Source: an uncultured Gammaproteobacteria bacterium (GTDB lineage: Bacteria > Pseudomonadota > Gammaproteobacteria > SZUA-229). From it: a DNA stretch of 64,000 nucleotides. Below, piece after piece: positions 1 to 64,000 of this stretch. Location of the stretch: contig CALLCZ010000052.1 of NCBI GenBank assembly GCA_937998645.1, positions 2,724-66,723 on the forward strand, given 5' to 3'. The notes beneath the pieces are model-generated. The model did not search any database, had not been told where the DNA came from, and worked only from the letters and a program-made list of their open reading frames with translations. The position numbers and the translations under genes are program-made. Numbering within the stretch: position 1 is the stretch's first letter; each line of letters starts with the position of its first letter.

Positions 1-1
1 G

Positions 2-301
2 CAGAACAAGTCGGCCGCTACCAATGCCGTTTTTGTCACCCAGAGAGGCAAGGCAATGACAAGGCAGGCATTCTGGTACATGATAAAGCGCCACGCGGTG
101 CACGCCGGCATAGATCCTGAAAAACTGTCGCCTCACACCTTGCGCCATGCCTTTGCGACACATTTGTTGAACCACGGTGCAGATCTGAGGGTCGTACAGA
201 TGCTGCTCGGACACAGTGATATCTCGACAACCCAGATATACACCCATGTCGCCGATCAGCGCCTGCGTGACCTTTATAATCAACATCATCCGCGGGCATG
301 A
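2..301 (+). CDS. xerD: Tyrosine recombinase XerD, 3' fragment (5' end lies outside the window)
   Basis: Frame-2 translation from nt 2 reads ...[80 protein letters not shown]. This matches the conserved XerD C-terminus, including the catalytic R-H-R-H...Y region and the HHPRA end. dsbC follows, as in the E. coli xerD-dsbC arrangement. Confidence 0.85.
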
Positions 302-402
302 GCTGAAATTCGGTTATTCAAGGTGAATAATTTTTCTAATCAACAAGGAATTATCTATAATGGCCGCTGTCTAGACAGAGGAATTAGGACAATATTGACA
401 TT

Positions 403-1137
403 ATGAACACTCTATTACGTATATTTACACTCTTTGTTACCATCAGCGCGGCCTCACAGGTTTCGGCTGATGATATTGCTGAACTGAAACAGTCATTGGC
501 GAAAACCCTCCCACAGTATGAAGCTTCACATATCGAGAAAACACCAGTTGAGGGGATTTACCAGGTAATTATCGGCGGCCAGGTCATCTACATGACCAAG
601 GATGCACGATACATGATTGACGGTAATCTGATCGATCTTTCAACCAAAAAGAATTACACAGAAGATGCTATGTCCGGGATCCGTCTCTCTCAGATAGAGA
701 AACTGGGTGAAGACAAAATGGTGGTCTACACACCTGAAAACATCAAGCATACCATCACGGTGGTAACGGATATTGACTGCCCGTATTGCAGGCGTTTACA
801 CAATGAAATGGATCAGTACATGGCTGGTGGTGTGCAGGTTCGTTATATATTCATGCCGTTGAAAGGAAAGAGTGATTTCAGGACTACGGTTTCGGTATGG
901 TGTGCAAAAGACCGCAACGAAGCGCTGGATATGGCCAAGGCGGGTGCAAAGCTGGAAGCAAAAGACTGTGAAAACCCGATTGATGAACATCTGAATGTGT
1001 CCAGAAACCTGGGAGTGCGCGGTACCCCGGCAATCATATTGCAGGACGGCAGCATGCTGCCGGGTTATGTACCTGCCAGCAAGTTGATAGCCGAACTGCA
1101 AAAGCTGAACTTATCGACAGCAAAATCCGGTAGTTGA
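403..1137 (+). CDS. dsbC: Periplasmic thiol:disulfide interchange protein, DsbC family
   Basis: N-terminal signal peptide (MNTLLRIFTLFVTISAASQVSA). Thioredoxin-fold active site C-P-Y-C (DIDCPYCRRLH). About 244 aa. Sits downstream of xerD. Confidence 0.85.
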   Translation: MNTLLRIFTLFVTISAASQVSADDIAELKQSLAKTLPQYEASHIEKTPVEGIYQVIIGGQVIYMTKDARYMIDGNLIDLSTKKNYTEDAMSGIRLSQIEKLGEDKMVVYTPENIKHTITVVTDIDCPYCRRLHNEMDQYMAGGVQVRYIFMPLKGKSDFRTTVSVWCAKDRNEALDMAKAGAKLEAKDCENPIDEHLNVSRNLGVRGTPAIILQDGSMLPGYVPASKLIAELQKLNLSTAKSGS

Positions 1138-1175
1138 TCCCTTCAATTGCAGGCTCAACGGCTTGCTCGGACGTC

Positions 1176-4100
1176 TCAGTCTATACCGATAAGGCGGGCG
1201 CTGTGTGTAAACAGCAGCCCGCTTTTTATTTTCAGTCCTGGCCAGAGCTTCTCGACGGCTGTGCGGTACAACTGCATCTGATTTTGAAATGTGTCGGCCA
1301 GTGTCTCCAGCTCTGCATCGATTTCAACCTGGTGTGTTTTGTAGTCTATCAGCAGGATATTGTCGTGATTGATAATCAGGCGGTCAATAACGCCATATAC
1401 TGAACGCTTGTTTTGCTGATACATGACAGGTAGCTCATTCAATACCTGTTGACTGGTGGACGGTTTGAAAATGTGTTCGAAATCCTTGTTGTTGACGGTC
1501 CTGCATGCCTCATCCATCCAGATATCCAGTTCACTATCGTTATCTGCAAGAGCGGATTCATGCCTGATTTGCTGTCTTGCCTGTTCAGCGCTCAGTGGTG
1601 GTACACGGCTCATGAGGTCAAGAGCGCGATGAATTGCGGTGCCTCGCCTGATGCCCTCGTTGTCATGCGCTGAATGTGAACTTTCATTACTTGCATGGAA
1701 GCTAAGGCTTGGAGCAATCATGTGTTCCGTTGCCGCCACATTTACTATCGGCCTGTTTAAGCGTGTGTCGACTGCTATATTCAGGTCTGTTTCTGTTGTT
1801 TCTTTTATGCTGATGCATGCTCCGGTGTAATCGCCGGCAGCAAGATGATAAGCGCCATTAGAGTCAGCGGTGGTGAGAGATTTCATCCCCGTCTCAATGT
1901 ATTCATACCAGCCGGATTTGGATTTGCTGGCGCTGCCGGTAACCAGTAGGTACTGGCGCGCGCGCGTAAGCGCAACATAGAGCAGGTTCAGTTCTTCGCG
2001 TTTTTGTGCCTGTTCTTTCTGCTTCAGCACCTCACGGGTGATTTCGTCGGTGTTGTCTTTAGCTGTAACCAGCTGGAATCTGACCGGTTTACTGCTCTCT
2101 GCAGGCCAGTCAACCAGTGCAGTGTATGCGTTGTTATGGCCGCCCTGGTTATCGCAGTCAGCGAGGATGATGACAGGCGACTCGAGTCCCTTGCTGGCAT
2201 GTATGGTCATCAGGTTGACGCATGACTGGCCATGGGCGATAGTGGGCTCATCCGGGCGGCCATCCCTGTGTTGACGAATGCTGCGTAAATAATGCAGGAA
2301 ATGACTCAAGCCAGGGTAGCGGCCGCTGTCGAGCTCGAGCGATAATTCATGAAAGCGCTGTAGATTAGCGCTTACACGCTGCTGCTGCGCCGTCGGTACG
2401 GAAGATACATAACGTTGAATGATGTTGCCTTCCGCGTAGATGCGATCGAGCAGGTCATGAACCGGCATGGTGTCGGCAAGTTTGTGCCAGCGGGGTAACA
2501 GGCGAGCGGCACGGCTTAACGGATGCTGCTCATCCAGACCGGCTTCCATGCTTAGCAGGCGTTGGTACCATTTTCTGTCTTTATGCTGCTGTGAAATATT
2601 GATCAGGTCTGCATCGGATGCTGCAAAAACAGGTGATTTCAATACCTGTGCAATCGACAGATTGTTAAAAGGTGTTATCAGACTGTCTAGCAGCTTCTCC
2701 AGGTCCTGTATCTCCTGGTTATCGAGCAGGCTGCCACGCTGGCTTCCAATGAAAGGTATGCCGCGATCACGTAATACTGATTCATACACGCGTATGTGTG
2801 TGCGATTTCGCATCAGGATCATGATGTCACCGAATTCGATCGGCCGAACCCTGTTTTTATCATTCTCGTCTTTTTCGCTTATCAGCAGCGGCTCATTGAC
2901 CAGTCTCTCGATCTGGTCCGCGATTAGATTTGCTTCTTCCTGACGGGCGGTTTTAAGATTTTCAGTCCGTGGTTCAAGCAGCGGGTTTCTCAGCTGAAAT
3001 GAACTGCAATCATCAGGCTGGTCTTCATCATCCGCGCTGAGTTCGTGTAACGGAAATAACGAGGTTTGTCCTGGAATATGCTGCAAGTGAGTGCTATGAG
3101 GCTGGAATTCAGGCATGTACCGCTGTATTTCATCCTGGCTGAAAATTGCATTTACTGTTTCAATGATGGCGGGCGAGGAACGCCGTGAAGAATCCAGTTT
3201 GACCTCAACCGCTGACATGGTTTGGGCAAGATAATCGGACGCCTGTTTCTGTAATTCCGGATTTGCACGCCTGAAGCTGTAAATAGACTGCTTTTCATCG
3301 CCAACAAGAAAGAAACTGCGTGCTCGTTCAGTGGTGCCGGCGGCGATTTCTTCCAGCAGGGGAGTAATCGTGTGCCATTGTGTTGGGTTGGTATCCTGAA
3401 ATTCATCGATTAATACATGATCGATGCGCTGATCGATCTTGTACTGTACCCAATGTGCGTTATCAGCCTCATTCAGTAAGCAATAGCAGTTCCACTCAAG
3501 ATCGGTGAAATCGAGCAGGCGCTGTTCACGCTTGAGCTTCTGATAGAGTTCAATGAAACGCTGACCGGTACGAAACCAGACCGCGTTAAGTACCAGTGAG
3601 CGTATACGCCTGGCCGTTTCCAGCGTGTTTTGCATTGATGCGCAGATCCGCGCATGTAGATCGAGGAAAGCGGCTTCAGCCTCGTCACCCATGCTGGCGG
3701 TCTGTGTCTTGGTCGGCTTTCGCGACCTGGGCTCATGCTTTGCAGTTAAAAATACCGGTTCCAGCAGTTTGAATGTGTCTTCATCAAGGTTTTTTGCCTG
3801 CAGCGCATGTTCAATCTGTTCGGCATGTCCGAGATTGGTTTTGGTTTGATGTCTGCGTAATAAATCGGCAAAACGGGCGAAATCATCACGCGTAATAGCC
3901 GCAAAAAAGTCGGCATAGGGCTCTGTTTCCGAATCTATATGAAGCTGTTGCCGCAGTTGCTCACTGGCATAGGCCGCGGCATCTTTTTTGTGTTCACTGA
4001 AGGCCCACCAGTCACTGCGGTGACCAAGCATGCTGTTGAGTGCTGTTTTTGTATTCGCCGGCCCGTTGCAGGCCTGCATCAATACATCGAGATCATTGGC

Positions 4101-4625
4101 AAGCATGCCCTGTGCATTACGGGTCGCTTCAGCAAACAGTTCTTCCCAGGCCTGTTGCTGCAGCAGGGCCGTGTTTTCTATAAGCTCAAAACCGGGAGCT
4201 ATATCCGCTTCCAGCGGGAAATGCGACAATATATCCTGACAGAATGAATGAAAAGTCTGTAATCGTACCTGGAAGTTTGCATGTAACAGCTTCTCGTACA
4301 GCTCGCGCGATTTTTTTATGGTCTCGCTGGTAATTGGGCTGCCTGACTGTTTTAAAAGCGCGCGGAGCTCTTCATCGTCTGCTGTTGCCATTTGATACAG
4401 GCGTTCCTGTAATCTCATTTGCATTTCGGCGGCTGCTTTTCGAGTAAAAGTCAGCGCCAGGATACTTCCGGGCTCTGTATCTGCCAAAAGCAGGCGTATA
4501 ATTCGCGTCACCAGCAACCATGTTTTGCCCGTACCCGCAGATGCAGAAACTGTGGCATTCGTGTCCGGTTGTGCAGCTGCCAGGCTGTCGGCAGGATTTG
4601 TGGCAGGGCTGTTAGTCATGATCAT
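1176..4625 (-). CDS. UvrD/Rep-type superfamily-1 helicase fused to a C-terminal RecB-family (PD-(D/E)XK) nuclease; AddA/RecB-like
   Basis: 1149 aa. N-terminal Walker A (SASAGTGKTWLLVTRI) and UvrD-like helicase motifs (ALTFTRKAAAEMQMRL, DEFQDTNPTQW, FLVGDEKQSIY). C-terminal nuclease motif ...IDRLIINHDNILLIDYKTHQ (D...D-Y-K). No AddB/RecC partner in the window. Confidence 0.7.
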   Translation of the reverse strand: MIMTNSPATNPADSLAAAQPDTNATVSASAGTGKTWLLVTRIIRLLLADTEPGSILALTFTRKAAAEMQMRLQERLYQMATADDEELRALLKQSGSPITSETIKKSRELYEKLLHANFQVRLQTFHSFCQDILSHFPLEADIAPGFELIENTALLQQQAWEELFAEATRNAQGMLANDLDVLMQACNGPANTKTALNSMLGHRSDWWAFSEHKKDAAAYASEQLRQQLHIDSETEPYADFFAAITRDDFARFADLLRRHQTKTNLGHAEQIEHALQAKNLDEDTFKLLEPVFLTAKHEPRSRKPTKTQTASMGDEAEAAFLDLHARICASMQNTLETARRIRSLVLNAVWFRTGQRFIELYQKLKREQRLLDFTDLEWNCYCLLNEADNAHWVQYKIDQRIDHVLIDEFQDTNPTQWHTITPLLEEIAAGTTERARSFFLVGDEKQSIYSFRRANPELQKQASDYLAQTMSAVEVKLDSSRRSSPAIIETVNAIFSQDEIQRYMPEFQPHSTHLQHIPGQTSLFPLHELSADDEDQPDDCSSFQLRNPLLEPRTENLKTARQEEANLIADQIERLVNEPLLISEKDENDKNRVRPIEFGDIMILMRNRTHIRVYESVLRDRGIPFIGSQRGSLLDNQEIQDLEKLLDSLITPFNNLSIAQVLKSPVFAASDADLINISQQHKDRKWYQRLLSMEAGLDEQHPLSRAARLLPRWHKLADTMPVHDLLDRIYAEGNIIQRYVSSVPTAQQQRVSANLQRFHELSLELDSGRYPGLSHFLHYLRSIRQHRDGRPDEPTIAHGQSCVNLMTIHASKGLESPVIILADCDNQGGHNNAYTALVDWPAESSKPVRFQLVTAKDNTDEITREVLKQKEQAQKREELNLLYVALTRARQYLLVTGSASKSKSGWYEYIETGMKSLTTADSNGAYHLAAGDYTGACISIKETTETDLNIAVDTRLNRPIVNVAATEHMIAPSLSFHASNESSHSAHDNEGIRRGTAIHRALDLMSRVPPLSAEQARQQIRHESALADNDSELDIWMDEACRTVNNKDFEHIFKPSTSQQVLNELPVMYQQNKRSVYGVIDRLIINHDNILLIDYKTHQVEIDAELETLADTFQNQMQLYRTAVEKLWPGLKIKSGLLFTHSARLIGID

Positions 4626-4729
4626 AGACTGATAGCATATGTACTCGTAGTGCGAGTGTAAATGTAATAATGCATTGCGCCCGTGCTGATTACGATGAAA
4701 CCACGTTTAGAAGGGTTAATATACCAAGT

Positions 4730-6613
4730 ATGAGTAATTACGATGCCTCTGCGATCGAGGTGTTAACCGGTCTTGAACCGGTGCAAAAGCGGCCTGGTAT
4801 GTATACCGATACCAGCCGTCCCAACCATCTGGCACAGGAAGTAGTCGATAACAGTGTCGACGAGGCTCTAGCAGGGCACGCGAGTAAAATCGATGTCATT
4901 CTATATAAAGACGGCTCCCTGTCAGTGAGTGATAACGGGCGCGGCATGCCTGTCGACAAGCACCCGCAACAGGGTATACCGGGTGTGGAAGTAATCCTGA
5001 CCAAGTTGCATGCCGGCGGCAAGTTTTCCGACAAAAACTACCAGTTTTCCGGTGGCCTGCATGGTGTCGGTGTTTCTGTTGTCAATGCCCTGTCGTCAAT
5101 GCTTGAAGTAGAGGTGAAGCGTGACGGAACGGTCTACAACATGGCCTTCAAAAAGGGTGCTGTAACAACAAAACTGAAAAAAACCGGCACCGTCGGCAAG
5201 CGCAATACCGGTACTCGAATTCATTTCTGGCCGGATAAACAATATTTTGATTCAGTTAATTTTTCCTTGCCGCGTCTCAAGCATGTATTACGCGCCAAGG
5301 CTGTGCTGTGCCCCGGCCTGGAAGTTACATTACTGGAAGAAAAAAGCGGCGACAAGCAGACATGGTTCTATGAAGGTGGCTTACAGGATTATCTCGGTGA
5401 AAACCTGTTCGACAAGGAAACCATGCCGCTTGAGCCGTTCACTGAAAGTATGGTGGGTCTGAATGAAGCGGTCGACTGGTCTGTTACCTGGTTGGTGGAA
5501 AGTGGTGAACTGGTCACGGAATCGTATGTCAATTTAATCCCGACCGCACAGGGTGGTACCCATGTTAATGGATTGCGTACCGGCCTGACCGATGCCTTGC
5601 GTGAGTTTTGTGAATTTCGCAGTCTCATACCCCGCGGTGTCAAGATCAGCCCCGAGGATGTCTGGGATCGTGTCTGCTACGTGCTTTCAGTCAAGTTGCA
5701 GGACCCCCAGTTTTCCGGCCAGACCAAGGAACGGCTGTCATCTCGCGAATGTGCAACATTTGTTTCGGGCGTGGTCAAAGATTCGTTCAGCCTGTGGCTC
5801 AACCAGCACACGGATGCCGGTGAAGCGATCGCAATGCTTGCAATTGAGAATGCGCAAAAACGCTTGCGCGCAGGGCGCAAGGTTGTTCGAAAGAAAGTAA
5901 CATCCGGTCCGGCATTACCGGGAAAGCTGGCCGACTGTACTTCGCAGGATACAACACGATCCGAAATATTCCTGGTGGAAGGCGATTCTGCCGGTGGTTC
6001 CGCCAAGCAGGCCCGTGACCGTGAATATCAGGCCATAATGCCGTTGCGCGGAAAGATACTGAATACATGGGAAGTGTCACCGGACCAGGTGCTGGCTTCA
6101 CAGGAGGTGCATGATATTTCTGTTGCACTCGGGGTAGAGCCGGGTTCCAGTGATATCAAGAGCCTGCGTTATGGCAAGGTATGCGTACTTGCAGATGCTG
6201 ATTCCGATGGCTATCACATTGCTACCCTGTTATGTGCACTGTTTTTACGCCATTTCAGACCGCTGGTCGAAGCGGGTCATATCTATATCGCCATTCCGCC
6301 GCTGTATCGCATCGATGTCGGTAAAGAAATTTTCTATGCGCTGGATGAAGCGGAGAAAGAAGGTGTGCTGGACCGCATCAGCGCTGAAAAAAAACGGGGC
6401 AAAGTCAACGTTACCCGCTTTAAAGGTCTGGGTGAAATGAATCCGTTGCAGCTGCGCGTCACCACAATGTCACCGGATACGCGCAAACTGGTGCAGCTGA
6501 CGGTAGACAAGGGTGACAAGACCAACCAGATGCTGGACATGCTGCTGGGCAGAAAGCGTGCGCCGGACCGGAAAAAATGGCTGGAAAAGAAAGGCGACCT
6601 CGCGGTTGTTTAA
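4730..6613 (+). CDS. parE: DNA topoisomerase IV subunit B
   Basis: Starts MSNYDASAIEVLTGLEPVQKRPGMYTD (the long ORF begins 60 nt earlier at an in-frame ATG). GHKL ATPase and TOPRIM motifs are present (EVVDNSVDEALAG, LVEGDSAGGSAKQARDREYQAIMPLRGKILN). About 630 aa. Adjacent to parC. Confidence 0.95.
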   Translation: MSNYDASAIEVLTGLEPVQKRPGMYTDTSRPNHLAQEVVDNSVDEALAGHASKIDVILYKDGSLSVSDNGRGMPVDKHPQQGIPGVEVILTKLHAGGKFSDKNYQFSGGLHGVGVSVVNALSSMLEVEVKRDGTVYNMAFKKGAVTTKLKKTGTVGKRNTGTRIHFWPDKQYFDSVNFSLPRLKHVLRAKAVLCPGLEVTLLEEKSGDKQTWFYEGGLQDYLGENLFDKETMPLEPFTESMVGLNEAVDWSVTWLVESGELVTESYVNLIPTAQGGTHVNGLRTGLTDALREFCEFRSLIPRGVKISPEDVWDRVCYVLSVKLQDPQFSGQTKERLSSRECATFVSGVVKDSFSLWLNQHTDAGEAIAMLAIENAQKRLRAGRKVVRKKVTSGPALPGKLADCTSQDTTRSEIFLVEGDSAGGSAKQARDREYQAIMPLRGKILNTWEVSPDQVLASQEVHDISVALGVEPGSSDIKSLRYGKVCVLADADSDGYHIATLLCALFLRHFRPLVEAGHIYIAIPPLYRIDVGKEIFYALDEAEKEGVLDRISAEKKRGKVNVTRFKGLGEMNPLQLRVTTMSPDTRKLVQLTVDKGDKTNQMLDMLLGRKRAPDRKKWLEKKGDLAVV

Positions 6614-6639
6614 CAGCTATTTTTTAACGCAAAGGCGCG

Positions 6640-6815
6640 GAGACGCAAAGGTCGCAAAGATAAATAATGTTTGTTATTGCACACGCGTGAGAGATCTCAT
6701 TAGAAGATCTGAATAAGTATAAAGATTGCTTTGTCACAATTACATAATCATAAGAAACGACAGGTACAACAATTTTAATTTGTCTCTGCGCCCTTTGCGC
6801 CTCAGCACCTTTGCG
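6640..6815. repeat. Intergenic inverted-repeat element (GC-rich 34-bp arms flanking a ~108-bp AT-rich core), copy 1, parE-parC gap
   Basis: Left arm acgcaaaggcgcggagacgcaaaggtcgcaaaga. Right arm tctctgcgccctttgcgcctcagcacctttgcgt is its near-exact reverse complement. Confidence 0.8.
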
Positions 6816-6853
6816 TTGGATTTAAATAATAATAATCAGAGTTTTAATCAATC

Positions 6854-9124
6854 ATGACCGATCAATCTGAAATTGATTTCGAAGGTGTCGAGCGACAACC
6901 GCTCGCTGAGTTTACCGAGAAGGCGTACCTGGATTATTCCATGTACGTTATTCTCGATCGTGCATTACCCTTTATTGGTGATGGCCTCAAGCCTGTACAA
7001 CGGCGCATTGTTTATGCGATGTCAGAACTGGGGCTAAGCGCCGCATCCAAGCATAAGAAGTCAGCGCGTACGGTAGGTGACGTGCTTGGTAAATATCATC
7101 CTCATGGCGATAGCGCCTGCTACGAAGCCATGGTGTTGATGGCGCAGCCGTTCTCTTATCGCTATCCTTTGGTGGATGGTCAAGGTAACTGGGGTTCTCC
7201 CGATGACCCCAAGTCTTTTGCTGCCATGCGTTATACAGAATCGAGGCTCATGCCTTATGCAGAAGTATTGCTGCGTGAACTGGGGCAGGGTACGGTCAAC
7301 TGGGTCCCCAATTTTGACGGTTCTATGCAGGAGCCGGAAACCTTGCCTGCGCGGCTGCCAAATGTACTGCTCAATGGCGGCACGGGCATCGCCGTGGGTA
7401 TGGCAACCGATATATTGCCGCACAATCTCAATGAGGTGGCCAGTGCCTGCATACGTTTGCTGGAACAGCCAAAGTCTACTCTCGAGGAAATCTGTGAGCA
7501 CATCAAGGGGCCGGATTTTCCGACTGAAGCTGAAATCATTACGCCGCGCAAAGACATCCTGGAAACTTACCGGACAGGACATGGAAATATTCGTCAACGT
7601 GCAATCTATGAGGCAGAGGGGCATGATATCGTTATCACGGCACTGCCTTACCAGGTGTCAGGCAACAAGGTTATCGAGCAGATTGCGCAGCAAATGATTG
7701 CGAAAAAACTGCCTATGGTTGAAGACCTGCGCGATGAATCAGATCATGAGAACCCGACACGTATAGTCATTGTGCCACGCTCGAACCGTGTCAATAAAGA
7801 AGAGCTGATGCATCATCTGTTCGCAACCACTGATCTTGAGCGCAGTTATCGCGTCAACATGAACATGATCGGTATCGATGGCCGCCCTCAGGTCAAGAAC
7901 CTGCTCTCGCTGTTGAGCGAATGGATCAAGTTCCGCAGTGTGACTGTGAGACGTCGCCTGCAATGGCGTCTCGACAAGGTCAATATGCGTTTGCACATCC
8001 TTGATGGTTTGCTGATTGCATATCTGAATATTGATGAAGTCATTGCCATCATTCGTGAAAACGACAAGCCCAAGCCGGTATTGATGACACGTTTCAAGAT
8101 CAGTGATGAACAGGCTGAAGCGATTCTTGAATTGAAATTACGCCACCTGGCAAAGCTTGAGGAAATGAAGATCCGAGGCGAGCAGGATGAGCTGTCGGTG
8201 GAACGCGACAGCCTGGAATCAATTCTGGCTTCAGCACGCCGATTAAAAACTCTGATACGCAAGGAAATTCTGGAAGATGCAGAGAAATACGGCGATGAGC
8301 GCCGCTCGCCGATTATCGAACGCGGTGCAGCACAGGCCATTAACGAAGCTGCACTGATCACAAGTGAAGCGATCACTGTTGTACTGTCGAAGAAGGGCTG
8401 GGTCAGGGCTGCCAGGGGGCATGATATAGATGCGAGTAAACTGAATTACAAATCCGGTGATGAATTCCAGGCTTCAGCTACTGGCAAAAACAACCAGCTC
8501 GCCGTATTTCTGGATTCAAGCGGACGCGCCTATACACTACCTGCACATAAACTGCCATCGGCAAGAGGGCAGGGCGACCCGCTGACCAGTCACTTCACAT
8601 TAGCTGCAGGGGCCAGCTTTGTTTCGGTGATGATCGGTGATCCAGAGCAGTTTTACCTGGTGGGCAGCAGTTTTGGCTATGGTTTTGTTGTTCGCCTCGG
8701 TGACATGCACGCACGCACCAAAACCGGGAAGGCTATGTTGAATGTCGGCAAGCAGGCCAGGGCACTGCCGGCGGTACCCGTGCGCGACCTCGAAAAGGAT
8801 TATATTGTTGCGGTAACAACAGAAGGCCACATGCTGAAAACCGAACTCTCGAAATTGCCACAGATGGCGCGTGGAAAAGGTAATAAAATCATAAACATAC
8901 CTGGTGCCAGATTGAAGTCGGGTGATGAGGTGGTTACAGCATTATCGCTGATCCAGGACGGTGAAAAACTCACCGTTCATTCTGGTAAAAAATACAAGGT
9001 GATGAAGCCCGGCGAGGTAGACAGCTATTACGGTGAGCGTGGACGCCGAGGTCTTAAACTGCCGCGTGGTTACCGCAGTGTCGATCGCCTGGAAGTGCAG
9101 CAGAAAGCTGCCAGAGAAGACTAG
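6854..9124 (+). CDS. parC: DNA topoisomerase IV subunit A
   Basis: 756 aa. GyrA/ParC family N-terminus ([28 protein letters not shown]), catalytic Tyr context ([10 protein letters not shown]), C-terminal beta-pinwheel region. Immediately follows parE. Confidence 0.95.
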
Positions 9125-9154
9125 GCATCATTCGCGCAGTGAGAGATTAATTAT

Positions 9155-9262
9155 TTTCTCGCCAAGGCGCCAAGATCGCAAAGAAGTTATTAAATTAATA
9201 TTAATATCAATGCGGTGAACATGAACTCACAACACACCTTTGCGTACATTGCGCCTTGGCGA
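9155..9262. repeat. Intergenic inverted-repeat element, copy 2, downstream of parC
   Basis: tctcgccaaggcgcc ... ggcgccttggcgaga, a 14-15 bp perfect inverted repeat bracketing a ~75-bp AT-rich core. Confidence 0.8.
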
Positions 9263-9328
9263 GAGTAATATCAGTATTATGTTTATATCGGGAAAACAGT
9301 ACATATATTAATTCGCGTTCTTTGCGGA

Positions 9329-9360
9329 ACATTGAATAATCTGTTTCCACCCATATATAT
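9329..9360 (+). promoter_or_regulatory. Candidate sigma32-type heat-shock promoter upstream of htpX
   Basis: TTGAA (9332-9336), 13-nt spacer, CCACCCATATAT (9347-9358), resembling the sigma32 consensus CTTGAAA-N13-15-CCCCATNT. htpX is sigma32-dependent in E. coli. Confidence 0.35.
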
Positions 9361-9387
9361 CTGGCAAAATCATTTATGTGAGGCATT

Positions 9388-10272
9388 ATGAAACGCATCG
9401 CACTTTTTCTCGCTACCAATATCGCCGTACTGATCATTCTGAGTATCGTCCTCAGTATCCTGGGTGTCGATTCATTACTACAGGAAAACAACGTTGATCT
9501 TGATTTGCAGGCGCTGCTTATATTTTCTGCTGTGTTCGGTATGGGTGGTTCATTCATTTCGCTGGCCATGTCGAAATGGTCAGCAAAGCGCATGACTGGT
9601 GCACAGGTTATTGAACATCCGCAAAACAAAACCCAGCAATGGCTGTTGACGACAGTAAAACAGCAGGCCGAACAGGCGGGTATCGCCATGCCGGAAGTGG
9701 CTATTTATAACTCGCCGGATATCAATGCTTTTGCTACAGGTATGAGTCGTAACAAAGCACTGGTCGCTGTCACAACGGGCCTGATTAGTAACATGAAAAT
9801 GGATGAGGCCGAGGCGGTGTTGGGCCATGAAATATCGCATGTGGCTAACGGCGACATGATTACTCTCGCCTTGATACAGGGCGTTGTTAATACTTTTGTG
9901 ATTTTCTTCTCGCGTGTCGTCGGCCACGTTGTTGACCGCGTTGTCTTCAAAACAGAGCGCGGTTATGGGCCAGCGTATTACATTACCAGCATCCTTGCAC
10001 AGATCGTGTTCGGGATTCTGGCCAGCGCTATCGTAATGTATTTCTCTAGATTGCGTGAATTCCGAGCTGATGCAGGTGGCGCGAGCCTGGCTGGCAGGGA
10101 TAAGATGATTGCTGCGTTACGAAGATTGCAGTCGATCCATGAGCCATCACACCTGCCTGATCAATTGGTCGCGTTCGGTATTAATGGCGGTCTGGCTGAA
10201 GGCATGCGCAAGCTGTTCATGAGTCATCCGCCCCTGTCGCAACGAATTGCGGCTCTACAAGCTAAGAGTTAA
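9388..10272 (+). CDS. htpX: Membrane zinc metalloprotease HtpX (heat-shock protease)
   Basis: 294 aa. N-terminal TM segments. HExxH zinc motif ([12 protein letters not shown]). C-terminal conserved [13 protein letters not shown] typical of HtpX/M48 peptidases. Confidence 0.9.
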
Positions 10273-10384
10273 TCGCGATATTAGACTGATTGGTATTGTT
10301 TGGGGAAGTGGCGAGGGATGAGTGGCGAGTGGCAAGGCTGTGAACTTATCTTTTCCTCGCCACTGACTACTTATCCCTCGCCAC

Positions 10385-10420
10385 TCACGGATATAGCAGG
10401 CTAGCCCGCTATATCCGTGA
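10385..10420. terminator. Perfect 13-bp-stem palindrome at the convergent junction htpX / EAL gene (candidate bidirectional terminator)
   Basis: tcacggatatagc-aggctagccc-gctatatccgtga. Overlaps the stop codon of the minus-strand EAL gene. Preceded by nested inverted repeats at 10304-10388. Confidence 0.4.
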
Positions 10421-12536
10421 AGTCATAGTTCATTTGCGCCTGCGGTTCCTGCAGGAAGTAACCCTGGATAAAGTTCACGCCCATTCCCCATAATAAAGAC
10501 AGGCTGTTAGCGTCTTTTACGAACTGCGCAATAGTGGATTTACCAGACGCAGTAGCCTGTTCGGCAATTTTCCTGATGGTTTCCTGGCTTTGTGGATTGT
10601 CAGCAAGATCATCCATGAAGCTCTTGTCCAGTCTTATATAGTCGGCATCAACATGCTCAAGCAGCTGGAACGGGTTGGTGCCTGATCCAAAGTCATCCAG
10701 TACAAAACCACACTTGATTTTCTTCAGGCTGTTGGCCAGGTCTTTGGCATTTTTCAGGTTGGTTACCGCAACCGATTCCTTGACGACGAAAATTAACGAG
10801 TTCTCCGGCAGGCTCTTGTCCTTGATCTGGAAATCGACCCATTCGATCAGTGTCTCGTCCTTGATTGATGCAGCTGACAGTTTGATGAAAAAGCGTGTTT
10901 TTTTGCCTTTCTGATTGCGTTTGACTACATCCTGTATCGCTCTATACAGTACCCAGCGATCGATTGCCGTAGACATGCCTATGCGTTCAGCGGCAGGCAG
11001 AAATTCATGTGGCATGATCATGTCCTTGCCATCTTCCCCGAACATGCGTACGAATACTTCATAGCGCTCATCGGGGTCGCCATGAAGGCTTATAATTGGT
11101 TGGTAGAAGAGCGCAAACCTGTCATCCTTGAGTGCCTGGGTCAACTGTTCTTTGAAAAGCGAATCAACTTCATGCCTTGTCAGTTCGCCTTCTTCCGGGA
11201 CGTAGATCTTTATCTGGTTCGTGCCCGCTTGTTCAGCTTCATCAGCAACCTTGTCAGCACGTCGCAGAACTCCATTGGTTTCAGGTGAGTTCTTGTCAAT
11301 CAGTGTAATGCCAATACAGCATGTTGTATTGATTTTTTCATTACCTATATTTACGTCCAGATCCATGATCGCAGTCTGGATTTCTTCTGCATATGCTTGT
11401 GCTGAGTCATTATCCTGATTATAGGCAATAATCGAATAACTGGGATTCATAAATGCAAGTGTATCGTTTTTATGGATCACTTGTTTCAATGTGCTTGCGA
11501 CTTCAACAAAGAACTTGTCGATATCAACTGCGCCTATACGGTTCTTTATGTCTGCAAAATTGTCCAGTCTGATCTCGATTAGTGCGGCAGTGCTCTGTTC
11601 TGATTCACACAGGGATATCGTTTCTTCAAGTTTGTCCAGGCAGTACTGCCGGTTATACAAGCCGGTAAGCTGGTCCTTCTGGCTGAGCTCTTTAAGTCTC
11701 TCTTCGAGTGCTTCGGTATTTGCACCTTCCTGCCGAATGATGACCTGTATGCATGGTTCGCCTTCAATGCTTGCAGGTGAGAACTCCATTTCCCCCTCAA
11801 ATTTTGTACCATCAGGCTTTTGCAGATGGGTCTTATGGACTTCTGTTGTCGCGTCTTTTTGCAAATAGTCGCGCAGAAATGTTTTGAAGCTGTCTCTGTT
11901 ATCGGTTGCAACCATATCCAGTATCGGCATGCTCTCCAGTTCATCGGAGTGCTCTAGTCCAAACAAGTCCAGGTATGAAGCGTTGGAATATACATGCATA
12001 CCTTCATGCACGTAGGCAATAGCATCACGTGAACTGTCGAGTAAGGATGCGCAGCGACGCTCAGACTCGCCCATCGCGGTTTCGAGTTTGTGCATTTGTC
12101 GCCAGCTGCGTAGTGCACAAAGTTCGCGGTTTATTACCATGCGAAGGTGATCCATGTTGTCATATGAAGACAGGTCAGCGGCTCCTTCTCTCATGACTTT
12201 AACAGTCGATTCCTCGTTGCCATTTTTTTGAACAGCAATCACGGGAACGGGTGTGCCGTTCAAATTTTGCCTGATACAGTCACAAACCTCTTTCAGTGAG
12301 ATCAGATCCATTCCTTGTGTGTATAAAACCATATCTGGCTCTTTCTTGCGAATTGCCTCGGACAGGTCCTCTGTGTCTTCAACTCGTGTGGACCGTGCTG
12401 CATAGCCTTCATTACGTAGTGTGCTGACGATTTTTTCTTCTGTATCAAAAGAATCGTCAATCACCACGAGATTAATTTTCTTCTCGTCCACAAATGTTTC
12501 CCTTGGTGCCTCGGCGGCTAATGCATTAATTGACAT
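10401..12536 (-). CDS. Response-regulator receiver + PAS + degenerate GGDEF + EAL-domain protein (likely c-di-GMP phosphodiesterase)
   Basis: 711 aa. N-terminal CheY-like REC (LVVIDDSFDTEEKIVSTL...MVLYTQG). PAS-like middle. GGDEF-like domain lacking the GG(D/E)EF signature. Intact EAL signatures (FALFYQPI, YEVFVRM, LDDFGSG, FIQGYF). Confidence 0.8.
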   Translation of the reverse strand: MSINALAAEAPRETFVDEKKINLVVIDDSFDTEEKIVSTLRNEGYAARSTRVEDTEDLSEAIRKKEPDMVLYTQGMDLISLKEVCDCIRQNLNGTPVPVIAVQKNGNEESTVKVMREGAADLSSYDNMDHLRMVINRELCALRSWRQMHKLETAMGESERRCASLLDSSRDAIAYVHEGMHVYSNASYLDLFGLEHSDELESMPILDMVATDNRDSFKTFLRDYLQKDATTEVHKTHLQKPDGTKFEGEMEFSPASIEGEPCIQVIIRQEGANTEALEERLKELSQKDQLTGLYNRQYCLDKLEETISLCESEQSTAALIEIRLDNFADIKNRIGAVDIDKFFVEVASTLKQVIHKNDTLAFMNPSYSIIAYNQDNDSAQAYAEEIQTAIMDLDVNIGNEKINTTCCIGITLIDKNSPETNGVLRRADKVADEAEQAGTNQIKIYVPEEGELTRHEVDSLFKEQLTQALKDDRFALFYQPIISLHGDPDERYEVFVRMFGEDGKDMIMPHEFLPAAERIGMSTAIDRWVLYRAIQDVVKRNQKGKKTRFFIKLSAASIKDETLIEWVDFQIKDKSLPENSLIFVVKESVAVTNLKNAKDLANSLKKIKCGFVLDDFGSGTNPFQLLEHVDADYIRLDKSFMDDLADNPQSQETIRKIAEQATASGKSTIAQFVKDANSLSLLWGMGVNFIQGYFLQEPQAQMNYDFTDIAG

Positions 12537-12551
12537 AGTTTTTACTTGTTA

Positions 12552-14426
12552 TTAGAGCGATGACCATATTTCGTCAAAATTGTCCTTGTTCCTGGCGGAC
12601 GACCTGGTTTTTTCTTCTTTTTTCATTTTTTCCACGACATCTGTGGGCGTGAACTTGAACTGGGTGAATGAACCTGTGTGTTCTTTAATTGAATCCAGGT
12701 GGATTTCCATTTTTTCTCCCTGGTCATGGTCCTTATCCTGGCCCTGATTCTGTTCCTGGTTCTGCTCCAGTACGTTGATTTTCAGTTTGTCACCGGGTCT
12801 GAATGCGTGTGTTGGAAGCAGTACACTCATTGGCAGCTCCAGGGCTTTTATAGCTGGCAGCATCAGGCACTCGAAAGGTTCTTCATTAGGTCTGTTGCTG
12901 CGTTGGACTGTGGCGGACATAACCTTGGGTGACAGTACCTGGACACCAATTTCCAGGCCGCTTTCCCGGATGAATTGCATCCACCGAATTACGCCGATTC
13001 GCCATGTGAGGCTTCCATCAGGTTCGTTTTCACGTAATGCGATGGGCTCGCCTACTTGTGCTCTGGAGGTGGTATCTGAATTCCAGCGAAGACAATAACC
13101 GCCAGGACTGATATTAACTATCTCCCAGTGTTTGTCATATTTGTTAAACAGTCCAAGTTTGGTGTTTTCCTGAAACTGCCTTTCTTTAGCATAAGCGTCC
13201 GTTAGAACTTTGTTTTTAGCTACAAGGTCCCAGGGATTTTCATTATCACTGCCTATTTCATGGTGAGTCATGTAAGTTGATTCAACCTCCGACTCACTGT
13301 CTTTTAAATCTTCAGGTATGGTTTCCAGGGAAATATTAAGCTGGTTGCGTTTCCCGGGAGTTATCACTTCCGGCTCTTCTTCAGCTTTAACTTTACCGGC
13401 GATTTCTCTGGCAGCATTTACCAGGCCTATTGCAGCCTTGATGTGTCCTCGCCTGTCAGCCCGCGAGAAACGACGTTTTGCGCAAACGCCCCATGACATG
13501 GCAAGGACCTGCAATGTTTCAGCAGACAACTGGTCACCAATAGCGAGCTTTCCTTCCGTGTTTTGAGCGCTGTTGATGTCTTTACGTATGGTATCGACGA
13601 GCTCTGATGTTTCAAGTGTGCGGATCTCGGATGTGCCGTTACAGTCTTCCATTGACAGGTAATTCGGTGCGCGGTCCTGGTCGATTCTGGAACAGAAAAA
13701 TCTATTGACCTGGTGTTCCCGTGCCTCTTTTCCGAGTTTTGTCTGGTCGGCCCATTCTGCCAGTTTGTTATATACGCGTTCCGAGTCGCTTTGTCTCAGC
13801 GCCGAGGGGCGTGCCAGCGCGAACAGCATTACCTGTTTGTAGTAGTCGGCAATGCTGGCTTTACTCAGCTTGTATTCAACGTCAGGTATCGCCTTGTTGT
13901 GGATGCCCTGTTGTTCGGCATAGGCATACAGCTGGTGTATGTCGTACCAGGTGCCTACCGGATAGGGTTCATAGATTTCGCTGGCCCTTAACAGGAGCTC
14001 GGCCATATAACGTATCGCACGCAGTATCGCTATATTTTGCGTCTTTGAATCAACCTTTTTATCCAGGCCGTTTGCGGCTTCAAAAATAATGATCTTGTAG
14101 CCGTAGGACATTTCCTTCAGTAACGACTGGTTCAGGTTTACTATTTTCTGGCTTTTCTCAGGTAAGGGCAGGGTGCGATTAATGAAATATTTTTCCAGGT
14201 TGTCGAAAATGTTGCGCACCGGTTCGCGCAACAGTTCCAGATCTTCTATGCGATATTTGTTAGGCATGGTCTGGCGGTTCAGATCACGCAAGGCGCTGTA
14301 AATCTGCCGCGTCATTTCACCCATGTTGGCATGGGGTAAGCCCGCCAGCCATTTTTTCAGCTTGCGCGGGTGATTTGGAATCGCTCCCTTAGCGGGAGTA
14401 TTTTGTTCGGGTATATGTAGTTTCAT
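12552..14426 (-). CDS. Hypothetical 624-aa protein; possible PilZ-type c-di-GMP receptor (tentative)
   Basis: Long ORF co-directional with, and 15 nt from, the EAL gene. C-terminal segment ...HWEIVNISPGGYCLRWNSD... resembles the (D/N)xSxxG half of a PilZ motif. No clear RxxxR half was found, so the domain call is weak. Confidence 0.45.
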   Translation of the reverse strand: MKLHIPEQNTPAKGAIPNHPRKLKKWLAGLPHANMGEMTRQIYSALRDLNRQTMPNKYRIEDLELLREPVRNIFDNLEKYFINRTLPLPEKSQKIVNLNQSLLKEMSYGYKIIIFEAANGLDKKVDSKTQNIAILRAIRYMAELLLRASEIYEPYPVGTWYDIHQLYAYAEQQGIHNKAIPDVEYKLSKASIADYYKQVMLFALARPSALRQSDSERVYNKLAEWADQTKLGKEAREHQVNRFFCSRIDQDRAPNYLSMEDCNGTSEIRTLETSELVDTIRKDINSAQNTEGKLAIGDQLSAETLQVLAMSWGVCAKRRFSRADRRGHIKAAIGLVNAAREIAGKVKAEEEPEVITPGKRNQLNISLETIPEDLKDSESEVESTYMTHHEIGSDNENPWDLVAKNKVLTDAYAKERQFQENTKLGLFNKYDKHWEIVNISPGGYCLRWNSDTTSRAQVGEPIALRENEPDGSLTWRIGVIRWMQFIRESGLEIGVQVLSPKVMSATVQRSNRPNEEPFECLMLPAIKALELPMSVLLPTHAFRPGDKLKINVLEQNQEQNQGQDKDHDQGEKMEIHLDSIKEHTGSFTQFKFTPTDVVEKMKKEEKTRSSARNKDNFDEIWSSL

Positions 14427-14541
14427 TGTCAGTCAGTTCACTATCCAGCCCTGTAGGCCTGCCTGATCTCAATCTTGTTTTATAAAACAAGGAGATAGTT
14501 ATGTTTTTATTGTTTGTAACTGAAATACTGATAATTGTAGC

Positions 14542-15546
14542 TCAGATAGTGAAAATTGCTGTTTTTGAGGCTTCACCCGGCATTTCCTTTACCAGCCGGG
14601 GCACCAGGAATCCGGGAAGCTCTTGTTTGAGCGTATTCTGTATCTCAATAGCCCTGTTCCTTGGGACATCGAAATGCATTGCGCCCTGAACGGGGTCCAG
14701 CATGTGTAAATAGTATGGCAGTACTCCGGCCTGATACAAACGCTTGCTCAGAGAAATGAGTGACGCGGCGGAATCGTTAACACCCTTTAACAGTACGCTT
14801 TGATTGAGCAGGGTAATACCTGTCGCAGCCAGCCGTTGCAGTGCTTCAAGTTCGTCACGCATCAGTTCATTGGCGTGATTGGCGTGGATCACAAGCGTTA
14901 TTCTGAATCGCAGCTTTTGTAAAAGTGTGATCAGCCCATTATCAATGCGCGAGGGCAGTACAACCGGGAGCCGCGTATGAATGCGCAGCCATTGTATATG
15001 TGGAATTTGTTCGAGTGCAGTGCACAGGCGCTCCAGTTTTTTATTATCCAGTACCAGCGGGTCGCCGCCGCTCAGGATAACTTCATGGACATCATCGTGC
15101 GTGCGCAGGTATTCGATCGCCCGTTGCCACTCATTTTTGCGTGGATTTGAACTGGAGTAGGGAAAATGGCGCCTGAAGCAATATCGACAGTGTATTGCGC
15201 AGGCGCCGGTTGTTACCAGTAAAACACGCCCTTTGTACTTATGCAGCAGTCCGGGTGTTGCCATCGCATTGAGATCCCCCACGGGATCCGTGAGTCCGGA
15301 GAGTGCGTTTTCTGATGCGGCCGGCAGCACCTGCATCAGCAGCGGATCATCAGCATCGCCCTTTTGCATTTTATTAACAAACGACCTCGGTACACGCAGG
15401 CTGAAATCGGAATTTCGAACGGGTTTGTTTTTTATATGCTCGAGTCCAAGCTCGTATAATAATTCATCGACAGAGGTTATAGCGTTGGCCAGCTCGAACT
15501 GCCAGTCAGTGGATTCGCCGGCTTTTAGCAACTTGATATTGCGCAT
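14542..15546 (-). CDS. epmB: EF-P beta-lysylation protein EpmB (lysine 2,3-aminomutase-like radical SAM enzyme)
   Basis: 334 aa. Radical-SAM CxxxCxxC (CAIHCRYCFRR). KamA-family similarity. Divergent from efp and next to epmA. Confidence 0.85.
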   Translation of the reverse strand: MRNIKLLKAGESTDWQFELANAITSVDELLYELGLEHIKNKPVRNSDFSLRVPRSFVNKMQKGDADDPLLMQVLPAASENALSGLTDPVGDLNAMATPGLLHKYKGRVLLVTTGACAIHCRYCFRRHFPYSSSNPRKNEWQRAIEYLRTHDDVHEVILSGGDPLVLDNKKLERLCTALEQIPHIQWLRIHTRLPVVLPSRIDNGLITLLQKLRFRITLVIHANHANELMRDELEALQRLAATGITLLNQSVLLKGVNDSAASLISLSKRLYQAGVLPYYLHMLDPVQGAMHFDVPRNRAIEIQNTLKQELPGFLVPRLVKEMPGEASKTAIFTI

Positions 15547-15618
15547 ATGTACTGATTCGGCGTGTGCTCTAAACGGTATTCGGGTAAGATTACGCCCTGA
15601 ATTTAACAGGTTAAAAGC

Positions 15619-16182
15619 ATGGCATCATACAACACAAACGAATTTAAGAACGGATTGAAAATCATGCTGGATGGCGATCCGTGTTCTATTACTGAAAATA
15701 TTCTTGTCAAACCCGGTAAAGGCCAGGCGTTCAATCGTGTCAAGGTGAAGAACCTGAAGACCGGACGCACCCTCGAGCGTACATTCAAAGCCACCGAATC
15801 GGTTGAAGCTGCTGATGTTGAAGACATCGACGTGGAATTTTTATACACAGACGGCGAATACTGGCATTTTATGGAACCGGAAACTTATGAACAGCATGCT
15901 GCGGACGGTGTTGCAGTTGGCGATGCGTCCAAATGGATCAAGGGCCAGGAAAGCTGCGTGATGACATTATGGAACGGCGCACCACTGTCAATAACCCCGC
16001 CTAATTTCGTAGAGCTCACTGTGATGCAGACCGACCCGGGTCTCAAGGGCGACACTGCGCAGGGGGGCTCCAAGCCGGCAACACTGGAGACAGGTACGGA
16101 GGTCAAGGTGCCGCTATTCATTGATGAAGGTGATGTGCTGAAAATTGACACCAGAAACGGTGAGTATGTTTCCAGGGCCTGA
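15619..16182 (+). CDS. efp: Translation elongation factor P
   Basis: 187 aa. [24 protein letters not shown]...KPGKGQAF; the conserved modified-Lys loop (PGKGQA) is present. Confidence 0.95.
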
Positions 16183-17165
16183 TGCCGGCTATGAGTGAGA
16201 GCTGGCGACCAGCAGCATCCAGAGAAGTCATGCAGTTAAGGGCCCGTATGTTGAGAGACATACGGGCCTTTTTTGATCAGCGCGGCGTGCTTGAAGTAGA
16301 AACGCCCTTGTTGTCTTCAGCATCTACAACAGATCCCAATATCAACAGTTTCTCTACTCGCTATCAACATCAGCGCCTTTATCTGAATACATCCCCTGAA
16401 TACTGTATGAAGCGCTTGCTGGCTGCCCACGGTGATTCGATCTACCAGGTCTGCAAGTCGTTTCGTGATGGCGAACTGGGACCGAATCATAATCCAGAAT
16501 TCACCATGCTGGAATGGTATCGACCAGGGTTTGACATGTTTGAGCTGATGGATGAGCTTGGAGACCTGGTGCAGATGCTGGCTGGCAATTACTCACTCAA
16601 AAGCGACAGTGTGCAAAAAATCAGTTACGCCGAAGCTTACCAGCATGCTGCTGGCATCAATCCGCATGCGACCTCGGCAGATGAATGTCGCAGCTGTGCT
16701 GTGAAACACAGTATCGAGCAACCGGTAGGTCTCGAAGATAATATTGATGAGTGGCTTGACTGGCTATTGACGCAACTGGTCATGCCGACATTTCAGGCTG
16801 ATGGCTTCACCTTTATATATGACTATCCTGAGTCACAGGCAGCGTTGGCGAAGTTGTATAAAAATCAGCACGGCTTTAATGTTGCCGCACGGTTTGAACT
16901 GTTTTATGGTGATACAGAACTGGCCAATGGTTATAATGAATTGCTTGATGCAGACGAACAGCGTCGACGATTTGAACACGAGAACAGGCAACGTGTTAAA
17001 ACCGGGTTGCAGCTATCGATCATCGATGAGAAATTTCTGGAAGCGCTTGAACATGGCTTGCCGGCATGCAGCGGGGTCGCGGTAGGTCTGGACAGATTGC
17101 TGATGTTACTCACCGGCGTAGACAAACTCGAACGGATTCTTGCCTTCCCTTTTCCACGAATTTAA
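16182..17165 (+). CDS. epmA: EF-P--(R)-beta-lysine ligase EpmA (GenX/PoxA, lysyl-tRNA synthetase paralog)
   Basis: 327 aa. Class-II aaRS core motifs (FTMLEWY, GLDRLLMLLTG). Start overlaps the efp stop (ATGA-type coupling). Confidence 0.9.
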   Translation: MPAMSESWRPAASREVMQLRARMLRDIRAFFDQRGVLEVETPLLSSASTTDPNINSFSTRYQHQRLYLNTSPEYCMKRLLAAHGDSIYQVCKSFRDGELGPNHNPEFTMLEWYRPGFDMFELMDELGDLVQMLAGNYSLKSDSVQKISYAEAYQHAAGINPHATSADECRSCAVKHSIEQPVGLEDNIDEWLDWLLTQLVMPTFQADGFTFIYDYPESQAALAKLYKNQHGFNVAARFELFYGDTELANGYNELLDADEQRRRFEHENRQRVKTGLQLSIIDEKFLEALEHGLPACSGVAVGLDRLLMLLTGVDKLERILAFPFPRI

Positions 17166-17383
17166 CAACTTCTCAAGCAGGCAAGCTATATTTAGTCTGT
17201 ATATCAAATGATGAATCGGGGCTAAAGTGTAAGGTTTTCCGACTGACGAATGCACTTGAAATCATTATTAAAAACAGGCATTCTGAAAAGGACACGTATC
17301 GCAATGAGGCGATATATTCCTCTGCGCTTGGCCTCTAGCATACAAATTCATTCTGTAAATGAACATGAAGGGTAACTTCAGGC

Positions 17384-18517
17384 ATGTCGAAAATGAGCAA
17401 ATTCCCTAGAATTCTTTTCTTTCTATTCGGCTTTATAGCCAGCACTGCACAGGCAGATAACATCGTTACTGTCGGTGTGGCACCGCATGGTGGTTATGTC
17501 ATTCTTGGGGGTACTGTAATACCGCTCAAGGAAGTAACACTGTCTGCACAGATTCCGGGCATCGTTCAAACCCTGGCAGGTGAAGAGGGTGACAGCTTCA
17601 CTGCAGGTGCTGAACTGGTAACCATTAATGATGACGAGCTACAGGCCAAAAAGCGCGCTGCAGAAGCGCAGCTGAGTGCAGCCTACACCGCCATGCAAAA
17701 TGCGCAGGTTCAATACACCCGGGAATTGTGGAACCCGAGTATTTACAACCCACGACCGATGGGCGGCATGGCGATGCCTACCATGTTTGACTCATTCTTT
17801 GACGGCGGTCGAGGAGACTTCATGGGTAGTGGTAGTGACAAGGGTATTGAACGCCATGCGGACCTGGTGACGCAGGGTACACAGGTGCAGACTGCCCAAT
17901 CAAGAATTCAACAGGCTGAATCGGGTCTGCGAGAAATCGAAGCCAAGATTCGTGATGCCAAATCAACGGCACCGTTTGACGGTGTCATTACCGACAAGCT
18001 GGTCGAGGTGGGCGATACGGTACAGCCCGGTCAGCCACTGCTGAGATTCTCCTATTCGAAGTTTCTACGCATCCAGGCTGAAGTTCCGGCCCGACTGGTG
18101 CCAGGATTGCACAAGGACATGGTGGTGCCGGCCAGGCTTGATGTCAATAACACCAAGGTCAATGCTCGCGTAGCGCTGATTGCGCCAGAAGCGGACAGGC
18201 AGCAGCACACTATTACTGTCAAATTTGACCTTCCCGAGGGTGTGCCAGGTGGGCCCGGCATGTATGCAGAAGTCATGATTCCGGACATTAATTCACCGAC
18301 CAAGGCACTGCCGGTGATACCCAAATCGGCAATCATCAAGCGAGGAAGTTTACCGTCAGTCAGAGTGCTTGATGATGAGGGCAAACCCAAAATGCGCCTG
18401 ATACGCACAGGTATCGAGCTGGATGCAAACCACGTTATCGTGCTTTCCGGTTTGAAACCGGGTGAGCGCATACTGACATCCGAGGAAAAACCGCCGGCAA
18501 ACTGGGAGCAGCCGTAA
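17384..18517 (+). CDS. RND efflux periplasmic adaptor (membrane fusion protein, HlyD family)
   Basis: 377 aa. Signal/anchor (MSKMSKFPRILFFLFGFIASTAQA). Coiled-coil hairpin region. Lipoyl and beta-barrel regions. Immediately upstream of the RND permease. Confidence 0.85.
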   Translation: MSKMSKFPRILFFLFGFIASTAQADNIVTVGVAPHGGYVILGGTVIPLKEVTLSAQIPGIVQTLAGEEGDSFTAGAELVTINDDELQAKKRAAEAQLSAAYTAMQNAQVQYTRELWNPSIYNPRPMGGMAMPTMFDSFFDGGRGDFMGSGSDKGIERHADLVTQGTQVQTAQSRIQQAESGLREIEAKIRDAKSTAPFDGVITDKLVEVGDTVQPGQPLLRFSYSKFLRIQAEVPARLVPGLHKDMVVPARLDVNNTKVNARVALIAPEADRQQHTITVKFDLPEGVPGGPGMYAEVMIPDINSPTKALPVIPKSAIIKRGSLPSVRVLDDEGKPKMRLIRTGIELDANHVIVLSGLKPGERILTSEEKPPANWEQP

Positions 18518-18632
18518 ATACTATTTCTGTTGCTGCAGGTTGAAAGTATCTCCAAAAGTACGCCGCATGCAGCATGGACGGTTCGCCGTGTAGCCGGCGG
18601 ATATTAAAAACCAGAATGAGCTAAATGAAGCA

Positions 18633-21600
18633 ATGGCAGACGAACAGGACAAAGACAAAGACACAGGCGAGGCGCAGGCCTCATCCGAGAATACTGATAA
18701 TTCCAGCGAAGTACCCCAGGTGCCTGAGAGCACTGGCCAGGAGCATTATGATCTAGGCATAGCGGGAAATATAGCGAACAAGTTTATCAACACGCCGGTA
18801 ACACCGATGCTGTTGATTGCTGCATTACTGGTTGGTGTCATGGGCCTGATCTTCACGCCGAGGCAGGAAGACCCGAAGATCTCGGTACCGATGATCGATC
18901 TGTATGTATCCTATCCAGGTGCTTCGGTGTACCAGGTGGAGTCGCTGGTGACAGACCCGCTGGAACGCCTGATGGATGAAATACCGGGTGTACGTCATAC
19001 CTATTCTGCAACGATGCGGGGCCAGGCGATTGTCACCGTTCGCTTCTTCGTCGGTGAAGACCTCGGCGAATCCATCGTCAAGGTGCATGACAAGATCCGG
19101 TCCAATATGGACAAGATTCCACCGGATGTGTCCATGCCGCTGGTCAAACCGGTGGCAATCGATGATGTTCCAACCGTCAGCGTAACGCTCTGGTCCAAGG
19201 AGGTTGATGACAGCACGCTGCGTATCCTGGCCAATGACGTGCTACAGGAACTGGGGCAGGTCAAAAACACCGGTAAAGGCTTTGTTGTAGGCGGGCGCGC
19301 TGACCAGATAAGAGTGGAAGTCATGCCCGAGCGACTGGCAGGCTACAACCTCAGTTTGCAGCAGGTTGCCAATACCGTTACAGCTGCCAATGCGGAATCC
19401 AATGTCGGTGCAGTCGAAGCCGGCAGTACTTCGTTCTCAGTTTATTCGGGCACCTTCCTCAAGACGGCGGATTCCATCAAGCGCCTGGTGGTCGGTACAT
19501 TTAATGGCGCACCCATCTATATGCGTGATGTGGCCAATGTGTTTCACGGGCCTGAGGATGCCAAGCAGGTCTCTTATTACTATGCAGGCCCGGCATACGA
19601 AGGTGAACACAGGGCTAACGGAGATGCGGCTGTCACTATCGCCATTGCCAAAAAAGAAGATACCAACGGTGTAACGGTATCAAAAGCAGTTCTGAAAAAA
19701 ATTGATTCGCTGAAAGGCCGGCTTATTCCGGACAATGTTCACGTAGAAGTTACACGCGATTACGGCAAGACGGCCAACGACAAGGTCAATGAGCTGTTGA
19801 TGGCCATGTTCGAGGCGGCCCTGATCGTGTCTGTTCTGTGCCTGATTGGCCTGGGTGCCCGCGCCGCCTTTGTTGTTATCACGGTCATTCCGGTGGTGAT
19901 TCTGCTGACAATATGGTGGGCGATGATGGTGGATTACACCATTGACCGCGTCAGCCTGTTCGCCCTGATTTTCTCCATTGGTATCCTGGTCGATGATGCC
20001 ACCGTGGTGGTGGAAAACATCTTCCGGCACTGGCTGGTCAAGGGACGAACCACCATCACCGACGCGGTCGACGCGGTGCGTGAGGTCGGCAATCCGACCA
20101 TACTGGCGACTTTTACCATTATTGCCGCACTGCTACCGATGGGCTGGGTCAGCGGTCTGATGGGTCCCTATATGCGCCCGATCCCGGTACTGGGTTCATC
20201 GGCCATGTTCTTCTCGCTGGTTGCCGCCTTTATCTTTACGCCCTGGTTCGCAATGAAAGTACGGCCCAAGATGGCGGCGCTGGAAGCGGCAGAAAGGCGC
20301 GAACAACGCACCCATAAAGTCATCGGCAAATTTTACCGCCCGCTAATCATGCCGCTGGTTAACAGCCGCAAGCTCGGCATACTCTTCCTGGTTAGCATTA
20401 TTGGTATAACCGCGGCGACCTGTCTGCTGTTCTATCCGACGCAGTGGGTGCCGGTGAAGATGCTGCCATTCGACAACAAGCCCGAGTTCAGTGTCATTAT
20501 CAACATGCCGGAAGGTACCGCGATGCCGGTCACTGCCAATGTTGCGCACGAACTCGCGGAAGCGGTAAAAGCCATTCCCGAAGTGACGGCCGTGCAATCC
20601 TATGCCGGTACTGCACAGCCTTTCAACTTCAATGGCATGGTGCGTCATTACTACTTGCGCAGCAGGCCATGGGAAGGTGACCTGCTGGTGTTGCTGAAAG
20701 ATAAGAATGAGCGTGAACGGGGCAGCCATGCGATTGCGGTAGAAGCGCGTTCGATTCTCAAGCCGATAGCAGACAGACTGGGCGCAAAAATCGCGGTTGT
20801 AGAAATGCCGCCGGGTCCGCCCGTGCTGCAAACCATGGTTACCGAGATCCATGGGCCTGATGAAGAGACGCGGCGTGAAGTTGCAAGCAAGATGACCGAG
20901 TTCTTTGAACAGGCTGAAGGCGTTGTCGATGTCGATAATTACATGGCCGAACCATCCAATTACTGGCGTTTCGAGATCAATGTCGACAAGGCGGCCCGTC
21001 GAGGTATTTCGGTTGAAAGCATCAACGGTACGCTGGCGATGGCCATGGGTGGCTATCGCCTCGGTGATGTCAAGCTCGCTTCAGTGATAGAACCTACCTT
21101 TATTGTTATCCAGGTACCGCTGGCGACCCGTTCGCAGGTTAGCCAGTTGAGCAACCTGCCGGTCGTGAGTGCTTCCGGCACCGCAGTACCCCTGGGTGAA
21201 CTGGGTGATTTTGTGCTGCAGCAGGAAGAGCCCGTCATCTATCACAAGGACTTGCGTGCCATTGAATACGTAGTTGGAGAAATGGAAGGTCGCCTGGGTG
21301 CGCCGATATACGGCATGTTCAATGTTGAGGCTTTCACCGATGAATACACCACGCCTGACGGTGTAATCATGCAGGGCATGCCGATGAATCTTATCGGACC
21401 ACCGAGTGACGACGAAAAGTCCGGCTTCGAATGGACCGGTGAATGGACTGTGACTTTCGAAACCTTCCGCGACATGGGCATTGCGTTCATGGCTGCGCTG
21501 GTGTTGATCTACGGTCTGATCGTGTATGAGTTCCGTGATTTTGCGATCGCGGGGCTGATTATGTCACCGATTCCCGTCACCATGATCGGTATTGTTCCGG

Positions 21601-22637
21601 GACATTGGATCATGGGTGCAGAGTTCACAGCGACTTCGATGATCGGCATGATCGCACTGGGCGGGATTATCGTGCGGCAATCCATCCTGATTGTGGAATT
21701 CGTCAAGATCGAGGTCGCTAAAGGCCGTCCGGTCAGGGAAGCTGCAGTCGCGGGCGCCGAAATACGTATGCGCCCGATCATGATTACTTCGCTGACACTG
21801 ATGGCTGGTGCATGGGCCATTATCTTTGACCCGATTTTCCAGGGCATGGCAGTGAGCCTGTTGTTTGGTGCCGGCGTTGCCACCCTGATGGCAGTAATCA
21901 TTATCCCTCTTGGCTGTATCAGTTTGCGTAAACGCTTCTACATGGAGACGGCAGCAGATTCTGCCGAGATGGTACTGAGCCCTAAATATGCAGAGATCGA
22001 AGGCGAAGACGCCGAGGTGGCGGCGGCTGCTGAAGAAGCCGTGCAGGAATACAGGACACCGCTTTGGATGCGGCTCTATAGCGGCATCATTGGTCTGTTT
22101 GGCTGGATTTTCCTTATCCTGAACTCGGTTTTCATCTTGTTGAAGATGGCGTTTGGCTTTGTGCTGGGGAAATTTGGCGGCTCTGATGAACCTCCACCAC
22201 CACCGCCGGCCGCATCGCCGCCGTCGAGTCCACCGCCGTCTTCGAGTCCGCCGTCTCCAGGCGGGGATGATTCTGCCGCTGCGGAACAGTCATCATCGGA
22301 GCAGGCTGCACCTGAATCCGAGGCTGAAGACGAAGCGAATATAACGGCGGAGCAGGAAAAGGCAGCCACAACAGACAAGCCCACTGTTAAGAAAAAAGCG
22401 GCCAGTACGGTGAAAAGAGCGCCTGAGAAAAAGGCAGACAAGAAGAAGACAGACAAGAAAAAGGCGGAGTCAGCAAAAGCAGCATCTTCAGCAAAAAAAG
22501 CGGAGTCGGATGATGATTCTGTAGCAGCCACAGATGCTAAGACGGTAAAGAAAACCGCGGCGGCCAAAAAGGCGCCTTCGAAGAAAACCTCACCAAGCGG
22601 CAGGCGCGGTATTAGACTGAAAGTTGATACTGACTAG
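18633..22637 (+). CDS. RND efflux transporter permease (AcrB/CusA superfamily) with an unusual ~230-aa low-complexity C-terminal tail
   Basis: 1334 aa. 12-TM RND core (IAALLVGVMG..., DDATVVVENIFRH, duplicated halves). After the core comes an extra hydrophobic segment (LWMRLYSGIIGLFGWIFLILNSVFILLKMAFGFVLG). This is followed by a Pro/Ser run (PPPPPAASPPSSPPPSSSPPSP), an acidic block and a Lys/Ala-rich histone-H1-like block (KKAASTVKRAPEKKADKKKTDKKKAESAKAASSAKK...). Confidence 0.9.
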   Translation: MADEQDKDKDTGEAQASSENTDNSSEVPQVPESTGQEHYDLGIAGNIANKFINTPVTPMLLIAALLVGVMGLIFTPRQEDPKISVPMIDLYVSYPGASVYQVESLVTDPLERLMDEIPGVRHTYSATMRGQAIVTVRFFVGEDLGESIVKVHDKIRSNMDKIPPDVSMPLVKPVAIDDVPTVSVTLWSKEVDDSTLRILANDVLQELGQVKNTGKGFVVGGRADQIRVEVMPERLAGYNLSLQQVANTVTAANAESNVGAVEAGSTSFSVYSGTFLKTADSIKRLVVGTFNGAPIYMRDVANVFHGPEDAKQVSYYYAGPAYEGEHRANGDAAVTIAIAKKEDTNGVTVSKAVLKKIDSLKGRLIPDNVHVEVTRDYGKTANDKVNELLMAMFEAALIVSVLCLIGLGARAAFVVITVIPVVILLTIWWAMMVDYTIDRVSLFALIFSIGILVDDATVVVENIFRHWLVKGRTTITDAVDAVREVGNPTILATFTIIAALLPMGWVSGLMGPYMRPIPVLGSSAMFFSLVAAFIFTPWFAMKVRPKMAALEAAERREQRTHKVIGKFYRPLIMPLVNSRKLGILFLVSIIGITAATCLLFYPTQWVPVKMLPFDNKPEFSVIINMPEGTAMPVTANVAHELAEAVKAIPEVTAVQSYAGTAQPFNFNGMVRHYYLRSRPWEGDLLVLLKDKNERERGSHAIAVEARSILKPIADRLGAKIAVVEMPPGPPVLQTMVTEIHGPDEETRREVASKMTEFFEQAEGVVDVDNYMAEPSNYWRFEINVDKAARRGISVESINGTLAMAMGGYRLGDVKLASVIEPTFIVIQVPLATRSQVSQLSNLPVVSASGTAVPLGELGDFVLQQEEPVIYHKDLRAIEYVVGEMEGRLGAPIYGMFNVEAFTDEYTTPDGVIMQGMPMNLIGPPSDDEKSGFEWTGEWTVTFETFRDMGIAFMAALVLIYGLIVYEFRDFAIAGLIMSPIPVTMIGIVPGHWIMGAEFTATSMIGMIALGGIIVRQSILIVEFVKIEVAKGRPVREAAVAGAEIRMRPIMITSLTLMAGAWAIIFDPIFQGMAVSLLFGAGVATLMAVIIIPLGCISLRKRFYMETAADSAEMVLSPKYAEIEGEDAEVAAAAEEAVQEYRTPLWMRLYSGIIGLFGWIFLILNSVFILLKMAFGFVLGKFGGSDEPPPPPPAASPPSSPPPSSSPPSPGGDDSAAAEQSSSEQAAPESEAEDEANITAEQEKAATTDKPTVKKKAASTVKRAPEKKADKKKTDKKKAESAKAASSAKKAESDDDSVAATDAKTVKKTAAAKKAPSKKTSPSGRRGIRLKVDTD

Positions 22638-22649
22638 GGGGGATATATT

Positions 22650-23183
22650 ATGCGTTTGCTGAATCATGCTTTTTCTATCATTATGGTATCGTTATTGATT
22701 CAGTCGGGAAATGTATCAGCGGCGCCGGTAATCAGTACACTACCCGATACTTTCCCCGGGTCGGGAGGACTTGCAAGGCCCCCGGCGGGCAGTCAACTGC
22801 CTCCGGCCTATCCTGAGTGGCCAGAACGGCCCGCCCGAAGAGAATTAATACCACCACCACCCGGTGGCCCCTACATGTCATCAGCCTTGTCTGACATCGA
22901 TGCTTTTCCCGCACATACCGGCGGTTTGCGCAATGAACCCAGGGGTCATCGGATGCCATCGCCTTTTTTTGGGGCGGACATGCCATGGCCGGAAACACCT
23001 GAGTATTCGCCTCCTGAAGCCTGGATACCTGAAAGTGGTGAATACCGTTTTGTGCCGGAAGAGGTTGTGCGCCAGCTGGAATCTCCAGCACCGAGCCAGC
23101 GGCAGGAATATCAAAGATATATGCCGCCTCGGGTGTATATGCCGGCACCGCCGCCAAGACCGCCTTATTACGGCTACTACTGA
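22650..23183 (+). CDS. Secreted proline-rich low-complexity protein
   Basis: 177 aa. Strong SD (GGGGGGA) upstream. Signal peptide (MRLLNHAFSIIMVSLLIQSGNVSAAP). Pro/Tyr/Glu-rich mature region ending PAPPPRPPYYGYY. Confidence 0.65.
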   Translation: MRLLNHAFSIIMVSLLIQSGNVSAAPVISTLPDTFPGSGGLARPPAGSQLPPAYPEWPERPARRELIPPPPGGPYMSSALSDIDAFPAHTGGLRNEPRGHRMPSPFFGADMPWPETPEYSPPEAWIPESGEYRFVPEEVVRQLESPAPSQRQEYQRYMPPRVYMPAPPPRPPYYGYY

Positions 23184-23245
23184 TAACGACGGTAAATATT
23201 AAAAATTAAACTAACATTAAGCTGAGGGTAAACAAACATTATTAA

Positions 23246-23773
23246 GTGATTGAAATGAAAATGGTTAGTGTCTGTATTGCATTTGTACTGGTTGTATTCC
23301 TGGATAATGCAATATCAGGTGGTTATTCACGAGGTGATGATCCGGCGCAGTATCAGGGCGCTAGCCAGATGTTGTTAGCTGAGTCGGGAGACAACCCATG
23401 GGCGCGTCCTCAACAACGGCAAGGTGCAGGTGGGCTGCCTTCATATATCACGAATCCGAAATATGCGACCAAAGAAGACGTGGAAACAAAATTGAATGAT
23501 GGAAACAAGCAACGCAGCAGCAGTGGCATGCCAGCGCAGCCGCGACAGCAGGTTCAGCCCGGATACGGGGCGCCACTGGGTTTGCCTGCAGTGCCTCAAA
23601 TCTATGCGCCATATTATCAACCTGGATATCCGGGTGCTGGCATGATGCCGGGTATGGGTATGCCTTACATGGGTAGTCCCGGATTTGGCGGCAATCCCCT
23701 GATAACTCCATACGGAAATATTTATGGCAATGTTGTGCCATATCAAGAATCACGGCCATCCTCGGGTGATTAA
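23246..23773 (+). CDS. Secreted Gly/Pro/Tyr/Met-rich low-complexity protein
   Basis: About 175 aa (GTG or nearby ATG start). Hydrophobic signal segment (MKMVSVCIAFVLVVFL). Mature N-terminus GGYSRGDDP shares the GYSRGD motif with the next gene. C-terminal half PGYGAPLGLP...PGYPGAGMMPGMGMPYMGSPGFGGNPLITPYGNIYGNVVPY. Confidence 0.6.
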   Translation: MIEMKMVSVCIAFVLVVFLDNAISGGYSRGDDPAQYQGASQMLLAESGDNPWARPQQRQGAGGLPSYITNPKYATKEDVETKLNDGNKQRSSSGMPAQPRQQVQPGYGAPLGLPAVPQIYAPYYQPGYPGAGMMPGMGMPYMGSPGFGGNPLITPYGNIYGNVVPYQESRPSSGD

Positions 23774-23896
23774 TTACGAGCATGGTAAATAGAATCTGTT
23801 GAATACACGGCGAATTCGAAAAGTATTTGACGGTATATGTTGGTATTGGATAAATCCCTCAATTCAATGCCCGTAAAAACTCTTAAGAGGGTCACA

Positions 23897-24358
23897 ATGG
23901 GTGATTCAATGAAAAAAACATTGATAATTATGGCTGCTGCGGCAGTCCTGGCAGCATCTTCATCGGCAAATGCCTGGTGGGGTGATGACGGTTACAGTCG
24001 TGGTGATGGTCGTGGCTATGGTCGCGGTTATGGCGACGGCTATGGTTATGGCGACGGTTATGGCGATGGCTATGGTGATGCTGATGGTGATTTCGATGGA
24101 GATTTCTCAATGCACATGAGCGGCAGTGGTCGTGGTTCAGGCCGTGGTCGTGGTCGTGGTGAAAATCGTTACCGTGGTCGTGGTGATTATCGTGGTGATT
24201 ATTACGGTGATTACTATGGCGACTATCGTGATGGTCGTGGCTATTATGGCGGTGGTCCGTACGGCTACAGAGGCTACGGCGCACCTTATGGTGCTCCATA
24301 CGGCGCACCATACGGTGCACCAGCTGCACCTGCAGCTCCTGCCGCACCTGCCAAGTAA
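23897..24358 (+). CDS. Secreted Gly/Tyr/Asp/Arg repeat protein (sulfur-globule-protein-like composition)
   Basis: SD AAGAGGG is 5 nt before the ATG at 23897. Signal peptide [22 protein letters not shown]. Mature sequence [33 protein letters not shown]..., then [33 protein letters not shown]..., then (APYG)x4 and (AAP)x3. The underlying DNA is a near-tandem repeat of ~15-bp units. Confidence 0.65.
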
Positions 24359-24424
24359 AAAGCAGGTTCCCTTTGACTGGCGGCCTGCTAAAGTTACTGG
24401 CTGCCAGTCTCTGGATTAAGAGGG

Positions 24425-25162
24425 ATGAATTACATTATCAAATCGATCCTGCTAGCGCTATTTGTATTGATGTCATTCAATGCGCATGCGGTCTCATTCT
24501 CGGCTGATGCCGTTCAACACCGTGGGACTGAAGTCAGCCATGCGAAAATGTTCTGGAATGACGGCAGCGTTCGATTTGAATACATGGGTCAGGGCATTCC
24601 CATGGTGCAGATTTTCGATAACAACAACAGTAAGGTGATCTGGCTTGATACTGCGAAGAAAGTCTATACAGAGCGTGAACTGACAGATCAGCAGCCTGTG
24701 CCTGTTATGGCCGGCACAGAAAAAAAATACAATCCTTGCGATGACTTCCCGGACGCTGAGTGTACTCGCCTGAAGTCAGCTGAATTAAATGAACGCCAAA
24801 CGGACAAGTGGCTGATTACTTTCAAAGAAAACGGCAGGGACCAGCACGTTTTCCAGTGGATAGACAAGAAACACCAGATGCTGGTTCGCCAGGAAAATCC
24901 GGACGGCTCTGTTCTCGAAGTGAAAATCCTTGATGATCAGGAAATAAATGACAGGCAGGTGCGCAGAGTCGACATGAATGCAATAGACTCTGATGGCAAC
25001 AGTGTTCGTGCCACTCAGTGGTATGACCCTGTACTCGATATCGTAGTTCGTCAACAGGCAGGCTATGGTGTCATAGACGAATTGCGCAACATCAAGCTTG
25101 AAACGGTCAGTGCAGAGAGTTTGCAATACCCGAAGGACACAGGACTGTCGATTCTCAGCTGA
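24425..25162 (+). CDS. Secreted/periplasmic hypothetical protein
   Basis: 245 aa. Signal peptide (MNYIIKSILLALFVLMSFNAHA). Hydrophilic beta-rich sequence with no recognisable catalytic motif. Co-directional with the flanking genes. Confidence 0.6.
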   Translation: MNYIIKSILLALFVLMSFNAHAVSFSADAVQHRGTEVSHAKMFWNDGSVRFEYMGQGIPMVQIFDNNNSKVIWLDTAKKVYTERELTDQQPVPVMAGTEKKYNPCDDFPDAECTRLKSAELNERQTDKWLITFKENGRDQHVFQWIDKKHQMLVRQENPDGSVLEVKILDDQEINDRQVRRVDMNAIDSDGNSVRATQWYDPVLDIVVRQQAGYGVIDELRNIKLETVSAESLQYPKDTGLSILS

Positions 25163-25230
25163 CAGATGTGAACACTGAAACAGGCATTACATTCGGTACA
25201 GCAAATAAGTAAGAGGTTGTTAATAACAAA

Positions 25231-25869
25231 ATGTTGACCGTCATAGGTAATCTGAAAGGTGGAACAGGCAAGAGCACGGTGGCATTCAATCTGGCCGTGT
25301 GGCTGGCGCATGACAATACGGATGTACATTTGTTTGATCTCGACCCCCAGGAGACGTTGATGGATACGGCAGAAATAAGGGAAGAGGATGGCTATGAGCC
25401 TGTAATCGAGATTTCGAATGACGTCGATGAACTCGAAATGCTGGTCAACAGCAAGGGAAGCAAGAATACGACACAGCTTGTTGCGGATGTCAGCGCGACG
25501 AATATGCCGCATCTTGAAAAGGCTATTTCGCTGGCAAGGCGAGTCTTGATACCTGTACAGCCCAGTCAGGCGGATATCTGGTCGACACAGCGCTTTCTGA
25601 AGATTGTGCTGTCATGCATGGATAAAGAGAACAGGCCCGAGATACTCGCTTTCATCAATCGTGCAGACACGCACCCTGGTATTCGCGAAACCGGTGAGGC
25701 TGAAGAAGCGCTGCAGATGCTGCCAAATATTGAAGCGCTGGATGCCAGGTTGTATACACGCACGGCTTTTCGCCGTTCCTTTAGTGAGGGGCTGGCCGTC
25801 TTTGAGCAGGATCCAATGGGCAAGGCAGCTCGTGAAATGAAGAAACTGGCTAAACTACTATATAAATAA
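25231..25869 (+). CDS. Small ParA/MinD-family P-loop ATPase (orphan ParA-like)
   Basis: 212 aa. Deviant Walker A (GNLKGGTGKSTVAFNLA), Walker A' (LFDLDPQ), Walker B (VLIPVQPS). There is no parB or centromere-like partner; the downstream gene is a TM-TPR protein. Confidence 0.8.
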   Translation: MLTVIGNLKGGTGKSTVAFNLAVWLAHDNTDVHLFDLDPQETLMDTAEIREEDGYEPVIEISNDVDELEMLVNSKGSKNTTQLVADVSATNMPHLEKAISLARRVLIPVQPSQADIWSTQRFLKIVLSCMDKENRPEILAFINRADTHPGIRETGEAEEALQMLPNIEALDARLYTRTAFRRSFSEGLAVFEQDPMGKAAREMKKLAKLLYK

Positions 25870-25930
25870 CAGGCTATTCTGAAATGATCAGATTTGCCTG
25901 CTAAATGAAATACTGATTCTGGAGATGATT

Positions 25931-26788
25931 ATGAAGTTAATCAGGTGGTTGTTCAGCAACATTATACTGATAGCGTTTGTGCTGGCTTTAACCTATGCCT
26001 ACGTGTACTGGGACAACCTTACCGGTGAAGATACGCCGGCAGGCAAGGCGATCGCCTATTTATCGGTTGAGTACGATGAAGTGCGCGAGTTTCTGGACTC
26101 ATATGATTTTAACGATGATCAGGTGGTTGATGCTCGCCCGGAACCCGTTGCTGAAGCAACAGAAACCGCATCTGTTCCCCAGATGATGCCGCCACCCAGG
26201 CCCCAGGTACGCCCACCGGCGCAGCAACAGCCGGTGCCGCCGCGGGAGATGGCACAACAACCACCGGTGAGCCAGCCGTCAGTCAGCCCCCAGGTTCCAC
26301 CCGTGGTAATGATGCAGCAGCCACCCGCAGGCCAGCAGGCCTCCAGGCCTCAGGCTCCGCCCCAGGCCATGATGCAGAAACCGCCTGCAAGGCCGCCAGT
26401 ACCGCAGCCCGTGACGCCAGCGCGCGAGCCGGTGCCGGCCGGCCCGCCAGCAGCTGCAGTCGCAGACAAACCGGCTTCGAGCACGCGTGAACTCTGGATC
26501 AGTGCACGCGAGGAATACCATCGCGGCAATATTGAGGGTTCCATCAGCAACTACCAGCAAGTGATTGCGAGTTCCACTGATAACTATGATGCTTATGGCG
26601 AACTGGGCAATGTTTACCTGAGCAGAGGCAAATACAGGGAGGCTGCCAGCGCTTATTTTGATGCAGCCTCAATTCTGGTGAAACAGGGACAGGCTGGCCG
26701 TGCCAGAAGCTTGTTGCCGATGCTGGAGCGGCTGGACAGGAAGAAGGCCGAAGAATTGCATCAACTCATCAACACGGCAGGCAACTAA
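25931..26788 (+). CDS. Membrane-anchored protein with Pro/Gln-rich disordered linker and C-terminal TPR-like domain
   Basis: SD GGAGA 6 nt before ATG at 25931. N-terminal TM (LIRWLFSNIILIAFVLALTYAYVYW). About 110 aa of P/Q/V-rich low complexity (PPPRPQVRPPAQQQPVPP...). C-terminal helical repeats (YDAYGELGNVYLSRGKYREAASAYFDAASILVKQGQ). Confidence 0.6.
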   Translation: MKLIRWLFSNIILIAFVLALTYAYVYWDNLTGEDTPAGKAIAYLSVEYDEVREFLDSYDFNDDQVVDARPEPVAEATETASVPQMMPPPRPQVRPPAQQQPVPPREMAQQPPVSQPSVSPQVPPVVMMQQPPAGQQASRPQAPPQAMMQKPPARPPVPQPVTPAREPVPAGPPAAAVADKPASSTRELWISAREEYHRGNIEGSISNYQQVIASSTDNYDAYGELGNVYLSRGKYREAASAYFDAASILVKQGQAGRARSLLPMLERLDRKKAEELHQLINTAGN

Positions 26789-26805
26789 CAAAAGAGACGG
26801 CATCC

Positions 26806-27396
26806 ATGTTCTATTTTTTACGTAATATTCTCGCCATCCTAGGCCTGGTTGTGATTATCGCCGCTGGCTACGCAATGGTTAAATTTCAGCCATCGCTCGC
26901 TGTCATCAGTGAGTTTGAAGACAATGCGGTCGATGTTTTCACTGATATGGGTGTCAAACTGCTTGAAACCGGTAACATGGCTGAGGCGAGTATCTGGAAA
27001 ATACCCGTGGATGAGGGCATGACTGCTGACGAGGTTGAAGAAACAATGAAGTTTGTTGCCAATGAGCACAACTTCAAGAATGTTGGCGAAATGCCGTTAT
27101 ACAAGGAAGTGGAAGCCATGAGCGGCATGCCATATCGGTATGTTAAAATATTCATGTTTTGTAATGCACTGACTGCATCACGCATGCTGGACTACAATGA
27201 TGCATTCTCCAGCTATTTGCCTTGCCGCATTACTTTGATCGAAGACAAGGAAGGCAAGTTGTGGCTGTACACGCTGAACATGGATGGCATGATCTATGGC
27301 GGCAGGCCGCTACCGGCTGAGCTCAAGGAAGAGGCTGAAAATGTGAAAGAAATCATACTCGACATTATGAATAGAGGCGCAACCGGCGAGTTCTAA
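26806..27396 (+). CDS. Membrane-anchored DUF302-domain protein
   Basis: 196 aa. N-terminal TM (ILAILGLVVIIAAGYAMV). DUF302-like core (FMFCNALTASRML...YLPCRITLIEDKEGKLWLYTLNMD). The stop lies 1 nt before the next start. Confidence 0.65.
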   Translation: MFYFLRNILAILGLVVIIAAGYAMVKFQPSLAVISEFEDNAVDVFTDMGVKLLETGNMAEASIWKIPVDEGMTADEVEETMKFVANEHNFKNVGEMPLYKEVEAMSGMPYRYVKIFMFCNALTASRMLDYNDAFSSYLPCRITLIEDKEGKLWLYTLNMDGMIYGGRPLPAELKEEAENVKEIILDIMNRGATGEF

Positions 27397-27397
27397 T

Positions 27398-28441
27398 ATG
27401 GCTGACGAAAAGAAGCCACCAGCTTCTGGCAAAAGTACAACAGACAAACCGGCAGAAAAGCCGGCCGCTTCTGCTGCGCCCGAGAAAAAGGCGGCGCCGG
27501 CCAAGAAAGCTGAGCCCAAAAAAGCTGAGCCCAAAAAAGCTGAACCCAAAAAAGCTGAACCCAGGAAAACTGAGCCCGCGGCTACCGATGCGCTGTCTGA
27601 TACAGAAAAAAGGGCAGCAACCACCATCCTCAAGAAGAAAATGAGTGTCGAGGAGGAAAAGCGGGCGCTGGACGCCATCATCACCGGGGCTACGACGGCT
27701 GCGGACAAGAAAAAAGCGATCGATGAGCTGAAAAAACTCCACGTTGCTGATGACATCATAAAACAGAGAACACACGAAACACCCGAGGGTGTAAACGAGA
27801 TCAAGCAAAAGGCATCCAAAGCCAGGCATGCCGCTTCAGAGAAAATTCTCAGCCAGGGCTATGTTCCTGATGCCGATGTGGCCTTATCACGCCTTGCCGA
27901 TACTTTTGATAAAAGTGCACGTCGTTGGGAAATGGTGGTCTACCCGACCATGTTCGCGTTTATCCTGCTCGCAGGTTATGGCTTTTACCTGATTTACCAT
28001 TTGACGCATGATATTGCGGTGCTGTCACACAGTGTGACCCGTATGGCCACGATCGTATCCGATGCAACACCCAGGGTAACGCAGGATATGCGGGATATGT
28101 CGCAGGACATGCGCGTCATGTCTGGCGAGATACGCACCATGTCCTACCAGATGGAAACCCTGAAGCCGATGAGCAACAACATCGCCAACATGACCTACAC
28201 GATGACGAATCTGAACCGCTCCGTGTACGGTTTGCAGCGTGATGTGGGGGGCATGAATCGTACCATTTCTGGCGGTCCGTTTGGTTTTATGAAAGATGCA
28301 ATGCCATTCTCATCTGATTCATATACAAATCCGCTACCACCGGTACCAATGGGCGCGGGCCAGCACCAGCCTGTCTATATTCAGCCCATGCCTTCACCGC
28401 CGGTCATGATGGCACCGCAGACTGCGCCTAATGGAAACTGA
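27398..28441 (+). CDS. Membrane protein with N-terminal Lys/Ala/Pro/Glu tandem repeats (KKAEP x4) and C-terminal Met-rich region
   Basis: 347 aa. N-terminus ...PAKKAEPKKAEPKKAEPKKAEPRKTEP, encoded by 15-bp tandem DNA repeats. Single TM (MVVYPTMFAFILLAGYGFYLIYHL). Then Met-rich DMRDMSQDMRVMSGEIRTMSYQMETLKPMSNNIANMTYTMTNL and a Pro/Met-rich end. Confidence 0.6.
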   Translation: MADEKKPPASGKSTTDKPAEKPAASAAPEKKAAPAKKAEPKKAEPKKAEPKKAEPRKTEPAATDALSDTEKRAATTILKKKMSVEEEKRALDAIITGATTAADKKKAIDELKKLHVADDIIKQRTHETPEGVNEIKQKASKARHAASEKILSQGYVPDADVALSRLADTFDKSARRWEMVVYPTMFAFILLAGYGFYLIYHLTHDIAVLSHSVTRMATIVSDATPRVTQDMRDMSQDMRVMSGEIRTMSYQMETLKPMSNNIANMTYTMTNLNRSVYGLQRDVGGMNRTISGGPFGFMKDAMPFSSDSYTNPLPPVPMGAGQHQPVYIQPMPSPPVMMAPQTAPNGN

Positions 28442-28464
28442 TATCACCTTATCTGGAGACTTTT

Positions 28465-29973
28465 ATGCTGTCCAGGCCCGACAAATCGATTCGTGAACGA
28501 TTGGCCAAGCTGGAATCTCATCTTGAAAATGAGAATCCGCTGCTGCTTGATACGGTCATCCGTTTTAAAAAGCTGGATCGTGTTGCCTATCGCATGGGTC
28601 TGCTTAACACCAGCGACTCCTATGCAACACGCATTCCCTGGTGGCCGTTAATCTCGGTACTGGGTACATTCTCAGCAGGAAAGTCTTCATTCATCAATCA
28701 TTTTCTGGGTAAGAAACTGCAGCTGACAGGAAACCAGGCGGTTGATGACAAGTTTTCAGTGATTTGCTATTCGGCGCAGAAAGAGAGCCGGGTGCTGCCA
28801 GGCATTGCACTGGATTCGGATCCGCGCTTCCCGTTCTACCAGATGAGTGACGAAATCGACAAGGTTTCAGAAGGTGAGGGCCGGCGCATCGATGCTTATC
28901 TGCAGATGAAAACATCGGATTCCGAAAAAGTCAGCGGCAAGATTATCATTGATTCACCGGGATTCGACGCAGACGATCAGCGCAACGAAACACTGCGTTT
29001 AACCAATCACATCATCGATATTTCCGACCTGGTGCTGGTGTTCTTCGATGCGCGCCATCCCGAGCCCGGCGCCATGCATGATACGCTTGACCACCTTGTT
29101 GGCGACACCATACGGCGTAATGATTCAGAAAAATTTCTTTATATCCTGAACCAGATGGATACCGCGGCAGGAGAAGATAATCCCGAGGCCGTGGTTGCTG
29201 CATGGCAGAGAGCATTGGCACAAAAAGGCCTCACTGCAGGTCGCTTCTATGCCATCTACAACGAAGAAGTGTCTGTGCCAATTGTTGATGATACGGTCCG
29301 CAAACGATTTCAATCCAAGCGTGATGCTGATCTCACCGAAATATATGAACGTATTCACCAGGTTGAAGTGGAGCGTTCCTACAGGATTATTGGCGCGCTG
29401 GATCATATTGCCACTGATATCGAAAACGTTGTCGTACCTAAGTTGACAGAAATGATGCATCGCTGGATGAAGGCGGTGTTGATTACTGATGCCGTGATAT
29501 TTGGTGGTATTTTGGTACTGATTGCGGTAATCAGTAACTGGATGAACCTGTGGGGTTTGTTCAGTCTGGATTTCACCAATCAGGCCGTGATGTCAACGCT
29601 GAAAGTCACAGCCATATCCGTTGCGGTTATTGTCATCCATTCCAGTGTGCGAAGTTTTGTTGCCAGTCGTCTAGCGAGAAAGCTGGAAACTGAATCTCTC
29701 GCAGGCAACGTCAAGAATGCTTTCCTGAGAAATACACGCCCGATTCGCAGTCTGTTCCATCCGGCCCCCGCGGGATGGTCATCACGCTCCCGACGCATAC
29801 TGGCCGGCGTTGTCGGTGATGCCAGCCGGTTTGTGCAGACGATGAATGACAGGTTCACGAACCCGTCAGGAATTATTGAGGAGTCGCCACAGGCCGAGAT
29901 GCTTAAAGTTGTTGATGCAGAAGACGAGCCGGAAGTTGAACAGGCTAAATCGTCTGCGGATTCGGCGAACTGA
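28465..29973 (+). CDS. Membrane-anchored dynamin-like GTPase
   Basis: 502 aa. Dynamin-type P-loop GTFSAGKSSFINHFLG (compare dynamin GGQSAGKSS). G3 DSPG. G4 NQMD. C-terminal hydrophobic hairpin (AVIFGGILVLIAVISNW ... VTAISVAVIVIHSSV). Confidence 0.75.
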   Translation: MLSRPDKSIRERLAKLESHLENENPLLLDTVIRFKKLDRVAYRMGLLNTSDSYATRIPWWPLISVLGTFSAGKSSFINHFLGKKLQLTGNQAVDDKFSVICYSAQKESRVLPGIALDSDPRFPFYQMSDEIDKVSEGEGRRIDAYLQMKTSDSEKVSGKIIIDSPGFDADDQRNETLRLTNHIIDISDLVLVFFDARHPEPGAMHDTLDHLVGDTIRRNDSEKFLYILNQMDTAAGEDNPEAVVAAWQRALAQKGLTAGRFYAIYNEEVSVPIVDDTVRKRFQSKRDADLTEIYERIHQVEVERSYRIIGALDHIATDIENVVVPKLTEMMHRWMKAVLITDAVIFGGILVLIAVISNWMNLWGLFSLDFTNQAVMSTLKVTAISVAVIVIHSSVRSFVASRLARKLETESLAGNVKNAFLRNTRPIRSLFHPAPAGWSSRSRRILAGVVGDASRFVQTMNDRFTNPSGIIEESPQAEMLKVVDAEDEPEVEQAKSSADSAN

Positions 29974-29996
29974 TCTGGCAGCTCCTGAGCCGGGTT

Positions 29997-30860
29997 CTAC
30001 AGATCTGTAGCCCGACCAATGTTGCGACCCATGTAAACAGCGGCGTCCGCTTTTATACTCTCATCCAGCTCGAAGTTTTCAGTTGTTATCAGTATCACTG
30101 TTGAGCCCAGATTGAACCTGCCCATTTCATCGCCCCGCTTCAGGCTGATTTCTCCGGCTGCATAATCAAATCTTTTTATCCTGCTGCCGATCGTTGTCAC
30201 CAGGCCATGCCAGACGGTCTCGGTTGCTGATACATTGATCGCGCCGACAAGCACCATCACCATGGGGCCGTTCAGGGTTTCAAACTGGCAAACGACGCGT
30301 TCATTTCGTGCAAACAGCCTCGGGATCGCTCTGACCGTGTAGGCTGCAACACTGAACAACCGCCCTGGTATATAGGTCATGTGTTTCAGCTCTGCATCGA
30401 CCGGCATATGAATTCGGTGATAGTCGCGTGGTGAGAGATAGAGTGTCGCAAATTTACCATTGTTGAAAGCCTCGGCCTGTGCTTCATCGCCACCGAGTAA
30501 TTCCAGCAGGGTGTAATCTCGCCCCTTGGCCTGAAATATACGTCCGTTATCGATAGCACCCGCCTGGCTTACCATGCCATCAACAGGGCATACCCAGTTA
30601 CTGTTATCACTGTCCAGTGGACGTGATCCGGGTTTAAGTGCACGGGTAAAAAAAGCGTTCAGACTTTCATAGCTGTACTTGTCGGTGATTTCGGCTTCTT
30701 CCATGTTCACCGAATGCAGTTGCGTGTAAATGCGAATGGCAAAATTTTTGAAAGGCCTGAAGCGAATACGCGCAAGCTTGAATATGCACCATGAAATAGC
30801 ATGATGAGGCAGTATGTAAAACGGCAGCGAGCGCAGCCGCTCATTCAGTGATGCTTTCAT
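29997..30860 (-). CDS. psd: Phosphatidylserine decarboxylase proenzyme
   Basis: 287 aa. Conserved C-terminal self-cleavage motif (FNLGSTVILI, LGST). Psd family similarity throughout. Confidence 0.85.
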   Translation of the reverse strand: MKASLNERLRSLPFYILPHHAISWCIFKLARIRFRPFKNFAIRIYTQLHSVNMEEAEITDKYSYESLNAFFTRALKPGSRPLDSDNSNWVCPVDGMVSQAGAIDNGRIFQAKGRDYTLLELLGGDEAQAEAFNNGKFATLYLSPRDYHRIHMPVDAELKHMTYIPGRLFSVAAYTVRAIPRLFARNERVVCQFETLNGPMVMVLVGAINVSATETVWHGLVTTIGSRIKRFDYAAGEISLKRGDEMGRFNLGSTVILITTENFELDESIKADAAVYMGRNIGRATDL

Positions 30861-30875
30861 ATGTTAGTGTTATTG

Positions 30876-31343
30876 TTAGTGATGGTGGTGATGTGAATGG
30901 TCTTCAACTGAAGATTTTCTGATTTCCAGCTCGATGGCAATCTCAGTGCCATCATCGAATTTCATGCTGCAGCTGGTTTTGTCGCCGGCCATTAAATGAC
31001 GCGCAGGATTGAACAGCATGATGTGATAACCACCTGGCTCAAGCTCCAGCTCTGAACCGGCCGGTATGTTTAATACCTGCTGATGTTCCATGCGCGCCAT
31101 GCCGTCTTTTTCGACTGTGCGATGGAATTCAGCACGTTCAAATTCCCCGCATTGCATGGAAACCGCCTTGCGGTCCTGTTGGGTTTCATTCTCTATTTCC
31201 ATGTAAGCGGCCATGACTTTGCTCACCGGTGGCGCTTCGGCAATCCAGGCATCATCGATTTCGAGTGCGTCATCTGCGATTGCGAAATGGCTGATGAGTA
31301 TTGCAGGAATGAGTATTGTGAGTCTTCGAGTGAATAGCTTCAT
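30876..31343 (-). CDS. Periplasmic copper chaperone PCu(A)C-family protein with C-terminal His5 tail
   Basis: 155 aa. Signal peptide (MKLFTRRLTILIPAILISHFAIA). Cupredoxin-like region with conserved H/M ligand residues (GYHIMLFNPARHLMAGD). Ends DHSHHHHH. Confidence 0.7.
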   Translation of the reverse strand: MKLFTRRLTILIPAILISHFAIADDALEIDDAWIAEAPPVSKVMAAYMEIENETQQDRKAVSMQCGEFERAEFHRTVEKDGMARMEHQQVLNIPAGSELELEPGGYHIMLFNPARHLMAGDKTSCSMKFDDGTEIAIELEIRKSSVEDHSHHHHH

Positions 31344-31394
31344 ATCAGGTGGAGGTTGTCTATAAAATGACGAATTATAACCGAGTCATGCAAT

Positions 31395-32336
31395 ATGCGG
31401 GTTACAATCAACAGAATGAATATTCGCGCAATAGCAGGTGAGCTGCATACCATTCGCGACCTGGTGCGGTGGGGAATGAGCCAGTTCAACAAGGCCGGGC
31501 TGTGTTTCGCCCATGGTATGCCAGATGCAATGGACGAGGCCGTGTACCTGTGCCTGGCAACATTGCACCTTCCACCCGACCTCAGTGATGAGTATTTTGA
31601 CTGCCGCCTGACACATGATGAGAAACGTGCCGTGCTGGAAAATTACAAAATACGCCTTAACCGGCGCAAACCGGCTGCTTACATCACCCGGGAAGCGTGG
31701 TTTGCAGGCCTGAATTTTTATGTTGATGAGCGTGTATTGATCCCCCGTTCGCCGATTGCCGAATTGATACAGCAGCAGTTCTCGCCATGGATTGATCATG
31801 ACGATGTCAGGCGCGTGCTCGATTTATGCACCGGCAGCGGCTGTATTGCCGTTGCCTGTGCCTATGCCTTCGAGCAGGCAGGCATAGTCGCCAGTGATAT
31901 GTCAACGGATGCGCTTGATGTTGCCGCTATCAATCGAAGCAACCATGGGCTTGAAGACCGCCTGCAGCTGATTGAATCGGATTTGTTCGAAAATATACCT
32001 CGGCAAAAATTCGATATCATCGTCTCCAACCCGCCATATGTCTCAGAACAGGAAATGGCCGCGCTGGACAAGGAATTCAGCTTTGAACCAGACAGTGGCC
32101 TGGTCGCAGGAAAAGCGGGCATGGATATCGTTGTACCCATGTTGCAGCAGGCCGGAGACTATCTGTCAGATCACGGCATTCTGGTAGTGGAAGTCGGCTA
32201 TTCAATGCCGGCACTGGTGCAGCTGCTGCCCGAGGTGCCGTTTACCTGGCTGGAGTTTGCGCATGGCGGTGAAGGTGTATTTCTGCTGACAGCAGAACAG
32301 CTGCGTGCCAGCAAGCAGATGTTCGAAGCTTTGTGA
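31395..32336 (+). CDS. prmB: 50S ribosomal protein L3 glutamine N5-methyltransferase PrmB
   Basis: 313 aa. HemK-family SAM methyltransferase with NPPY motif (IVSNPPYVSEQEM). Adjacent to aroC, as in E. coli (prmB/yfcB-aroC). Confidence 0.85.
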   Translation: MRVTINRMNIRAIAGELHTIRDLVRWGMSQFNKAGLCFAHGMPDAMDEAVYLCLATLHLPPDLSDEYFDCRLTHDEKRAVLENYKIRLNRRKPAAYITREAWFAGLNFYVDERVLIPRSPIAELIQQQFSPWIDHDDVRRVLDLCTGSGCIAVACAYAFEQAGIVASDMSTDALDVAAINRSNHGLEDRLQLIESDLFENIPRQKFDIIVSNPPYVSEQEMAALDKEFSFEPDSGLVAGKAGMDIVVPMLQQAGDYLSDHGILVVEVGYSMPALVQLLPEVPFTWLEFAHGGEGVFLLTAEQLRASKQMFEAL

Positions 32337-32394
32337 TTTGATGTTAACATCGCCTCCTCAATAACCGTTCCTCAACCAAAGATTCGAATTCATC

Positions 32395-33495
32395 ATGTCC
32401 GGCAATACGATAGGCAAGTTGTTTACAGTTACTACAAGTGGCGAGTCACATGGCCCTGCCTTGCTTGGCATCATCGATGGCTGTCCGCCGGGCCTGTCAC
32501 TGTCAGAACAGGATCTGCAGCTCGACCTTGATCGGCGCAAACCCGGCACTTCGCGCCATACCACGCAGCGGCGAGAACCGGACCAGGTGAAAATCCTGTC
32601 GGGTGTGTTTGAGGGCAGGACAACCGGAACCAGTATCGGCCTGATGATTGAGAACGTGGATCAGCGTTCGAAAGACTACAGCAATATCATGAATACGTTC
32701 CGCCCCGGCCACGCTGATTACAGCTATCAGCAGAAATATGGTTTCAGGGACTACCGCGGCGGCGGGCGATCCTCAGCACGTGAAACCGCGATGCGCGTTG
32801 CAGCCGGCGCCATCGCGAAGAAATACCTTGCGGACAGCTTTGGCATAAAAATTTATGGCTATTTGTCCCAGCTCGGTCCCATCAGGGCTGAAAAAATAGA
32901 TCCTGCTGAAGCCGAAAACAATCCTTTCTTCTGCCCGGATGTTGACAAGGTGGCGGAGATGGAAGCCTACATGGATGCCTTGCGCAAGGAAGGTGATTCC
33001 GTAGGTGCAAAAATTACAGCCATTGCTGAAGGCGTCCCACCGGGTCTGGGTGAGCCGGTGTTTGACCGCCTGGATGCAGATATCGCGCAGGCGATGATGG
33101 CGATCAATGCAGCCAAGGGTGTCGAGATCGGTGATGGCTTTGGCTGTGTCGCTGCCAAAGGCACCGCATTCAGGGATGAAATAACACCGGACGGATTCCT
33201 CAGTAATCATGCCGGCGGCATACTCGGCGGTATCTCTTCCGGTCAGAACATTGTCGCACATACGGCATTCAAGCCGACGTCCAGCTTGCGCCTGCCGGGG
33301 CGTACGATTGATATCGACGGTAATGCGGCCGAAGTCGTGACCACGGGCCGTCATGATCCCTGTGTTGGTATCCGGGCAACACCGATCTGTGAGGCAATGC
33401 TCGCGATCGTCATCATGGACCATATGCTGCGTTTTCGAGCGCAATGTGCAGACGTACAGTCTCAAACGCCTATCATTCCTGCAGGTGCAGATTAA
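32395..33495 (+). CDS. aroC: Chorismate synthase
   Basis: 366 aa. [34 protein letters not shown]..., [11 protein letters not shown]; classic AroC signatures. Confidence 0.95.
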
Positions 33496-33737
33496 TACTG
33501 CCTGATGATGAGCCGCATATTGCACAAAGGCGGACACAATGTGACAGATGTTGATTGAGATTGTAATCAGCTACCGCGATTTAATGCTTACACAGCTAGT
33601 CCTATTTGGCTTTATGAATAACCTGGCGTCACATCTTGAACGATCCCCCTTGATCCATAGCTATTGCTATGAATCCGCGGGCGATCGTCCAACCTGTTTA
33701 GCCAGGTTGTCCAAAAATTCCAAATCCTTCATGCAAT

Positions 33738-34910
33738 ATGCGGCTTAATGGTTCAACGCCTTACTGGCGTCTCTCCAGCTTTTACTTCTTCTATTTCGCA
33801 TCGCTGGGTGCACTGATACCGTACTGGAGCCTGTACCTCAAGTCGCTTGATTACAGTGCGCAGTCAATCGGCATATTGATGGCGATTATTCCTGCGACCA
33901 AGATAGTTGCGCCTTATTTGTGGGGCTGGCTGGCAGACCACACCCGGCACCCGATCGCAATCATCCGGCTGGCAAATCTGCTCGCCGTGGTGACATTCGC
34001 CGGCGTGTTCGTCGATACCGGTTTTATCTGGCTGTCGCTGGTTTTGCTCGCTTTCAGTTTTTTCTGGAATTCATCCTTGCCCCTGTTCGAGGCCATGACA
34101 CTGAATCATCTCGGTGATGATGAACACAGGTACAGCGCTGTCAGACTGTGGGGCTCTCTCGGTTTCATTATGATGGTTGTGCTTCTCGGCAAGTATTTCG
34201 ATATGACCAGCATCGACCGGGCGCCGCTCGTTATTGTTATTCTGCTTGCAGGCATATTACTGGTCAGCCTGATCGTGCCTGAACGCCTGAGTACGCATCA
34301 TGAAGGCCAGGTGCCAATCATTCACGTGATACGCGAACCCGTGGTACTGGCATTTCTGCTGGTTTGTTTTCTGATGCTGATGAGCCACGGACCGTATTAC
34401 ACCTTCTACAGTATCTACCTGGAAAGCCATGGTTACAGTCGAGGTATGATCGGCCTGCTGTGGGCGATCGGCGTGATGGCTGAAGTCATCGTGTTCCTGA
34501 TGATGCACAGATTGCTGCTGACAATCGACATGCGTAAATTACTTCTGATAACTTTTCTGTTAACGGCGTTGCGCTGGGTATTGATCGGTTTTTTTGTTGA
34601 TAATCTTTCCGTGCTGTTCTTTGCACAGCTGTTTCACGCATTCAGCTTTGGTGTTTTTCATGCGGTCAGTATATCGCTGGTACATCGCTTCTTTACCGGC
34701 CGGCACCAGGGGCGGGGCCAGGCATTATATGCAAGTCTGAGTTTCGGTGCAGGCGGAGCGGCGGGCAGTTTACTCAGCGGCCTGTTGTGGGACCGGATAG
34801 ATCATGCCTGGTTGTTCAGTCTTGCGGCTGCTGTTGCGATCATTGCCTTTCTCATCGTATGGCGCTTTATTCACTTCACGACTCATCGGAATACTTCATC
34901 AGCTGGCTGA
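33738..34910 (+). CDS. MFS-family transporter (12 TM)
   Basis: 390 aa, highly hydrophobic with 12 predicted TM segments. Major-facilitator-like loop motifs. Substrate unknown. Confidence 0.8.
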   Translation: MRLNGSTPYWRLSSFYFFYFASLGALIPYWSLYLKSLDYSAQSIGILMAIIPATKIVAPYLWGWLADHTRHPIAIIRLANLLAVVTFAGVFVDTGFIWLSLVLLAFSFFWNSSLPLFEAMTLNHLGDDEHRYSAVRLWGSLGFIMMVVLLGKYFDMTSIDRAPLVIVILLAGILLVSLIVPERLSTHHEGQVPIIHVIREPVVLAFLLVCFLMLMSHGPYYTFYSIYLESHGYSRGMIGLLWAIGVMAEVIVFLMMHRLLLTIDMRKLLLITFLLTALRWVLIGFFVDNLSVLFFAQLFHAFSFGVFHAVSISLVHRFFTGRHQGRGQALYASLSFGAGGAAGSLLSGLLWDRIDHAWLFSLAAAVAIIAFLIVWRFIHFTTHRNTSSAG

Positions 34911-35751
34911 TCATTGCGTTGGCTGCGTTAGATTTCGTTCTCATACTATGAACAACGATGCCAAGCCGGCGTGTTGTACGTGCATGTTTGATATCGAGTG
35001 CAGCCAGGGTTTTGTCGAGCATTGATGATGGCAGCATGCTCCAGCCCAGCCCCGCCTGTACCATGGCTTTTATGGTTTCCAGGTAATGGGTTTCAAGCAG
35101 CGTGCTGACCGATTCATCAAGACCCAGTGCAGCATCGATCAGCTTGCGGGTGTAAGTGCCCCTGGATGGCAGAATGGCGTCATGATTGAGCAGCTGTTTA
35201 ATGCTTAACCTGCTTTTTGCGGCCAGTGGGTGCTGTTTTGAAACCACGACACATAAGGGATCATTCCATACGGGCTTCATTTCGAGACGGTCATTATCCT
35301 CGCCGGGCAAGGTGATGACAGCCAGTTCAATATCGCCGTTGATGATCTGCTGACAGGCTTCTTCCGAATCCATAAAGCTCAGCTTCAACTCAACATCCGG
35401 GTAGTTTTTAGAAAACGCGCGTAGCACCGGCGGCAATCGATGCAGACCGATATGATGGCTGGTGGCGAGGTTCAGAATCCCGCTGGTGGTCTCGCGCAGA
35501 TTGCTGATGATGCGCCGGCTCTCGGTGATTTCGGCAATAATGCGCCTGCAACTGGGGAGCAGGGCGTGGCCGGCTTCTGTCAGGCGAACGCTTTTACCGA
35601 TGCGGTCGAACAGGGTAATGCCGAGCGAATGCTCGAGCGCCTGTATCCGCTTGCTGACGGCAGGCTGTGTCAGGAACAGGGTATCTGCCGCGCGGGAGAA
35701 CGAGCCCGTATCGCTGACGGTGAGAAATGCCTGTATGCCCTGGATGTCCAT
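34876..35751 (-). CDS. LysR-family transcriptional regulator, divergent from leuCD
   Basis: 291 aa. N-terminal wHTH (FSRAADTLFLTQPAVSKRIQALE). LysR substrate-binding domain. Divergent from leuC, the position occupied by a LysR regulator in Pseudomonas-type leu loci. Confidence 0.85.
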   Translation of the reverse strand: MDIQGIQAFLTVSDTGSFSRAADTLFLTQPAVSKRIQALEHSLGITLFDRIGKSVRLTEAGHALLPSCRRIIAEITESRRIISNLRETTSGILNLATSHHIGLHRLPPVLRAFSKNYPDVELKLSFMDSEEACQQIINGDIELAVITLPGEDNDRLEMKPVWNDPLCVVVSKQHPLAAKSRLSIKQLLNHDAILPSRGTYTRKLIDAALGLDESVSTLLETHYLETIKAMVQAGLGWSMLPSSMLDKTLAALDIKHARTTRRLGIVVHSMRTKSNAANAMISQLMKYSDES

Positions 35752-35895
35752 GTTCTTTAGGCCCTGTTGTCCGGGTGAATGTCGTATAACAAATAGTAAT
35801 AGTTTATATGAAAATAATGAATTTGTATTATGTGATATTCTGAATTAGTCTTGCTTCTTATTGACGCCAACAGAACTAACGGAAACGTATAAACA

Positions 35896-37311
35896 ATGAC
35901 TGCCAGAACGCTTTACGACAAGCTGTGGGATGACCATGTGGTGCGGACTGAGGACGATGGCACCGCATTACTTTATATCGACCGTCACCTTGTGCACGAA
36001 GTCACATCGCCCCAGGCTTTTGAGGGCTTGCGCATTGCAGGCCGCAAACCATGGCGAACTGACTCTGTACTCGCGGTGCCTGATCATAATGTACCGACAA
36101 CGGATCGCAGTGCGGGTATAGAAGACCCGGTGGCGCGCCTGCAGGTCAAGACCCTGGACAATAACTGCAGCGAATTCGGATTGACCGAGTTTGATATGTC
36201 TGACATACGCCAGGGTATCGTGCATGTTATCGGGCCTGAGCAGGGTGCGACATTGCCGGGCATGACCGTTGTTTGCGGTGATTCCCATACTTCCACCCAC
36301 GGTGCTTTCGGTGCGCTGGCATTCGGTATCGGCACCTCCGAGGTCGAGCATGTGCTTGCTACGCAGTGCCTGCTGCAGAAGAAAAGTAAAAACATGCTGG
36401 TATCCGTCGATGGTCATGTGAATGAAGGCATCACCGCAAAAGATATTGTGCTGGCGATCATCGGTGAAATCGGTACCGCCGGCGGCACCGGGTTTGCCAT
36501 CGAGTTTGGCGGCGATGCGATACGTGCGCTCAGCATGGAAGGGCGCATGACCGTGTGCAACATGGCGATCGAAGCGGGTGCACGTGCCGGCATGGTTGGT
36601 GTTGATGCCACAACGATTGATTACGTAAACAACAGGCCGTATGCGCCGCAGGGCGAGATGCGTGATCGTGCGATTGAAAACTGGCAGCAGCTGCACTCGG
36701 ATAGCGACGCCGTTTTCGACAAAGTCGTGCATATTGATGCGGCCAGCATCAGGCCGCAGGTGACCTGGGGTACTTCCCCGGAGATGGTTGTGGCTATAGA
36801 TGCAGGGGTACCGGACCCTGATACGGTGAAAGACCGTGTTAAAGCGGATGGCATGCGCAAGGCGCTCGCCTACATGGGGCTGGAGGCGGGCATGCCGATC
36901 AACCGCATTGCTGTCGACAAAGTCTTTATCGGCTCATGCACCAATTCGCGTATCGAGGACTTGCGGGCTGCCGCAAAAGTAGCGCAGGGCAGAAAAGTCG
37001 CGAATAACATCAAGCTCGCCATGGTCGTGCCGGGTTCGGGGCTGGTAAAACAACAGGCCGAAAAGGAAGGGCTCGACAAGGTGTTCCTCGAGGCCGGGTT
37101 TGAATGGCGTGAACCGGGTTGCTCGATGTGCCTGGCGATGAATGCGGACAGGCTGGAACCGGGCGAACGTTGCGCATCAACGTCTAACAGGAATTTTGAA
37201 GGTCGACAGGGCCAGGGCGGGCGCACGCACCTGGTGAGCCCGGCGATGGCGGCCGCGGCTGCAGTAGCGGGCCATTTTGTCGATGTTAATGACTTGATGT
37301 CACACAACTGA
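35896..37311 (+). CDS. leuC: 3-isopropylmalate dehydratase large subunit
   Basis: 471 aa. Aconitase-family Fe-S ligands ([34 protein letters not shown]). Confidence 0.95.
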
Positions 37312-37321
37312 GAGAAAAGAA

Positions 37322-37954
37322 ATGCAGGCATTTACCAGACATAGTGGAATCGTGGCGCCTCTCGACCGGCCTAATGTCGATACTGACGCGATTATTCCAA
37401 AACAGTATCTGAAATCGATTAAACGCAGCGGTTTTGGTCCGAATGCATTCGATGACTGGCGCTACCTGGATGAAGGCGGACCGGACATCGATGATTCAAC
37501 ACGCCGCATTAATCCGGAATTCATTCTCAATCAGCAGCCGTATGACAGGGCGACGGTCCTGCTTGCGCGGGAAAATTTCGGCTGCGGCTCATCACGTGAG
37601 CATGCGGTGTGGGCACTGACAGACTTCGGTTTTCGTGCCGTTATTGCCCCGGGTTTCGCTGATATATTTTTTAATAACAGTTTCAAGAACGGTTTGCTGC
37701 CTATCACCCTTGACAGCGCTGTTGTCGATAGTCTTTTCGGCAAGGTTCAACAAAACAGGGGTATTGAATTTACGATTGATCTCGAGTCACAGACTGTAAC
37801 TGCGGGTGAAGATGTTTATGCTTTTGAGATTGATGAATTCAAAAAATATTGTATGTTGAACGGGCTTGATGATATCGGCCTGACTTTACAGCATGCGGAT
37901 CAGATCACAGCGTACGAACAGGAAAGAAAACAGAAGTTACCATGGTTGTTCTGA
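37322..37954 (+). CDS. leuD: 3-isopropylmalate dehydratase small subunit
   Basis: 210 aa. Aconitase swivel domain. Immediately follows leuC. Confidence 0.95.
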
Positions 37955-38056
37955 TGGTGTGTAAAAAATAATAAGGCTCTTCACTGAATCGAGCAGGTAA
38001 ACTTCAGATGTTAGCCACAGCGGTCACGGAGAACACAGAGGTATTTAGTTTTGTAG

Positions 38057-38116
38057 GAGCGGCTTCAGCCGCGAACAATCTGTCAGATCGCGATGAATTC
38101 GCGGCTGAAGCCGCTA
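38057..38116. other. Strong hairpin (18-bp perfect stem, 22-nt loop) downstream of leuD
   Basis: agcggcttcagccgcgaa-caatctgtcagatcgcgatgaa-ttcgcggctgaagccgct. It lies inside the 80-codon ORF 38008-38250, which is probably spurious. Confidence 0.5.
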
Positions 38117-38246
38117 CGTTTACTGCGGACCAGATCAAAACAACAAAACAAGCATTTGTCTCTGTGCCTCTGTGGCAAAATTATTTATCGTATCAACCCA
38201 CCAGGTCTGGTGAAGACACAGTAATAAAAAATTCTCAGGTGCATAA

Positions 38247-38810
38247 ATGAACTATTCGAAACCCGGATTACACATTGTCCGGCAAATTGTTTTGCTGTCA
38301 GCAGTATTGGTGGCAACAGCATGCTCGAACAAGGCATCAACATTTGTACCCGCAGCGCAGGATGCAGACAAGGGTTCGGTTGTTTACATCTATCGCCCAT
38401 CCAGTTCAACAAACTTCATGATGTCGCCGAAAGTGGTCATCGACGGCAATGAAAAATTCAAGATCGGAAGCGGTGATTATCGCTATGTATACCTTCAATC
38501 CGGCAGGCACACGCTAGGCCTGAACCCGACCGATCAGTACATGACGGATGCTGCGCTGGAGCTGACAGTCGAAACAGATGAAAGCTATTACCTGCGTGTT
38601 AACACCTCACTGAAGTTCGAGCCGGACAGTATGAATACACGCAGGTTCTGGTTTGAACAGGTCACAGAAAAACAGGCGCTCGAGGAAATCGGCGATACCG
38701 GGTATGCGGGGCCGATACAGCAGACCATAGCAGACCCGGCCGAAGAGGCTGGAACCGGTGATGGTTTTTCCGTCGATAAAACACGGGACCCGTTTTCGGG
38801 TAAAGATTAA
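38247..38810 (+). CDS. Putative lipoprotein (unknown function)
   Basis: 187 aa. Lipobox LVATAC after a signal peptide (MNYSKPGLHIVRQIVLLSAVLVATACS). Lies between leuD and leuB. Confidence 0.6.
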   Translation: MNYSKPGLHIVRQIVLLSAVLVATACSNKASTFVPAAQDADKGSVVYIYRPSSSTNFMMSPKVVIDGNEKFKIGSGDYRYVYLQSGRHTLGLNPTDQYMTDAALELTVETDESYYLRVNTSLKFEPDSMNTRRFWFEQVTEKQALEEIGDTGYAGPIQQTIADPAEEAGTGDGFSVDKTRDPFSGKD

Positions 38811-38832
38811 ATACCAGAAACTTGCAGTTTTT

Positions 38833-39030
38833 GTTTCTCGCCAAGGCGCAAAGAGCGCAAAGGTGTTTTGGGTAAGAGCAGATTAAACATTTAAGTTCTC
38901 TGCGGCCTCAGCGACTCTGCGAGAAAAAAATAAATATAATCTCGCGGAGGCGCAGGGGTCGCAGAGGTATCTGGAATAAGAACAAACCAGACATAGAGGT
39001 TCTTGGCGGCCTTGGCGCCTTTGCGAGAGT
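38833..39030. repeat. Two tandem intergenic inverted-repeat elements (copies 3a and 3b) in the lipoprotein-leuB gap
   Basis: 3a: ttctcgccaaggcgcaaagagcgcaaagg ... cctcagcgactctgcgagaa. 3b: ctcgcggaggcgcaggggtcgcagagg ... cttggcggccttggcgcctttgcgagag. Same architecture and the same (a/c)aggcgc / gcgca(a/g)agg word family as the other copies. Confidence 0.7.
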
Positions 39031-39210
39031 AAATTTCTAACGCATGATTACAGGACCAGGTCTGATCGTTCGAACGAAATATAAGCGTTTGAGTTGATAT
39101 GAGATATTGATTTTTCCGCTGTTACAGCTCAGCGCAAATGACGGGAATAATAGCGTATAATTCCGCCAGCCGTTTTCAGCGGTTTTATGCATAAATCATC
39201 AGGTACATGT

Positions 39211-40287
39211 ATGAGTCAAAAGATTGCAGTCTTGCCGGGAGACGGCATCGGCATCGAGATCGTTGCTGAAGCTGCCAGGGTGCTGAACCATCTCAAGAAT
39301 GACGGTCTCGATATAGAAATGATTGAGGCCCCGGTCGGAGGCGCCGGTTATGATGCTGCCGGCAAGCCGTTACCTGATGAAACCCTGGCCCTGGTAAAAG
39401 AGTCTGATGCAATTCTGCTGGGTGCCGTAGGTGGTCCGCAGTATGAAGCTTTGCCGCGCGAGCTGCGCCCCGAAAGAGGCCTGCTTGGCCTGCGTTCCGA
39501 ACTGGGCCTGTTTGCTAACTTGCGCCCTGCAATCCTCTACCCGCAACTTGCAGACGCGTCTTCACTCAAGCCGGATGTCGTAGCCGGGCTGGATATCATG
39601 ATCGTGCGCGAACTCACCGGCGGTATTTATTTTGGCGAACCGCGTGGTATACGCGAGAAAGCCAACGGTGAACGCGAAGGCTTCAATACCCTGGTTTACA
39701 GTGAATCCGAAGTTGACCGTATCGCCCGGGTTGCTTTTGACATCGCAATGAAGCGTGGCAAGCGACTGTGCTCGGTGGACAAGGCGAATGTGCTGGAAGT
39801 TTCGGAACTCTGGCGCGAGGTGGTGATCAAGGCCGGTAGCGATTATCCCCAGGTCGAGCTCAGTCATATGTATGTTGATAACGCAGCAATGCAGCTGGTG
39901 AAGTGGCCCAAACAGTTTGATGTCATGGTAACAAAGAACATGTTTGGTGATATTCTTTCAGATGCTGCGGCCATGCTCACGGGTTCGATTGGTATGTTGC
40001 CTTCGGCTTCGCTGGACGCGAACAGCAAGGGCATGTACGAGCCAATTCACGGCTCAGCGCCCGATATTGCCGGCAAGGGAGTGGCAAACCCGCTGGCTAC
40101 AATTTTATCGGTGGCTATGATGCTGCGTTACAGCCTGGATTATGCGACACTGGCTGATAAAATCGAACATGCTGTTGGCAGTGTCCTTGATAAGGGGCTG
40201 CGCACGCCGGATATTATGGCCGAGGGTTGCAGGGAAGTGGGTACAGTTGAAATGGGTGAGGCGGTTCTGGGTGAGTTGTCTGCCTGA
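39211..40287 (+). CDS. leuB: 3-isopropylmalate dehydrogenase
   Basis: Starts [18 protein letters not shown] (24 nt inside the longest ORF). Isocitrate/isopropylmalate dehydrogenase signatures ([15 protein letters not shown]...[23 protein letters not shown]). Confidence 0.95.
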
Positions 40288-40310
40288 ACGATGAGATTAA
40301 ACAAAAGAGT

Positions 40311-41333
40311 ATGAGCAAGACATTCGATGTAGCTGTTGTAGGTGCCACCGGCGCAGTGGGTGAAACCATGCTGTCGATTCTGGCAGAGCGCAAGTTTCCT
40401 GTGGGCGAAGTCTATGCACTGGCTAGCAGTCGTTCGGCCGGAAAAAGAGTAGAGTTCGGCAGCAAGCTGCTGACTGTGCAGGATCTGGCCGATTTTGATT
40501 TTTCCAAAGTACAGATTGGTTTGTTCTCTGCCGGCGCATCAATTTCAGAAGTGTATGCACCCAAAGCGGCTGCGGCGGGCTGCGTGGTTGTCGATAACAC
40601 CTCGCGGTTTCGCTATGACGATGACATACCGCTGGTAGTGCCTGAAGTGAATCCGCATGCCATTGCTGATTACAGGACACGCGGTATCATTGCCAACCCC
40701 AATTGCTCAACAATACAGATGCTGGTTGCACTCAAGCCGATCAGGGATGCAGTTGGTATTGAACGTATTAATGTGGCGACCTATCAGGCGGTCTCGGGTA
40801 CCGGCAAGGAAGCTATCGAGGAACTGGCGGGTCAAACGGCTCACCTGCTCAATGCCAAACCAATTAAAACCGAAGTGTATCCGAAGCAGATTGCATTCAA
40901 TGTGCTGCCGCAAATCGACGTCTTTCTCGACAATGGCTATACCAAGGAAGAAATGAAAATGGTGTGGGAGACCCGCAAGATTTTCGAGGATGACGCCATC
41001 CAGGTGAATCCAACAGCCGTGCGTGTACCGGTTTTTTATGGGCATTCCGAAGCCGTGCATATCGAAACGGGTGAAAAGATCACTGCCGAGAAAGCACGTG
41101 AATTGCTGTCTGCGGCTGATGGCGTCGTTGTGCTCGATGATCGCAACGACGGCGGTTACCCGACTGCGGTGACTGAAGGCGCCAATAATGATCCTGTTTA
41201 TGTGGGCCGTATTCGTGAGGATATTTCACATGAAAAAGGGCTGGATCTTTGGGTCGTGGCCGATAACGTGCGTAAAGGGGCAGCATTAAATAGCGTGCAA
41301 ATTGCAGAAATTTTGATAAAAGAGTATTTATAA
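40311..41333 (+). CDS. asd: Aspartate-semialdehyde dehydrogenase
   Basis: 340 aa. Rossmann N-terminus (VAVVGATGAVGETML). Catalytic Cys context (NPNCSTIQMLVAL). Confidence 0.95.
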   Translation: MSKTFDVAVVGATGAVGETMLSILAERKFPVGEVYALASSRSAGKRVEFGSKLLTVQDLADFDFSKVQIGLFSAGASISEVYAPKAAAAGCVVVDNTSRFRYDDDIPLVVPEVNPHAIADYRTRGIIANPNCSTIQMLVALKPIRDAVGIERINVATYQAVSGTGKEAIEELAGQTAHLLNAKPIKTEVYPKQIAFNVLPQIDVFLDNGYTKEEMKMVWETRKIFEDDAIQVNPTAVRVPVFYGHSEAVHIETGEKITAEKARELLSAADGVVVLDDRNDGGYPTAVTEGANNDPVYVGRIREDISHEKGLDLWVVADNVRKGAALNSVQIAEILIKEYL

Positions 41334-41474
41334 CCTATATTTAACCGTAAATACTTGAAGTATATTATCAAAGGGTTCCCGAAGGGGTCGGGGACTTGAT
41401 TACTACAATAACAAAAACAGGGGACTGCAGCAGGGCACAAGACCTTGCATTGACAGTAATGAGAGGGGAAACCA

Positions 41475-44465
41475 GTGCGTAAAATCATCTTTGCCTTGGC
41501 GTTTGGGGCTTTACTTCTACCTGATTACGGCTTCACCCTGGGCTTGGGTGAAATCGAGGTTACTACAGCGCTAAACCAGGAACTGAATGCAGAAATTCAG
41601 CTGCTTTCGGCTGCACCGGAAGATGTAGAAACACTTATTGTAAAGCTTGCTTCTCGCGAAGAATTCATCCGGGCCGGTATCGATCGTCCCTACATGCTCA
41701 ACAGTCTGAAGTTCTCCGCCGAGACGCGCGATGGCGTGCCCTTTGTCAGGGTGACTTCTGACAAGCCGGTTCGTGAGCCCTTCCTGAGTTTCCTGGTCGA
41801 AGTCGATTGGCCCAGAGGTCACATGATGCGTGAATACACCATCCTGCTTGATCCCCCGGTCTTCCTCGAACAGCAGGCACCTGCACAGCAGGAGCAGTTG
41901 AGACCCGCCGCGATGGAATCATCGCCACCTGCCGCCAGGGGTGTGTCCGAGCCGCAGAGCAGTAGCGGATTCAGACCCGCTGTAATGGGAGCGACGGCCA
42001 CCACCCCGTCAGCCGCTGCAGCACCCGCTCCAGAAGCCGGCGTGCAAACGACACAGGCCCAGGCGCCTTACCAGTCAGCACCAGCATATACACAGACTTA
42101 CTATCAGTCCCCTGGCGGATACCGGGTACAACAGGGCGACACGCTCTGGAGCCTGGCTGATGCAATGCGGCCAGACCAGTCGGTCTCCATAGAACAAATG
42201 ATGTTGGCAATGCTCCGGAGTAATCCGGAGGCTTTCATTAACGAGAACGTAAATGGCCTCAAGCGGGGCTACATTCTTCGCATTCCTGATGGTGATGACA
42301 TCGTTTCTATAAACCAGGATGAAGCCGTTGCCATGGTTCGCGAGCAAAATGCATTGTGGCGTGAGTACTATCAGGCTGTTGCCGGTGGAGAGACTGCTTC
42401 ATCGATGGATAGAGAAGGCGAAGGTAGCGCAGGCGCCGGTATGGACGAAAGCGGCGACTCGCGCCTGGAAATCGTGGCTGCAGGTAGCGGCACTTCCGCA
42501 GCAGGTGCAAAAGACCCGACGCAGATGTCATCCAGCGAACTGCGCGCTGAACTCGCTCTCGCCCGTGAAGCGCTGGAAACGGAGCGTGTTGAAAAAGAAG
42601 AATTAAATCAACGCGTGGTATCACTCGAAGGGCAGGTCGACAGGATGAAATCCCTGTTGACACTGGAAGATTCTGATCTGGCTGAAATGCAACAGGTGGC
42701 TACGCCTGTAGAAGGTGAAGCGATAACTGACGCCGGTGCCTCTGAAGAAGCCATGTTCGAAGAACTCGACGAAATGGTGATTGATGAAACAGCAGTGGCT
42801 GGCGATGCTGTAGTCGAGGAAATCACAGAAACTGAAGAAGTTGTTATCGATGAATCTGCCGTTGAGGAAGGCGGCGAGCAAGAAGTGTTCATCGATGAAG
42901 AGCAAGCTGAAATGGTTGAAGAGCTTGCCGGGCAGTCTGAAGCATCAACTGAAGATTTTGCAGTAAGCCAGAATACCGAGCCGGCATTCATGCAACAGCG
43001 GAAACAGGACCCGTTAACGATGTTGCTGAATAACCCTGTTCTGCTGGCGGCGGCTGGCGGCGGCCTGCTGCTGGTGTTGTTGTTGATCGCGCTGATTATG
43101 AAGCGCCGCAAGTCCGGTGATGAAGAATTCGCTGTTGCCGGCAATCTTGACGATATCGACAACATTACTGACCAGGTTGACGACCGCGATGTCATACGTG
43201 AAGTCGAAGATGTGCAGGTAGAACAGGAGATGGCCGAGGCTGAAGCCGTGGCAGAGACAGTTTCGACTGGACTTGATGCTGACACGGTTGCTATCCAGAC
43301 TTCAACTGAAGACACGGTGGCTGCAACAGATGAAGCCGAGACGGAGAGTGAGCCGCGTGATGACGTCATCGCAGAGGCTGATGTCTATCTTGCTTATGGA
43401 ATTTATCAGCAGGCTGAAGAGCTGCTTCAAAATGCCATCAAGGATGACCCGGATAAAGACAGCTATCGTGTGAAGCTGGCCGAGACATATCTTGCCGGTA
43501 AAAACTCCGATGGATTTGTCGAACTGGCTACGGAAATGAACCAGCGCCGCGGGGGTGAAGATACACCCGCATGGCAGAGAATTGTTGCTATCGGTCAGGA
43601 GCTTGTACCGGGTCATGCCTTGATCTCGGCTGCATCAGCTGGCGACCTGCTTGTGGATGATGAACCGGCTTCGGAATCACCTGAACCCATAGATTTTGAT
43701 CAGGGTTCTGAAGCAGATCAGCAAGCCGAAGCCCCGGCGCTTGATCTGGGTTTTGATGAATCTGAAGCTGGAATCGCAGAAGCGCCGGAAGAGGCGCTTG
43801 CGTCAGCTGAAAGTGTTGAATTCGACCTGTCTGAGACGGGGGCAGAAGCTGCGACAGAAAGTGAAGAAGGTATAGAGTTTGGCCTGGATGAAACGCAAGC
43901 CTTTGAGGCAGGGCAGACTACGCAAGAATTCTCGCTGGATATAGAAGCTTCCGAACTGGGTATTGAGGATGAAGGCTCAGGAGAAGCTGATGCCGGTGAG
44001 TTCGATCTCGATCTCAGTGCCGAAGCAGAAGAAGCGCTTGCTGCAGATGATGAAACTGAAGATACAGGCATTACGCTGGATGATGTTAATGAAGCCAGCC
44101 TTGACTTTGATACCGGTGATTCGAAGGCAGCGGAGCTGGATATCGAGGAGTCACAGGATGAATCAGGCGCTGTGTTTGATTTATCCGAAACCTCAATGGA
44201 AGAGGCCGTCGTTGAAATGGTCACCGAGCCGGAGACTGCACAGCCTGAAAGCAGGCCTGCGTTTAGTTCAGAATCGATGGATGATGATCTTGACCTGTCT
44301 GATCTGGATGATGTTGACGAAGTCAGCACCAAGCTTGATTTAGCCAAGGCCTATCTTGATATGGGTGATGCAGACGGTACCCGTAGCATCCTTGATGAAG
44401 TGATGACAGAAGGCAATGATGACCAGAAGAAAGAAGCCGATGATCTGCTCAGGCAGCTTGGATAG
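41475..44465 (+). CDS. fimV: FimV-like peptidoglycan-binding protein (LysM domain, TM segment, highly acidic region, C-terminal TPR/FimV motif)
   Basis: 996 aa, probably GTG start. Signal peptide. LysM (YRVQQGDTLWSLA). Single TM (LLAAAGGGLLLVLLLIALIM). Long Asp/Glu-rich C-terminal half. Conserved FimV C-terminal helix (LDLAKAYLDMGDADGTRSILDEV). Sits in the asd-fimV-truA synteny known from Pseudomonas. Confidence 0.8.
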   Translation: MRKIIFALAFGALLLPDYGFTLGLGEIEVTTALNQELNAEIQLLSAAPEDVETLIVKLASREEFIRAGIDRPYMLNSLKFSAETRDGVPFVRVTSDKPVREPFLSFLVEVDWPRGHMMREYTILLDPPVFLEQQAPAQQEQLRPAAMESSPPAARGVSEPQSSSGFRPAVMGATATTPSAAAAPAPEAGVQTTQAQAPYQSAPAYTQTYYQSPGGYRVQQGDTLWSLADAMRPDQSVSIEQMMLAMLRSNPEAFINENVNGLKRGYILRIPDGDDIVSINQDEAVAMVREQNALWREYYQAVAGGETASSMDREGEGSAGAGMDESGDSRLEIVAAGSGTSAAGAKDPTQMSSSELRAELALAREALETERVEKEELNQRVVSLEGQVDRMKSLLTLEDSDLAEMQQVATPVEGEAITDAGASEEAMFEELDEMVIDETAVAGDAVVEEITETEEVVIDESAVEEGGEQEVFIDEEQAEMVEELAGQSEASTEDFAVSQNTEPAFMQQRKQDPLTMLLNNPVLLAAAGGGLLLVLLLIALIMKRRKSGDEEFAVAGNLDDIDNITDQVDDRDVIREVEDVQVEQEMAEAEAVAETVSTGLDADTVAIQTSTEDTVAATDEAETESEPRDDVIAEADVYLAYGIYQQAEELLQNAIKDDPDKDSYRVKLAETYLAGKNSDGFVELATEMNQRRGGEDTPAWQRIVAIGQELVPGHALISAASAGDLLVDDEPASESPEPIDFDQGSEADQQAEAPALDLGFDESEAGIAEAPEEALASAESVEFDLSETGAEAATESEEGIEFGLDETQAFEAGQTTQEFSLDIEASELGIEDEGSGEADAGEFDLDLSAEAEEALAADDETEDTGITLDDVNEASLDFDTGDSKAAELDIEESQDESGAVFDLSETSMEEAVVEMVTEPETAQPESRPAFSSESMDDDLDLSDLDDVDEVSTKLDLAKAYLDMGDADGTRSILDEVMTEGNDDQKKEADDLLRQLG

Positions 44466-44624
44466 TCGTCAAGATTATATAAATCACAAGTATTGAAATC
44501 AGAACGGCACCAGGGATACCCGGTGCCGTTTTTGTTTATGCGGGTTTCGCATTTCGATCATTTAGTTTCGCAATTCATCTGTGATATCACTGCAACTATT
44601 TATTATCACGTGTCACTCAATATT

Positions 44625-44870
44625 TGGTTTCGCCTTGCTGGCGAGTTACTTTTCTTTGCATGCCCAAAGAAAAGTAACCAAAAGAAAAGGCATCCCGGGC
44701 GCTCGTGCTACGCATACCCTCAGCCATCTTCACTGCCAACGGGTCGTCTTGACTCGCCGTCCGGGCTCGACAAGACTCGATTGACCGTCCCTGGTCAATC
44801 GACCCTACCAGCGAAGCTGTCTTCGGCGAGCTTGACGGGAACAGGCAGTCTCCCCACGAGGTTGTCTGAA
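44625..44870 (+). repeat. Structured ~245-bp intergenic element, copy A (fimV-truA gap)
   Basis: Shares the conserved blocks tggtttcgcc, ggcgagttacttttc, aaaagtaaccaaaagaa, cttgactcgccgtccgggctcgaca(a/g)gact and gtccct with the reverse complement of 45000-45240. Contains a perfect hairpin gttacttttctttg/caaagaaaagtaac at 44645-44678. Confidence 0.75.
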
Positions 44871-44999
44871 ACATTAAGTTTTGGTAGGAATATTCGATAT
44901 GGACGTTAGATTCAAGGTAAGTAGATTACATAAACTTAGGTAACACTTTAGTCCAAGGACATAGGTAACAGATTAAATCATCAGCAGAGTTGTTTTCAG

Positions 45000-45240
45000 T
45001 AAGCTTGACGTGCTTTATTTCTCCCGTGAAGTTTGCCGAGGCATTCGGCTTTGGTAGGGAAAATCCGACAGGGACGTCGGATTTAGTCCTGTCGAGCCCG
45101 GACGGCGAGTCAGGACGGCCCGTAGGCAAAGCCGAATGCCTCGGGAACCCGAAGGGCAAACGTTTCGGGGCGGCGTTCTTTTGGTTACTTTTCTGTCGCT
45201 GTTGACAGAAAAGTAACTCGCCCAACAGGGCGAAACCAGA
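45000..45240 (-). repeat. Structured ~245-bp intergenic element, copy B (inverted relative to copy A)
   Basis: Reverse complement aligns block by block with 44625-44870. The hairpin gttacttttctgtc/gacagaaaagtaac (45184-45217) carries compensatory changes relative to copy A. Confidence 0.75.
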
Positions 45241-45388
45241 TGCTTGGTTACACAATAAATGAATCTGTAAACACAACAACCAATAGTCTGGAGTTTCACA
45301 GCGTGATACTCCAGACTATGCGGGTTATGCATGTCGCTCACGTTCGAGCGGCAGCGCTGTAGTTTGTTTAACAGCGGAATCCAGCCAG

Positions 45389-46210
45389 ATGAATGAAATA
45401 GAAAAGCCACAAAGCAGGCGCATTGCCCTGGGTGTCGAGTACGACGGCAGCCGCTATTGCGGCTGGCAGATGCAATCACACGGTACGCGCACGGTACAGG
45501 ATGAAATAGAGAAGGCCCTTTCTATCGTGGCAGACCACCCGGTGCAGGTTGTTTGTGCAGGGCGTACCGATACCGGTGTTCATGCTACCGGGCAGGTGGT
45601 TCATTTTGATACTGATGCCGAGAGAAAATTAAAGGCCTGGGTGATGGGCGTCAATACGCATTTGCCCGATGATGTCTGTGTACACTGGTCAAAACAGGTC
45701 GATGCCGGTTTCAGCGCACGCTTCAGCGCGAACATGCGCAGCTACCGTTATGTGATCCAGCAACGTGCTGCAAGGCCTGCGCTGTACAGTCACCGTGTGA
45801 CCTGGGTGTACGATGACCTGAACACGCGTGCGATGCATGAAGCGGCGCAGGCGCTGCTTGGTGAAAATGACTTTTCAGCATTTCGCTCATCCGCCTGCCA
45901 GGCCGAGCATGCGATGCGATTCATCAAGTCAATCGCGATCTCGGCCGAAAATTCGTTCGTTTATATCGATATTCAGGCCAATGCCTTTCTGCACCACATG
46001 GTGCGTAACATTGTCGGGTCATTGCTCAAAGTGGGCACAGGTGAACAGCCGGTAACATGGGTGGCAGAATTGCTGGCATTGAAAGACCGAACCCGGGCGG
46101 GTCCTACAGCACCGGCGCAGGGTTTGTACCTGGTTGCTGTACAATATCCACCTGAATACGATTTGCCGGTATCCGGCATGGTGCCTCGCTTCGGTGGAGG
46201 AAACGGGTAG
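45389..46210 (+). CDS. truA: tRNA pseudouridine(38-40) synthase
   Basis: 273 aa. Catalytic Asp motif (VCAGRTDTGVHATGQVVHFD). TruA family. Confidence 0.9.
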   Translation: MNEIEKPQSRRIALGVEYDGSRYCGWQMQSHGTRTVQDEIEKALSIVADHPVQVVCAGRTDTGVHATGQVVHFDTDAERKLKAWVMGVNTHLPDDVCVHWSKQVDAGFSARFSANMRSYRYVIQQRAARPALYSHRVTWVYDDLNTRAMHEAAQALLGENDFSAFRSSACQAEHAMRFIKSIAISAENSFVYIDIQANAFLHHMVRNIVGSLLKVGTGEQPVTWVAELLALKDRTRAGPTAPAQGLYLVAVQYPPEYDLPVSGMVPRFGGGNG

Positions 46211-46240
46211 ATATAAAATGATGAATTTCGGGATCATCCA

Positions 46241-46873
46241 TTGAAACAACGTACACGTGTTAAAATCTGTGGCATTACCCGCGCTGAGGATGCGCTTGCG
46301 GCAGCAGCAATGGGGGTCGATGCGATCGGGCTGGTGTTCTATGACAAAAGCCCACGCAACGTCGAAATTGAACAGGCCGCGGCAATTTGCCGGCAATTGC
46401 CAGCTTTCGTTACCACGGTGGCGCTGTTTCTGGATGCTGAAGAATCGCTGGTCAATGAAGTGCTGGTGCATGTGCCGATTGAAGTACTGCAGTTTCATGG
46501 GGCAGAGGATCCGGCCTATTGCGAGCGTTTTGCCAGGCCTTATATCAAGGCGCTGGGTATGGGATCTTTAAACCAGGAAGGTCTGATCAGCCTGTCAAAA
46601 TCATATAAAAGTGCACGGGGACTGCTGCTCGACAGCCATGAACCCGGTGCCGCAGGCGGAACCGGGGAGACGTTTGACTGGAACAATATTCCGCTGCTGA
46701 ACAAACCGGTCATCCTTGCGGGTGGCCTGACGGTAAGCAATGTTGCTGAAGCGATCAGTCGTGTACATCCATGGGCGATTGATGTCAGCAGCGGTGTGGA
46801 AGCAAAAAAAGGTATCAAGAGTGTCGATCTGATGTCGGCATTTATGCAAGAGGTTGAAAATGCCGACAGATAA
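46241..46873 (+). CDS. trpF: N-(5'-phosphoribosyl)anthranilate isomerase
   Basis: 210 aa. TIM-barrel PRAI signatures ([22 protein letters not shown]). Confidence 0.9.
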
Positions 46874-48086
46874 TACGAAACAGACAATTGATTACTCTGC
46901 AATGCCGGATGAACGAGGCCATTTTGGCATCTATGGCGGCCGCTTCGTTTCGGAAACGCTGATGCAGGCGCTGGATGAATTGCACGATGCCTATGAAAAA
47001 TTCAGCACCGACAAGGACTTCCAGGCGGAGTTTGATGCTGACCTGGCCTACTATGTCGGGCGCCCCAGCCCGCTGTATCACGCCGAGCGCCTGTCGAAAG
47101 AAACCGGTGGTGCGCAGATATTTCTCAAGCGCGAAGACCTCAATCACACCGGTGCACACAAGGTGAATAACACCATTGGCCAGGCGCTGCTGGCCAGGGC
47201 CATGGGTAAAAACCGGGTTATCGCTGAAACCGGCGCCGGCCAGCACGGTGTTGCTACAGCCACGGTAGCGGCGCGCTTTGGCATGGAATGCGTGGTCTAC
47301 ATGGGCGCCGAAGACATCGTGCGACAGGCGCCGAATGTGTACCGCATGAAACTGCTGGGTGCCGACGTTGTTCCGGTAAGCTCGGGGTCAAAAACACTGA
47401 AAGACGCGCTGAATGAAGCCATGCGTGACTGGGTGACCAATGTCGATAACACCTTCTACATTATCGGTACCGTAGCCGGGCCGCATCCGTATCCGCAAAT
47501 GGTCAGGGATTTCCAGTCAGTGATCGGCCGTGAAGCACGCAGCCAGATTCTCGAAATGACCGGGCGCCTGCCGGATGCACTGGTCGCCTGTGTCGGCGGC
47601 GGCTCCAATGCCATCGGTCTGTTTCATCCTTTCCTCGGTGATGAGTCTGTAGCCATGTACGGTGTCGAGGCGGCGGGTGATGGTCTCGAAACCGGTCACC
47701 ATGCGGCGCCATTATGCGCCGGTAAACCCGGGGTATTGCACGGCAACCGTACCTACCTGATGGAGGACGAGGGCGGGCAGATCATTGAAACGCATTCGGT
47801 CTCGGCCGGGCTGGACTACCCGGGTGTCGGACCCGAGCATTCATGGCTGAAGGACATTGGCCGGGTGAGTTACGGCGCAATTACCGATACCGAAGCGTTG
47901 CAGGCGTTTCATCAGCTGACGCGCATCGAGGGCATTATTCCGGCACTCGAGTCCAGCCATGCGATGGCCTATGGCGTCAAACTGGCGGCTGAAATGAGCC
48001 CGGAGCAGAGCATGATCATCAATCTTTCCGGGCGTGGCGACAAGGACATGAACACCATTGCCAAAATCGAGGGTATACAGTTGTGA
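46854..48086 (+). CDS. trpB: Tryptophan synthase beta chain
   Basis: 410 aa. PLP-Lys motif ([11 protein letters not shown]) and GGGSNAIG loop. Overlaps the trpF end by 20 nt. Confidence 0.95.
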
Positions 48087-48928
48087 GTCGTTTACAGGCA
48101 TGCTTTGCGCGTTTGCAGGCAGAAGATCGCAAGGCGTTGATTCCGTATATCATGACCGGTGACCCGCATCCGGAAGTGACCGTGCCGTTGATGCACGCCA
48201 TGGTCAAGGCCGGGGCGAATATCATCGAGCTGGGCGCGCCTTTCTCCGATCCGATGGCCGATGGTCCGGTGATCCAGGCTGCTGCCGAACGCGCGCTCGA
48301 GTTCCATATTACACTGCATGATGTATTCAAAGCGGTCACGGAGTTCCGCAGGCTCGATGATGTAACGCCGATTGTCATGATGGGCTATCTCAACCTGATT
48401 GAAGTCGCAGGCTACGAGGCTTTCGCCAGGCTTGCGTCTGAAGCCGGCATCGACGGGATTATCACCGTCGATATGCCACCCGAGGAAGCCCACGACTATA
48501 TTTCCGCGCTTAAAGGCGAGGGTCTGGACCCTGTATTCCTGATTGCGCCGACCAGCACGGATGAGCGCATAGCAAAAATTGGAGCGGTTGCCAGCGGATT
48601 TGTCTATTATGTATCACTCAAGGGCGTTACTGGAGCGGCCAATCTTGATGTCGATGACGTCCGGCAGAAAGTCGAGACCATACGCCAGCACATCGATATA
48701 CCGATTGGTGTTGGATTTGGCATCAGCGATGCGCAAACAGCGGCACGGGTTTCGGCCTGTTCTGATGCGGTTGTCGTTGGGAGTGCTATAGTTAAACGTA
48801 TGGCCGCACATCAACAGCACAATCCTGAACAGACTGGGCGGGTGATAAAAGATGTGTCCGAGCTGCTGGGATCCATGCGTGAAGCGATGGACGCAAATCC
48901 GGCGGAAGAAATAACAATAACGGCCTGA
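48083..48928 (+). CDS. trpA: Tryptophan synthase alpha chain
   Basis: 281 aa. Start overlaps the trpB stop (GTGA coupling). TrpA signatures ([20 protein letters not shown]). Confidence 0.9.
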
Positions 48929-48945
48929 AAACGGGGGTAGCGAAA

Positions 48946-49818
48946 ATGAGCTGGTTTGAAAAATTGATGCCTTCACGTATCCGTACTGAAGGCGGCACCA
49001 AGCGTGCCATACCTGAAGGCCTGTGGTCCAAGTGCACCGCCTGTAGTGCAGTGCTTTATCGTGCCGAGCTTGAGCGCAATCAGGATGTGTGTCCCAAGTG
49101 CAATCATCACATGCGTGTCTATGGTCGCCGGCGCCTGGATATATTTCTAGACGAGTCTCCACGCGAAGAAATTGCCAGTGAGTATGTACCGGTCGACAAG
49201 CTCAGGTTCAAAGACAGCAAGAAATACAAGGATCGTTTGATTCAGGCGCAAAAGAATACCGATGAAAAAGACGCGTTGATTGCATACAAGGGCAAGGTCA
49301 AGGGCGTTGATGTCGTTGCTGTTTCATTTGATTTCCGCTTCATGGGTGGCTCCATGGGTTCCGTAGTTGGCGAGAAATTCGTTCAGGCAGCCAACGTTTC
49401 ACTGGCCGAAAATATTCCACTGGTCTGCTTTTCGGCATCAGGTGGTGCGCGCATGCAGGAAGCGCTGTTTTCACTGATGCAAATGGCAAAAACCAGTGCG
49501 GTACTCGCGCGCATGGCGAGACAGCGGGTTCCGTTTATCTCCGTGCTTACCGATCCGACCATGGGTGGTGTATCGGCCAGCTTTGCCATGCTGGGCGATG
49601 TCAATATTGCCGAGCCCAGGGCCTTGATCGGTTTTGCGGGTCCACGGGTTATCGAACAGACGGTGCGTGAGAAATTACCGGAAGGTTTTCAGCGCAGCGA
49701 GTTTCTGCTTGAGCACGGCGCTGTCGATATGATTGTAGATCGGCGTGATCTGCGGGATCGCATATCAAGCCTGTTGCTGATGTTGATGAACAAGCCAGCT
49801 ATACAAGCAAGCCAATAA
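48946..49818 (+). CDS. accD: Acetyl-CoA carboxylase carboxyltransferase subunit beta
   Basis: 290 aa. N-terminal Zn-ribbon (CTACSAVLY...CPKCNHH). Carboxyltransferase core ([20 protein letters not shown]). Confidence 0.95.
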
Positions 49819-49964
49819 GCATCTTGTTATTACCCTTTTCGTGGTGATTATGTTGAACCATCAGCGTGTGTTTGTTGTATACCATATCGATCAGTAAAGG
49901 CCCTTCGACATGCTCCCTTCGACATGCTCAGGGTGAACGGATTTAATCCAGGATTCCACACGTA

Positions 49965-51242
49965 TTGCGCTTTAAGTCACTCGATGAATGGCTCTCCTGG
50001 CAGGAGAGTCTGAATCCCAAAGAAATTGATCTCGGACTGGAACGCGTTTCACGTGTTCTGCACAGGGCTGGTCACAATAATCATTTCGACTGTCCTTTAA
50101 TCACCGTTGCCGGCACCAATGGTAAAGGTTCAGTGGTTGCCTACATCGAGGCCATTGCCCTGGCCGGTGGCTATACAACCTGCACCTACACATCACCGCA
50201 TCTGCTGCGTTATAACGAACGCATTCGCATCAATGGCAGCGAAATCGATGATGAAAGCCTGTGTGCGGCGTTTGAGCGCATTGATCAGGCCAGGGGTGGG
50301 GAACAACTGACCTATTTCGAGTTCGGCACGCTGGCAGCCATAGATTTGTTCATGGCTGCCAGGCCGGATCTGGTTGTCATGGAGATCGGGCTTGGCGGGC
50401 GGCTCGACGCAGTGAATATAATGCAGCCGAGTGTCGCGGTTATCACCACTATAGCCATAGATCATACCGACTGGCTGGGGACAGACCGTGAGACCATCGG
50501 TGTGGAGAAAGCCGGTATATTAAGAGCGGGCTGTGCCGCGGTATGCGGCGATATCAACCCGCCGCAATCGGTAATAAACCATGCTGCAAAATCAGCAGTG
50601 AAGCTGAAGCTCATCGGCCATGACTTCCGGGTTGAGCCGCGGGCAGAGACATGGGCAGTGCGTGCGAATGACGGCAGCCTGGATGAGTTGCCATTACCTG
50701 CACTGGCGGGTGAGTTCCAGCTGGCTAATGCCGCAACAGCTATTATGGCGCTCAAATCACTTCATGACTTAACAACGAGCGTCGGTGCCATTAAACAGGG
50801 ACTGCGTGATGTGCGACTGCCGGGACGGTTTCAGATCATCTGGCAGCGGCCTGTTGTAATCGTTGATGTTGCCCATAATCTGCAGGCAGCCGAATCACTG
50901 GCATCGCAGCTGAAGGCGCATGATTGTGCAGGCCGGACTCGTGCTATTGTGGCGATGCTCGCGGATAAACCGGTTACAGATGTCATTAAAGCGGTTTCAG
51001 GCGAAATTGACGACTGGTACCCGGCGGGTCTCGAATCAGTGCCACGCGGTTTGTCGGCAGCACATATGGCAGACGCAGTTGAACGGCTGACATCTGATGT
51101 TAAACTCAGCGCTGCTTCAACGGTTGCCAGTGCATGTGAACAGGCGCTAGCAGCTGCGGCAGATAATGACCGCATAATTATCTTCGGTTCGTTTTACACA
51201 GTCGCACAAGCAATGCATTTTTTCGCACTTCAGAGTTTGTAA
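49965..51242 (+). CDS. folC: Bifunctional folylpolyglutamate synthase / dihydrofolate synthase
   Basis: 425 aa, TTG start. N-terminus aligns with E. coli FolC (W-L-S-x-x-E-x-L-x-x-K-x-I-D-L-G-L-E-R-V). P-loop VAGTNGKGS. Mur-ligase family. Confidence 0.9.
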   Translation: MRFKSLDEWLSWQESLNPKEIDLGLERVSRVLHRAGHNNHFDCPLITVAGTNGKGSVVAYIEAIALAGGYTTCTYTSPHLLRYNERIRINGSEIDDESLCAAFERIDQARGGEQLTYFEFGTLAAIDLFMAARPDLVVMEIGLGGRLDAVNIMQPSVAVITTIAIDHTDWLGTDRETIGVEKAGILRAGCAAVCGDINPPQSVINHAAKSAVKLKLIGHDFRVEPRAETWAVRANDGSLDELPLPALAGEFQLANAATAIMALKSLHDLTTSVGAIKQGLRDVRLPGRFQIIWQRPVVIVDVAHNLQAAESLASQLKAHDCAGRTRAIVAMLADKPVTDVIKAVSGEIDDWYPAGLESVPRGLSAAHMADAVERLTSDVKLSAASTVASACEQALAAAADNDRIIIFGSFYTVAQAMHFFALQSL

Positions 51243-51270
51243 CTCAATACTTATTAGGTTTAAGAATCCT

Positions 51271-51777
51271 TTGGATAAAACTTTGCAACAACGATTGATA
51301 GGCGCCATTTTGCTGGTTGCGCTGGGCGTGATTTTTATTCCTGTTTTGCTCGATGGTTCTGGCTTCAAGTCCAGGTACAGCCGCAGCATTGAAATGCCGC
51401 CTGAGCCAAAGTTTCCTCCATTGAGCGAAATTACACTGGAGCCGGTTGTGCCGACTCATGTCAAGCAAAAGTCTGCAAAGACTACAGTCAAAAAGCCTGA
51501 GTCCAGCAAGCCGAATACAAAAACCGCATTAAAACAACCGGGCAATGCATTCGCATTGCAGGTATCTACCGTGACCATCAAGGACAATGCCTATGCCCTG
51601 CGAGACAAGCTGCGCAAGGAGGGCTATTCGGCTTATGTCGAGTCGAGCACCAAAAATGGAAAAACCAGCTACCGTGTTCGCATCGGTCCCGAGCTTGAAA
51701 AGAGCAGGCTGGAGAAGATGAAAGCGACTCTCAGCAAGGAACAGGGGCTGGATGGTTTTATTGTCAACCACCCTTGA
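51271..51777 (+). CDS. dedD: SPOR-domain cell-division protein (DedD-like)
   Basis: 168 aa. N-terminal TM (LIGAILLVALGVIFIPVLL). Pro/Lys-rich linker. C-terminal SPOR fold (AFALQVSTVTIKDNAYALRDKLRKEGYSAYVES...YRVRIGPELEKSRLEKMKATL). Sits in the conserved position between folC and cvpA. Confidence 0.7.
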   Translation: MDKTLQQRLIGAILLVALGVIFIPVLLDGSGFKSRYSRSIEMPPEPKFPPLSEITLEPVVPTHVKQKSAKTTVKKPESSKPNTKTALKQPGNAFALQVSTVTIKDNAYALRDKLRKEGYSAYVESSTKNGKTSYRVRIGPELEKSRLEKMKATLSKEQGLDGFIVNHP

Positions 51778-51980
51778 AGGCAGGGACGAGGGGCGAGGTA
51801 CTAGTGGCGAGGAAAAACACATTGTAGCCCGGATGAAGTGAAACGTAATCCGGGATTTATATTGCATTTTCCGGGTTTCTCTGCGCCAGTACATGTACTG
51901 CAACGGCGCTAAATCCATGTTTATTCCTTAATCTGTAGCGCGTATAATCCCGGCTTTATCAGCTGCCACACAGATGTCCC

Positions 51981-52478
51981 ATGACCGTCGTTGATGTTGT
52001 CATTATTTTTGTAATCGTTCTGTCAGCACTTTTTGGATTGTTGCGCGGCTTCATGAAGGAAGCTATCTCACTCGCCAAGTGGATAATCGCAACCTGGATT
52101 GCGGCGACCTTTGCGCCGAAACTGGCACCCATGCTGCCGGCTGCGATTGAATCAGAAGCTGTTCGACAGGCGATCTCGTTTGCATCGCTTTTCATCATTG
52201 TTTTTATCCTGGGTACCATCATCACCCATCTGGTTACCCGCGTGTTGATCAAGACCGGACTGACCAGTCTCGACAGGGTGCTTGGCCTGGGTTTTGGTGT
52301 TGTCAGAGGGGGGCTGATTATTATCATCTTCGTTATTGTCGGTAGTCACTTCCCGCAACTGCCGCAACAGGACTGGTGGCAGCGTTCCATGCTGCTTGAG
52401 CGCTTCGAGGATGCGGTGGTCTGGATTCAGGATTACATACCTGATATGGATGCTTCCTATAACAGAGGCGTTGTGTGA
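51981..52478 (+). CDS. cvpA: Colicin V production protein CvpA (inner-membrane protein)
   Basis: 165 aa. 4 TM segments. CvpA family. Immediately upstream of purF. Confidence 0.85.
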   Translation: MTVVDVVIIFVIVLSALFGLLRGFMKEAISLAKWIIATWIAATFAPKLAPMLPAAIESEAVRQAISFASLFIIVFILGTIITHLVTRVLIKTGLTSLDRVLGLGFGVVRGGLIIIIFVIVGSHFPQLPQQDWWQRSMLLERFEDAVVWIQDYIPDMDASYNRGVV

Positions 52479-52481
52479 TCC

Positions 52482-53984
52482 ATGTGCGGTATCGTTGGTA
52501 TTGTCAGCCACTCTCCGGTCAACCTGGATTTGTATGAGTCACTCTCTGTGCTGCAGCACAGGGGCCAGGATGCGGCAGGTATCATGACCTGCGAGGATGA
52601 CCGGTTTTTCATGCGCAAGGGTAATGGCCTGGTACGCGATGTGTTTTTCAAGCAGCACATGGAGCGCCTGCGCGGCAATATGGGCATCGGTCATGTGCGC
52701 TACCCAACCGCAGGCTGTTCATCATCACTCGAGGCGCAGCCGTTCTATGTGAATTCCCCTTACGGCATTGCACTCGCGCATAATGGCAATCTGACGAATA
52801 CCGAGGCGCTGAAGGAACAGCTGTTCCTCGATGACATGCGTCATTTGAATACCGAGTCAGACACTGAAGCACTGCTTAATGTGTTTGCGCACGAGCTTCA
52901 GTTACTGGCCAAGCCCGATTTTGACAAGGAGGATATCTTTGAAGCGGTAGCAGCTGTACACGAACGCTGCAAGGGCGGCTATGCCGTTATCGCGATGATC
53001 GTTGGCAAGGGTGTTCTCGCGTTCCGTGATCCCAATGGCATTCGCCCCGTCGTTTATGGAAAACGTGAAACGGCTGCGGGTGCCGATTACATGATTGCAT
53101 CTGAAAGCGTTGCATTGCAGGCACAGGGATTCGAGCTGGTGCGCGACCTGATGCCAGGCGAAGCTGTATTCATTGAACAGGACGGCGTTCTGCATACGCG
53201 CCAGTGTGCAGCAAATCCCAGGCTTGTACCTTGTATTTTCGAGCTGGTTTATTTTGCCAGGCCTGATTCAATTATGGACGATGTTTCCGTATACAAGGCA
53301 CGCCTGAGAATGGGACAGAAGCTGGTGCAGAAAATTCTGCGTGAATTTCCCGATCATGATATCGATGTTGTTATTCCGATTCCGGATACCAGTCGAACTT
53401 CAGCACTGGAGGTCGCCTTCCACCTGAATGTCAAATACCGCGAAGGCTTTATCAAAAACCGTTACATTGGACGTACCTTTATCATGCCCGGGCAAACGGA
53501 GCGCAAGAAGTCAGTGCGACAGAAACTGAATCCCATCGATCTTGAATTCCAGGGCAAGAATGTTTTGCTGGTCGATGATTCGATCGTACGTGGCACGACT
53601 TCGAAACAGATCATACAAATGGCGCGCGAAGCCGGTGCCAACAAGGTTTATATGGCCTCGGCCGCACCACCTGTGCGTTATCCCAATGTGTATGGTATCG
53701 ACATGCCTGCCCCGGAAGAGTTTGTGGCACATAATCGTACTGTTGAGGAAATAGCGCAGGCGATTGGAGCTGACTGGCTGGTTTACCAGGATCTTGATGA
53801 CCTTGTCGAGGCTGTTCAGAAAGGTAACGAAAAACTGCAGGAATTCGATTGTTCCTGTTTTGACGGCAAGTATGTAACCAATGATATCGATGAAAACTAT
53901 TTTCGCAGGCTGGAATTGCAGCGAAATGATGCAGCCAAGATGAAGCACCGGGGCAGCCAGTCTGCTGAGACAGTCGAGTTATAA
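52482..53984 (+). CDS. purF: Amidophosphoribosyltransferase
   Basis: 500 aa. N-terminal nucleophile MCGIVGIV. Ntn-glutamine amidotransferase domain. PRTase motif ([14 protein letters not shown]). Confidence 0.95.
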
Positions 53985-54101
53985 CGCCGGTTATCCGCTT
54001 ATCCAGCAACACGCGCTTTCATTTCAGGTAGAACAAACAGATTCAAATATCACTGAATAGCTGCTACTGTTAATACATCGCACTACGCATGTATTTAATA
54101 A

Positions 54102-54569
54102 ATGACTGAAAATCTTATTCCCGGCATACGCAACGCTGTACGTGCAGTCATCACGCAAGATGACGCGGTTCTGCTGCAACGCAAGATTGATGATAATGGT
54201 GCAGAACGCTATGCACTTCCTGGCGGGGCACAGGAGCACGGAGAGAGCCTGACCGAAGCACTGCAGCGCGAATGCGAAGAAGAAATAGGTACACGGGTTG
54301 AAGTCATCGATCTGCTGTTTGTCGGTGACTATTTCAAGCTGAGGCAAACATCACCACCGACAACAAGGCAGTTACTCGAATTTCTGTTTGCCTGTAACGT
54401 AGGGCCAGACTATCAACCCCGGAATGGGCCGCGCCCGGACAAACACCAGGTCGACGTAGAATGGGTTCCAGTCAACCGACTGGATGAAATCAATCTTGTG
54501 CCTGTTGATTATGTTGAGTTGCTGCGGAAACAGAAACAGTCTCGCATTTATGTCGGGCAAGTGTTTTGA
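54102..54569 (+). CDS. Nudix hydrolase
   Basis: 155 aa. Nudix box GGAQEHGESLTEALQRECEEEIG (Gx5Ex7REUxEExGU). Confidence 0.8.
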   Translation: MTENLIPGIRNAVRAVITQDDAVLLQRKIDDNGAERYALPGGAQEHGESLTEALQRECEEEIGTRVEVIDLLFVGDYFKLRQTSPPTTRQLLEFLFACNVGPDYQPRNGPRPDKHQVDVEWVPVNRLDEINLVPVDYVELLRKQKQSRIYVGQVF

Positions 54570-54575
54570 TTCATC

Positions 54576-56216
54576 ATGGATTTGCAGCAAAGCATCCGGC
54601 ATAACCTCGAATTTCTCCAGACCGAACTGGTCAGCCGTCTTGAGAGCATCAAGACCTACCTGGATGATACCTCGCCTGAGGCGGCAGAAAGCATATTCAA
54701 ACGCAGCGGCTATATATCCAACCTGAAGCAACGCATCCATGATGCCTGCTACAGGTATATAGCGGAAACAGATAACTCGGATACGCCTGAAGTTCTTCGT
54801 GTCCGCGCCATCGATATCATTGCAACCGAACTCGAAAACATTGCCGGACTGGGTGAGGAGTTTGTGCAGCAGTCGATCTACCTTGAAGATCCGGGAAGAA
54901 AGAATTTTCCAAGGCTGTTATCACAGATTGATCTTGTCATCGAAGCCGTCGCCATGGTGCACACTGCGCTGTTCGAGAACGACACGCAGGTCGCTATAAA
55001 GATCGGTCGCACCCAGGGAAGGCTGGAACGGAAGTTCAGAAAACTGCTGAAAAAGAATGCCGCATCGCTGCGCGATACCTCGGATGCGGAGAACCTGCTC
55101 AGTATCTCCTTTACTGCCTACTCCATAGAACGCATGGGAGACAGCCTGCTCACGATCAGCGAAGCCATTATTTCAAGTAACCTCGGCATGGTGATGGACA
55201 GCGCCCGGTTCCAGGCGATGCAGGATATCAGCAAGATCACTGACAGCGCGAACACAGAGGAACTGCATATCCAGAATGTTGCCGAGACGCGCTCGGGCGC
55301 GGCGATATCGAGTATACAATTGCCTGACGGTGAGAGTGGCAGTTACCCCGCCATTTTCAAGCAGGGACATACCAAGAAGCTCAAGCAGGAGCGTAAAGGT
55401 GTCGAGAGCTGGCACGATGTGTTCCCGGGCCTGGCGCCGCAGATCCTCTCATGGAAAAAGAAAGGCAAGTCGGCTTCGCTGTTGATCGAGCACCTGTCAG
55501 GCAACACCTTTGAGCAGATTGTGCTGAACGAATCGACCGAAACACTCAATGACGTATTGCAGGAATTGAAAAATACGCTGCATAGCGTGTGGACTGAAAC
55601 ACTGGCTGACAAACCGGTATCTGCGGAATTCATGCGACAGCTCGACAAACGAATCAGCGACGTGTATGCGGTGCACCCGGAGTTTCACGACAGCTTGCAG
55701 GTCATATGCGGGCATAAAGTACCGTCTTTTGACAGCCTTGCAGAAAAAGCGGCCGAAGTCGAAAGCGGACTGCAGGCGCCGTTCTCTGTTTACATTCACG
55801 GTGATTTCAACATAGACAATCTCATCTATGATTCTGATAACAGGCAGATACGCTACGTGGACCTGCATCGTTCGCGCTACATGGATTACGTGCAGGATGT
55901 ATCTGTGTTCATGGTGTCGAATTACCGCCTGCAGGTGCTTGACCCGGTGGTGCGTCAACGCATTGCCGCAGTGATATACAATTTCTATCGCATTGCTGCA
56001 GAGTTCGCAGCAAACAACAAAGACAGTACTTTCGAATTTCGCCTGGCCTTCGGTCTGGTTCGCTCACTGGCAACCTCCACCCGGTTCATACTCGACCGCG
56101 ATCTCGCCCGCGGTATGTTCCTGCGTGCCCGCTACCTGCTGGAGCAGATCGTCAGCCTCGAGCCTGCAGCCTATGAAAACTACCGTGTTCCAGTAGAGGA
56201 GATATTTTGTGGTTAG
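54576..56216 (+). CDS. PhoU-domain / protein-kinase-like (APH/choline-kinase fold) phosphotransferase fusion protein
   Basis: 546 aa. N-terminal ~240 aa with PhoU-like helical repeats, including SIERMGDSLLTISEAI (compare the PhoU ERIGDHATNIAE motif). C-terminal kinase-like domain with Brenner motif HGDFNIDNLIY and downstream YVDLHRS...D. Confidence 0.65.
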   Translation: MDLQQSIRHNLEFLQTELVSRLESIKTYLDDTSPEAAESIFKRSGYISNLKQRIHDACYRYIAETDNSDTPEVLRVRAIDIIATELENIAGLGEEFVQQSIYLEDPGRKNFPRLLSQIDLVIEAVAMVHTALFENDTQVAIKIGRTQGRLERKFRKLLKKNAASLRDTSDAENLLSISFTAYSIERMGDSLLTISEAIISSNLGMVMDSARFQAMQDISKITDSANTEELHIQNVAETRSGAAISSIQLPDGESGSYPAIFKQGHTKKLKQERKGVESWHDVFPGLAPQILSWKKKGKSASLLIEHLSGNTFEQIVLNESTETLNDVLQELKNTLHSVWTETLADKPVSAEFMRQLDKRISDVYAVHPEFHDSLQVICGHKVPSFDSLAEKAAEVESGLQAPFSVYIHGDFNIDNLIYDSDNRQIRYVDLHRSRYMDYVQDVSVFMVSNYRLQVLDPVVRQRIAAVIYNFYRIAAEFAANNKDSTFEFRLAFGLVRSLATSTRFILDRDLARGMFLRARYLLEQIVSLEPAAYENYRVPVEEIFCG

Positions 56217-56457
56217 CCCGCATTTCTCACCAGGCCGCTACGTAACTGGAGTAACCGTATGAATATAAAATCAGAAGATCGATTTCAATCAAATACAGTC
56301 TGTTTAGTGGGGCGCTATTTCGTTCCATGCGCATCTGTAGCGTCCCTGAGCACGCATCTTCCCTCAAACCATAGCTATGGCTATGCTTTTCAGTCCAGAC
56401 GCGCACTCAGAAACACTACAGATGCACCTGAATCCGAAATCCTGGTGAGATATGCGG
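56217..56457 (+). promoter_or_regulatory. Repeated leader element 1: 18-bp inverted repeat spanning the whole intergenic region and overlapping the SD and start codon of the ATP-grasp gene
   Basis: Left arm cccgcatttctcaccagg (56217-56234, right after the upstream stop). Right arm cctggtgagatatgcggg (56440-56457) contains GGUGAGA (SD-like) and the ATG at 56452. Complementary in 17 of 18 positions. Confidence 0.55.
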
Positions 56458-57342
56458 GCTGATCCAAGAATCGGTGTTGTCGGCCTGCCTGGCAAATGGT
56501 CAACGGAAACGCTGGCGGATGCTGTCGAAGCCAGCACAGGGATGCGGCTTGTTATCGATATGAGCGATGTTGCGCTTGATCTCGACGGGCGCAAACTTCT
56601 GTATGGTAAACATGATTTGTGTGAGCTCGATGCTATCATCGTGAAAAAAATCAGCCGTGAATACAGCCCCAACTCGATCGATCGTCTCGAACTGCTGCGC
56701 GTGGCCGAGGCAAAGGGTGTGCGCGTATTCAGCCCGGCACTCAGCATGCTGCGCCTGATTGACAGGCTGAGTTGTACCACAACAATGGCAAATGCCGGGA
56801 TTCCCATGCCACCGACATCGATAACTGAAGATATCGGCCAGGCGGAAGAGGCAGTACGACAGTACGGCAGTGCTGTGTTCAAGCCGTTGTTTTCCACCAA
56901 GGCAAGGGGAATGATTGTTGTTGATGCAGCTGATCCGGAGATAGAGCGTATCGAGCAGATAAAGGATTTTCATCAGCACAATCCAATGATGTATATCCAG
57001 AAAAAAATGGAATTACCCGGCCAGGACCTCGGCCTGGTTTTTCTTGGCGGTGAATACCTGGGCGCCTATGCCAGGGTGTCGGAAGGCAGCTCATGGAATA
57101 CCACGATACTTCATGGTGGCCGTTATGCAGCGGCAGAACCGGATGCCAGCTGGGTCGAAATTGCACAGCGTGCGCAGGGCCTGTTTAATATGGATTACAC
57201 CACGGTGGACATGGCGGAAACTGAAGATGGACCTGTTGTGTTCGAGGTTTCCGCATTCGGCGGCTTTCGTGGTGCGAAAGAGGGTCTGGGTATAAACGTT
57301 GCGGAACGCTATGTTGACTACGTACTGAGCAAACTTGACTGA
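56452..57342 (+). CDS. ATP-grasp ligase (RimK/alpha-L-glutamate-ligase-like)
   Basis: 296 aa. ATP-grasp fold (VFKPLFSTKARGMIVV, MMYIQKKMELPGQDLGLVFLGGEYLGAYAR). Starts with ATGCGGGCT inside a repeated leader element. Confidence 0.75.
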   Translation: MRADPRIGVVGLPGKWSTETLADAVEASTGMRLVIDMSDVALDLDGRKLLYGKHDLCELDAIIVKKISREYSPNSIDRLELLRVAEAKGVRVFSPALSMLRLIDRLSCTTTMANAGIPMPPTSITEDIGQAEEAVRQYGSAVFKPLFSTKARGMIVVDAADPEIERIEQIKDFHQHNPMMYIQKKMELPGQDLGLVFLGGEYLGAYARVSEGSSWNTTILHGGRYAAAEPDASWVEIAQRAQGLFNMDYTTVDMAETEDGPVVFEVSAFGGFRGAKEGLGINVAERYVDYVLSKLD

Positions 57343-57343
57343 T

Positions 57344-58435
57344 ATGAATGACGATCTAAATAGCATAAAGCAGATGTTGACGGGCGATAACGAATTGCTG
57401 CCGTCATCGGTATGTCTGCAACTGATGGACTATCGGCTGGCTATACGCAGTAATTCAGAGCGCTTCCTGCAGTGCATGCAACGCTATTTTTCACACGTGC
57501 TGGCAGCGTCAGGCGATGACGTGCGTGCCGAAGTGATCGCAATAGAGCGTGACATCGTGAATACCAGTGTTGAATTTGTCGACTGGAAACGAGAGCCAGG
57601 TAAAACCGGCCGTAAAGATGCGATTTACGATTTTCCTGCTGGCCGGCTGGTGCGGAAAGTGCGCACGGGCATGCTGTTTCTGCAAAGCGATCGGGACCTG
57701 GTCGTGGCAGGGCCCTGTCTTGAATATGATAACCAGGTGATCAATTTCATCAATTCACAGTTCCTGAACTGGCTGCAGAATGATGGCTACCTGCTATGCC
57801 ATGCGGCCGCACTGTCGCGTAACGGCCATGGCCTGGCGATAGCGGGTTTGTCGGGCGGTGGTAAATCAACGCTGATGCTAAACCTGATGGATGACGCGGC
57901 GACCGCTTTTGTAAGCAATGATCGGTTGCTGGTGCGCAGGCAGGGAGAAACGACACATGCGGTCGGAATTCCCAAGCTGCCACGCATCAACCCGGGCACC
58001 ATTGTGCATAATCCGCGGCTGTTTCCGCTGATTGATGAAAACTCACGTGAACAACTGCTGCAACTGGATAAAAAGGAATTGTGGAAGCTGGAACAGAAAT
58101 ATGATGCCAATATCAATGAGCTTTACGGTCCCGGGCGGATCCAGCATGAAACAGGCCTGTACAGGTTCCTGGTATTGAACTGGCAGCATGACACAGACAA
58201 AGAGCTGCAGGTGAACAGGGTAGACCTGTCGCAGCGCTCGGATCTTTTGTCTGCAATCATGAAACCTTCAGGTCCTTTTTACATGGATACAGCAGGGGTT
58301 TTCAACAGTGATGATGCATTCCCGGAGGCTTCAAACTACCTGACCGAACTTGCAGATGTGGAAATTTATGAGGCCAGCGGCAAAATTGATTTCGAACGAC
58401 TGGGAACAGTGTGTGTTAACGAACTGCTGGTTTGA
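57344..58435 (+). CDS. HprK-related P-loop kinase/phosphorylase-like protein
   Basis: About 363 aa; ATG overlaps the ATP-grasp stop region (an in-frame TTG at 57335 is also possible). C-terminal domain matches the HPr-kinase C-terminal pattern H-AAAL...G.GLAIAGLSGGGKSTLMLNLMDD. Confidence 0.65.
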   Translation: MNDDLNSIKQMLTGDNELLPSSVCLQLMDYRLAIRSNSERFLQCMQRYFSHVLAASGDDVRAEVIAIERDIVNTSVEFVDWKREPGKTGRKDAIYDFPAGRLVRKVRTGMLFLQSDRDLVVAGPCLEYDNQVINFINSQFLNWLQNDGYLLCHAAALSRNGHGLAIAGLSGGGKSTLMLNLMDDAATAFVSNDRLLVRRQGETTHAVGIPKLPRINPGTIVHNPRLFPLIDENSREQLLQLDKKELWKLEQKYDANINELYGPGRIQHETGLYRFLVLNWQHDTDKELQVNRVDLSQRSDLLSAIMKPSGPFYMDTAGVFNSDDAFPEASNYLTELADVEIYEASGKIDFERLGTVCVNELLV

Positions 58436-58480
58436 ATCTGAAGAAAATGACGGCAGGGCAAACGAGCAAGCGGGTATACA

Positions 58481-59452
58481 ATGGCGCGTGAACTTTTGAT
58501 TTTCAGACACGGCAAGGCGGTTGGTAATACAAACGGTGATGATTACTCCCGTCCGATCACCGACAGAGGCAAGCGCGGTTCACAGCGAATGGGCGCCTGG
58601 CTATGGCAGAAAAACATCAGGCCGGATTACATCGTCAGTTCACCGGCCGAGCGTGCCTATGTATCAGCGCAGAAACTTTGCAAGGCCATGGGCGACGATG
58701 CGACATCAATCGTGACTGACAGGCGCCTGTACAGGGGTGATCTCAATTCGTTGCTGAGCGTGCTTGCTGATTGCCCGAAGAACAGGCAAAGGGTCATGCT
58801 GGTCGGCCATAATCCCGCGCTCGCAGAACTGTTGTTATACCTGCTGGGCGGCAAGGCACCGCTGCCGGACGACGGCAGGCTGCTGCCCACGGCGGCGCTG
58901 GCGCGAGTGGTTATGCCGGGTAACTGGAAAAAACCCGGGTTTGGTTGCGCGCAGCTGAAATCATTGACCCGGCATGAGGATCTACCGAAAAAATTCCCCT
59001 TTCCTGCGCCCGACGGCAAGGAAAAAAGAGATCGGCCCGCCTACTATTACCGGCAATCTGCCGTGATACCGTACCGCATGCGCAAGAATCAACTGCAGGT
59101 CATGCTGGTCGGTTCGAGCAAGCGCAATCACTGGGTGGTGCCCAAGGGGATTCACGAGCCTGGTATGTCGGCACAGAAATCCGCAGAAATAGAAGCTTAT
59201 GAAGAAGCAGGCATTCGCGGTACGGTGAGCAAATCCATGCTCGGCGAATACGAGTATCCCAAGTGGGGAGCAAGCTGCAGGGTTGAGGTCTATGCTATGA
59301 GTGTCGGAGAAATACTGCCTGACAGTGAATGGGAAGAAACACACCGTGGCAGGAAATGGCTGTCGACAGATGAAGCGGCCGGTCTGGTCAAGGAGCCGTC
59401 GCTGCGGCCGATGATCCAGTCCCTTGCCGGCTTTATTGAAAGGAAGAGTTAA
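58481..59452 (+). CDS. SixA-like histidine phosphatase fused to a Nudix hydrolase domain
   Basis: 323 aa. N-terminal phosphohistidine-phosphatase signature (LLIFRHGKA...LVGHNPAL). C-terminal Nudix box (KGIHEPGMSAQKSAEIEAYEEAGIRG). Confidence 0.7.
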   Translation: MARELLIFRHGKAVGNTNGDDYSRPITDRGKRGSQRMGAWLWQKNIRPDYIVSSPAERAYVSAQKLCKAMGDDATSIVTDRRLYRGDLNSLLSVLADCPKNRQRVMLVGHNPALAELLLYLLGGKAPLPDDGRLLPTAALARVVMPGNWKKPGFGCAQLKSLTRHEDLPKKFPFPAPDGKEKRDRPAYYYRQSAVIPYRMRKNQLQVMLVGSSKRNHWVVPKGIHEPGMSAQKSAEIEAYEEAGIRGTVSKSMLGEYEYPKWGASCRVEVYAMSVGEILPDSEWEETHRGRKWLSTDEAAGLVKEPSLRPMIQSLAGFIERKS

Positions 59453-59465
59453 ACACATGGATAAC

Positions 59466-59610
59466 CCGCGTTTCTCACCAGGCGGCGTAGTAACTGATGA
59501 GACATAGTCCATTGGAGTAAAGCTGAAATGATGAAAAATACCGTGTGTTATTCAAGCGTGCCTATCACGGTTCCTGCGTCTGCTCCCGTGATCCTGGTGA
59601 GAAATGCGGG
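59466..59610 (+). promoter_or_regulatory. Repeated leader element 2: same inverted repeat in front of the histidine-phosphatase gene
   Basis: Left arm cccgcgtttctcaccagg (59466-59483). Right arm cctggtgagaaatgcggg (59593-59610) includes the ATG at 59604. The single difference gives a G-U pair. Adjacent flanks (ggcgtagtaactg; gatcctggtgag) are also shared with element 1. Confidence 0.55.
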
Positions 59611-60308
59611 CTAGAACCATCGCAGCCCTGATTCGCCATGGCGAATACCAGCAGCAGGCGGATACACCGAGTGCGCACCAGCCTTATGCACTTACCGCGC
59701 AGGCTAAAGCCGACGTGCACGACGAAGTTGACAGCTTTTCCGCTTTGCTCGATAAGCATGCATTGGAAATAGCGCACCGGGTCGATAGTTCGAACATGCT
59801 GCGGGCCTGGCAGACGGCGATGATCTATGTCGAAAAACTGTATCAGCATGAAATGCCAAGCAAACTGATTGACAGTTATGATGCGCTTGCAGAGCGCGGA
59901 CTCGGTGCTGTTGCCAACATGACCATCCAGCAGATAGAAAAAGTCATTGTTGAGGATCCACGTTATCAAGAACCGCCGCAGAACTGGAAATCAGACAGCC
60001 ATTACTGCCTGCCGTTTCAGGGTGCAGAGTCGCTGATGCAGGCAGGTGAGAGAGTGGCTGCACATCTGCAACAGCAAATGCATAAGCTGCGTGCTGAAGC
60101 CAGTGTGGATACGGTAAAACTGTTTATTGGACATGGCGCAGCGTTTCGTCACGCGGCTTTTCACCTGGGCATTCTTGAATTCGAACAACTGGCACAATTC
60201 AGTATGTTCCACGCGCGACCTGTACTGATCGAATATCTCGATGATGGCAGCTGGCGTCATATCGGTGGTGACTGGAAAATTCGTAACGCAGTAAACGGGC
60301 TGGATTGA
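59604..60308 (+). CDS. Histidine phosphatase (phosphoglycerate-mutase-like) family protein
   Basis: 234 aa. N-terminal RHGE (AALIRHGEY) and second His motif (LFIGHGAAFRHA). Starts ATGCGGGCT inside the second copy of the repeated leader element. Confidence 0.7.
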   Translation: MRARTIAALIRHGEYQQQADTPSAHQPYALTAQAKADVHDEVDSFSALLDKHALEIAHRVDSSNMLRAWQTAMIYVEKLYQHEMPSKLIDSYDALAERGLGAVANMTIQQIEKVIVEDPRYQEPPQNWKSDSHYCLPFQGAESLMQAGERVAAHLQQQMHKLRAEASVDTVKLFIGHGAAFRHAAFHLGILEFEQLAQFSMFHARPVLIEYLDDGSWRHIGGDWKIRNAVNGLD

Positions 60309-61645
60309 TCGTGAGTCATCTTCACAAGCTGGTGCCGGACTACCAGGGTATTGAACACACAGGTATTCAACTGCCTGTTGAAACCCAGAAGTGGCTTCAT
60401 GGAAGGAAACGCTCGCTGCAGTCGAGAAGGCTGAACCATCAGCAAACTGCGCAACAGCTATCGGACCTGCTTGCAGAGCATGAATGGACCTGGCCGAGCA
60501 GAACAGTCTATTTTTTAAGTGATCTGCATGCCGATGTCGATGCGCTGACGGCTTCTTTGATTGCATCCGGCGGAGTTAAGGCAAGCGGGAAAAAACACCG
60601 TCATCTAAAGCTCACCAAGCAGGGAAAACAGGCGCAGTTTTTAATTGGCGGCGACTGCTTCGACAAGGGTCCGAGCAATCTTGCGTTGTTGAGAACACTG
60701 AACAGGCTGCATGATCGTGGTGCACGCATGCGTATACTCGCGGGCAATCATGATATCCGGGTCATGCTGGGCATGCGCAACGTCAACCGTAAAAATGATC
60801 CAGGATGCGAGCACTTCTTTATTCGCATGGGCGCAAAAGCGGTGCCCTTCCTCAAGGAAATAAATGACAACTATCTTGCAGGTGCGCACAGCCTGAAGGA
60901 TGTGCCTGGAAAACGAAAATGTGAACAGCGTCTTTATCCGCCCGAGCAATGGTTTGACGAGTTTCCTTTACAGGTGGCAGATTTATTACCGCAGAAGATC
61001 ATCGATAAGGAACTGCGGCGTGTTGTAGAGAAAAGAGAAGACTTCGAGGCGCAATGCGAGAACGTGGGACTTTCTACCCGAAGGGCCTATGCTGCTGCAT
61101 TACAATGGCAGCGATTGTTTCTGCGCGATAAAGGCGAGTTCAGCTGGTTTTTCAGGCGCATGCGTCTTGCCATGAGCAATGGATCATTTCTGTTCGTGCA
61201 TGCAGGGCTGGATAACAACATCGCGCACCTGATCAATCAGAAAGGTATTAAACGGGTCAACCGGGAATTCAACAAACAACTGCAGGGTAATCCCATGCGG
61301 TTTTATTATGGTCCGCTGGCCAACGCGATACGCACTAAATATCGCCCGGGTGACCGGCAGCTGACAAAAAAAGGCGCGCAGCAGGTCCATGAAAACGATA
61401 TACATGTCATTATTCATGGGCACAAGGCGATGCGTAACGGGCAGCGTATCTCGGTTCGAAAGACCATCGTCAACTTTGAATGCGATGTCACACTGGATCG
61501 GCATTCGCGGCGCAGAGACGGTCTCGAGGGATCCGGCGCCGGTGTTACTATCATCAGGCCGGATAAAAAAATCATCGGTATCAGTACCGATCACCCTTAT
61601 GTGAAAGTATTCGATCCGGGTGATTTGCTACAAAACGGAGCTTAA
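60305..61645 (+). CDS. PPP-family metallophosphoesterase (Ser/Thr-phosphatase / ApaH-like)
   Basis: 446 aa. Motifs YFLSDLHAD (GDxHG variant), LIGGDCFDKGP (GDxxDRG), ILAGNHD (GNHE), IIHGH. Confidence 0.7.
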   Translation: MIVSHLHKLVPDYQGIEHTGIQLPVETQKWLHGRKRSLQSRRLNHQQTAQQLSDLLAEHEWTWPSRTVYFLSDLHADVDALTASLIASGGVKASGKKHRHLKLTKQGKQAQFLIGGDCFDKGPSNLALLRTLNRLHDRGARMRILAGNHDIRVMLGMRNVNRKNDPGCEHFFIRMGAKAVPFLKEINDNYLAGAHSLKDVPGKRKCEQRLYPPEQWFDEFPLQVADLLPQKIIDKELRRVVEKREDFEAQCENVGLSTRRAYAAALQWQRLFLRDKGEFSWFFRRMRLAMSNGSFLFVHAGLDNNIAHLINQKGIKRVNREFNKQLQGNPMRFYYGPLANAIRTKYRPGDRQLTKKGAQQVHENDIHVIIHGHKAMRNGQRISVRKTIVNFECDVTLDRHSRRRDGLEGSGAGVTIIRPDKKIIGISTDHPYVKVFDPGDLLQNGA

Positions 61646-61646
61646 T

Positions 61647-61919
61647 ATGAAAAATGGCGACAACTCATTCTGTCACGAATCACTGCAGGACAGGGAAACG
61701 ATCGCGGATATCCTGTCATCCCTGCAGCAGGGTCTGAGTAATGGCACATTGAAGTTCAGCGATGAAGACAACGAAATCACACTGAAGCCGTCAGGCCTGT
61801 TGAACCTTACCGTAAAGGCTTCAAGCGATAGCGACCACAACGTGCTTGACGTGCGTGTTTCCTGGACAAGTAAAAAGTCCAAAAAATTGAAAAAGGAACT
61901 CAGGATATCGGTGGACTGA
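61647..61919 (+). CDS. Small amphi-Trp-domain-like protein (tentative)
   Basis: About 90 aa. SD GGAG 7 nt upstream; start immediately follows the phosphatase stop. Sequence MKNGDNSFCHESLQDRETIADILSSLQQGLSNGTLKFSDEDNEITLKPSGLLNLTVKASSDSDHNVLDVRVSWTSKKSKKLKK resembles the amphi-Trp domain family as I remember it. Confidence 0.5.
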   Translation: MKNGDNSFCHESLQDRETIADILSSLQQGLSNGTLKFSDEDNEITLKPSGLLNLTVKASSDSDHNVLDVRVSWTSKKSKKLKKELRISVD

Positions 61920-62057
61920 ATATCGCGTTTCTCCCCTGGTGCAAAACTCAGCAGGCGTATGTGGCAAGACCGATGCTGTATCAGCAAAAACATTCATCGT
62001 GTTGTATGGTTGCTGATGTGATATTAACTATTCCGAATAAACAGGGACAATAAAGCC

Positions 62058-62540
62058 ATGTATTCCATCCGCGTCAATGTCGGCGAACAGAAGCTCTATC
62101 TGTTGAACGAGCAGGGTGTTGCTGAACGTGAATATCCTGTATCCACTTCAAAGTATGGCGTTGGCAATGAAAACGGCAGTGAGAAAACGCCACTCGGCCT
62201 GCACCGTATCAAAGACAAGATTGGCGGCTCGATGCCGATCAACATGGTCATGGTTGGCCGTGAACCCAAAGGTCTGCTGCAGGATTGCATTAACGAGGGT
62301 ATGGAACTGCCAGATGATGTGATTACCAGCAGGATCCTGTGGCTGGAAGGCATGGAGCCGGGAAGAAACCAGGGCGGCTATGTAGACACGTACAACCGTT
62401 ACATATACATTCATGGCACAAGTGAAGAAAACAAAATCGGTACACCGGCCTCGATTGGCTGTATACGAATGATGAATGAAGATGTTGTTGAACTGTATCG
62501 TCTGGTAGACACAGGAACAGAAGTATTAATAGAAGAATGA
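62058..62540 (+). CDS. L,D-transpeptidase (YkuD-domain) protein without recognisable signal peptide
   Basis: 160 aa. Catalytic motif HGTSEENKIGTPASIGCIRMMNEDV (H...C). N-terminus MYSIRVNVGEQKLYLLNEQG is not signal-like. Confidence 0.75.
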   Translation: MYSIRVNVGEQKLYLLNEQGVAEREYPVSTSKYGVGNENGSEKTPLGLHRIKDKIGGSMPINMVMVGREPKGLLQDCINEGMELPDDVITSRILWLEGMEPGRNQGGYVDTYNRYIYIHGTSEENKIGTPASIGCIRMMNEDVVELYRLVDTGTEVLIEE

Positions 62541-62541
62541 A

Positions 62542-63732
62542 ATGACTGATTCAAAAAAAATAAATCCGCAGGAATACGGTTTCGCTACCCGTGCAGTTCG
62601 CGCCGGCCAGGAACGCACCAGCGAGGGTGAAAACAGCGAACCGATATTCCCTACATCCAGTTATGTATTCGCTTCGGCAGCGGAAGCAGCAGCGCGGTTC
62701 TCGGGTGAGCAGCCGGGCAATATATATTCCCGCTTCACCAATCCGACGGTGCGTACCTTTGAAGAACGGCTGGCCGCAATGGAAGGCGCCGAGTGTTGCG
62801 TTGCCACGGCCTCCGGCATGTCGGCTATTACGGCCACCTGTATTGGTCTGCTCAGGACAGGTGATCACATTGTTTCTTCGCGCAGTATATTTGGCACTAC
62901 AACCGTGTTGTTCGAGAACTTCCTGGGCAAGCTCGGTATTGCAACCAGCTTTGTTGAACTATCAGACCTGGCTGCGTGGGAGCAGGCGATCAAGCCCGAA
63001 ACTAAATTACTGTTTCTGGAGACGCCGTCAAACCCGTTGACTGAACTGGTCGATATTGCAGCGCTGGCCGAAATTGCACACAGGCATGGCTGCCTGCTGG
63101 TGGTTGATAACTGCTTCTGTACGCCGGCATTGCAACAGCCCATTGCACTCGGCGCCGATATCATTATTCATTCTGCAACCAAGTATATCGACGGCCAGGG
63201 ACGCTGTATGGGTGGCGCTGTTTGTGGAACACATGATGTTGTCGGTGACGCAGTCTATAGTTTCCTGCGCACCGCAGGACCGACCATGAGTGCATTCAAT
63301 GCATGGGTTTTTATCAAGGGGCTGGAGACGCTGAAACTGCGCATGCAGGCGCACAGCACAAATGCACTGGCCCTGGCGCAATGGCTGGAACAACAGGCGG
63401 CGGTTGAGCGTGTGTATTACCCGGGCCTGGAAAGCCATCCCCAGCATGCACTGGCAAAGCAGCAGCAAAGCGGTTTTGGCGGTATCGTTGCTTTTGAACT
63501 CAAGGGTGGCAAGGATGCGGGCTGGAACCTGATTGATGCCACGCGCATGATCTCGATCACGGCCAACCTGGGTGATACCAAAACCATGATCACGCATCCT
63601 GCGACAACCACGCACGGAAGATTGACACCGGAACAACGCCAGGATGCCGGTATCTCGGATAGCCTGATTCGTGTTGCCGTCGGACTCGAAGACATGGATG
63701 ACATCAAGGCTGACCTTGCGCGTGGTATGTGA
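62542..63732 (+). CDS. metZ: O-succinylhomoserine sulfhydrylase / cystathionine gamma-synthase family PLP enzyme
   Basis: 396 aa. Cys/Met-metabolism PLP-dependent fold, with PLP-Lys context HSATKYIDGQG. Sits next to purF as in the Pseudomonas purF-metZ arrangement. The metZ versus metB assignment is tentative. Confidence 0.8.
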   Translation: MTDSKKINPQEYGFATRAVRAGQERTSEGENSEPIFPTSSYVFASAAEAAARFSGEQPGNIYSRFTNPTVRTFEERLAAMEGAECCVATASGMSAITATCIGLLRTGDHIVSSRSIFGTTTVLFENFLGKLGIATSFVELSDLAAWEQAIKPETKLLFLETPSNPLTELVDIAALAEIAHRHGCLLVVDNCFCTPALQQPIALGADIIIHSATKYIDGQGRCMGGAVCGTHDVVGDAVYSFLRTAGPTMSAFNAWVFIKGLETLKLRMQAHSTNALALAQWLEQQAAVERVYYPGLESHPQHALAKQQQSGFGGIVAFELKGGKDAGWNLIDATRMISITANLGDTKTMITHPATTTHGRLTPEQRQDAGISDSLIRVAVGLEDMDDIKADLARGM

Positions 63733-63773
63733 GTGATTTAGCTTCTGGGGATCCATAAAAAAACTTTTTTTTC

Positions 63774-63908
63774 ACCGCAGAGGCGCAGAGGCGCAGAGTA
63801 TGTTTGTGTATAACCTTATACCCAAAGACCTTGCTTGCATTGTTACTTGTTATCAATGTAATCAGATTTTAAATATTGTATTTTCCTCTGCGCCTCTGCG
63901 GTGAAAAT
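63774..63908. repeat. Intergenic inverted-repeat element, copy 4, downstream of metZ
   Basis: ttttcaccgcagaggcgcagaggcgcagag ... ctctgcgcctctgcggtgaaaa. The 22-bp perfect inverted repeat brackets a ~90-bp AT-rich core. Confidence 0.8.
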
Positions 63909-64000
63909 TATCTATTAAATCCCAGGATTCCGCTTCGCTCCATCCAGGCTACGTCGCCACTATGTTATGACTGTTAATGACTGAACTCACTACAAGAGAA

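Follow-up and report, generated by a model that had tools for sequence, protein, structure and literature searches.

The 64,000-nt stretch of DNA from an uncultured gammaproteobacterium analysed here (the window) carries five inverted-repeat elements, A to E, all of them intergenic, in spacers that adjoin parE, parC, an M48 peptidase gene, a DUF2846 gene, leuB and a metZ-like gene. The elements are members of a REP/BIME-like repeat family that appears to be uncatalogued, in which every arm is built as an ordered array of an 8-9-base unit. The original prediction of an intergenic inverted-repeat family with five copies is borne out at positions close to those it gave, except that its start for element A, 6640, falls inside the left arm; the whole elements span 6626-6817 (A), 9157-9264 (B), 38836-38924 (C), 38940-39028 (D) and 63769-63907 (E). 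Matches to a two-unit pattern number six in the window against 0.03 expected, a count reached in 0 of 100 shuffles. Unit clusters are confined to the five element loci and one two-unit coding match at 5869, and an nhmmer profile of the arms recovers exactly ten arms from the window. The individual features are as follows.

6626-6660, + strand, element A 5' arm: AA followed by CGCAAAGG CGCGGAGA CGCAAAGGT CGCAAAG, four units with spacing 8, 8 and 9
6661-6782, no strand, element A core: 122 nt, 30% GC, alignable with the closest relatives only
6783-6817, + strand, element A 3' arm: reverse complement of AA CGCAAAGG TGCTGAGG CGCAAAGGG CGCAGAG, 30/35 against the 5' arm
9157-9183, + strand, element B 5' arm: TCT followed by CGCCAAGG CGCCAAGAT CGCAAAG
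9184-9237, no strand, element B core: 54 nt, 28% GC
9238-9264, + strand, element B 3' arm: 23/27 against its own 5' arm
9312-9327, + strand, probable remnant 3' arm (TTCGCGTTCTTTGCGG) from an older sister-type element with CGCGAAT/CGCAAAA units
38836-38863, + strand, outer 5' arm F(C): TCT CGCCAAGG CGCAAAGAG CGCAAAGG, best partner 39001-39028
38864-38896, no strand, first internal loop, core C: direct homologue of core D, 20/33
38897-38924, + strand, inner hairpin 5' arm R(C): pairs with 38940-38967
38925-38939, no strand, inner hairpin loop: 15 nt, AT-rich
38940-38967, + strand, inner hairpin 3' arm F(D): TCT CGCGGAGG CGCAGGGGT CGCAGAGG
38968-39000, no strand, second internal loop, core D: direct homologue of core C
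39001-39028, + strand, outer 3' arm R(D): best partner of F(C)
63769-63798, + strand, element E 5' arm: TTTTCAC followed by CGCAGAGG CGCAGAGG CGCAGAG
63799-63884, no strand, element E core: about 28% GC
63885-63907, + strand, element E 3' arm: two units followed by GTGAAAA, a 23-nt perfect repeat with 63769-63791

Position 6807 in element A is A in the window and G in six near-identical contigs. The sister-type element from which the remnant at 9312-9327 probably derives is intact in the relatives L210 and L211.

Each arm is a polar array of three to four tandem CGC-N-R-R-G-G (CGCNRRGG) units of 8-9 nt, an ordered structure that replaces the loose GC-rich words from which the arms were initially thought to be built. 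Unit spacing widens from the outer boundary inward (8, (8), 9, then 10-11 nt), and the boundary itself is T-rich (TTCAC, TCT or AA), with TCAC, CTCA, GAAC, TTCT, CTCT or TTAA as the 4-mer preceding the first unit. The CGC and G positions are invariant inside otherwise variable units. Whichever strand is read, 5' arms are almost T-free and 3' arms almost A-free; thus a single arm is unable to pair with itself, and pairing is arm-to-arm only. The arms are 57-75% GC and the cores 28-36%, the facing arrays enclosing ordinary, fast-evolving AT-rich intergenic DNA. Arm order is F..R in 70 pairs versus R..F in 13, and what lies between the arms can be as little as 2 nt or as much as an entire small ORF (spacers of 2 to ~300 nt), the arms in some cases bracketing a gene. 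Units are partly homogenised, the variable triplet being common to 57% within an arm and to 42% when elements at a single locus are compared. Copies A-E differ from one another in unit words, number of units and core, and none are near-identical. Cores are generally unrelated between copies, as first proposed, but those of C and D are direct homologues (20/33, shuffle p<5e-5). Near-perfect complementarity of the two arms was likewise claimed for every copy, and describes A, B and E but not C and D, whose own arms match at only 19/28 each.

Folding z-scores range from -6.3 to -9.5, and the proposal that arm sequences differ between copies yet co-vary within a copy is upheld by a lineage test, in which arms scored 14.2 for complementarity to their own partner and 8.3 to arms taken from the genome's other elements (permutation p<1e-4). 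In a set of 63 elements drawn from many genomes, pairing held for 88.5% of cells versus 80.6% in shuffles, and double-sided changes numbered 235 versus 114 +/- 11; neither value was reached in any of 500 shuffles. Additionally, in L214, whose ParC is 98% identical, each of the two arms has gained one nucleotide in its first unit, a compensated indel. A weak strand test found the sense strand more stable in 47 elements versus 28 (p=0.037), with a count of G.U versus A.C of 124 to 110 that was not significant.

Elements C and D are predicted to fold as a single nested double hairpin, with crosswise pairing (22/28 for both F(C):R(D) and R(C):F(D)) exceeding the 19/28 within each element. Crosswise versus own-arm matches across three double-element copies were 22/22 versus 19/19, 24/22 versus 19/19 and 22/22 versus 21/17, and all three copies fold nested. 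Partner choice in double elements follows structure, not history: the arms match crosswise even though core D is a direct duplicate of core C. The double element is located at leuB in the window and on either side of the M48 gene in the relative L128; its arms are ~85-90% alike between the two (judged by eye in the alignment), and its cores are not conserved.

Comparison of orthologous spacers across ten related Thiotrichales genomes reveals turnover, with elements that have been duplicated in tandem, have decayed to remnants or have been lost. The parE-parC spacer holds a full element in nine of the ten genomes and a remnant only in L213, while the parC-M48 spacer ranges from no recognisable element up to three in tandem; double and triple arrays occur in L128. 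Orthologous copies stay at the same spacer over ~10% ParC divergence.

Further copies exist in other genomes, so the objection, named in the original prediction, that there might be no others fails. Genomes from at least ten phyla carry inverted pairs that show the CGCNRRGG unit with its polarity and its boundary, and carriers include the isolates Holophaga foetida, Chloroflexus islandicus and Sorangium; such cultivable carriers make experiments feasible. Occurrence is patchy (elements at 1 of 80 distant gammaproteobacterial parC loci, and one plasmid record), with no element match in the E. coli genomes or the cultured phages searched. Within carrier genomes density is locally high: five elements in the 64 kb of the window, every one within a spacer, and six in 22 kb in L128. 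Recurrent neighbours elsewhere are solely portal and capsid genes of gene-transfer-agent (GTA) or HK97-type phage clusters; no RAYT gene is among them, and no transposase gene adjoins any copy examined. For 148 elements, target-site duplications of k=2-9 did not exceed the permuted null, except for single matches at k=3 and k=5. The arm strings have no match in the literature searched. A gathering-threshold Rfam scan of the window returned only TwoAYGGAY matches, located away from the elements, and a scan of 25 further loci found no family match. Sub-threshold matches were to miRNA hairpins only.

Intrinsic terminators consist of a short GC-rich stem-loop followed directly by a U-tract. It is very improbable that the elements are just look-alikes, whether ordinary Rho-independent terminators or small-RNA genes of independent origin, even though they have AT-rich cores and, in co-directional spacers, their stable stems start at a median distance of 25 nt past the stop codon. 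Terminator scans found no stem followed by a T-run at the elements, and the flanks show the opposite of a terminator, being T-rich before the stem and A-rich after it (GTGAA/A-rich downstream), which argues against the suggested long-stem terminator role too. Stems of 25-35 bp with loops of up to 120 nt lie far beyond terminator geometry, promoter scans found no promoter-like sites at the elements, no Rfam family covers them, and unit, boundary and polarity are common to copies and phyla. Nor does the idea that the elements lie mostly 3' of genes emerge as a rule over 112 spacers in other genomes, where divergent spacers were not depleted (20/112 versus 79/366, p=0.43, from crude gene calls); with that caveat on the gene calls, the result argues against a purely 3'-end RNA role.

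We favour, at even odds (a probability of about 0.5), a REP/BIME-like hairpin repeat that is kept symmetric by slippage and template switching and likely serves as structural punctuation in DNA or RNA. Most likely, the arms form a stem of 25-35 bp when the DNA is single-stranded at the replication fork, and likewise in transcripts that run across them, with neighbouring elements nesting as a double hairpin. On DNA, slipped-strand duplication among units could keep the arms repetitive, and intra-palindrome template switching could keep them complementary; such correction of imperfect inverted repeats (quasipalindromes) is established in E. coli (PMC7202029). Through these proposed processes each arm would co-evolve with whichever arm is placed to pair with it, while the core drifts. 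Copies would multiply through local tandem duplication and may occasionally reach new spacers by a putative further route. In RNA, the stem may act as punctuation between cistrons, either an exonuclease barrier or a processing site, by analogy with the REPs of E. coli, for which such action is demonstrated; REP roles in mRNA stability and translation have been reviewed (PMC12306157). Slippage and template switching leave the recurrence of unit, boundary and polarity across phyla unexplained; this recurrence suggests either horizontal spread or a partner that recognises the sequence specifically, both putative.

Spread is central to a possible but doubtful alternative, in which the elements are selfish, non-autonomous mobile DNA of REPIN/MITE type, the arrays being terminal binding sites for a putative horizontally spread transposase or HUH enzyme and any host effect incidental. 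It would account for the patchy occurrence across phyla and high density in carriers, the outside-to-inside polarity (the F..R excess, and spacing of 8 then 9 from the outer end), the variable content between arms, the double element at non-homologous spacers in two genomes and the lack of preference in spacer orientation. However, target-site duplication is absent, no transposase lies beside the copies examined, where only the GTA/HK97-type genes recur, and orthologous copies are kept in place over the ParC divergence noted above. Within-genome copies are not near-identical, the five in the window all differing, and in this they are unlike recently active REPINs or MITEs. The 8-nt units are also short, the transposase sites we know of being longer. 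A broader conjecture, which we hold at somewhat lower weight still, is that the elements are the footprint of an undescribed, horizontally spreading cross-phylum system, in which an enzyme or protein would recognise polar CGCNRRGG and CAC-type sister arrays, and generate, copy or maintain arrays that face each other across arbitrary DNA. If true, this would define a new class of REP-like DNA, mobile or self-renewing, common to Chloroflexota, Planctomycetota, Acidobacteriota, Bacteroidota, Proteobacteria and others.

The strict periodicity and polarity of the units, the invariance of CGC and G, and the absence of strand and orientation bias would also suit arrays read as double-stranded DNA by a protein that recognises tandem 8-9-bp units (a ribbon-helix-helix protein, a nucleoid-associated protein, or gyrase as at BIME-2), which would organise or insulate neighbouring transcription units; ribbon-helix-helix proteins bind uninterrupted 7-9-bp repeats cooperatively (PMC3074162). 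We consider this improbable, as covariation at variable positions, the compensated indel and the crosswise doubles indicate intrastrand pairing, not duplex reading. Additionally, we know of no candidate protein whose distribution is as broad as that of the elements. Integron attC sites have core sites R''/R' of the form RYYYAAC ... GTTRRRY and sit in arrayed cassettes beside an integron integrase. Like them, the elements conserve structure over sequence, keeping complementarity while sequence varies around a length-variable central region; a few copies end AAC...GTT (A; L026), and arms at times bracket a gene, so that recombination sites bounding cassettes such as the DUF2846 gene might be imagined. 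This is the least credible reading, since the core sites are absent from most copies (boundaries TTCAC, TCT, CTCA and TTCG), copies lie singly between housekeeping genes instead of in cassette arrays beside an integrase, and the arms, with their invariant CGC and G, are highly sequence-constrained.

The elements provide a natural test bed for whether inverted-repeat complementarity is kept by selection or by template switching, and for the influence that the choice of partner within nested hairpins has on sequence evolution. Lying inside housekeeping operons (parE-parC, the leu genes) and GTA clusters, they likely affect transcript processing; they may also break metagenome assemblies, and could be used as typing markers.

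Several known repeat systems share part of this anatomy. Cyanobacterial STRR, other tandem heptamer repeats and the TAACTGA repeats of Beggiatoaceae are likewise 7-9-nt tandem intergenic units with a patchy distribution across phyla, which suggests horizontal transfer (PMC4679880). They have been described as essentially direct, with 169 direct sets versus one inverted in the orange Guaymas Beggiatoa (BOGUAY) genome (PMC4679880), whereas the arrays described here are always facing inverted pairs with co-varying arms. MITEs (Correia, ERIC, Nezha and Coxiella MITEs) resemble the elements in their terminal inverted repeats around a short non-coding segment, nested or adjacent insertions and intergenic location; the elements differ in having no target-site duplication, cores that are unrelated except in local duplicates, and no related insertion sequence found. 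REPINs, which are REP doublets mobilised by RAYT transposases and are accompanied by a repeat-flanked RAYT gene (PMC3116915), also consist of two inverted arms that fold into a single long hairpin enclosing a less conserved spacer, maintain arm pairing and are dispersed through extragenic space. REPIN populations are dominated by near-identical master copies, whereas every copy here differs, with spacers of widely varying length.

The REP/BIME (PU) repeats of Enterobacteria and Pseudomonas are the nearest known kind, in keeping with a role originally suggested: they too are extragenic, multi-copy and hairpin-forming, occur singly or in tandem clusters of alternating orientation (as in C and D and the L128 triple), lack target duplication and often lie soon after stop codons. 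The elements are not REPs in the formal sense, as the arm is not self-palindromic, has no GTAG/CGTC head and is not species-specific in sequence. In REPs, a lineage-specific motif headed by GTAG or CGTC forms an imperfect palindrome of 20-40 nt (PMC3733652, PMC12306157), in contrast to polar tandem octamer arrays that have no self-pairing arm, are headed by TTCAC or TCT, and share their unit across phyla. REP-type repeats are normally lineage-specific, and a recent survey found low motif similarity across taxa (PMC12306157). One unit, polarity and boundary in at least ten phyla is thus unusual for a hairpin repeat, and would mark either a widely shared, unrecognised protein or enzyme partner, or similar structured DNA that spreads or re-arises across bacteria.

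All five intergenic inverted repeats of the original prediction are present in the window, and every copy lies in a spacer, as had been claimed; the genes adjoining these spacers are parE, parC, M48 peptidase, DUF2846, leuB and metZ-like genes. The source is an uncultured Thiotrichales-type gammaproteobacterium, whose ParC is 89% identical to that of the metagenome-assembled genome (MAG) CP070838.1.

Inverted repeats read in the window
6626-6817, inverted repeat, element A
9157-9264, inverted repeat, element B
38836-38924, inverted repeat, element C
38940-39028, inverted repeat, element D
63769-63907, inverted repeat, element E

The arms, previously described as loose GC-rich words, are instead each built from tandem copies of a unit of 8-9 nt, CGC-N-R-R-G-G. 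Element A reads AA CGCAAAGG CGCGGAGA CGCAAAGGT CGCAAAG, element B TCT CGCCAAGG CGCCAAGAT CGCAAAG and element E CAC CGCAGAGG CGCAGAGG CGCAGAG. A two-unit pattern occurs six times in the window against 0.03 expected, unit clusters are confined to the five element loci and one two-unit match inside parE, and an nhmmer arm profile recovered exactly ten arms. The evidence against a chance origin is strong. Arms have a GC content of 57-75% and cores of 28-36%, the latter in line with the other spacers of a genome whose GC content is roughly 50%, and all window elements fold far more stably than shuffled sequences (z -6.3 to -9.5).

When arms from many phyla are aligned on their first unit, the CGC and G positions are invariant and the outer flank is T-rich, most commonly TTCAC. 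The 5' arm lacks T, and thus the 3' arm lacks A. Unit spacing is polar: where the search pattern did not impose it, (8,9) was counted 32 times and (9,8) is absent from the 15 commonest patterns, with fourth units following at 9-11 nt. The wider spacing is always inside in the window and its relatives, a set not biased by the search pattern. In a Dehalococcoidia MAG (L108, 1389-1909), a direct repeat of about 120 nt occurs five times, each copy carrying a forward CGCCAAG-unit arm beside a parS-like palindrome (TGTTTCACGTGAAAC), and facing arms are absent from this stretch. TTCAC|GTGAA also resembles parS half-sites; we dropped a parS connection, since positions -8 to -6 show no conservation.

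The same genomes also contain sister families that share this build and use other words, including CACGAAG/CACAGAG units in the related genome L213 and, elsewhere, CACGGAT, CACAGAT, GGCGAAT and others. The convergent M48/GGDEF spacer of the window (10307-10385) holds an inverted repeat of this architecture, with arms of tandem GTGGCGAG-type units. In an Alloprevotella MAG (L124, 1300-2160), half-arms of several unit families (CACGAAT, CACGGAA/CACAGAA, CGCAGAC, CGCAAAG and AGTAGTR, with CCGCAYGG-like joints between them) form an 860-nt non-coding, BIME-like mosaic.

The window also holds repeats of other types. A second inverted-repeat family lies at 56204-56471 and 59462-59613, with termini of roughly 22 nt (TTAGCCCGCATTTCTCACCAGG ... 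CCTGGTGAGAAATGCGGGCTAA; four matches to the terminus pattern against 0.06 expected) and cores of 206 and 110 nt; it recurs in the relative L126 (about 6650-6890), with a solo half in the relative L128. Rfam TwoAYGGAY matches at 45022-45157 (+) and 44739-44807 (-), at 59.3 and 44.2 bits against a gathering score of 43, are unrelated to the octamer-array elements. In the leuD-DUF2846 spacer, an 18-nt inverted repeat (AGCGGCTTCAGCCGCGAA / TTCGCGGCTGAAGCCGCT, 38058-38115) is perfect and does not belong to the octamer type. In the stretch 37322-40287, the gene intervening between leuD and leuB encodes a DUF2846 family protein (Pfam E=5e-11). As Pseudomonas also has an extra gene at this position, the leuCD/leuB split need not stem from the repeats, to which it had earlier been linked.

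Near-perfect arm complementarity in every copy, as originally described, holds for A (30/35), B (23/27) and E (a perfect 23-nt repeat), but not for the tandem elements C and D, whose own arms match at only 19/28 positions each. Pairing across the two elements is higher, at 22/28 both for the 5' arm of C with the 3' arm of D and for the 3' arm of C with the 5' arm of D, and the minimum-energy fold of the pair is a single nested double hairpin. The cores of C and D are direct homologues (20/33 identical, shuffle p<5e-5). Together, crosswise-pairing arms and directly homologous cores point to a tandem duplication, followed by evolution of the arms toward the structurally available partner. This double element constitutes a separate family. 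Besides the window copy between DUF2846 and leuB, two copies flank the M48 gene in L128; all three share the idiosyncratic units CTCAGCG and CGCAGGG, have arms with about 85-90% similarity as judged by eye from the alignment, pair crosswise and fold into the nested form, and conservation of their cores is limited to the pair in L128. Thus, whole elements reach new spacers, and the conserved feature is the nested fold.

Formal tests bear out the coupling of arms. The complementarity score between an element's own arms is 14.2, versus 8.7 with arms of other elements and 8.3 when those elements come from the same genome (permutation p<1e-4). In a set of 63 elements, the share of paired cells is 88.5% versus 80.6% in shuffles and double-sided changes number 235 versus 114 +/- 11; no shuffle of 500 reached either value, and slid controls collapse. 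The variable triplet is shared by 57% of comparisons between units of one arm versus 42% between elements of a locus. At orthologous sites, arms change faster than flanks with pairing kept, and in L214 (ParC 98% identical) one base has been gained in the first unit of both arms. At strain level, six near-identical metagenome contigs, otherwise identical to the window, differ by one arm SNP: position 6807 is G in these and A in the window, and the A of the window converts a CGC unit in the right arm of element A to TGC with no mirror change in the left arm. Our data show that polar octamer arrays pair into 25-35-bp stems, and that arms co-evolve with whichever arm is available for pairing.

Across orthologous spacers of ten related genomes (ParC 86-98% identical), copies have duplicated, decayed or disappeared, in addition to the dispersal seen for the double element. 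The parE-parC spacer holds a full element in nine of the ten, varying in sub-type, unit words and core (an AA type with four units or a C-CGCAGAG type with three), and only a GCGCCTTTGCGGTGAA remnant is left in L213. The parC-M48 spacer ranges from no recognisable element (L129, an 82-nt spacer) to three in tandem (L128), with sister-type repeats instead in L210, L211 and L213. The M48/GGDEF spacer, site of the GTGGCGAG-type repeat in the window, carries related unit words in three relatives, GGCTAGG/GACTAGG in L214, GAACGAG/TGACAAG in L210 and GGTGCGAG/GGACGAG in L129; L128 has a CGCARAG double element there and L126 a separate inverted-repeat family. At 9312-9340 of the window, a remnant arm TTCGCGTTCTTTGCGG abuts the motif GGA(C)A(A)TTGAA. 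Most of the relatives examined keep this motif, a possible -35 region for the M48 promoter, ahead of the M48 gene; it is variant in L212 and was not seen in L213 or L129.

The wider distribution is cross-phylum but patchy. A three-unit pattern matched at least 119 stretches in 185,579 species genomes; among the matches listed there are at least 304 arms, with at least 70 pairs ordered 5' arm then 3' arm versus at least 13 in reverse, and cores of 2-294 nt. Paired elements among these matches come from Chloroflexota, Planctomycetota, Acidobacteriota, Bacteroidota, Nitrospirota, Verrucomicrobiota, Desulfobacterota, Myxococcota, Firmicutes (one Heliomicrobium MAG) and Alpha-, Beta- and Gammaproteobacteria, and isolate carriers include Holophaga foetida DSM 6591, Chloroflexus islandicus and Sorangium So ce513. 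Viral contigs yielded at least 74 pairs, many at conserved places in clusters of alphaproteobacterial gene-transfer-agent (GTA) or HK97 phage type. Neither 5,426 E. coli genomes nor 50,697 cultured phage records gave a match, and 72,556 plasmids gave one, on a Sphingobium plasmid with a single element in 50 kb of annotated sequence. The matches listed for parC in more distant gammaproteobacteria comprise 80 loci totalling 392 kb (metagenome relatives at 63-72% identity, informative for patchiness only), with elements in one organism. In a viral-collection contig (L216, 2772-3051), the 245-nt core between a pair of CGCAGAG-unit arms can be read as a small ORF, which begins 8 nt past the 5' arm and spans roughly 70-75 codons; arms can thus bracket a whole small gene. 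A concatemer or small-replicon reading of the viral contig L216/L230 was dropped, as no long direct repeats were found in it.

Selection on a strand-specific RNA was weighed against a process acting on DNA.

Spacers by orientation of flanking genes (crude ORF calls, elements masked)
Co-directional: 73 with an element, 214 in the background
Convergent: 19 with an element, 73 in the background
Divergent: 20 with an element, 79 in the background

With these crude calls, no orientation bias was detected (p=0.45). In co-directional spacers, elements start a median of 25 nt past the stop codon and end 38 nt short of the start that follows. The sense-strand form of the arms is the more stable one in 47 elements versus 28 (p=0.037), and G.U versus A.C counts (124 to 110) do not differ significantly, so that the strand test is weak to null overall. 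Thus, strand-specific RNA selection leaves no strong signature, and the symmetry is compatible with a DNA-level process or with use of both strands. Slipped-strand events among units would keep arms repetitive, and template switching within the palindrome, a process documented for quasipalindromes in E. coli (PMC7202029), would keep them complementary, both without any need for selection at each site. The identical unit, boundary and spacing across phyla are the main argument for a candidate sequence-specific partner.

Rfam returned no family for the elements when the window and 25 further loci were searched at gathering and permissive thresholds, the permissive search giving only miRNA-like hairpin noise. 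None of the papers covered by a literature string search contains any of ten arm 15-mers; a CGCAAAGG match in a ParB paper is a primer, and the TAACTGA and Nostoc heptamer repeats of the literature are direct repeats. A reading as intrinsic terminators does not hold, as scans show no stem followed by a T-run and the flanking sequence is rich in T ahead of the stem and in A beyond it; promoter scans at the elements found nothing. Classical MITEs were set aside for want of a target-site duplication in 148 elements and of a conserved interior, and attC sites because most copies lack the core sites and the context is not that of cassettes. No neighbouring gene recurs as a mobilising enzyme, the only recurrent neighbours being phage or GTA structural genes. 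The proposed REP/BIME-like nature stands as to the kind of element, but these are not REPs sensu stricto (PMC3733652, PMC12306157): the arm is not a palindrome, lacks a GTAG or CGTC head and has a motif that is not lineage-specific. We conclude that the elements are of the REP/BIME kind, unusual in the build of their arms and unusually broad in their distribution, and by analogy with E. coli REPs their stems may serve as punctuation in transcripts or DNA.

What the first reader, a model, noticed from the sequence alone, without database searches (positions are those of the whole stretch)
21940..22637. RND efflux pump with an appended hydrophobic segment plus a ~150-aa Pro-rich / acidic / Lys-Ala-rich (histone-H1-like) tail
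RND permeases normally end shortly after TM12, at about 1030-1050 aa. This one continues for ~230 aa. The extension contains:
- an additional hydrophobic stretch of ~32 residues;
- PPPPPAASPPSSPPPSSSPPSP;
- an acidic block (SEAEDEANITAEQEK);
- a KKAAS...KKADKKKTDKKKAESAK...AKKAPSKK region resembling H1/AlgP-type polyanion-binding tails.
There is also a ~40-aa acidic N-terminal extension. A neighbouring gene (27398-28441) carries a similar KKAEP repeat. Such tails bind DNA or polyphosphate, or mediate condensate formation. Fused to a transporter, this would tether the pump to the nucleoid, to polyP granules or to partner proteins. I am not aware of RND pumps described with such tails.
Basis: seen in the sequence. 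Interest (0 to 1): 0.55.

Follow-up and report, generated by a model that had tools for sequence, protein, structure and literature searches.

The report
RND pump with anchored flexible tail
A membrane efflux pump of uncultured sulfur-oxidising bacteria really does carry an extra membrane helix, a long floppy tail and a short conserved end-peptide. This add-on is shared by hundreds of relatives, including Beggiatoa, and probably tethers the pump to a partner; the lysine-rich "histone-like" make-up is only a local variant of it.

Summary
ORF 18633-22637 (+) encodes a 1334-aa RND permease that runs 232 aa past TM12.

It is not a frameshift or a gene fusion. About 240 homologue clusters are 1215-1509 aa long and keep the same architecture. 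They come from MAGs and from Beggiatoa alba, Thioploca, Thiomargarita, Thioflexithrix and Endothiovibrio. "Stand-alone tail" hits proved to be contig-edge or scaffold-gap fragments.

The architecture, in order:
- a conserved acidic linker;
- a 38-residue hydrophobic helix;
- a poly-Pro stretch;
- a disordered spacer of variable length and composition;

The Lys/Ala-rich H1-like composition is not conserved. Sister clades have acidic or (GGTPPPPRE)n spacers. In this lineage it co-varies with a long Lys-rich cytoplasmic N-terminus in the neighbouring bitopic protein (27398-28441) and with a longer acidic N-terminus on the pump.

The pump lies in a conserved cluster: MFP, RND, secreted sulfur-globule-protein-like proteins, DUF4412, ParA-like ATPase, TPR, DUF302, bitopic protein, dynamin-like GTPase.

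Best reading: a membrane-anchored flexible tether presenting a short binding peptide, probably cytoplasmic (about 60%). In this lineage it is additionally polyanion-binding. A periplasmic TonB/TolA-like arm remains a serious rival. It is a new variant of a known kind.

The parts
18633..18755 (+). Acidic N-terminal extension of the RND permease (residues 1-41, net charge -10). It is cytoplasmic by standard RND topology.
   Evidence: The extension is 30-41 aa (net -5 to -10) in the Lys-rich-tail clade and 16-19 aa (net -1 to -3) in the Pro/Gly/acidic-tail clade.
18756..21938 (+). RND permease core: 12 TM helices and two large periplasmic loops (residues 42-1102).
   Evidence: Pfam PF00873 matches residues 48-1063, E 2.7e-137. 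AF2 model has pLDDT 70. Foldseek finds OqxB/CmeB/AcrB/MtrD with TM-scores 0.69-0.78. The TM4 'VDDATVVVEN' pair and the TM10 Arg are invariant in 62 sequences.
21939..22061 (+). Conserved acidic juxtamembrane linker (residues 1103-1143), with the motif FYxE...LSxxYxEIEG...EYKTP.
   Evidence: Alignments. AF2 predicts a small beta-hairpin at 1104-1106/1113-1115 plus a short helix, pLDDT ~75. Net charge is -1 to -10 in all homologues.
22062..22175 (+). Extra hydrophobic helix (residues 1144-1181), the membrane anchor of the tail.
   Evidence: AF2 predicts one continuous helix: pLDDT 86-95 for the tail alone and 52-73 in the full model. My dG re-implementation gives -2.8 kcal/mol for 1144-1174, better than most of the 12 canonical TMs. 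A 3-4-3-4 stripe of small, polar or basic residues is conserved in 113 homologues.
22176..22259 (+). GGSDE followed by the Pro/Ser-rich run PPPPPPAASPPSSPPPSSSPPSP (residues 1182-1209).
   Evidence: A PPPP stretch directly after the helix is present in all clades. There is an 18-bp repeat, 2.1 copies, at 22216-22253.
22260..22376 (+). Acidic Ser/Ala/Glu-rich part of the disordered spacer (residues 1210-1248).
   Evidence: AF2 pLDDT is below 50.
22377..22601 (+). Lys/Ala-rich (H1/AlgP-like) part of the disordered spacer (residues 1249-1323).
   Evidence: There is a 15-bp repeat, 2.7 copies, at 22426-22465. The composition is lineage-specific.
22602..22637 (+). Conserved C-terminal short linear motif RRGIRLKVDTD (residues 1324-1334) plus the stop codon.
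   Evidence: R234, R235, G236, I237 and K240 are invariant in alignment A2. The motif is present in 97 of ~115 complete homologues. It is found 4 aa before a stop in every cluster-bearing locus. Variants are near-universal on the Beggiatoa side.
17384..18517 (+). Periplasmic adaptor (MFP) of the pump. It has a signal peptide and a Met/Gly/Phe-rich insert where the hairpin tip would be.
   Evidence: TIGR01730 RND_mfp at 163 bits; HlyD_3 and HlyD_D23. It lies upstream of the long RND in the cluster-bearing loci and in the Beggiatoa alba, Thioploca ingrica and Endothiovibrio loci.
22650..24358 (+). Three small secreted low-complexity proteins: 22650-23183 with a PPPPGPY motif, 23246-23773 rich in Gly/Pro/Tyr/Met, and 23837-24358 resembling sulfur globule proteins.
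   Evidence: PF17228 SGP at 30.0 bits (cut-off 26.7) in the window. Orthologues score 30.1, 25.7 and 38.2 bits in L001, L002 and L004.
24425..25162 (+). Secreted DUF4412-like protein.
   Evidence: The L004 orthologue hits PF14371 at 5.5e-8. Synteny is shown.
25231..25869 (+). ParA/MipZ/VirC1-like deviant Walker-A ATPase.
   Evidence: CbiA, AAA_31, VirC1 and MipZ hits. NF041546 ParA_partition at 134 bits, below its 180-bit cut-off.
25925..26788 (+). N-terminal TM anchor, then a Pro/Gln-rich spacer, then a C-terminal TPR domain.
   Evidence: TPR_16, TPR_19 and TPR_11 hits. Sequence.
26806..27396 (+). DUF302 protein with an N-terminal hydrophobic anchor or signal sequence.
   Evidence: PF03625 at 9.7e-12.
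27398..28441 (+). Bitopic protein: a ~172-aa Lys-rich cytoplasmic N-terminus containing (KKAEP)x5, a conserved SARRWE-TM segment, and a Met-rich C-terminal part.
   Evidence: 27501-27577, period 15, 5.1 copies. The N-terminus is 91-172 aa with 12-20% K in the Lys-rich-tail clade and 33-46 aa with 2-8% K in the sister clade.
28465..29973 (+). Bacterial dynamin-like GTPase with C-terminal hydrophobic segments. It is the last gene of the cluster.
   Evidence: PF00350 Dynamin_N at 8.2e-15. Synteny. A terminator-like site lies at 30039.

Best explanation
The extra 232 residues are a conserved functional module of a lineage-specific RND pump.

Shown:
- The module consists of a juxtamembrane linker, a strongly hydrophobic 38-residue helix that anchors the extension in or on the inner membrane next to the pump, and a poly-Pro start.
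- This is followed by an intrinsically disordered spacer whose length and composition drift freely.
- It ends in a short conserved basic, amphipathic peptide, RRGIRLKxD(L).
- The architecture is conserved in about 240 homologue clusters, all from sulfur-oxidising, mostly sulfur-storing Gammaproteobacteria.

Inferred:
- The module works as a flexible tether on the 'anchor - entropic linker - docking peptide' principle, like the C-terminal linker and peptide of FtsZ. The end peptide docks onto a partner and thereby couples or localises the MFP-RND pump.
- The tail is on the cytoplasmic side (about 60%). The helix would then form a tight hairpin or a monotopic anchor.
- In the window's lineage the spacer has additionally become Lys/Ala/Pro-rich. 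Together with the Lys-rich cytoplasmic N-terminus of the neighbouring bitopic protein, it would bind a polyanion, most simply the nucleoid, as PhaM, PhaF and AlgP do for storage granules.
- The apparatus encoded by the cluster would thus be tied to the nucleoid. That apparatus comprises the pump, secreted sulfur-globule-protein-like proteins, a ParA-like ATPase and a dynamin-like GTPase.

The substrate of the pump and the partner of the peptide are unknown.
For: Real and conserved:
- 120 of 120 best homologues are long forms or truncated fragments.
- 118 of 120 Beggiatoa-side homologues have tails longer than 120 aa.
- There are no stand-alone tail genes.

Architecture:
- The alignments show conserved linker motifs (I1122, E1123, T1142, P1143 and the LWM that follows are invariant or nearly so) and the invariant residues R R G I.. 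K at the end. The spacer between them cannot be aligned.
- AF2 gives one confident helix at 1144-1181 and a disordered remainder.
- The helix is as hydrophobic as a true TM segment.

Motif and cluster:
- In the 57 genome loci, every locus with the ParA/TPR/DUF302/dynamin cluster has the motif 4 aa before a stop. In six MAGs it lies in a shifted frame.
- Loci without the cluster lack the strict motif.

Cytoplasmic side:
- Basic flanks of +2 to +5 follow the helix in sister clades.
- A turn-prone or polar residue (R/Q/K/P/N) sits at the centre of a 36-50-aa hydrophobic module.
- The spacer carries +20 to +45 net charge in many relatives.
- The Lys-rich tail co-varies with two regions that are certainly cytoplasmic: the pump's acidic N-terminus and the bitopic neighbour's Lys-rich N-terminus (rho -0.40, n=112).

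Functional precedent: histone-like tails tether PHB and polyP granules to the nucleoid (PMC13052382, PMC9239181).
Against: - Topology is unproven. AF2 predicts one continuous helix, not a hairpin.
- The polar stripe runs in phase through the centre of the helix.
- In the window's own clade the 15 residues after the helix are acidic with no K or R. This fits a periplasmic exit.
- The co-variation reflects few independent evolutionary events. L036 and L059 have a Lys-rich tail but a short, non-basic neighbour N-terminus.
- The motif also occurs where no ParA/dynamin cluster is adjacent: Beggiatoa alba and Thioploca, and a relaxed form in L062 and L053. The partner therefore need not be encoded in the cluster.
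- AF2 found no structure or intramolecular docking for the motif.
- No binding experiment exists. The sulfur-globule link rests on Pfam hits near threshold and on taxonomy.
Confidence: 0.5

Rival explanations
1. Periplasmic arm. The extra helix is a true 13th transmembrane span (N-in, C-out), perhaps packing obliquely on the pump like AcrZ. The poly-Pro stalk and spacer then form a TonB/TolA-like periplasm-spanning tether. Its end peptide would dock by beta-augmentation or TPR binding onto a periplasmic or outer-membrane partner. Candidates are the TPR protein, the DUF4412 protein, the sulfur-globule envelope or peptidoglycan.
For: - AF2 predicts a single uninterrupted 38-residue helix, pLDDT up to 95.
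- The polar stripe stays in phase along the whole helix.
- The predicted dG is typical of a TM segment.
- In the window's clade the flank after the helix is acidic (GGSDE, SDDDDY).
- A poly-Pro stretch directly after the anchor occurs in all clades. (GGTPPPPRE)n and Lys/Ala/Glu-rich spacers resemble the TonB and TolA rods.
- JGI annotated one homologue 'AcrB / ...TonB'.
- Several cluster products are predicted to be periplasmic.
- The motif alternates hydrophobic and basic residues like an edge strand.
Against: - It would export +20 to +45 net positive charge against the positive-inside rule.
- Flanks after the helix are strongly basic in sister clades.
- There is no TonB_C or TolA_C-like globular domain.
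- The anchor is duplicated or lengthened in relatives (P0070, L025, Beggiatoaceae). That would flip a single-span topology.
- The tail co-varies with cytoplasmic charged regions.
Confidence: 0.3
2. The tail exists in order to bind polyanions (DNA or polyP) or to drive condensates through its histone-H1-like Lys/Ala composition.
For: - Lys, Ala and Pro make up about half of the spacer in this lineage.
- Relatives carry weak HC2 hits.
- The neighbour has a (KKAEP)5 repeat.
- PhaM, PhaF and AlgP are precedents (PMC13052382).
Against: - The composition is not conserved. The spacer has 0-8% K and net charge -2 to -20 in the Pro/Gly clade.
- On the Beggiatoa side the median is 8.6% K and net charge -1.
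- The anchor and the end motif are conserved throughout.
- The window protein itself gives no HC2 hit at E<=0.01.
Confidence: 0.12
3. Functionless read-through or low-complexity drift appended to an otherwise ordinary efflux pump.
For: The spacer is unalignable, repetitive and variable in length: total tail 98-340 aa and up to 388 aa.
Against: The linker, the helix pattern, the poly-Pro start and the terminal motif are conserved from 94% down to ~60% core identity and across several families of Gammaproteobacteria. This indicates purifying selection.
Confidence: 0.05
4. Assembly or sequencing artefact that fuses a separate small gene to the pump.
For: Pro-rich homopolymer tracts do cause frameshifts in some long-read MAGs (L037, L048, L050, L055, L057, L060).
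Against: - Those errors break the ORF rather than create it.
- The fused form occurs in hundreds of independent assemblies, including the finished genomes of Beggiatoa alba B18LD and Thioploca ingrica.
- Apparent stand-alone tails are fragments.
Confidence: 0.01

Closest known systems
HAE1-type RND permeases (AcrB, MexB, OqxB, TriC, MexK)
   Same: - The fold is the same: Foldseek TM-scores are 0.69-0.78.
- Pfam ACR_tran matches.
- The TM4 Asp-Asp pair is present.
- A periplasmic adaptor gene is adjacent.
   Different: - Identity is only 19-22%.
- The protein scores far below every NCBIfam subfamily cut-off (419.9 against 1250).
- No outer-membrane factor is encoded in the cluster.
- It carries a 41-aa acidic N-terminal extension and a 232-aa C-terminal module. 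Solved RND chains end at 1022-1069 aa.
MmpL3-type RND transporters with a disordered cytoplasmic C-terminal domain (mycobacteria; from my own knowledge)
   Same: Both are RND transporters with a long, poorly ordered C-terminal extension thought to serve localisation or interaction rather than transport.
   Different: - MmpL3 has no additional hydrophobic helix, and its extension follows TM12 directly.
- There is no sequence similarity.
- The window protein has no MMPL Pfam hit.
PhaM / PhaF / AlgP histone-H1-like tails (PMC13052382; PMC9239181)
   Same: Both have Lys/Ala/Pro-rich repetitive C-terminal tails. In PhaM, PhaF and AlgP these tails tether storage granules (PHB, polyP) to the nucleoid. 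The window's tail and the neighbour's (KKAEP)5 have the same composition and lie beside storage-globule-protein-like genes.
   Different: - PhaM, PhaF and AlgP are soluble proteins. Here the tail is fused to a polytopic transporter through a membrane helix.
- The composition is not conserved among orthologues.
- An additional conserved end peptide exists.
- Neither the side of the membrane nor binding has been tested.
TonB / TolA
   Same: Both have an inner-membrane anchor followed by a Pro-rich or Lys/Ala/Glu-rich extended spacer. Both are associated with a proton-motive-force-driven membrane machine.
   Different: - There is no TonB_C or TolA domain III, only an ~11-residue motif.
- The anchor is fused to an RND pump rather than partnered with ExbBD or TolQR.
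- The net charge is much more positive.
- The topology is unproven.
FtsZ C-terminal linker plus conserved C-terminal peptide (architectural analogy; from my own knowledge)
   Same: Both have a variable-length, variable-composition disordered linker ending in a short conserved docking peptide, followed by a few variable residues.
   Different: The protein family is unrelated, the linker here is membrane-anchored, and the partner is unknown.
AcrZ / YajC single-helix accessory subunits of RND-type machines (from my own knowledge)
   Same: Both provide one long extra helix that could pack on the transmembrane domain of the pump.
   Different: Here the helix is covalently fused to the C-terminus, would have the opposite orientation to AcrZ, and carries a long tail.

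Membership tests
RND permease superfamily (Pfam PF00873, AcrB/AcrD/AcrF) | Significant match to the family profile over the whole core. | tested here: met
   459.5 bits against a cut-off of 28, residues 48-1063.
RND permease superfamily (Pfam PF00873, AcrB/AcrD/AcrF) | 12-TM fold with two large periplasmic loops. | tested here: met
   AF2 model. Foldseek TM-scores of 0.69-0.78 to OqxB, CmeB and AcrB. Hydropathy and dG scan.
RND permease superfamily (Pfam PF00873, AcrB/AcrD/AcrF) | Proton-relay residues: an acidic pair in TM4 and a basic residue in TM10. | tested here: met
   D454/D455 (VDDATVVVEN) and R1015 (IVRQSILIVEF) are invariant in 62 sequences. Equivalence to AcrB D407/D408/K940 is from my own knowledge.
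Curated multidrug/HME RND subfamilies (NCBIfam NF033617, NF000282, TIGR00915, TIGR00914) | Score above the curated subfamily cut-off. | tested here: not met
   The best score is 419.9 against 1250. All 15 hits are far below their cut-offs.
Tripartite RND efflux system | Adjacent periplasmic adaptor (MFP). | tested here: met
   17384-18517 scores 163 bits on TIGR01730 against a cut-off of 94.9.
Tripartite RND efflux system | Outer-membrane factor partner. | tested here: inconclusive
   There is none among the cluster genes 17384-29973. An OEP gene lies 3 kb upstream in L004 only. The rest of the genome was not searched.
Histone H1-like / AlgP / PhaF-PhaM type polyanion-binding tails | Lys/Ala/Pro-rich repetitive low-complexity sequence. 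| tested here: met
   About 16% K, 22% A and 15% P after the helix. Short DNA repeats.
Histone H1-like / AlgP / PhaF-PhaM type polyanion-binding tails | Profile match (Pfam HC2, PF07382). | tested here: inconclusive
   The window protein has no hit at E<=0.01. Several homologues carry weak precomputed hits.
Histone H1-like / AlgP / PhaF-PhaM type polyanion-binding tails | The basic composition is conserved among orthologues. | tested here: not met
   Sister-clade spacers have 0-8% K and net charge -2 to -20. On the Beggiatoa side the median net charge is -1.
Histone H1-like / AlgP / PhaF-PhaM type polyanion-binding tails | Cytoplasmic location and DNA or polyP binding. | not testable with these tools
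   The topology evidence conflicts.
TonB / TolA periplasm-spanning proteins | C-terminal globular domain (TonB_C or TolA domain III). | tested here: not met
   No Pfam or NCBIfam hit in residues 1182-1334 other than a weak, below-cut-off GltJ match at 23.6 bits against a cut-off of 450. AF2 shows the region as disordered.
TonB / TolA periplasm-spanning proteins | N-in single-span anchor followed by an extended Pro-rich or Lys/Ala/Glu-rich rod in the periplasm. | tested here: inconclusive
   A single helix and a poly-Pro stretch are present. The side of the membrane is unresolved.
ParA-partner activating peptides (ParB, McdB, MinE type) | A short basic peptide on a disordered region that co-occurs with a cognate ParA-like ATPase. 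| tested here: inconclusive
   The strict motif co-occurs with the ParA-containing cluster in all sampled near relatives. The tail plus motif is also found without an adjacent ParA gene in Beggiatoa alba and Thioploca. The motif is C-terminal and membrane-tethered, unlike known partners.
Sulfur globule proteins (Pfam PF17228), applied to neighbour 23837-24358 | Profile match above the gathering score, with a signal peptide and Gly/Tyr-rich repeats. | tested here: met
   30.0 bits against 26.7. Orthologues score 30.1, 25.7 and 38.2 bits. The match is in low-complexity sequence, so it is modest evidence.

The most novel reading that the evidence does not exclude
The long-tailed MFP-RND pump is the transmembrane hub of an undescribed system that builds or positions periplasmic sulfur globules, or a related periplasmic protein matrix. 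The pump-adaptor pair would face the globule, which is made of the co-encoded Sgp-like proteins. The anchored tail and its RRGIRLK peptide would connect it across the membrane to the cytoplasmic ParA-like ATPase, the dynamin-like GTPase and the nucleoid. This would be the first positioning or segregation machinery for an extracytoplasmic storage organelle, and a structural rather than purely transport role for an RND protein.
Probability: 0.2. Interest if true: 0.85.

Novelty: new variant of a known kind. Interest (0 to 1): 0.62.

Why it matters
RND pumps are among the best-studied bacterial membrane machines, yet none has been described with a fused extra helix, a disordered tether and a terminal docking peptide. 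This variant is not a curiosity of one MAG. It is the rule in a whole clade of pumps found in the classical sulfur-storing bacteria: Beggiatoa, Thioploca, Thiomargarita, Thioflexithrix, Endothiovibrio, clam symbionts, and many Chromatiales and Thiotrichales MAGs.

In many of these genomes the pump sits in a fixed cluster with sulfur-globule-protein-like genes, a ParA-like ATPase and a dynamin-like GTPase. How sulfur globules are nucleated, enclosed and distributed is an open question; a recent review of organelle positioning (PMC13052382) does not mention them at all. This gene set offers a concrete candidate that can be tested genetically in cultured strains.

There is also a caution for annotation. 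The eye-catching histone-like composition is the least conserved part of the tail.

Tried and rejected
- **Frameshift or fusion artefact: rejected.** The long form is universal. Frameshifts seen in six MAGs disrupt the ORF rather than create it.
- **Independent tail gene in homologues: rejected.** I searched a tail profile against 1.84 billion representatives. The short hits start inside TM12 or at conserved internal Met residues. The two I inspected are a scaffold-gap artefact (L064, N-run 4874-4973) and a contig-edge fragment (L065).
- **Intramolecular docking of the end motif onto the linker beta-hairpin: no support.** AF2 of the tail alone shows the motif unstructured, pLDDT ~58.
- **Positive-inside analysis of the helix flanks: inconclusive.** The flanks are acidic in the window's clade and basic in sister clades.
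- **Amphipathicity: not decisive.** The moment exceeds shuffles (z ~2.6 in the family), but mean hydrophobicity is TM-like.
- **Resemblance of RRGIRLK to the Tat motif (S/T-RRxFLK) or to an AT-hook (RGRP): rejected.** I considered this from memory. The position is wrong (C-terminal, no h-region) and the core is wrong (no GRP).
- **Strict exclusivity of motif and cluster: withdrawn.** Beggiatoa and Thioploca loci carry the tail and motif without the adjacent cluster. Relaxed motifs occur in a cluster-less sister clade.
- **Literature searches: nothing found.** I searched for RND pumps with C-terminal extensions or Lys/Pro-rich tails, and for sulfur-globule gene clusters containing RND, ParA or dynamin.
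- **Conserved 133-aa gene upstream of the MFP: no significant Pfam match.** This gene occurs in other clades. My guess that it is an SCP2-like lipid carrier is unsupported.


Full report
**1.

The + strand ORF 18633-22637 encodes 1334 aa. Pfam ACR_tran matches residues 48-1063 (E 2.7e-137). The last canonical transmembrane segment ends near residue 1100.
- an acidic linker (1103-1143);
- a hydrophobic stretch (1144-1181, 38 residues rather than ~32);
- PPPPPPAASPPSSPPPSSSPPSP (1187-1209);
- an acidic Ser/Ala/Glu block (1210-1248);
- a Lys/Ala-rich block (1249-1323);
- the terminus RRGIRLKVDTD.

The 41-residue acidic N-terminal extension is real (net -10). So is the neighbour's KKAEP repeat (27501-27577, period 15, 5.1 copies). 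Solved RND chains are 1022-1069 residues long and align no further than query residue ~1126, so the extension is unusual for the family.

**2. It is not an artefact**

The 120 best homologues (63-94% identity) are almost all 1200-1430 aa. Apart from a few truncated entries, each has a tail of 98-340 aa with a hydrophobic peak 35-45 residues after TM12.

I searched a profile of the tail against 1.84 billion representative proteins. It returned 139 hits, 43 of them at E<=1e-10. The many short hits begin inside TM12 or at internal conserved methionines. The two I looked up are a scaffold-gap artefact and a contig-edge fragment.

In six long-read MAGs the Pro-rich tract is frameshifted, but the conserved terminus is still present in the shifted frame.

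**3. What is and is not conserved**

Alignment of tails from divergent relatives shows five elements:
- a conserved linker, FYxE...LSxxYxEIEG...EYKTP. AF2 folds it into a small beta-hairpin plus a short helix (pLDDT ~75);
- the hydrophobic module;
- a PPPP stretch right after the module;
- a spacer that cannot be aligned. It ranges from Lys/Ala/Pro-rich (13-29% K, net +20 to +45) through acidic to 6-13 copies of GGTPPPPRE (net -2 to -20);
- an almost invariant terminal motif (K/R)RRGIRLKxD(L).

A second homologue search started from a more distant tail-bearing hit, which turned out to be Beggiatoa alba B18LD. It found the same design in Thioflexithrix, Thioploca, Thiomargarita, Ca. Parabeggiatoa, Ca. 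Halobeggiatoa, Ca. Marithrix, Ca. Albibeggiatoa, Endothiovibrio and a Solemya symbiont. Of its 120 hits, 118 have long tails. Their spacers have a median of 8.6% K and a median net charge of -1. The motif or close variants (RRGIQLKTDL, TRGIRLDD and others) are near-universal.

The histone-like composition is therefore a lineage-specific state of a freely drifting spacer. The selected elements are the anchor and the end peptide. The closest tail-less relative I found is the 1101-aa Sedimenticola protein (~62% identity).

**4. The helix and the topology problem**

AF2 predicts one continuous helix for residues 1144-1181. The pLDDT is 86-95 for the tail alone and 52-73 in the 1175-residue model. 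My re-implementation of the Hessa/von Heijne dG scale gives -2.8 kcal/mol, better than most of the 12 core TM segments. I wrote that scale from memory, so the value is approximate.

Across 113 homologues a 3-4-3-4 stripe occupies module positions 4, 7/8, 11, 14, 21, 25, 28, 32 and 36/37. It is Gly/Ser in the first half and Arg/Gln/Asn/Lys in the second.

Evidence for a single span, and hence a periplasmic tail:
- the uninterrupted helix;
- the in-phase stripe;
- the acidic flank after the helix in the window's own clade.

Evidence for a hairpin or monotopic anchor, and hence a cytoplasmic tail:
- a turn-prone or charged residue always sits at the centre of a 36-50-residue module;
- flanks of +2 to +5 follow the module in sister clades;
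- the anchor is duplicated or lengthened in relatives, which would flip a single-span topology;
- the large positive charge of many tails.

A further argument comes from co-variation. Where the tail is Lys-rich, the pump's N-terminus, which is certainly cytoplasmic, is long and acidic. In most such lineages the neighbouring bitopic protein also has a 91-172-aa N-terminus with 12-20% Lys ahead of its single TM. In the Pro/Gly clade that N-terminus is 33-46 aa with 2-8% Lys. The correlation is rho = -0.40 with n = 112, and the points are not phylogenetically independent.

I put the cytoplasmic side at about 60%. Only an experiment can settle it.

**5. Genomic context**

The pump is the second gene of a co-directional, tightly spaced set: 17384-29973, gaps of 1-115 nt, terminator-like site at 30039. 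The genes, in order, are:
- MFP;
- RND;
- three secreted low-complexity proteins, one of which hits the sulfur globule protein family;
- a DUF4412-like protein;
- a ParA/MipZ/VirC1-like ATPase;
- a TM-anchored TPR protein;
- a DUF302 protein;
- the Lys-rich bitopic protein;
- a dynamin-like GTPase.

The set is syntenic in relatives with different flanks and in the cultured Endothiovibrio diazotrophicus. In the 57 genome loci the strict motif and this cluster always occur together.

In Beggiatoa alba and Thioploca ingrica, however, the tail-bearing MFP-RND pair stands without the rest. A cluster-less sister clade keeps a relaxed motif. The peptide's partner therefore need not be a cluster product.

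All carriers I could name are sulfur-oxidising, mostly sulfur-storing Gammaproteobacteria. Because they are also related to one another, this is suggestive rather than proof of a sulfur-globule role.

**6. Mechanism**

Shown: a conserved anchor-spacer-peptide module on an otherwise canonical, presumably proton-driven RND pump with its adaptor. The fold match is, and the invariant TM4 Asp-Asp.

Inferred:
- The module is a flexible tether whose end peptide docks on a partner and couples or localises the pump. This is the design of the FtsZ C-terminal linker and peptide.
- In this lineage the spacer, together with the neighbour's (KKAEP)5 region, has acquired the Lys/Ala/Pro composition that in PhaM, PhaF and AlgP ties storage granules to the nucleoid (PMC13052382, PMC9239181).
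- The main rival is a TonB/TolA-like periplasmic arm.
- The substrate is unknown. The score far below all curated multidrug and metal subfamily cut-offs and the odd Met/Gly-rich insert in the adaptor argue against assuming drug efflux.

**7. Comparison with what is known, and novelty**

The protein is a member of the RND superfamily but of none of the curated subfamilies. It is not a member of the TonB/TolA families, because it has no C-terminal domain. Its tail resembles H1/AlgP-type tails in composition only, and that composition fails the conservation test.

I found no description of RND pumps with such a module, nor of this gene cluster. I classify it as a new variant of a known kind. There is a roughly 20% chance that it marks a genuinely new system for building or positioning periplasmic sulfur globules.

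Noticed in passing
window 17384-29973; L001-L004, L006, L064, L068: A conserved, co-directional cluster of 10-11 genes: MFP, long RND, 1-4 secreted low-complexity proteins, DUF4412, ParA-like ATPase, TM-TPR, DUF302, bitopic protein and dynamin-like GTPase. It recurs with different flanking genes in many sulfur-oxidiser MAGs and in the cultured Endothiovibrio diazotrophicus. I found no description of it.
   Followed up: partly
window 22650-24358: Three secreted low-complexity proteins. The first carries a PPPPGPY motif conserved in L001, L002, L004 and L006. The second is Gly/Pro/Tyr/Met-rich. The third (GDGYG, GRGRG and APAAPA repeats) hits Pfam sulfur globule protein just above threshold. Its ORF probably starts at the internal Met at 23909, ahead of the signal peptide.
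   Followed up: partly
window 17384-18517 (about residues 116-157): The periplasmic adaptor carries a Met/Gly/Phe/Asp-rich insert (NPSIYNPRPMGGMAMPTMFDSFFDGGRGDFMGSGSDKG) where the alpha-hairpin tip would normally contact an outer-membrane channel. No outer-membrane factor gene is in the cluster.
   Followed up: no
window 27398-28441: The bitopic neighbour has a cytoplasmic (KKAEP)5 tandem repeat (27501-27577), a conserved SARRWE motif before its TM, and a Met-rich repetitive C-terminal part (DMRDMSQDMRVMSGEIRTMSYQMETLKPMSNNIANMTYTMTNL; a 21-bp repeat at 28080-28122). The Lys-rich N-terminus is absent from orthologues in the sister clade.
   Followed up: partly
L004 8083-8478; L066 8214-8615; L067 8250-8651; L068 8295-8696: A highly conserved 131-133-aa cytoplasmic protein (60-70% identical between Beggiatoa alba and distant MAGs) sits directly upstream of the MFP in the Pro/Gly clade, in Beggiatoaceae and in Endothiovibrio. 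It is absent from the window and its near relatives. It has no significant Pfam match.
   Followed up: partly
L025 10016-15294; L062 ~8850-13250; L056 8814-13225: A sister subclade of the pump lacks both MFP and cluster and is instead translationally coupled to, or adjacent to, a 284-aa pentapeptide-repeat protein. Some members have a duplicated anchor helix (P0070, L025). Sedimenticola has no tail at all.
   Followed up: partly
L037, L048, L050, L055, L057, L060 (3' part of the RND gene): Public MAG assemblies carry frameshifts in the Pro-rich, C-rich tract of this gene. Automated annotation therefore truncates or splits the protein there.
   Followed up: yes
window 29997-30860 (-) and the equivalent position in L001, L002, L006: A phosphatidylserine decarboxylase gene converges on the end of the cluster in the near relatives. 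A PCu(A)C/LpqE-like gene lies next to it in L001, L002 and L006; I did not check whether the window has it. They are not linked to the cluster in more distant genomes, so this is probably coincidental.
   Followed up: no
window 14542-17165: The upstream genes are the ordinary EF-P modification set. 14542-15546 (-) is a radical-SAM, EpmB-like gene. 16182-17165 (+) is class II tRNA-synthetase-like (EpmA), inferred from its sequence and from the tRNA-synt_2 hit on its L001 orthologue. An efp gene lies between the two in L001; I did not confirm it in the window. This sets the left boundary of the cluster in this lineage.
   Followed up: no

What the first reader, a model, noticed from the sequence alone, without database searches (positions are those of the whole stretch)
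22650..24358. Tandem trio of secreted Gly/Tyr/Pro-rich low-complexity proteins resembling sulfur-globule envelope proteins
Three consecutive genes encode Sec-signal-peptide proteins of about 150-175 aa that are almost entirely low complexity. Composition of the three proteins:
- The first is Pro-rich and ends ...PPRPPYYGYY.
- The second is PGY/PGM-rich (PGYPGAGMMPGMGMPYMGSPGFGG).
- The third is essentially (GYGD)n, (RG)n, (GDYY)n, (APYG)4 and (AAP)3.
The second and third share the mature N-terminal motif GYSRGD. Small secreted Gly/Tyr-repeat proteins of this kind are what is described for the SgpA/SgpB/SgpC envelope proteins of periplasmic sulfur globules in purple sulfur bacteria and thiotrophic symbionts, where they are compared to keratins and plant cell-wall glycine-rich proteins. 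If that is correct, the organism stores sulfur and the downstream ParA/dynamin genes become candidates for globule biogenesis. Alternative roles are phase-separating matrix proteins, adhesins (RGD motif) or biomineralisation scaffolds.
Basis: partly seen in the sequence, partly recalled or inferred. Interest (0 to 1): 0.75.

Follow-up and report, generated by a model that had tools for sequence, protein, structure and literature searches.

The report
One sulfur-globule protein, two unknown neighbours
Of three neighbouring secreted repeat-rich proteins in an uncultured marine-sediment bacterium, only the third belongs to the known family that coats stored sulfur globules, while the other two are uncharacterised disordered proteins that belong to an adjacent efflux-pump gene cluster.

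Summary
The three ORFs are real, Sec-exported and under purifying selection (dN/dS 0.05-0.38), and they keep their order across a clade of uncultured marine-sediment Gammaproteobacteria.

Only the third gene, C (23909-24358), is a sulfur-globule-protein homologue. It passes the Pfam PF17228 cutoff (30-32 bits vs 26.7), whereas reversed and shuffled versions score nothing. It shares the family's positional architecture. It also has its own conserved upstream region, a conserved downstream hairpin or terminator, and codon bias typical of high expression.

A (22650-23183) and B (23255-23773) show no profile similarity to that family or to each other. They occur in only about 55 and 8 clusters among 1.84 billion representative proteins, all from uncultured bacteria. 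A's ribosome-binding site overlaps the stop codon of an AcrB-type RND pump gene. A and B persist in lineages where C is absent. They therefore belong to a conserved block: RND, A, B, D, ParA, TPR, DUF302, dynamin.

There is one ordinary sgp gene, nested beside two novel proteins of unknown role. I could not check whether the organism oxidises sulfur. No sox or dsr genes lie in the 64 kb window or the 4.7 kb beyond it. The closest named relative is a "Thiotrichales bacterium" MAG.

The parts
17384..18517 (+). HlyD-type membrane-fusion protein, first gene of the co-directional cluster
   Evidence: Pfam HlyD_3 and HlyD_D23. Syntenic in all long loci.
18633..22637 (+). AcrB/MexB-type RND permease with an extra hydrophobic helix (aa 1144-1163) and a Pro-rich then Lys/Ala-rich tail of about 170 aa
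   Evidence: NCBIfam RND_permease. PDB hits to RND pumps over residues 48-1110. Tail and extra helix. Its TAG stop at 22635-22637 overlaps A's Shine-Dalgarno.
22650..23183 (+). Gene A: secreted Pro-rich (24% P) protein, mature 17.1 kDa, of a novel family with invariant core P.WP...PPPP.GPY.S.A...D.PW
   Evidence: ORF. SD GGGGGG at 22637-22642. Family alignment A4. dN/dS 0.23-0.33. No Pfam or NCBIfam hit. hhalign vs SGP family 6%. About 55 clusters in 1.84e9 proteins.
23255..23773 (+). Gene B: secreted, predicted-disordered G/P/Q/Y/M-rich protein, mature 16.0 kDa, of a novel family with invariant NPW..P and C-terminal GGNPL.TPYGNIYGN motifs. The ORF opens at GTG 23246.
   Evidence: 62 full-length relatives, none with a Pfam domain. 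Alignments A3 and A7. dN/dS 0.15-0.38. hhalign vs SGP 12%. AlphaFold2 with 47-sequence alignment: pLDDT 49.6, pTM 0.12. About 8 clusters.
23823..23852 (+). Three phased 10-bp direct repeats (GTATTTGACG GTATATGTTG GTATTGGATA) within a strongly conserved B-C spacer. Candidate regulator-binding or promoter region for C (inferred).
   Evidence: Spacer alignment across 9 loci. Sequence.
23909..24358 (+). Gene C: SGP-family (PF17228) sulfur-globule-type protein. 22-aa signal peptide (…SSANA|WWG); mature 127 aa, 13.4 kDa, G31 Y17 D13 R11 %. The ORF opens at 23837.
   Evidence: PF17228 at 30.0 and 31.9 bits vs cutoff 26.7. Reversed sequence and 8 shuffles give no hit. 23 of 26 relatives carry PF17228. 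Family architecture in alignment A2. dN/dS 0.05-0.23. Start and SD. Tandem repeats. Codon bias. Only SGP-like gene in the window.
24375..24409 (+). Conserved 11-bp-stem hairpin immediately after C (GACTGGCGGCC / GGCTGCCAGTC). The divergent group has a canonical intrinsic terminator at the same place.
   Evidence: 100% of cells paired in 11 sequences, 2 compensatory pairs, slid controls 12-50%. Terminators GGCGGTGCC...GGCACCGCC-TTTT in L027-L038 and L051.
24425..25162 (+). Gene D: secreted 245-aa, probably globular, mostly beta-strand protein with two conserved Cys; weak DUF4412 similarity
   Evidence: No Pfam hit at 0.01. 12 of 21 family members weakly hit PF14371 DUF4412, best E 7e-4. No PDB hit. 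Single-sequence model unusable, pLDDT 38.
25231..29973 (+). Downstream co-directional genes: ParA-like ATPase (25231-25869), membrane-anchored P/Q-rich TPR protein (25925-26788), membrane-anchored DUF302 (26806-27396), membrane protein with (AEPKK)n tail (27398-28441), dynamin-like GTPase with hydrophobic paddle (28465-29973)
   Evidence: Pfam and NCBIfam. Topology. Synteny. No defence-system match. Weak EHD2 G-domain match.

Best explanation
The region holds two different things.

(1) Gene C (23909-24358) encodes a genuine member of the sulfur globule protein family, the SgpA/SgpB type (Pfam PF17228). The proposed mechanism is inferred from the family. The precursor is exported by Sec and cleaved after ANA. 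The 13-kDa mature protein is made of Gly/Tyr/Asp/Arg repeats around a conserved GDFD..F.M.SG.GRG.GRG core, with a (Y)GAPYG-(AAP)n tail. It would self-associate into the thin protein coat that encloses periplasmic elemental-sulfur globules. C looks like its own, probably highly expressed and regulated, transcription unit. It has a conserved upstream spacer with three phased 10-bp repeats, a conserved hairpin or terminator downstream, and strong CGT/GGT codon bias.

(2) Genes A and B are not Sgp homologues. They are two unrelated, clade-restricted families of secreted proteins. B is predicted to be disordered, and A is Pro-rich and unmodelled. Both carry short invariant motifs. They belong to the upstream HlyD-RND pump operon and to the conserved block RND-A-B-D-ParA-TPR-DUF302-U347-dynamin. 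They remain there in lineages where C is absent. Their role is unknown. My best guess, which is inference, is periplasmic partners or accessory factors of that envelope module, possibly but not demonstrably acting on the same sulfur inclusions.

Shown: gene reality, export signals (by inspection), family membership of C, non-membership of A and B, gene-order and transcription-signal anatomy. Inferred: globule coating, high expression, any role of A and B.
For: C's membership:
- PF17228 at 30.0 bits (precursor) and 31.9 bits (mature) against a curated cutoff of 26.7, covering profile positions 5-89 of 93.
- The reversed sequence and 8 composition-preserving shuffles give no hit at E<=10.
- 23 of its 26 detectable relatives carry PF17228.
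- Alignment A2 shows shared positional features: AxA|WWG, a GD-F-M-SG-GRG core, APYG repeats and an APAAPA tail, with invariant D53, F66, G80, Y99 and Y123.
- Paralogues 74-77% identical sit in an unrelated context beside cbbQ/cbbO.

C's anatomy and selection:
- dN/dS is 0.05-0.23, lower than the 0.17-0.32 of globular D.
- The upstream spacer and start site are conserved.
- The hairpin after C pairs in 100% of cells with 2 compensatory pairs. Orthologues in the divergent group have canonical terminators. This matches the report that A. vinosum sgp genes are separate units with their own promoter and terminator (PMC10386293).
- Codon bias: Arg CGT 86% vs 24% background, and Gly GGT+GGC 97% vs 80%.

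A and B:
- No Pfam or NCBIfam hit.
- hhalign gives 6% and 12% against the SGP family and 1% against each other.
- Only 63 clusters among 1.84e9 representatives, all from uncultured bacteria.
- The RND stop codon overlaps A's SD.
- A and B are present and C absent in L019/L022 and L050.
- Their Arg codon usage is unlike C's.
- B is predicted disordered.

Lineage: ParC is 89% identical to that of a 2.8-Mb 'Thiotrichales bacterium' MAG, CP070838.1. The literature treats sgp genes as markers of enveloped sulfur globules in gammaproteobacterial sulfur oxidisers (PMC10386293, PMC10952691, PMC6509183).
Against: - No sox, dsr, sqr, fcc, apr or cbb genes occur in the 64-kb window or in the 4.7 kb beyond its right end. 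The rest of the genome could not be examined, so sulfur oxidation by this organism is unverified.
- The PF17228 score is only 3-5 bits above the cutoff. C's orthologues in the divergent group fall just below it at 25.7-25.9 bits.
- Mature C is strongly hydrophilic by composition (GRAVY -1.3, 24% D+R), whereas A. vinosum Sgps are described as extremely hydrophobic.
- I had no A. vinosum Sgp sequences to align directly.
- An SGP-like region also occurs fused to an OmpA domain (P0009), so the repeat module may serve other envelope roles.
- The codon bias in C may be inflated because its repeat units share codons by descent.
- The hairpin after C lacks a strong U-tract in the window's group, so read-through into D is possible.
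- Signal peptides were judged by eye.
Confidence: 0.7

Rival explanations
1. All three proteins are envelope components of periplasmic sulfur globules. C is the SgpA/B-type coat protein. A and B are lineage-specific additional Sgps, analogous to the non-homologous SgpC and SgpD of A. vinosum.
For: - All three are Sec-exported, lack Cys, are compositionally biased, and are adjacent in most lineages.
- A. vinosum globules contain Sgps that are not all alike: SgpD is described as possibly coiled-coil and largely confined to Chromatiaceae, and all four are said to share regularly spaced prolines (PMC10386293). A and B are Pro-rich.
- B's C-terminal GYGAP/PYG-type stretch resembles the SGP tail in flavour.
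- sgpD also lies next to a hydrophobe/amphiphile exporter gene.
Against: - A and B show no profile similarity to the SGP family.
- They stay in place when C is absent.
- A is coupled to the RND gene, whereas C has separate transcription signals.
- A and B lack C's codon bias.
- The lineage with four C-like genes has no A or B nearby.
- The exporter next to sgpD in A. vinosum is regulated differently from sgpD.
Confidence: 0.25
2. None of the three has to do with sulfur. They are generic periplasmic or cell-envelope structural or matrix proteins, for example spacers, phase-separating gels or scaffolds for another inclusion or mineral. The PF17228 match would then reflect a repeat module used more widely than its name implies.
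For: - No sulfur-oxidation genes lie in the 68.7 kb examined.
- The Pfam score is marginal.
- An SGP-like region is fused to an OmpA peptidoglycan-binding domain in P0009.
- C is Asp/Arg/Tyr/Gly-rich and hydrophilic, a composition also seen in phase-separating RGG/YG domains and acidic biomineralisation proteins (my own knowledge).
Against: - The match depends on residue order and covers nearly the whole profile.
- Relatives are almost all PF17228 proteins.
- The closest paralogues outside the clade sit next to RuBisCO-activase genes cbbQ/cbbO, typical of chemolithoautotrophs.
- The closest named relative is labelled Thiotrichales.
- The literature reports sgp genes in globule-forming sulfur oxidisers.
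Confidence: 0.12
3. The ORFs are artefacts of repetitive, compositionally skewed DNA and are not translated.
For: Alternative-frame and antisense ORFs of similar length exist within C (for example 24126-24419 + and 23928-24347 -), as expected for repeats built on multiples of 3 bp.
Against: - dN/dS is well below 1 in the annotated frames.
- All indels are in frame.
- Signal peptides, SD sequences and gene order are conserved down to about 50% identity of the neighbour D.
- 62 full-length B relatives exist.
Confidence: 0.01

Closest known systems
SgpA/SgpB (sulfur globule proteins CV1/CV2) of Allochromatium vinosum and the Pfam family PF17228 (SGP)
   Same: C passes the family's curated threshold. 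It has a Sec signal peptide, a small mature size (13.4 kDa against the 12.6-13 kDa quoted for SgpA/B in PMC10386293), and Gly/Tyr-rich repeats around a conserved core. It appears to be its own transcription unit with an upstream regulatory region and a downstream hairpin or terminator, as described for A. vinosum sgp genes.
   Different: C belongs to a distinct, tightly conserved subfamily rich in Asp and Arg ((GYGD)n, (RG)n, (GDYY)n) and is hydrophilic by composition. It comes from an uncultured non-phototrophic-looking sediment lineage. No experimental link to globules exists. A and B are not members.
SgpC and SgpD of A. vinosum (SgpD being the non-SgpA/B component)
   Same: They set a precedent that one globule envelope contains several Sec-exported proteins, at least one of them (SgpD) unlike SgpA/B, with regularly spaced prolines. 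sgpD lies beside a hydrophobe/amphiphile exporter gene. A and B are Pro-rich, secreted and sit beside an RND exporter.
   Different: SgpD is described as possibly coiled-coil, with two AlphaFold helices predicted at very high confidence, and is confined to Chromatiaceae. B is predicted disordered. In A. vinosum the exporter is regulated independently of sgpD.
AcrAB-type tripartite RND efflux systems
   Same: The HlyD-type adaptor and an AcrB/MexB-like permease lie directly upstream. The permease aligns over residues 48-1110.
   Different: The permease carries an extra predicted helix and a Pro-rich then Lys/Ala-rich tail of about 170 aa. It is followed in the same operon by two secreted proteins, A and B, compositionally biased and at least B disordered. 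No outer-membrane factor gene is adjacent.
Eukaryotic Gly/Tyr-rich structural proteins (keratin-associated proteins, plant glycine-rich cell-wall proteins) and RGG/YG phase-separating domains
   Same: Composition and repeat grammar of C: Gly spacers with Tyr and Arg 'stickers'. The Sgp literature itself draws the keratin and cell-wall analogy.
   Different: This is analogy only, with no homology tested or expected. The phase-separation comparison rests on my own knowledge, not on a tool result.

Membership tests
SGP (Pfam PF17228; SgpA/SgpB-type sulfur globule proteins) - gene C | Scores at or above the curated Pfam gathering threshold, beyond what composition alone gives | tested here: met
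   30.0 bits (precursor) and 31.9 bits (mature) vs 26.7. The reversed sequence and 8 shuffles give no hit at E<=10. Orthologues in the divergent group score 25.7-25.9, just below the cutoff.
SGP (PF17228) - gene C | Shared positional architecture with family members (signal peptide, WWG start, GDF..M.SG.GRG core, APYG repeats, APAAPA tail) | tested here: met
   28-sequence alignment A2 with invariant D53, F66, G80, Y99 and Y123. 23 of 26 relatives carry PF17228.
SGP (PF17228) - gene C | Sec-type cleavable signal peptide, giving periplasmic localisation | tested here: inconclusive
   [22 protein letters not shown]|WW has the n-h-c layout and an AxA site and is conserved. It was judged by inspection, as no signal-peptide predictor was available.
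SGP (PF17228) - gene C | Physical association with the envelope of sulfur globules | not testable with these tools
   Needs globule proteomics or a fluorescent fusion, as done for SgpD (PMC10386293).
SGP (PF17228) - gene C | Host genome encodes sulfide or thiosulfate oxidation and sulfur-globule consumption (sqr/fcc, sox, rDsr) | tested here: inconclusive
   None in the 64-kb window or the 4.7 kb beyond it. The closest named relative is 'Thiotrichales bacterium' CP070838.1.
SGP (PF17228) - gene C | Separate transcription unit with its own promoter and terminator, induced by reduced sulfur (A. vinosum sgp genes) | tested here: inconclusive
   Conserved upstream spacer with phased repeats, and a conserved hairpin or canonical terminator downstream. 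No transcript data, and induction is not testable.
SGP (PF17228) - genes A and B | Sequence or profile similarity to the family | tested here: not met
   No Pfam or NCBIfam hit at E<=0.01. None of 62 B relatives has a Pfam domain. hhalign probability is 6% for A and 12% for B against the SGP alignment.
SgpC / SgpD of A. vinosum - genes A and B | Homology to Alvin_1325 or Alvin_2515 | not tested
SgpD homologues are reported only in Chromatiaceae.
RND/HAE1 efflux operon - genes A and B as operon members | Co-transcription with, and conserved linkage to, the HlyD-RND genes | tested here: met
   The RND stop TAG (22635-22637) overlaps A's SD. RND-A-B order holds in every locus that reaches that far, including the most distant A relatives and loci without C. 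Co-transcription itself is inferred.

The most novel reading that the evidence does not exclude
A and B, together with the tailed RND pump, the DUF4412-like periplasmic protein D, the orphan ParA ATPase, the P/Q-rich TPR protein, membrane-anchored DUF302, the (AEPKK)n-tailed membrane protein and the dynamin-like GTPase, would form a previously undescribed envelope-spanning machine. It would build, shape or space periplasmic sulfur globules. ParA and the basic tails would position it along the nucleoid, and dynamin would remodel the cytoplasmic-membrane pocket. The Sgp coat gene C would be nested inside the machine's locus as its cargo.
Probability: 0.12. Interest if true: 0.8.

Novelty: new member of a known kind. 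Interest (0 to 1): 0.4.

Why it matters
If C is a working Sgp, it marks a widespread but uncultured coastal-sediment gammaproteobacterial clade as a sulfur-storing sulfide oxidiser. That matters for sediment sulfur-cycle budgets.

The more original point is negative.

A and B are two secreted protein families found only in uncultured bacteria. Their tight linkage to an unusual tailed RND pump and a ParA/dynamin block defines a conserved, uncharacterised envelope module. How sulfur globules are nucleated, sized and positioned is unknown for any bacterium, so a candidate gene set next to an sgp gene is a testable lead, though currently a weak one.

Tried and rejected
- Organism identification. 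Three cluster look-ups gave only 'Gammaproteobacteria/Proteobacteria bacterium'. The ParC search gave one useful name, 'Thiotrichales bacterium' CP070838.1. No paper cites that accession or the sample accessions.
- Sulfur genes. Pfam over the whole window found none. Extending 4.7 kb past the right edge found none. The contexts of three other SGP relatives (P0009, P0018, P0022) were uninformative.
- Function of D. A profile search against PDB gave nothing. The single-sequence AlphaFold model was unusable at pLDDT 38, so no fold search was run. Only a weak, recurrent DUF4412 signal appeared.
- Defence-island reading of ParA and dynamin. PADLOC gave only sub-threshold LeoA and PDC hits, and the block is vertically syntenic. 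Rejected.
- RGD-adhesin reading. The motif is not conserved. Rejected.
- The best-scoring sigma-70-like site (22624-22651) cannot serve A, because its -10 element overlaps A's start codon. Treated as chance: 15 sites found vs 14.6 expected.
- Literature link between sulfur globules and ParA, dynamin or DUF302: none found beyond a passing DUF302 'sox operon' remark.
- The RND-sgpD parallel in A. vinosum was downgraded, because that exporter is regulated independently.
Full report
OBSERVATION. The three + strand ORFs exist at the stated coordinates: A 22650-23183, B 23246-23773 and C 23837-24358. Every quoted sequence feature is present. Each begins with a hydrophobic segment ending in an AxA-like site (VSA|AP, AIS|GG, ANA|WW). 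I judged these by eye, because no signal-peptide predictor was available. At the DNA level, tandem repeats are confined to C, at 23997-24352. Mature C is very low in complexity: 2.95 bits, with G 31%, Y 17%, D 13% and R 11%. A (3.72 bits, P 24%) and B (3.80 bits, G 17%, P 14%) are only moderately biased, against 4.16 bits for the globular neighbour D. 'Almost entirely low complexity' is therefore right for C and overstated for A and B.

ARE THEY GENES? Yes. Identical copies occur in four independent metagenome assemblies. A scan with the non-repetitive neighbour D retrieved one GTDB genome and 37 metagenome loci. Mapping the window's proteins onto them shows one syntenic block: EpmB, EF-P, EpmA, HlyD, RND, A, B, C, D, ParA, TPR, DUF302, U347, dynamin, PSD, PCuAC, MTase, AroC. 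It persists down to about 50% identity of D. The ORFs between RND and D always carry signal peptides and keep their order. Nei-Gojobori dN/dS against eight relatives is 0.23-0.33 for A, 0.15-0.38 for B and 0.05-0.23 for C. D gives 0.17-0.32 and ParA 0.10-0.16. All length differences are in frame. The alternative-frame ORFs inside C are by-products of the repeats. Family alignments place the real starts at ATG 23255 for B and ATG 23909 for C. The ATG at 23897 is ATA in most relatives, and an (A/G)GGTGA Shine-Dalgarno precedes 23909.

IS C AN Sgp? C is the only one of the three with a Pfam hit: PF17228 'Sulphur globule protein', 30.0 bits against a cutoff of 26.7, covering profile positions 5-89 of 93. 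Because the composition is extreme, I scanned the mature sequence, its reverse and eight shuffles. The real sequence scored 31.9 bits, and none of the nine controls gave any hit at E<=10. The match therefore depends on residue order. 23 of the 26 relatives found by homology search carry PF17228. A 28-sequence alignment shows a common architecture. The signal peptide ends AxA and is followed by WWG. A G/Y/N/W-rich stretch follows, then a conserved GD-F-(D/N)-M-(S)G-GRG-GRG core, then (G)YGAPYG repeats, then an APAAPA(K) tail. D53, F66, G80, Y99 and Y123 are invariant. C's orthologues in the divergent half of the clade (Asn-rich variants) score 25.7-25.9 bits, just under the cutoff. A paralogue in an unrelated contig scores 32.8. 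That contig (L044) carries four C-like genes, two of them 74-77% identical to C, directly downstream of the RuBisCO-activase genes cbbQ and cbbO. This points to a chemolithoautotroph. C is the only SGP-like gene in the window. I conclude that C is a member of the family. The caveats are a small margin over the cutoff and the lack of A. vinosum reference sequences for direct alignment.

ARE A AND B Sgps? Not by homology. Neither has a Pfam or NCBIfam hit. None of the 62 full-length relatives of B has any Pfam domain. Both are real families with invariant motifs. A has P.WP(E/Q)..., PPPP.GPY(M)S.AL, D.PWP and W.PE.G. B has NPW..P and GGNPL.TPYGNIYGN, which becomes NPLYD.PAVSPWG in the divergent group. 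Profile-profile comparison gives 12% (B vs SGP), 6% (A vs SGP) and 1% (A vs B). An exhaustive phmmer search of A+B against 1.84 billion representatives found only 63 clusters at E<=1e-3, about 55 matching A and 8 matching B. Every one that could be traced comes from metagenomes or MAGs labelled no more precisely than 'Proteobacteria bacterium'. AlphaFold2 with a 47-sequence alignment predicts B to be disordered apart from its signal peptide and one short helix (pLDDT 49.6, pTM 0.12). The shared 'GYSRGD' is not conserved in relatives of either protein, so it is coincidental and the RGD-adhesin idea fails.

THE TRIO IS NOT ONE UNIT. Four observations separate C from A and B.

(i) The RND gene's TAG stop (22635-22637) overlaps A's GGGGGG Shine-Dalgarno, 7 nt before the ATG. 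A is almost certainly co-transcribed with the pump.

(ii) The most distant A-family members (E about 1e-5 to 1e-7) still sit in HlyD-RND-A-B-...-D-ParA-...-dynamin blocks. In L050 there is no SGP gene, and B's stop lies 3 nt from D's start. In L019/L022, C is cleanly absent while the C-D spacer remains. A and B are thus the constant members, and C is dispensable at this locus.

(iii) C has its own signals. The B-C spacer is highly conserved and contains three phased 10-bp direct repeats at 23823-23852. Immediately after C there is an 11-bp-stem hairpin (24375-24409) that is paired in 100% of cells across 11 sequences. It has two compensatory pairs, against 12-50% pairing when the partners are slid. 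In the divergent group the same position holds a canonical intrinsic terminator. This mirrors the description of A. vinosum sgp genes as separate units with their own promoter and terminator (PMC10386293).

(iv) C uses Arg CGT 86% of the time (background 24%) and Gly GGT+GGC 97% (background 80%), as highly expressed genes do. A and B use CGT+CGC only 29-33% of the time (background 60%). Shared descent of repeat units may inflate C's figure.

SURROUNDINGS. The permease is AcrB/MexB-like over residues 48-1110. It has an additional hydrophobic helix (1144-1163) and a tail of about 170 residues that is first Pro-rich and then Lys/Ala-rich. D is a secreted, probably beta-rich protein. 12 of 21 family members weakly match DUF4412 (best E 7e-4). 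There is no PDB match, and the single-sequence model was unusable. Downstream lie a ParA-like ATPase, an N-terminally anchored protein with a 110-residue P/Q-rich linker and TPRs, an anchored DUF302 protein, a membrane protein with an (AEPKK)n N-terminal tail resembling the RND tail, and a dynamin-like GTPase with a hydrophobic paddle. Pro-rich low-complexity segments recur throughout this block (RND tail, A, B, TPR linker, U347 C-terminus) but not in C. That again groups A and B with the block. There is no defence-system match. The literature held here does not connect sulfur globules with ParA, dynamin or RND pumps. In A. vinosum the exporter gene beside sgpD is regulated independently of it. 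In L044 the C-like genes have none of these neighbours within the 13.7 kb held for that contig, of which only 3.3 kb lies downstream.

ORGANISM AND SULFUR METABOLISM. The rest of the window is gammaproteobacterial housekeeping: parE/parC, efp, leuCDB, asd, fimV, trpFBA, accD, folC and purF. ParC is 89% identical to that of a closed 2.8-Mb MAG named 'Thiotrichales bacterium' (CP070838.1), which has the same gene order up to HlyD. No sox, dsr, sqr, fcc, apr or cbb gene lies in the window or in the 4.7 kb beyond its right end. I had no way to read the remainder of any genome of the clade. The inference 'this organism stores sulfur' therefore rests on three things: the family membership of C, the Thiotrichales label, and the literature's use of sgp genes as markers of enveloped globules (PMC10386293, PMC10952691, PMC4288042, PMC6509183). 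Evidence against includes C's hydrophilic composition (GRAVY -1.3), whereas A. vinosum Sgps are called extremely hydrophobic. An SGP-like region also occurs fused to an OmpA domain.

VERDICT. C is a new member of a known family. It probably acts as the Sec-exported, self-assembling coat protein of periplasmic sulfur globules (membership about 0.9; function in this organism about 0.7). A and B are two novel, clade-restricted secreted proteins that belong to an unusual RND-pump and ParA/dynamin gene block. B is predicted to be disordered, and A is Pro-rich and unmodelled. Their involvement with sulfur globules is possible (about 0.25) but unsupported by homology, and it is weakened by their persistence without C. 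Interest is moderate. An sgp gene in a sediment sulfur oxidiser is ordinary, but the adjacent uncharacterised module is a lead worth a transcriptomic or proteomic look.

Noticed in passing
window 21900-22637 (C-terminus of the RND permease, aa ~1100-1334): The AcrB-type permease has a 13th predicted hydrophobic helix (aa 1144-1163). It is followed by PPPPPPAASPPSSPPPSSSPPSP and then a Lys/Ala-rich tail. If the extra helix spans the membrane, the tail would be periplasmic. JGI annotates a cluster member as 'AcrB/cytoskeletal protein RodZ'. The tail is conserved in length across the clade.
   Followed up: partly
window 27398-28441 (U347): A membrane protein with an N-terminal (AEPKK)n Lys/Ala/Pro tail that cross-matches the RND tail in tblastn (39% over 91 aa). 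It also has one hydrophobic helix, Met-rich heptad-like repeats and a Pro-rich C-terminus. Basic tails next to an orphan ParA recall ParA-partner proteins (my own knowledge). Not tested.
   Followed up: partly
window 23823-23852: Three phased 10-bp direct repeats, GTATTTGACG / GTATATGTTG / GTATTGGATA, lie in a strongly conserved non-coding spacer upstream of C. They look like a response-regulator-type binding site. No regulator gene is adjacent in the window.
   Followed up: partly
window 44739-44807 (-) and 45022-45157 (+): Two matches to the TwoAYGGAY RNA family (RF01731), at 44.2 and 59.3 bits against a gathering score of 43. They lie on opposite strands in the FimV-TruA intergenic region.
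   Followed up: no
L044 9331-13035 (ERZ925375 contig, PRJEB7840): A different organism carries four SGP-family paralogues (74, 56, 41 and 77% identical to C) in one cluster directly after cbbQ-cbbO-sbcB. They are interleaved with membrane or coiled-coil proteins that have no Pfam domain. One paralogue (204 aa) has a long Pro/Arg-rich C-terminal extension.
   Followed up: partly
L046 10001-10819 (protein P0009): An SGP-like Gly/Tyr-rich N-terminal region is fused to a C-terminal OmpA peptidoglycan-binding domain. This suggests the repeat module can be tethered to the cell wall. A rhodanese gene lies 5.4 kb away.
   Followed up: no
L019/L022 8586-10001 and L050 10961-11675: Two lineages lack the SGP gene at this locus. 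L019/L022 keep the C-D spacer and have a non-coding insert of about 570 nt between A and B. L050 has B and D 3 nt apart and a sigma-54 activator gene inserted upstream of HlyD.
   Followed up: partly
window 25925-26788 (TPR protein): An N-terminal membrane anchor is followed by a linker of about 110 residues made almost entirely of Pro, Gln, Ala, Val and Met (QQPP-type repeats), then C-terminal TPRs. The linker varies in length between relatives.
   Followed up: no
window 24126-24419 (+) and 23928-24347 (-): Val-rich and His-rich ORFs of 97-139 aa lie in alternative frames of C. They are artefacts of the GGT/GAT/TAT/CGT repeat and would be easy to mis-call as genes.
   Followed up: yes
window 28465-29973 (dynamin-like GTPase): Two adjacent hydrophobic segments (aa 334-363 and 373-393) resemble the membrane-inserting paddle of bacterial dynamin-like proteins. 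The only PDB similarity is a weak G-domain match to EHD2 (E 5e-3).
   Followed up: partly
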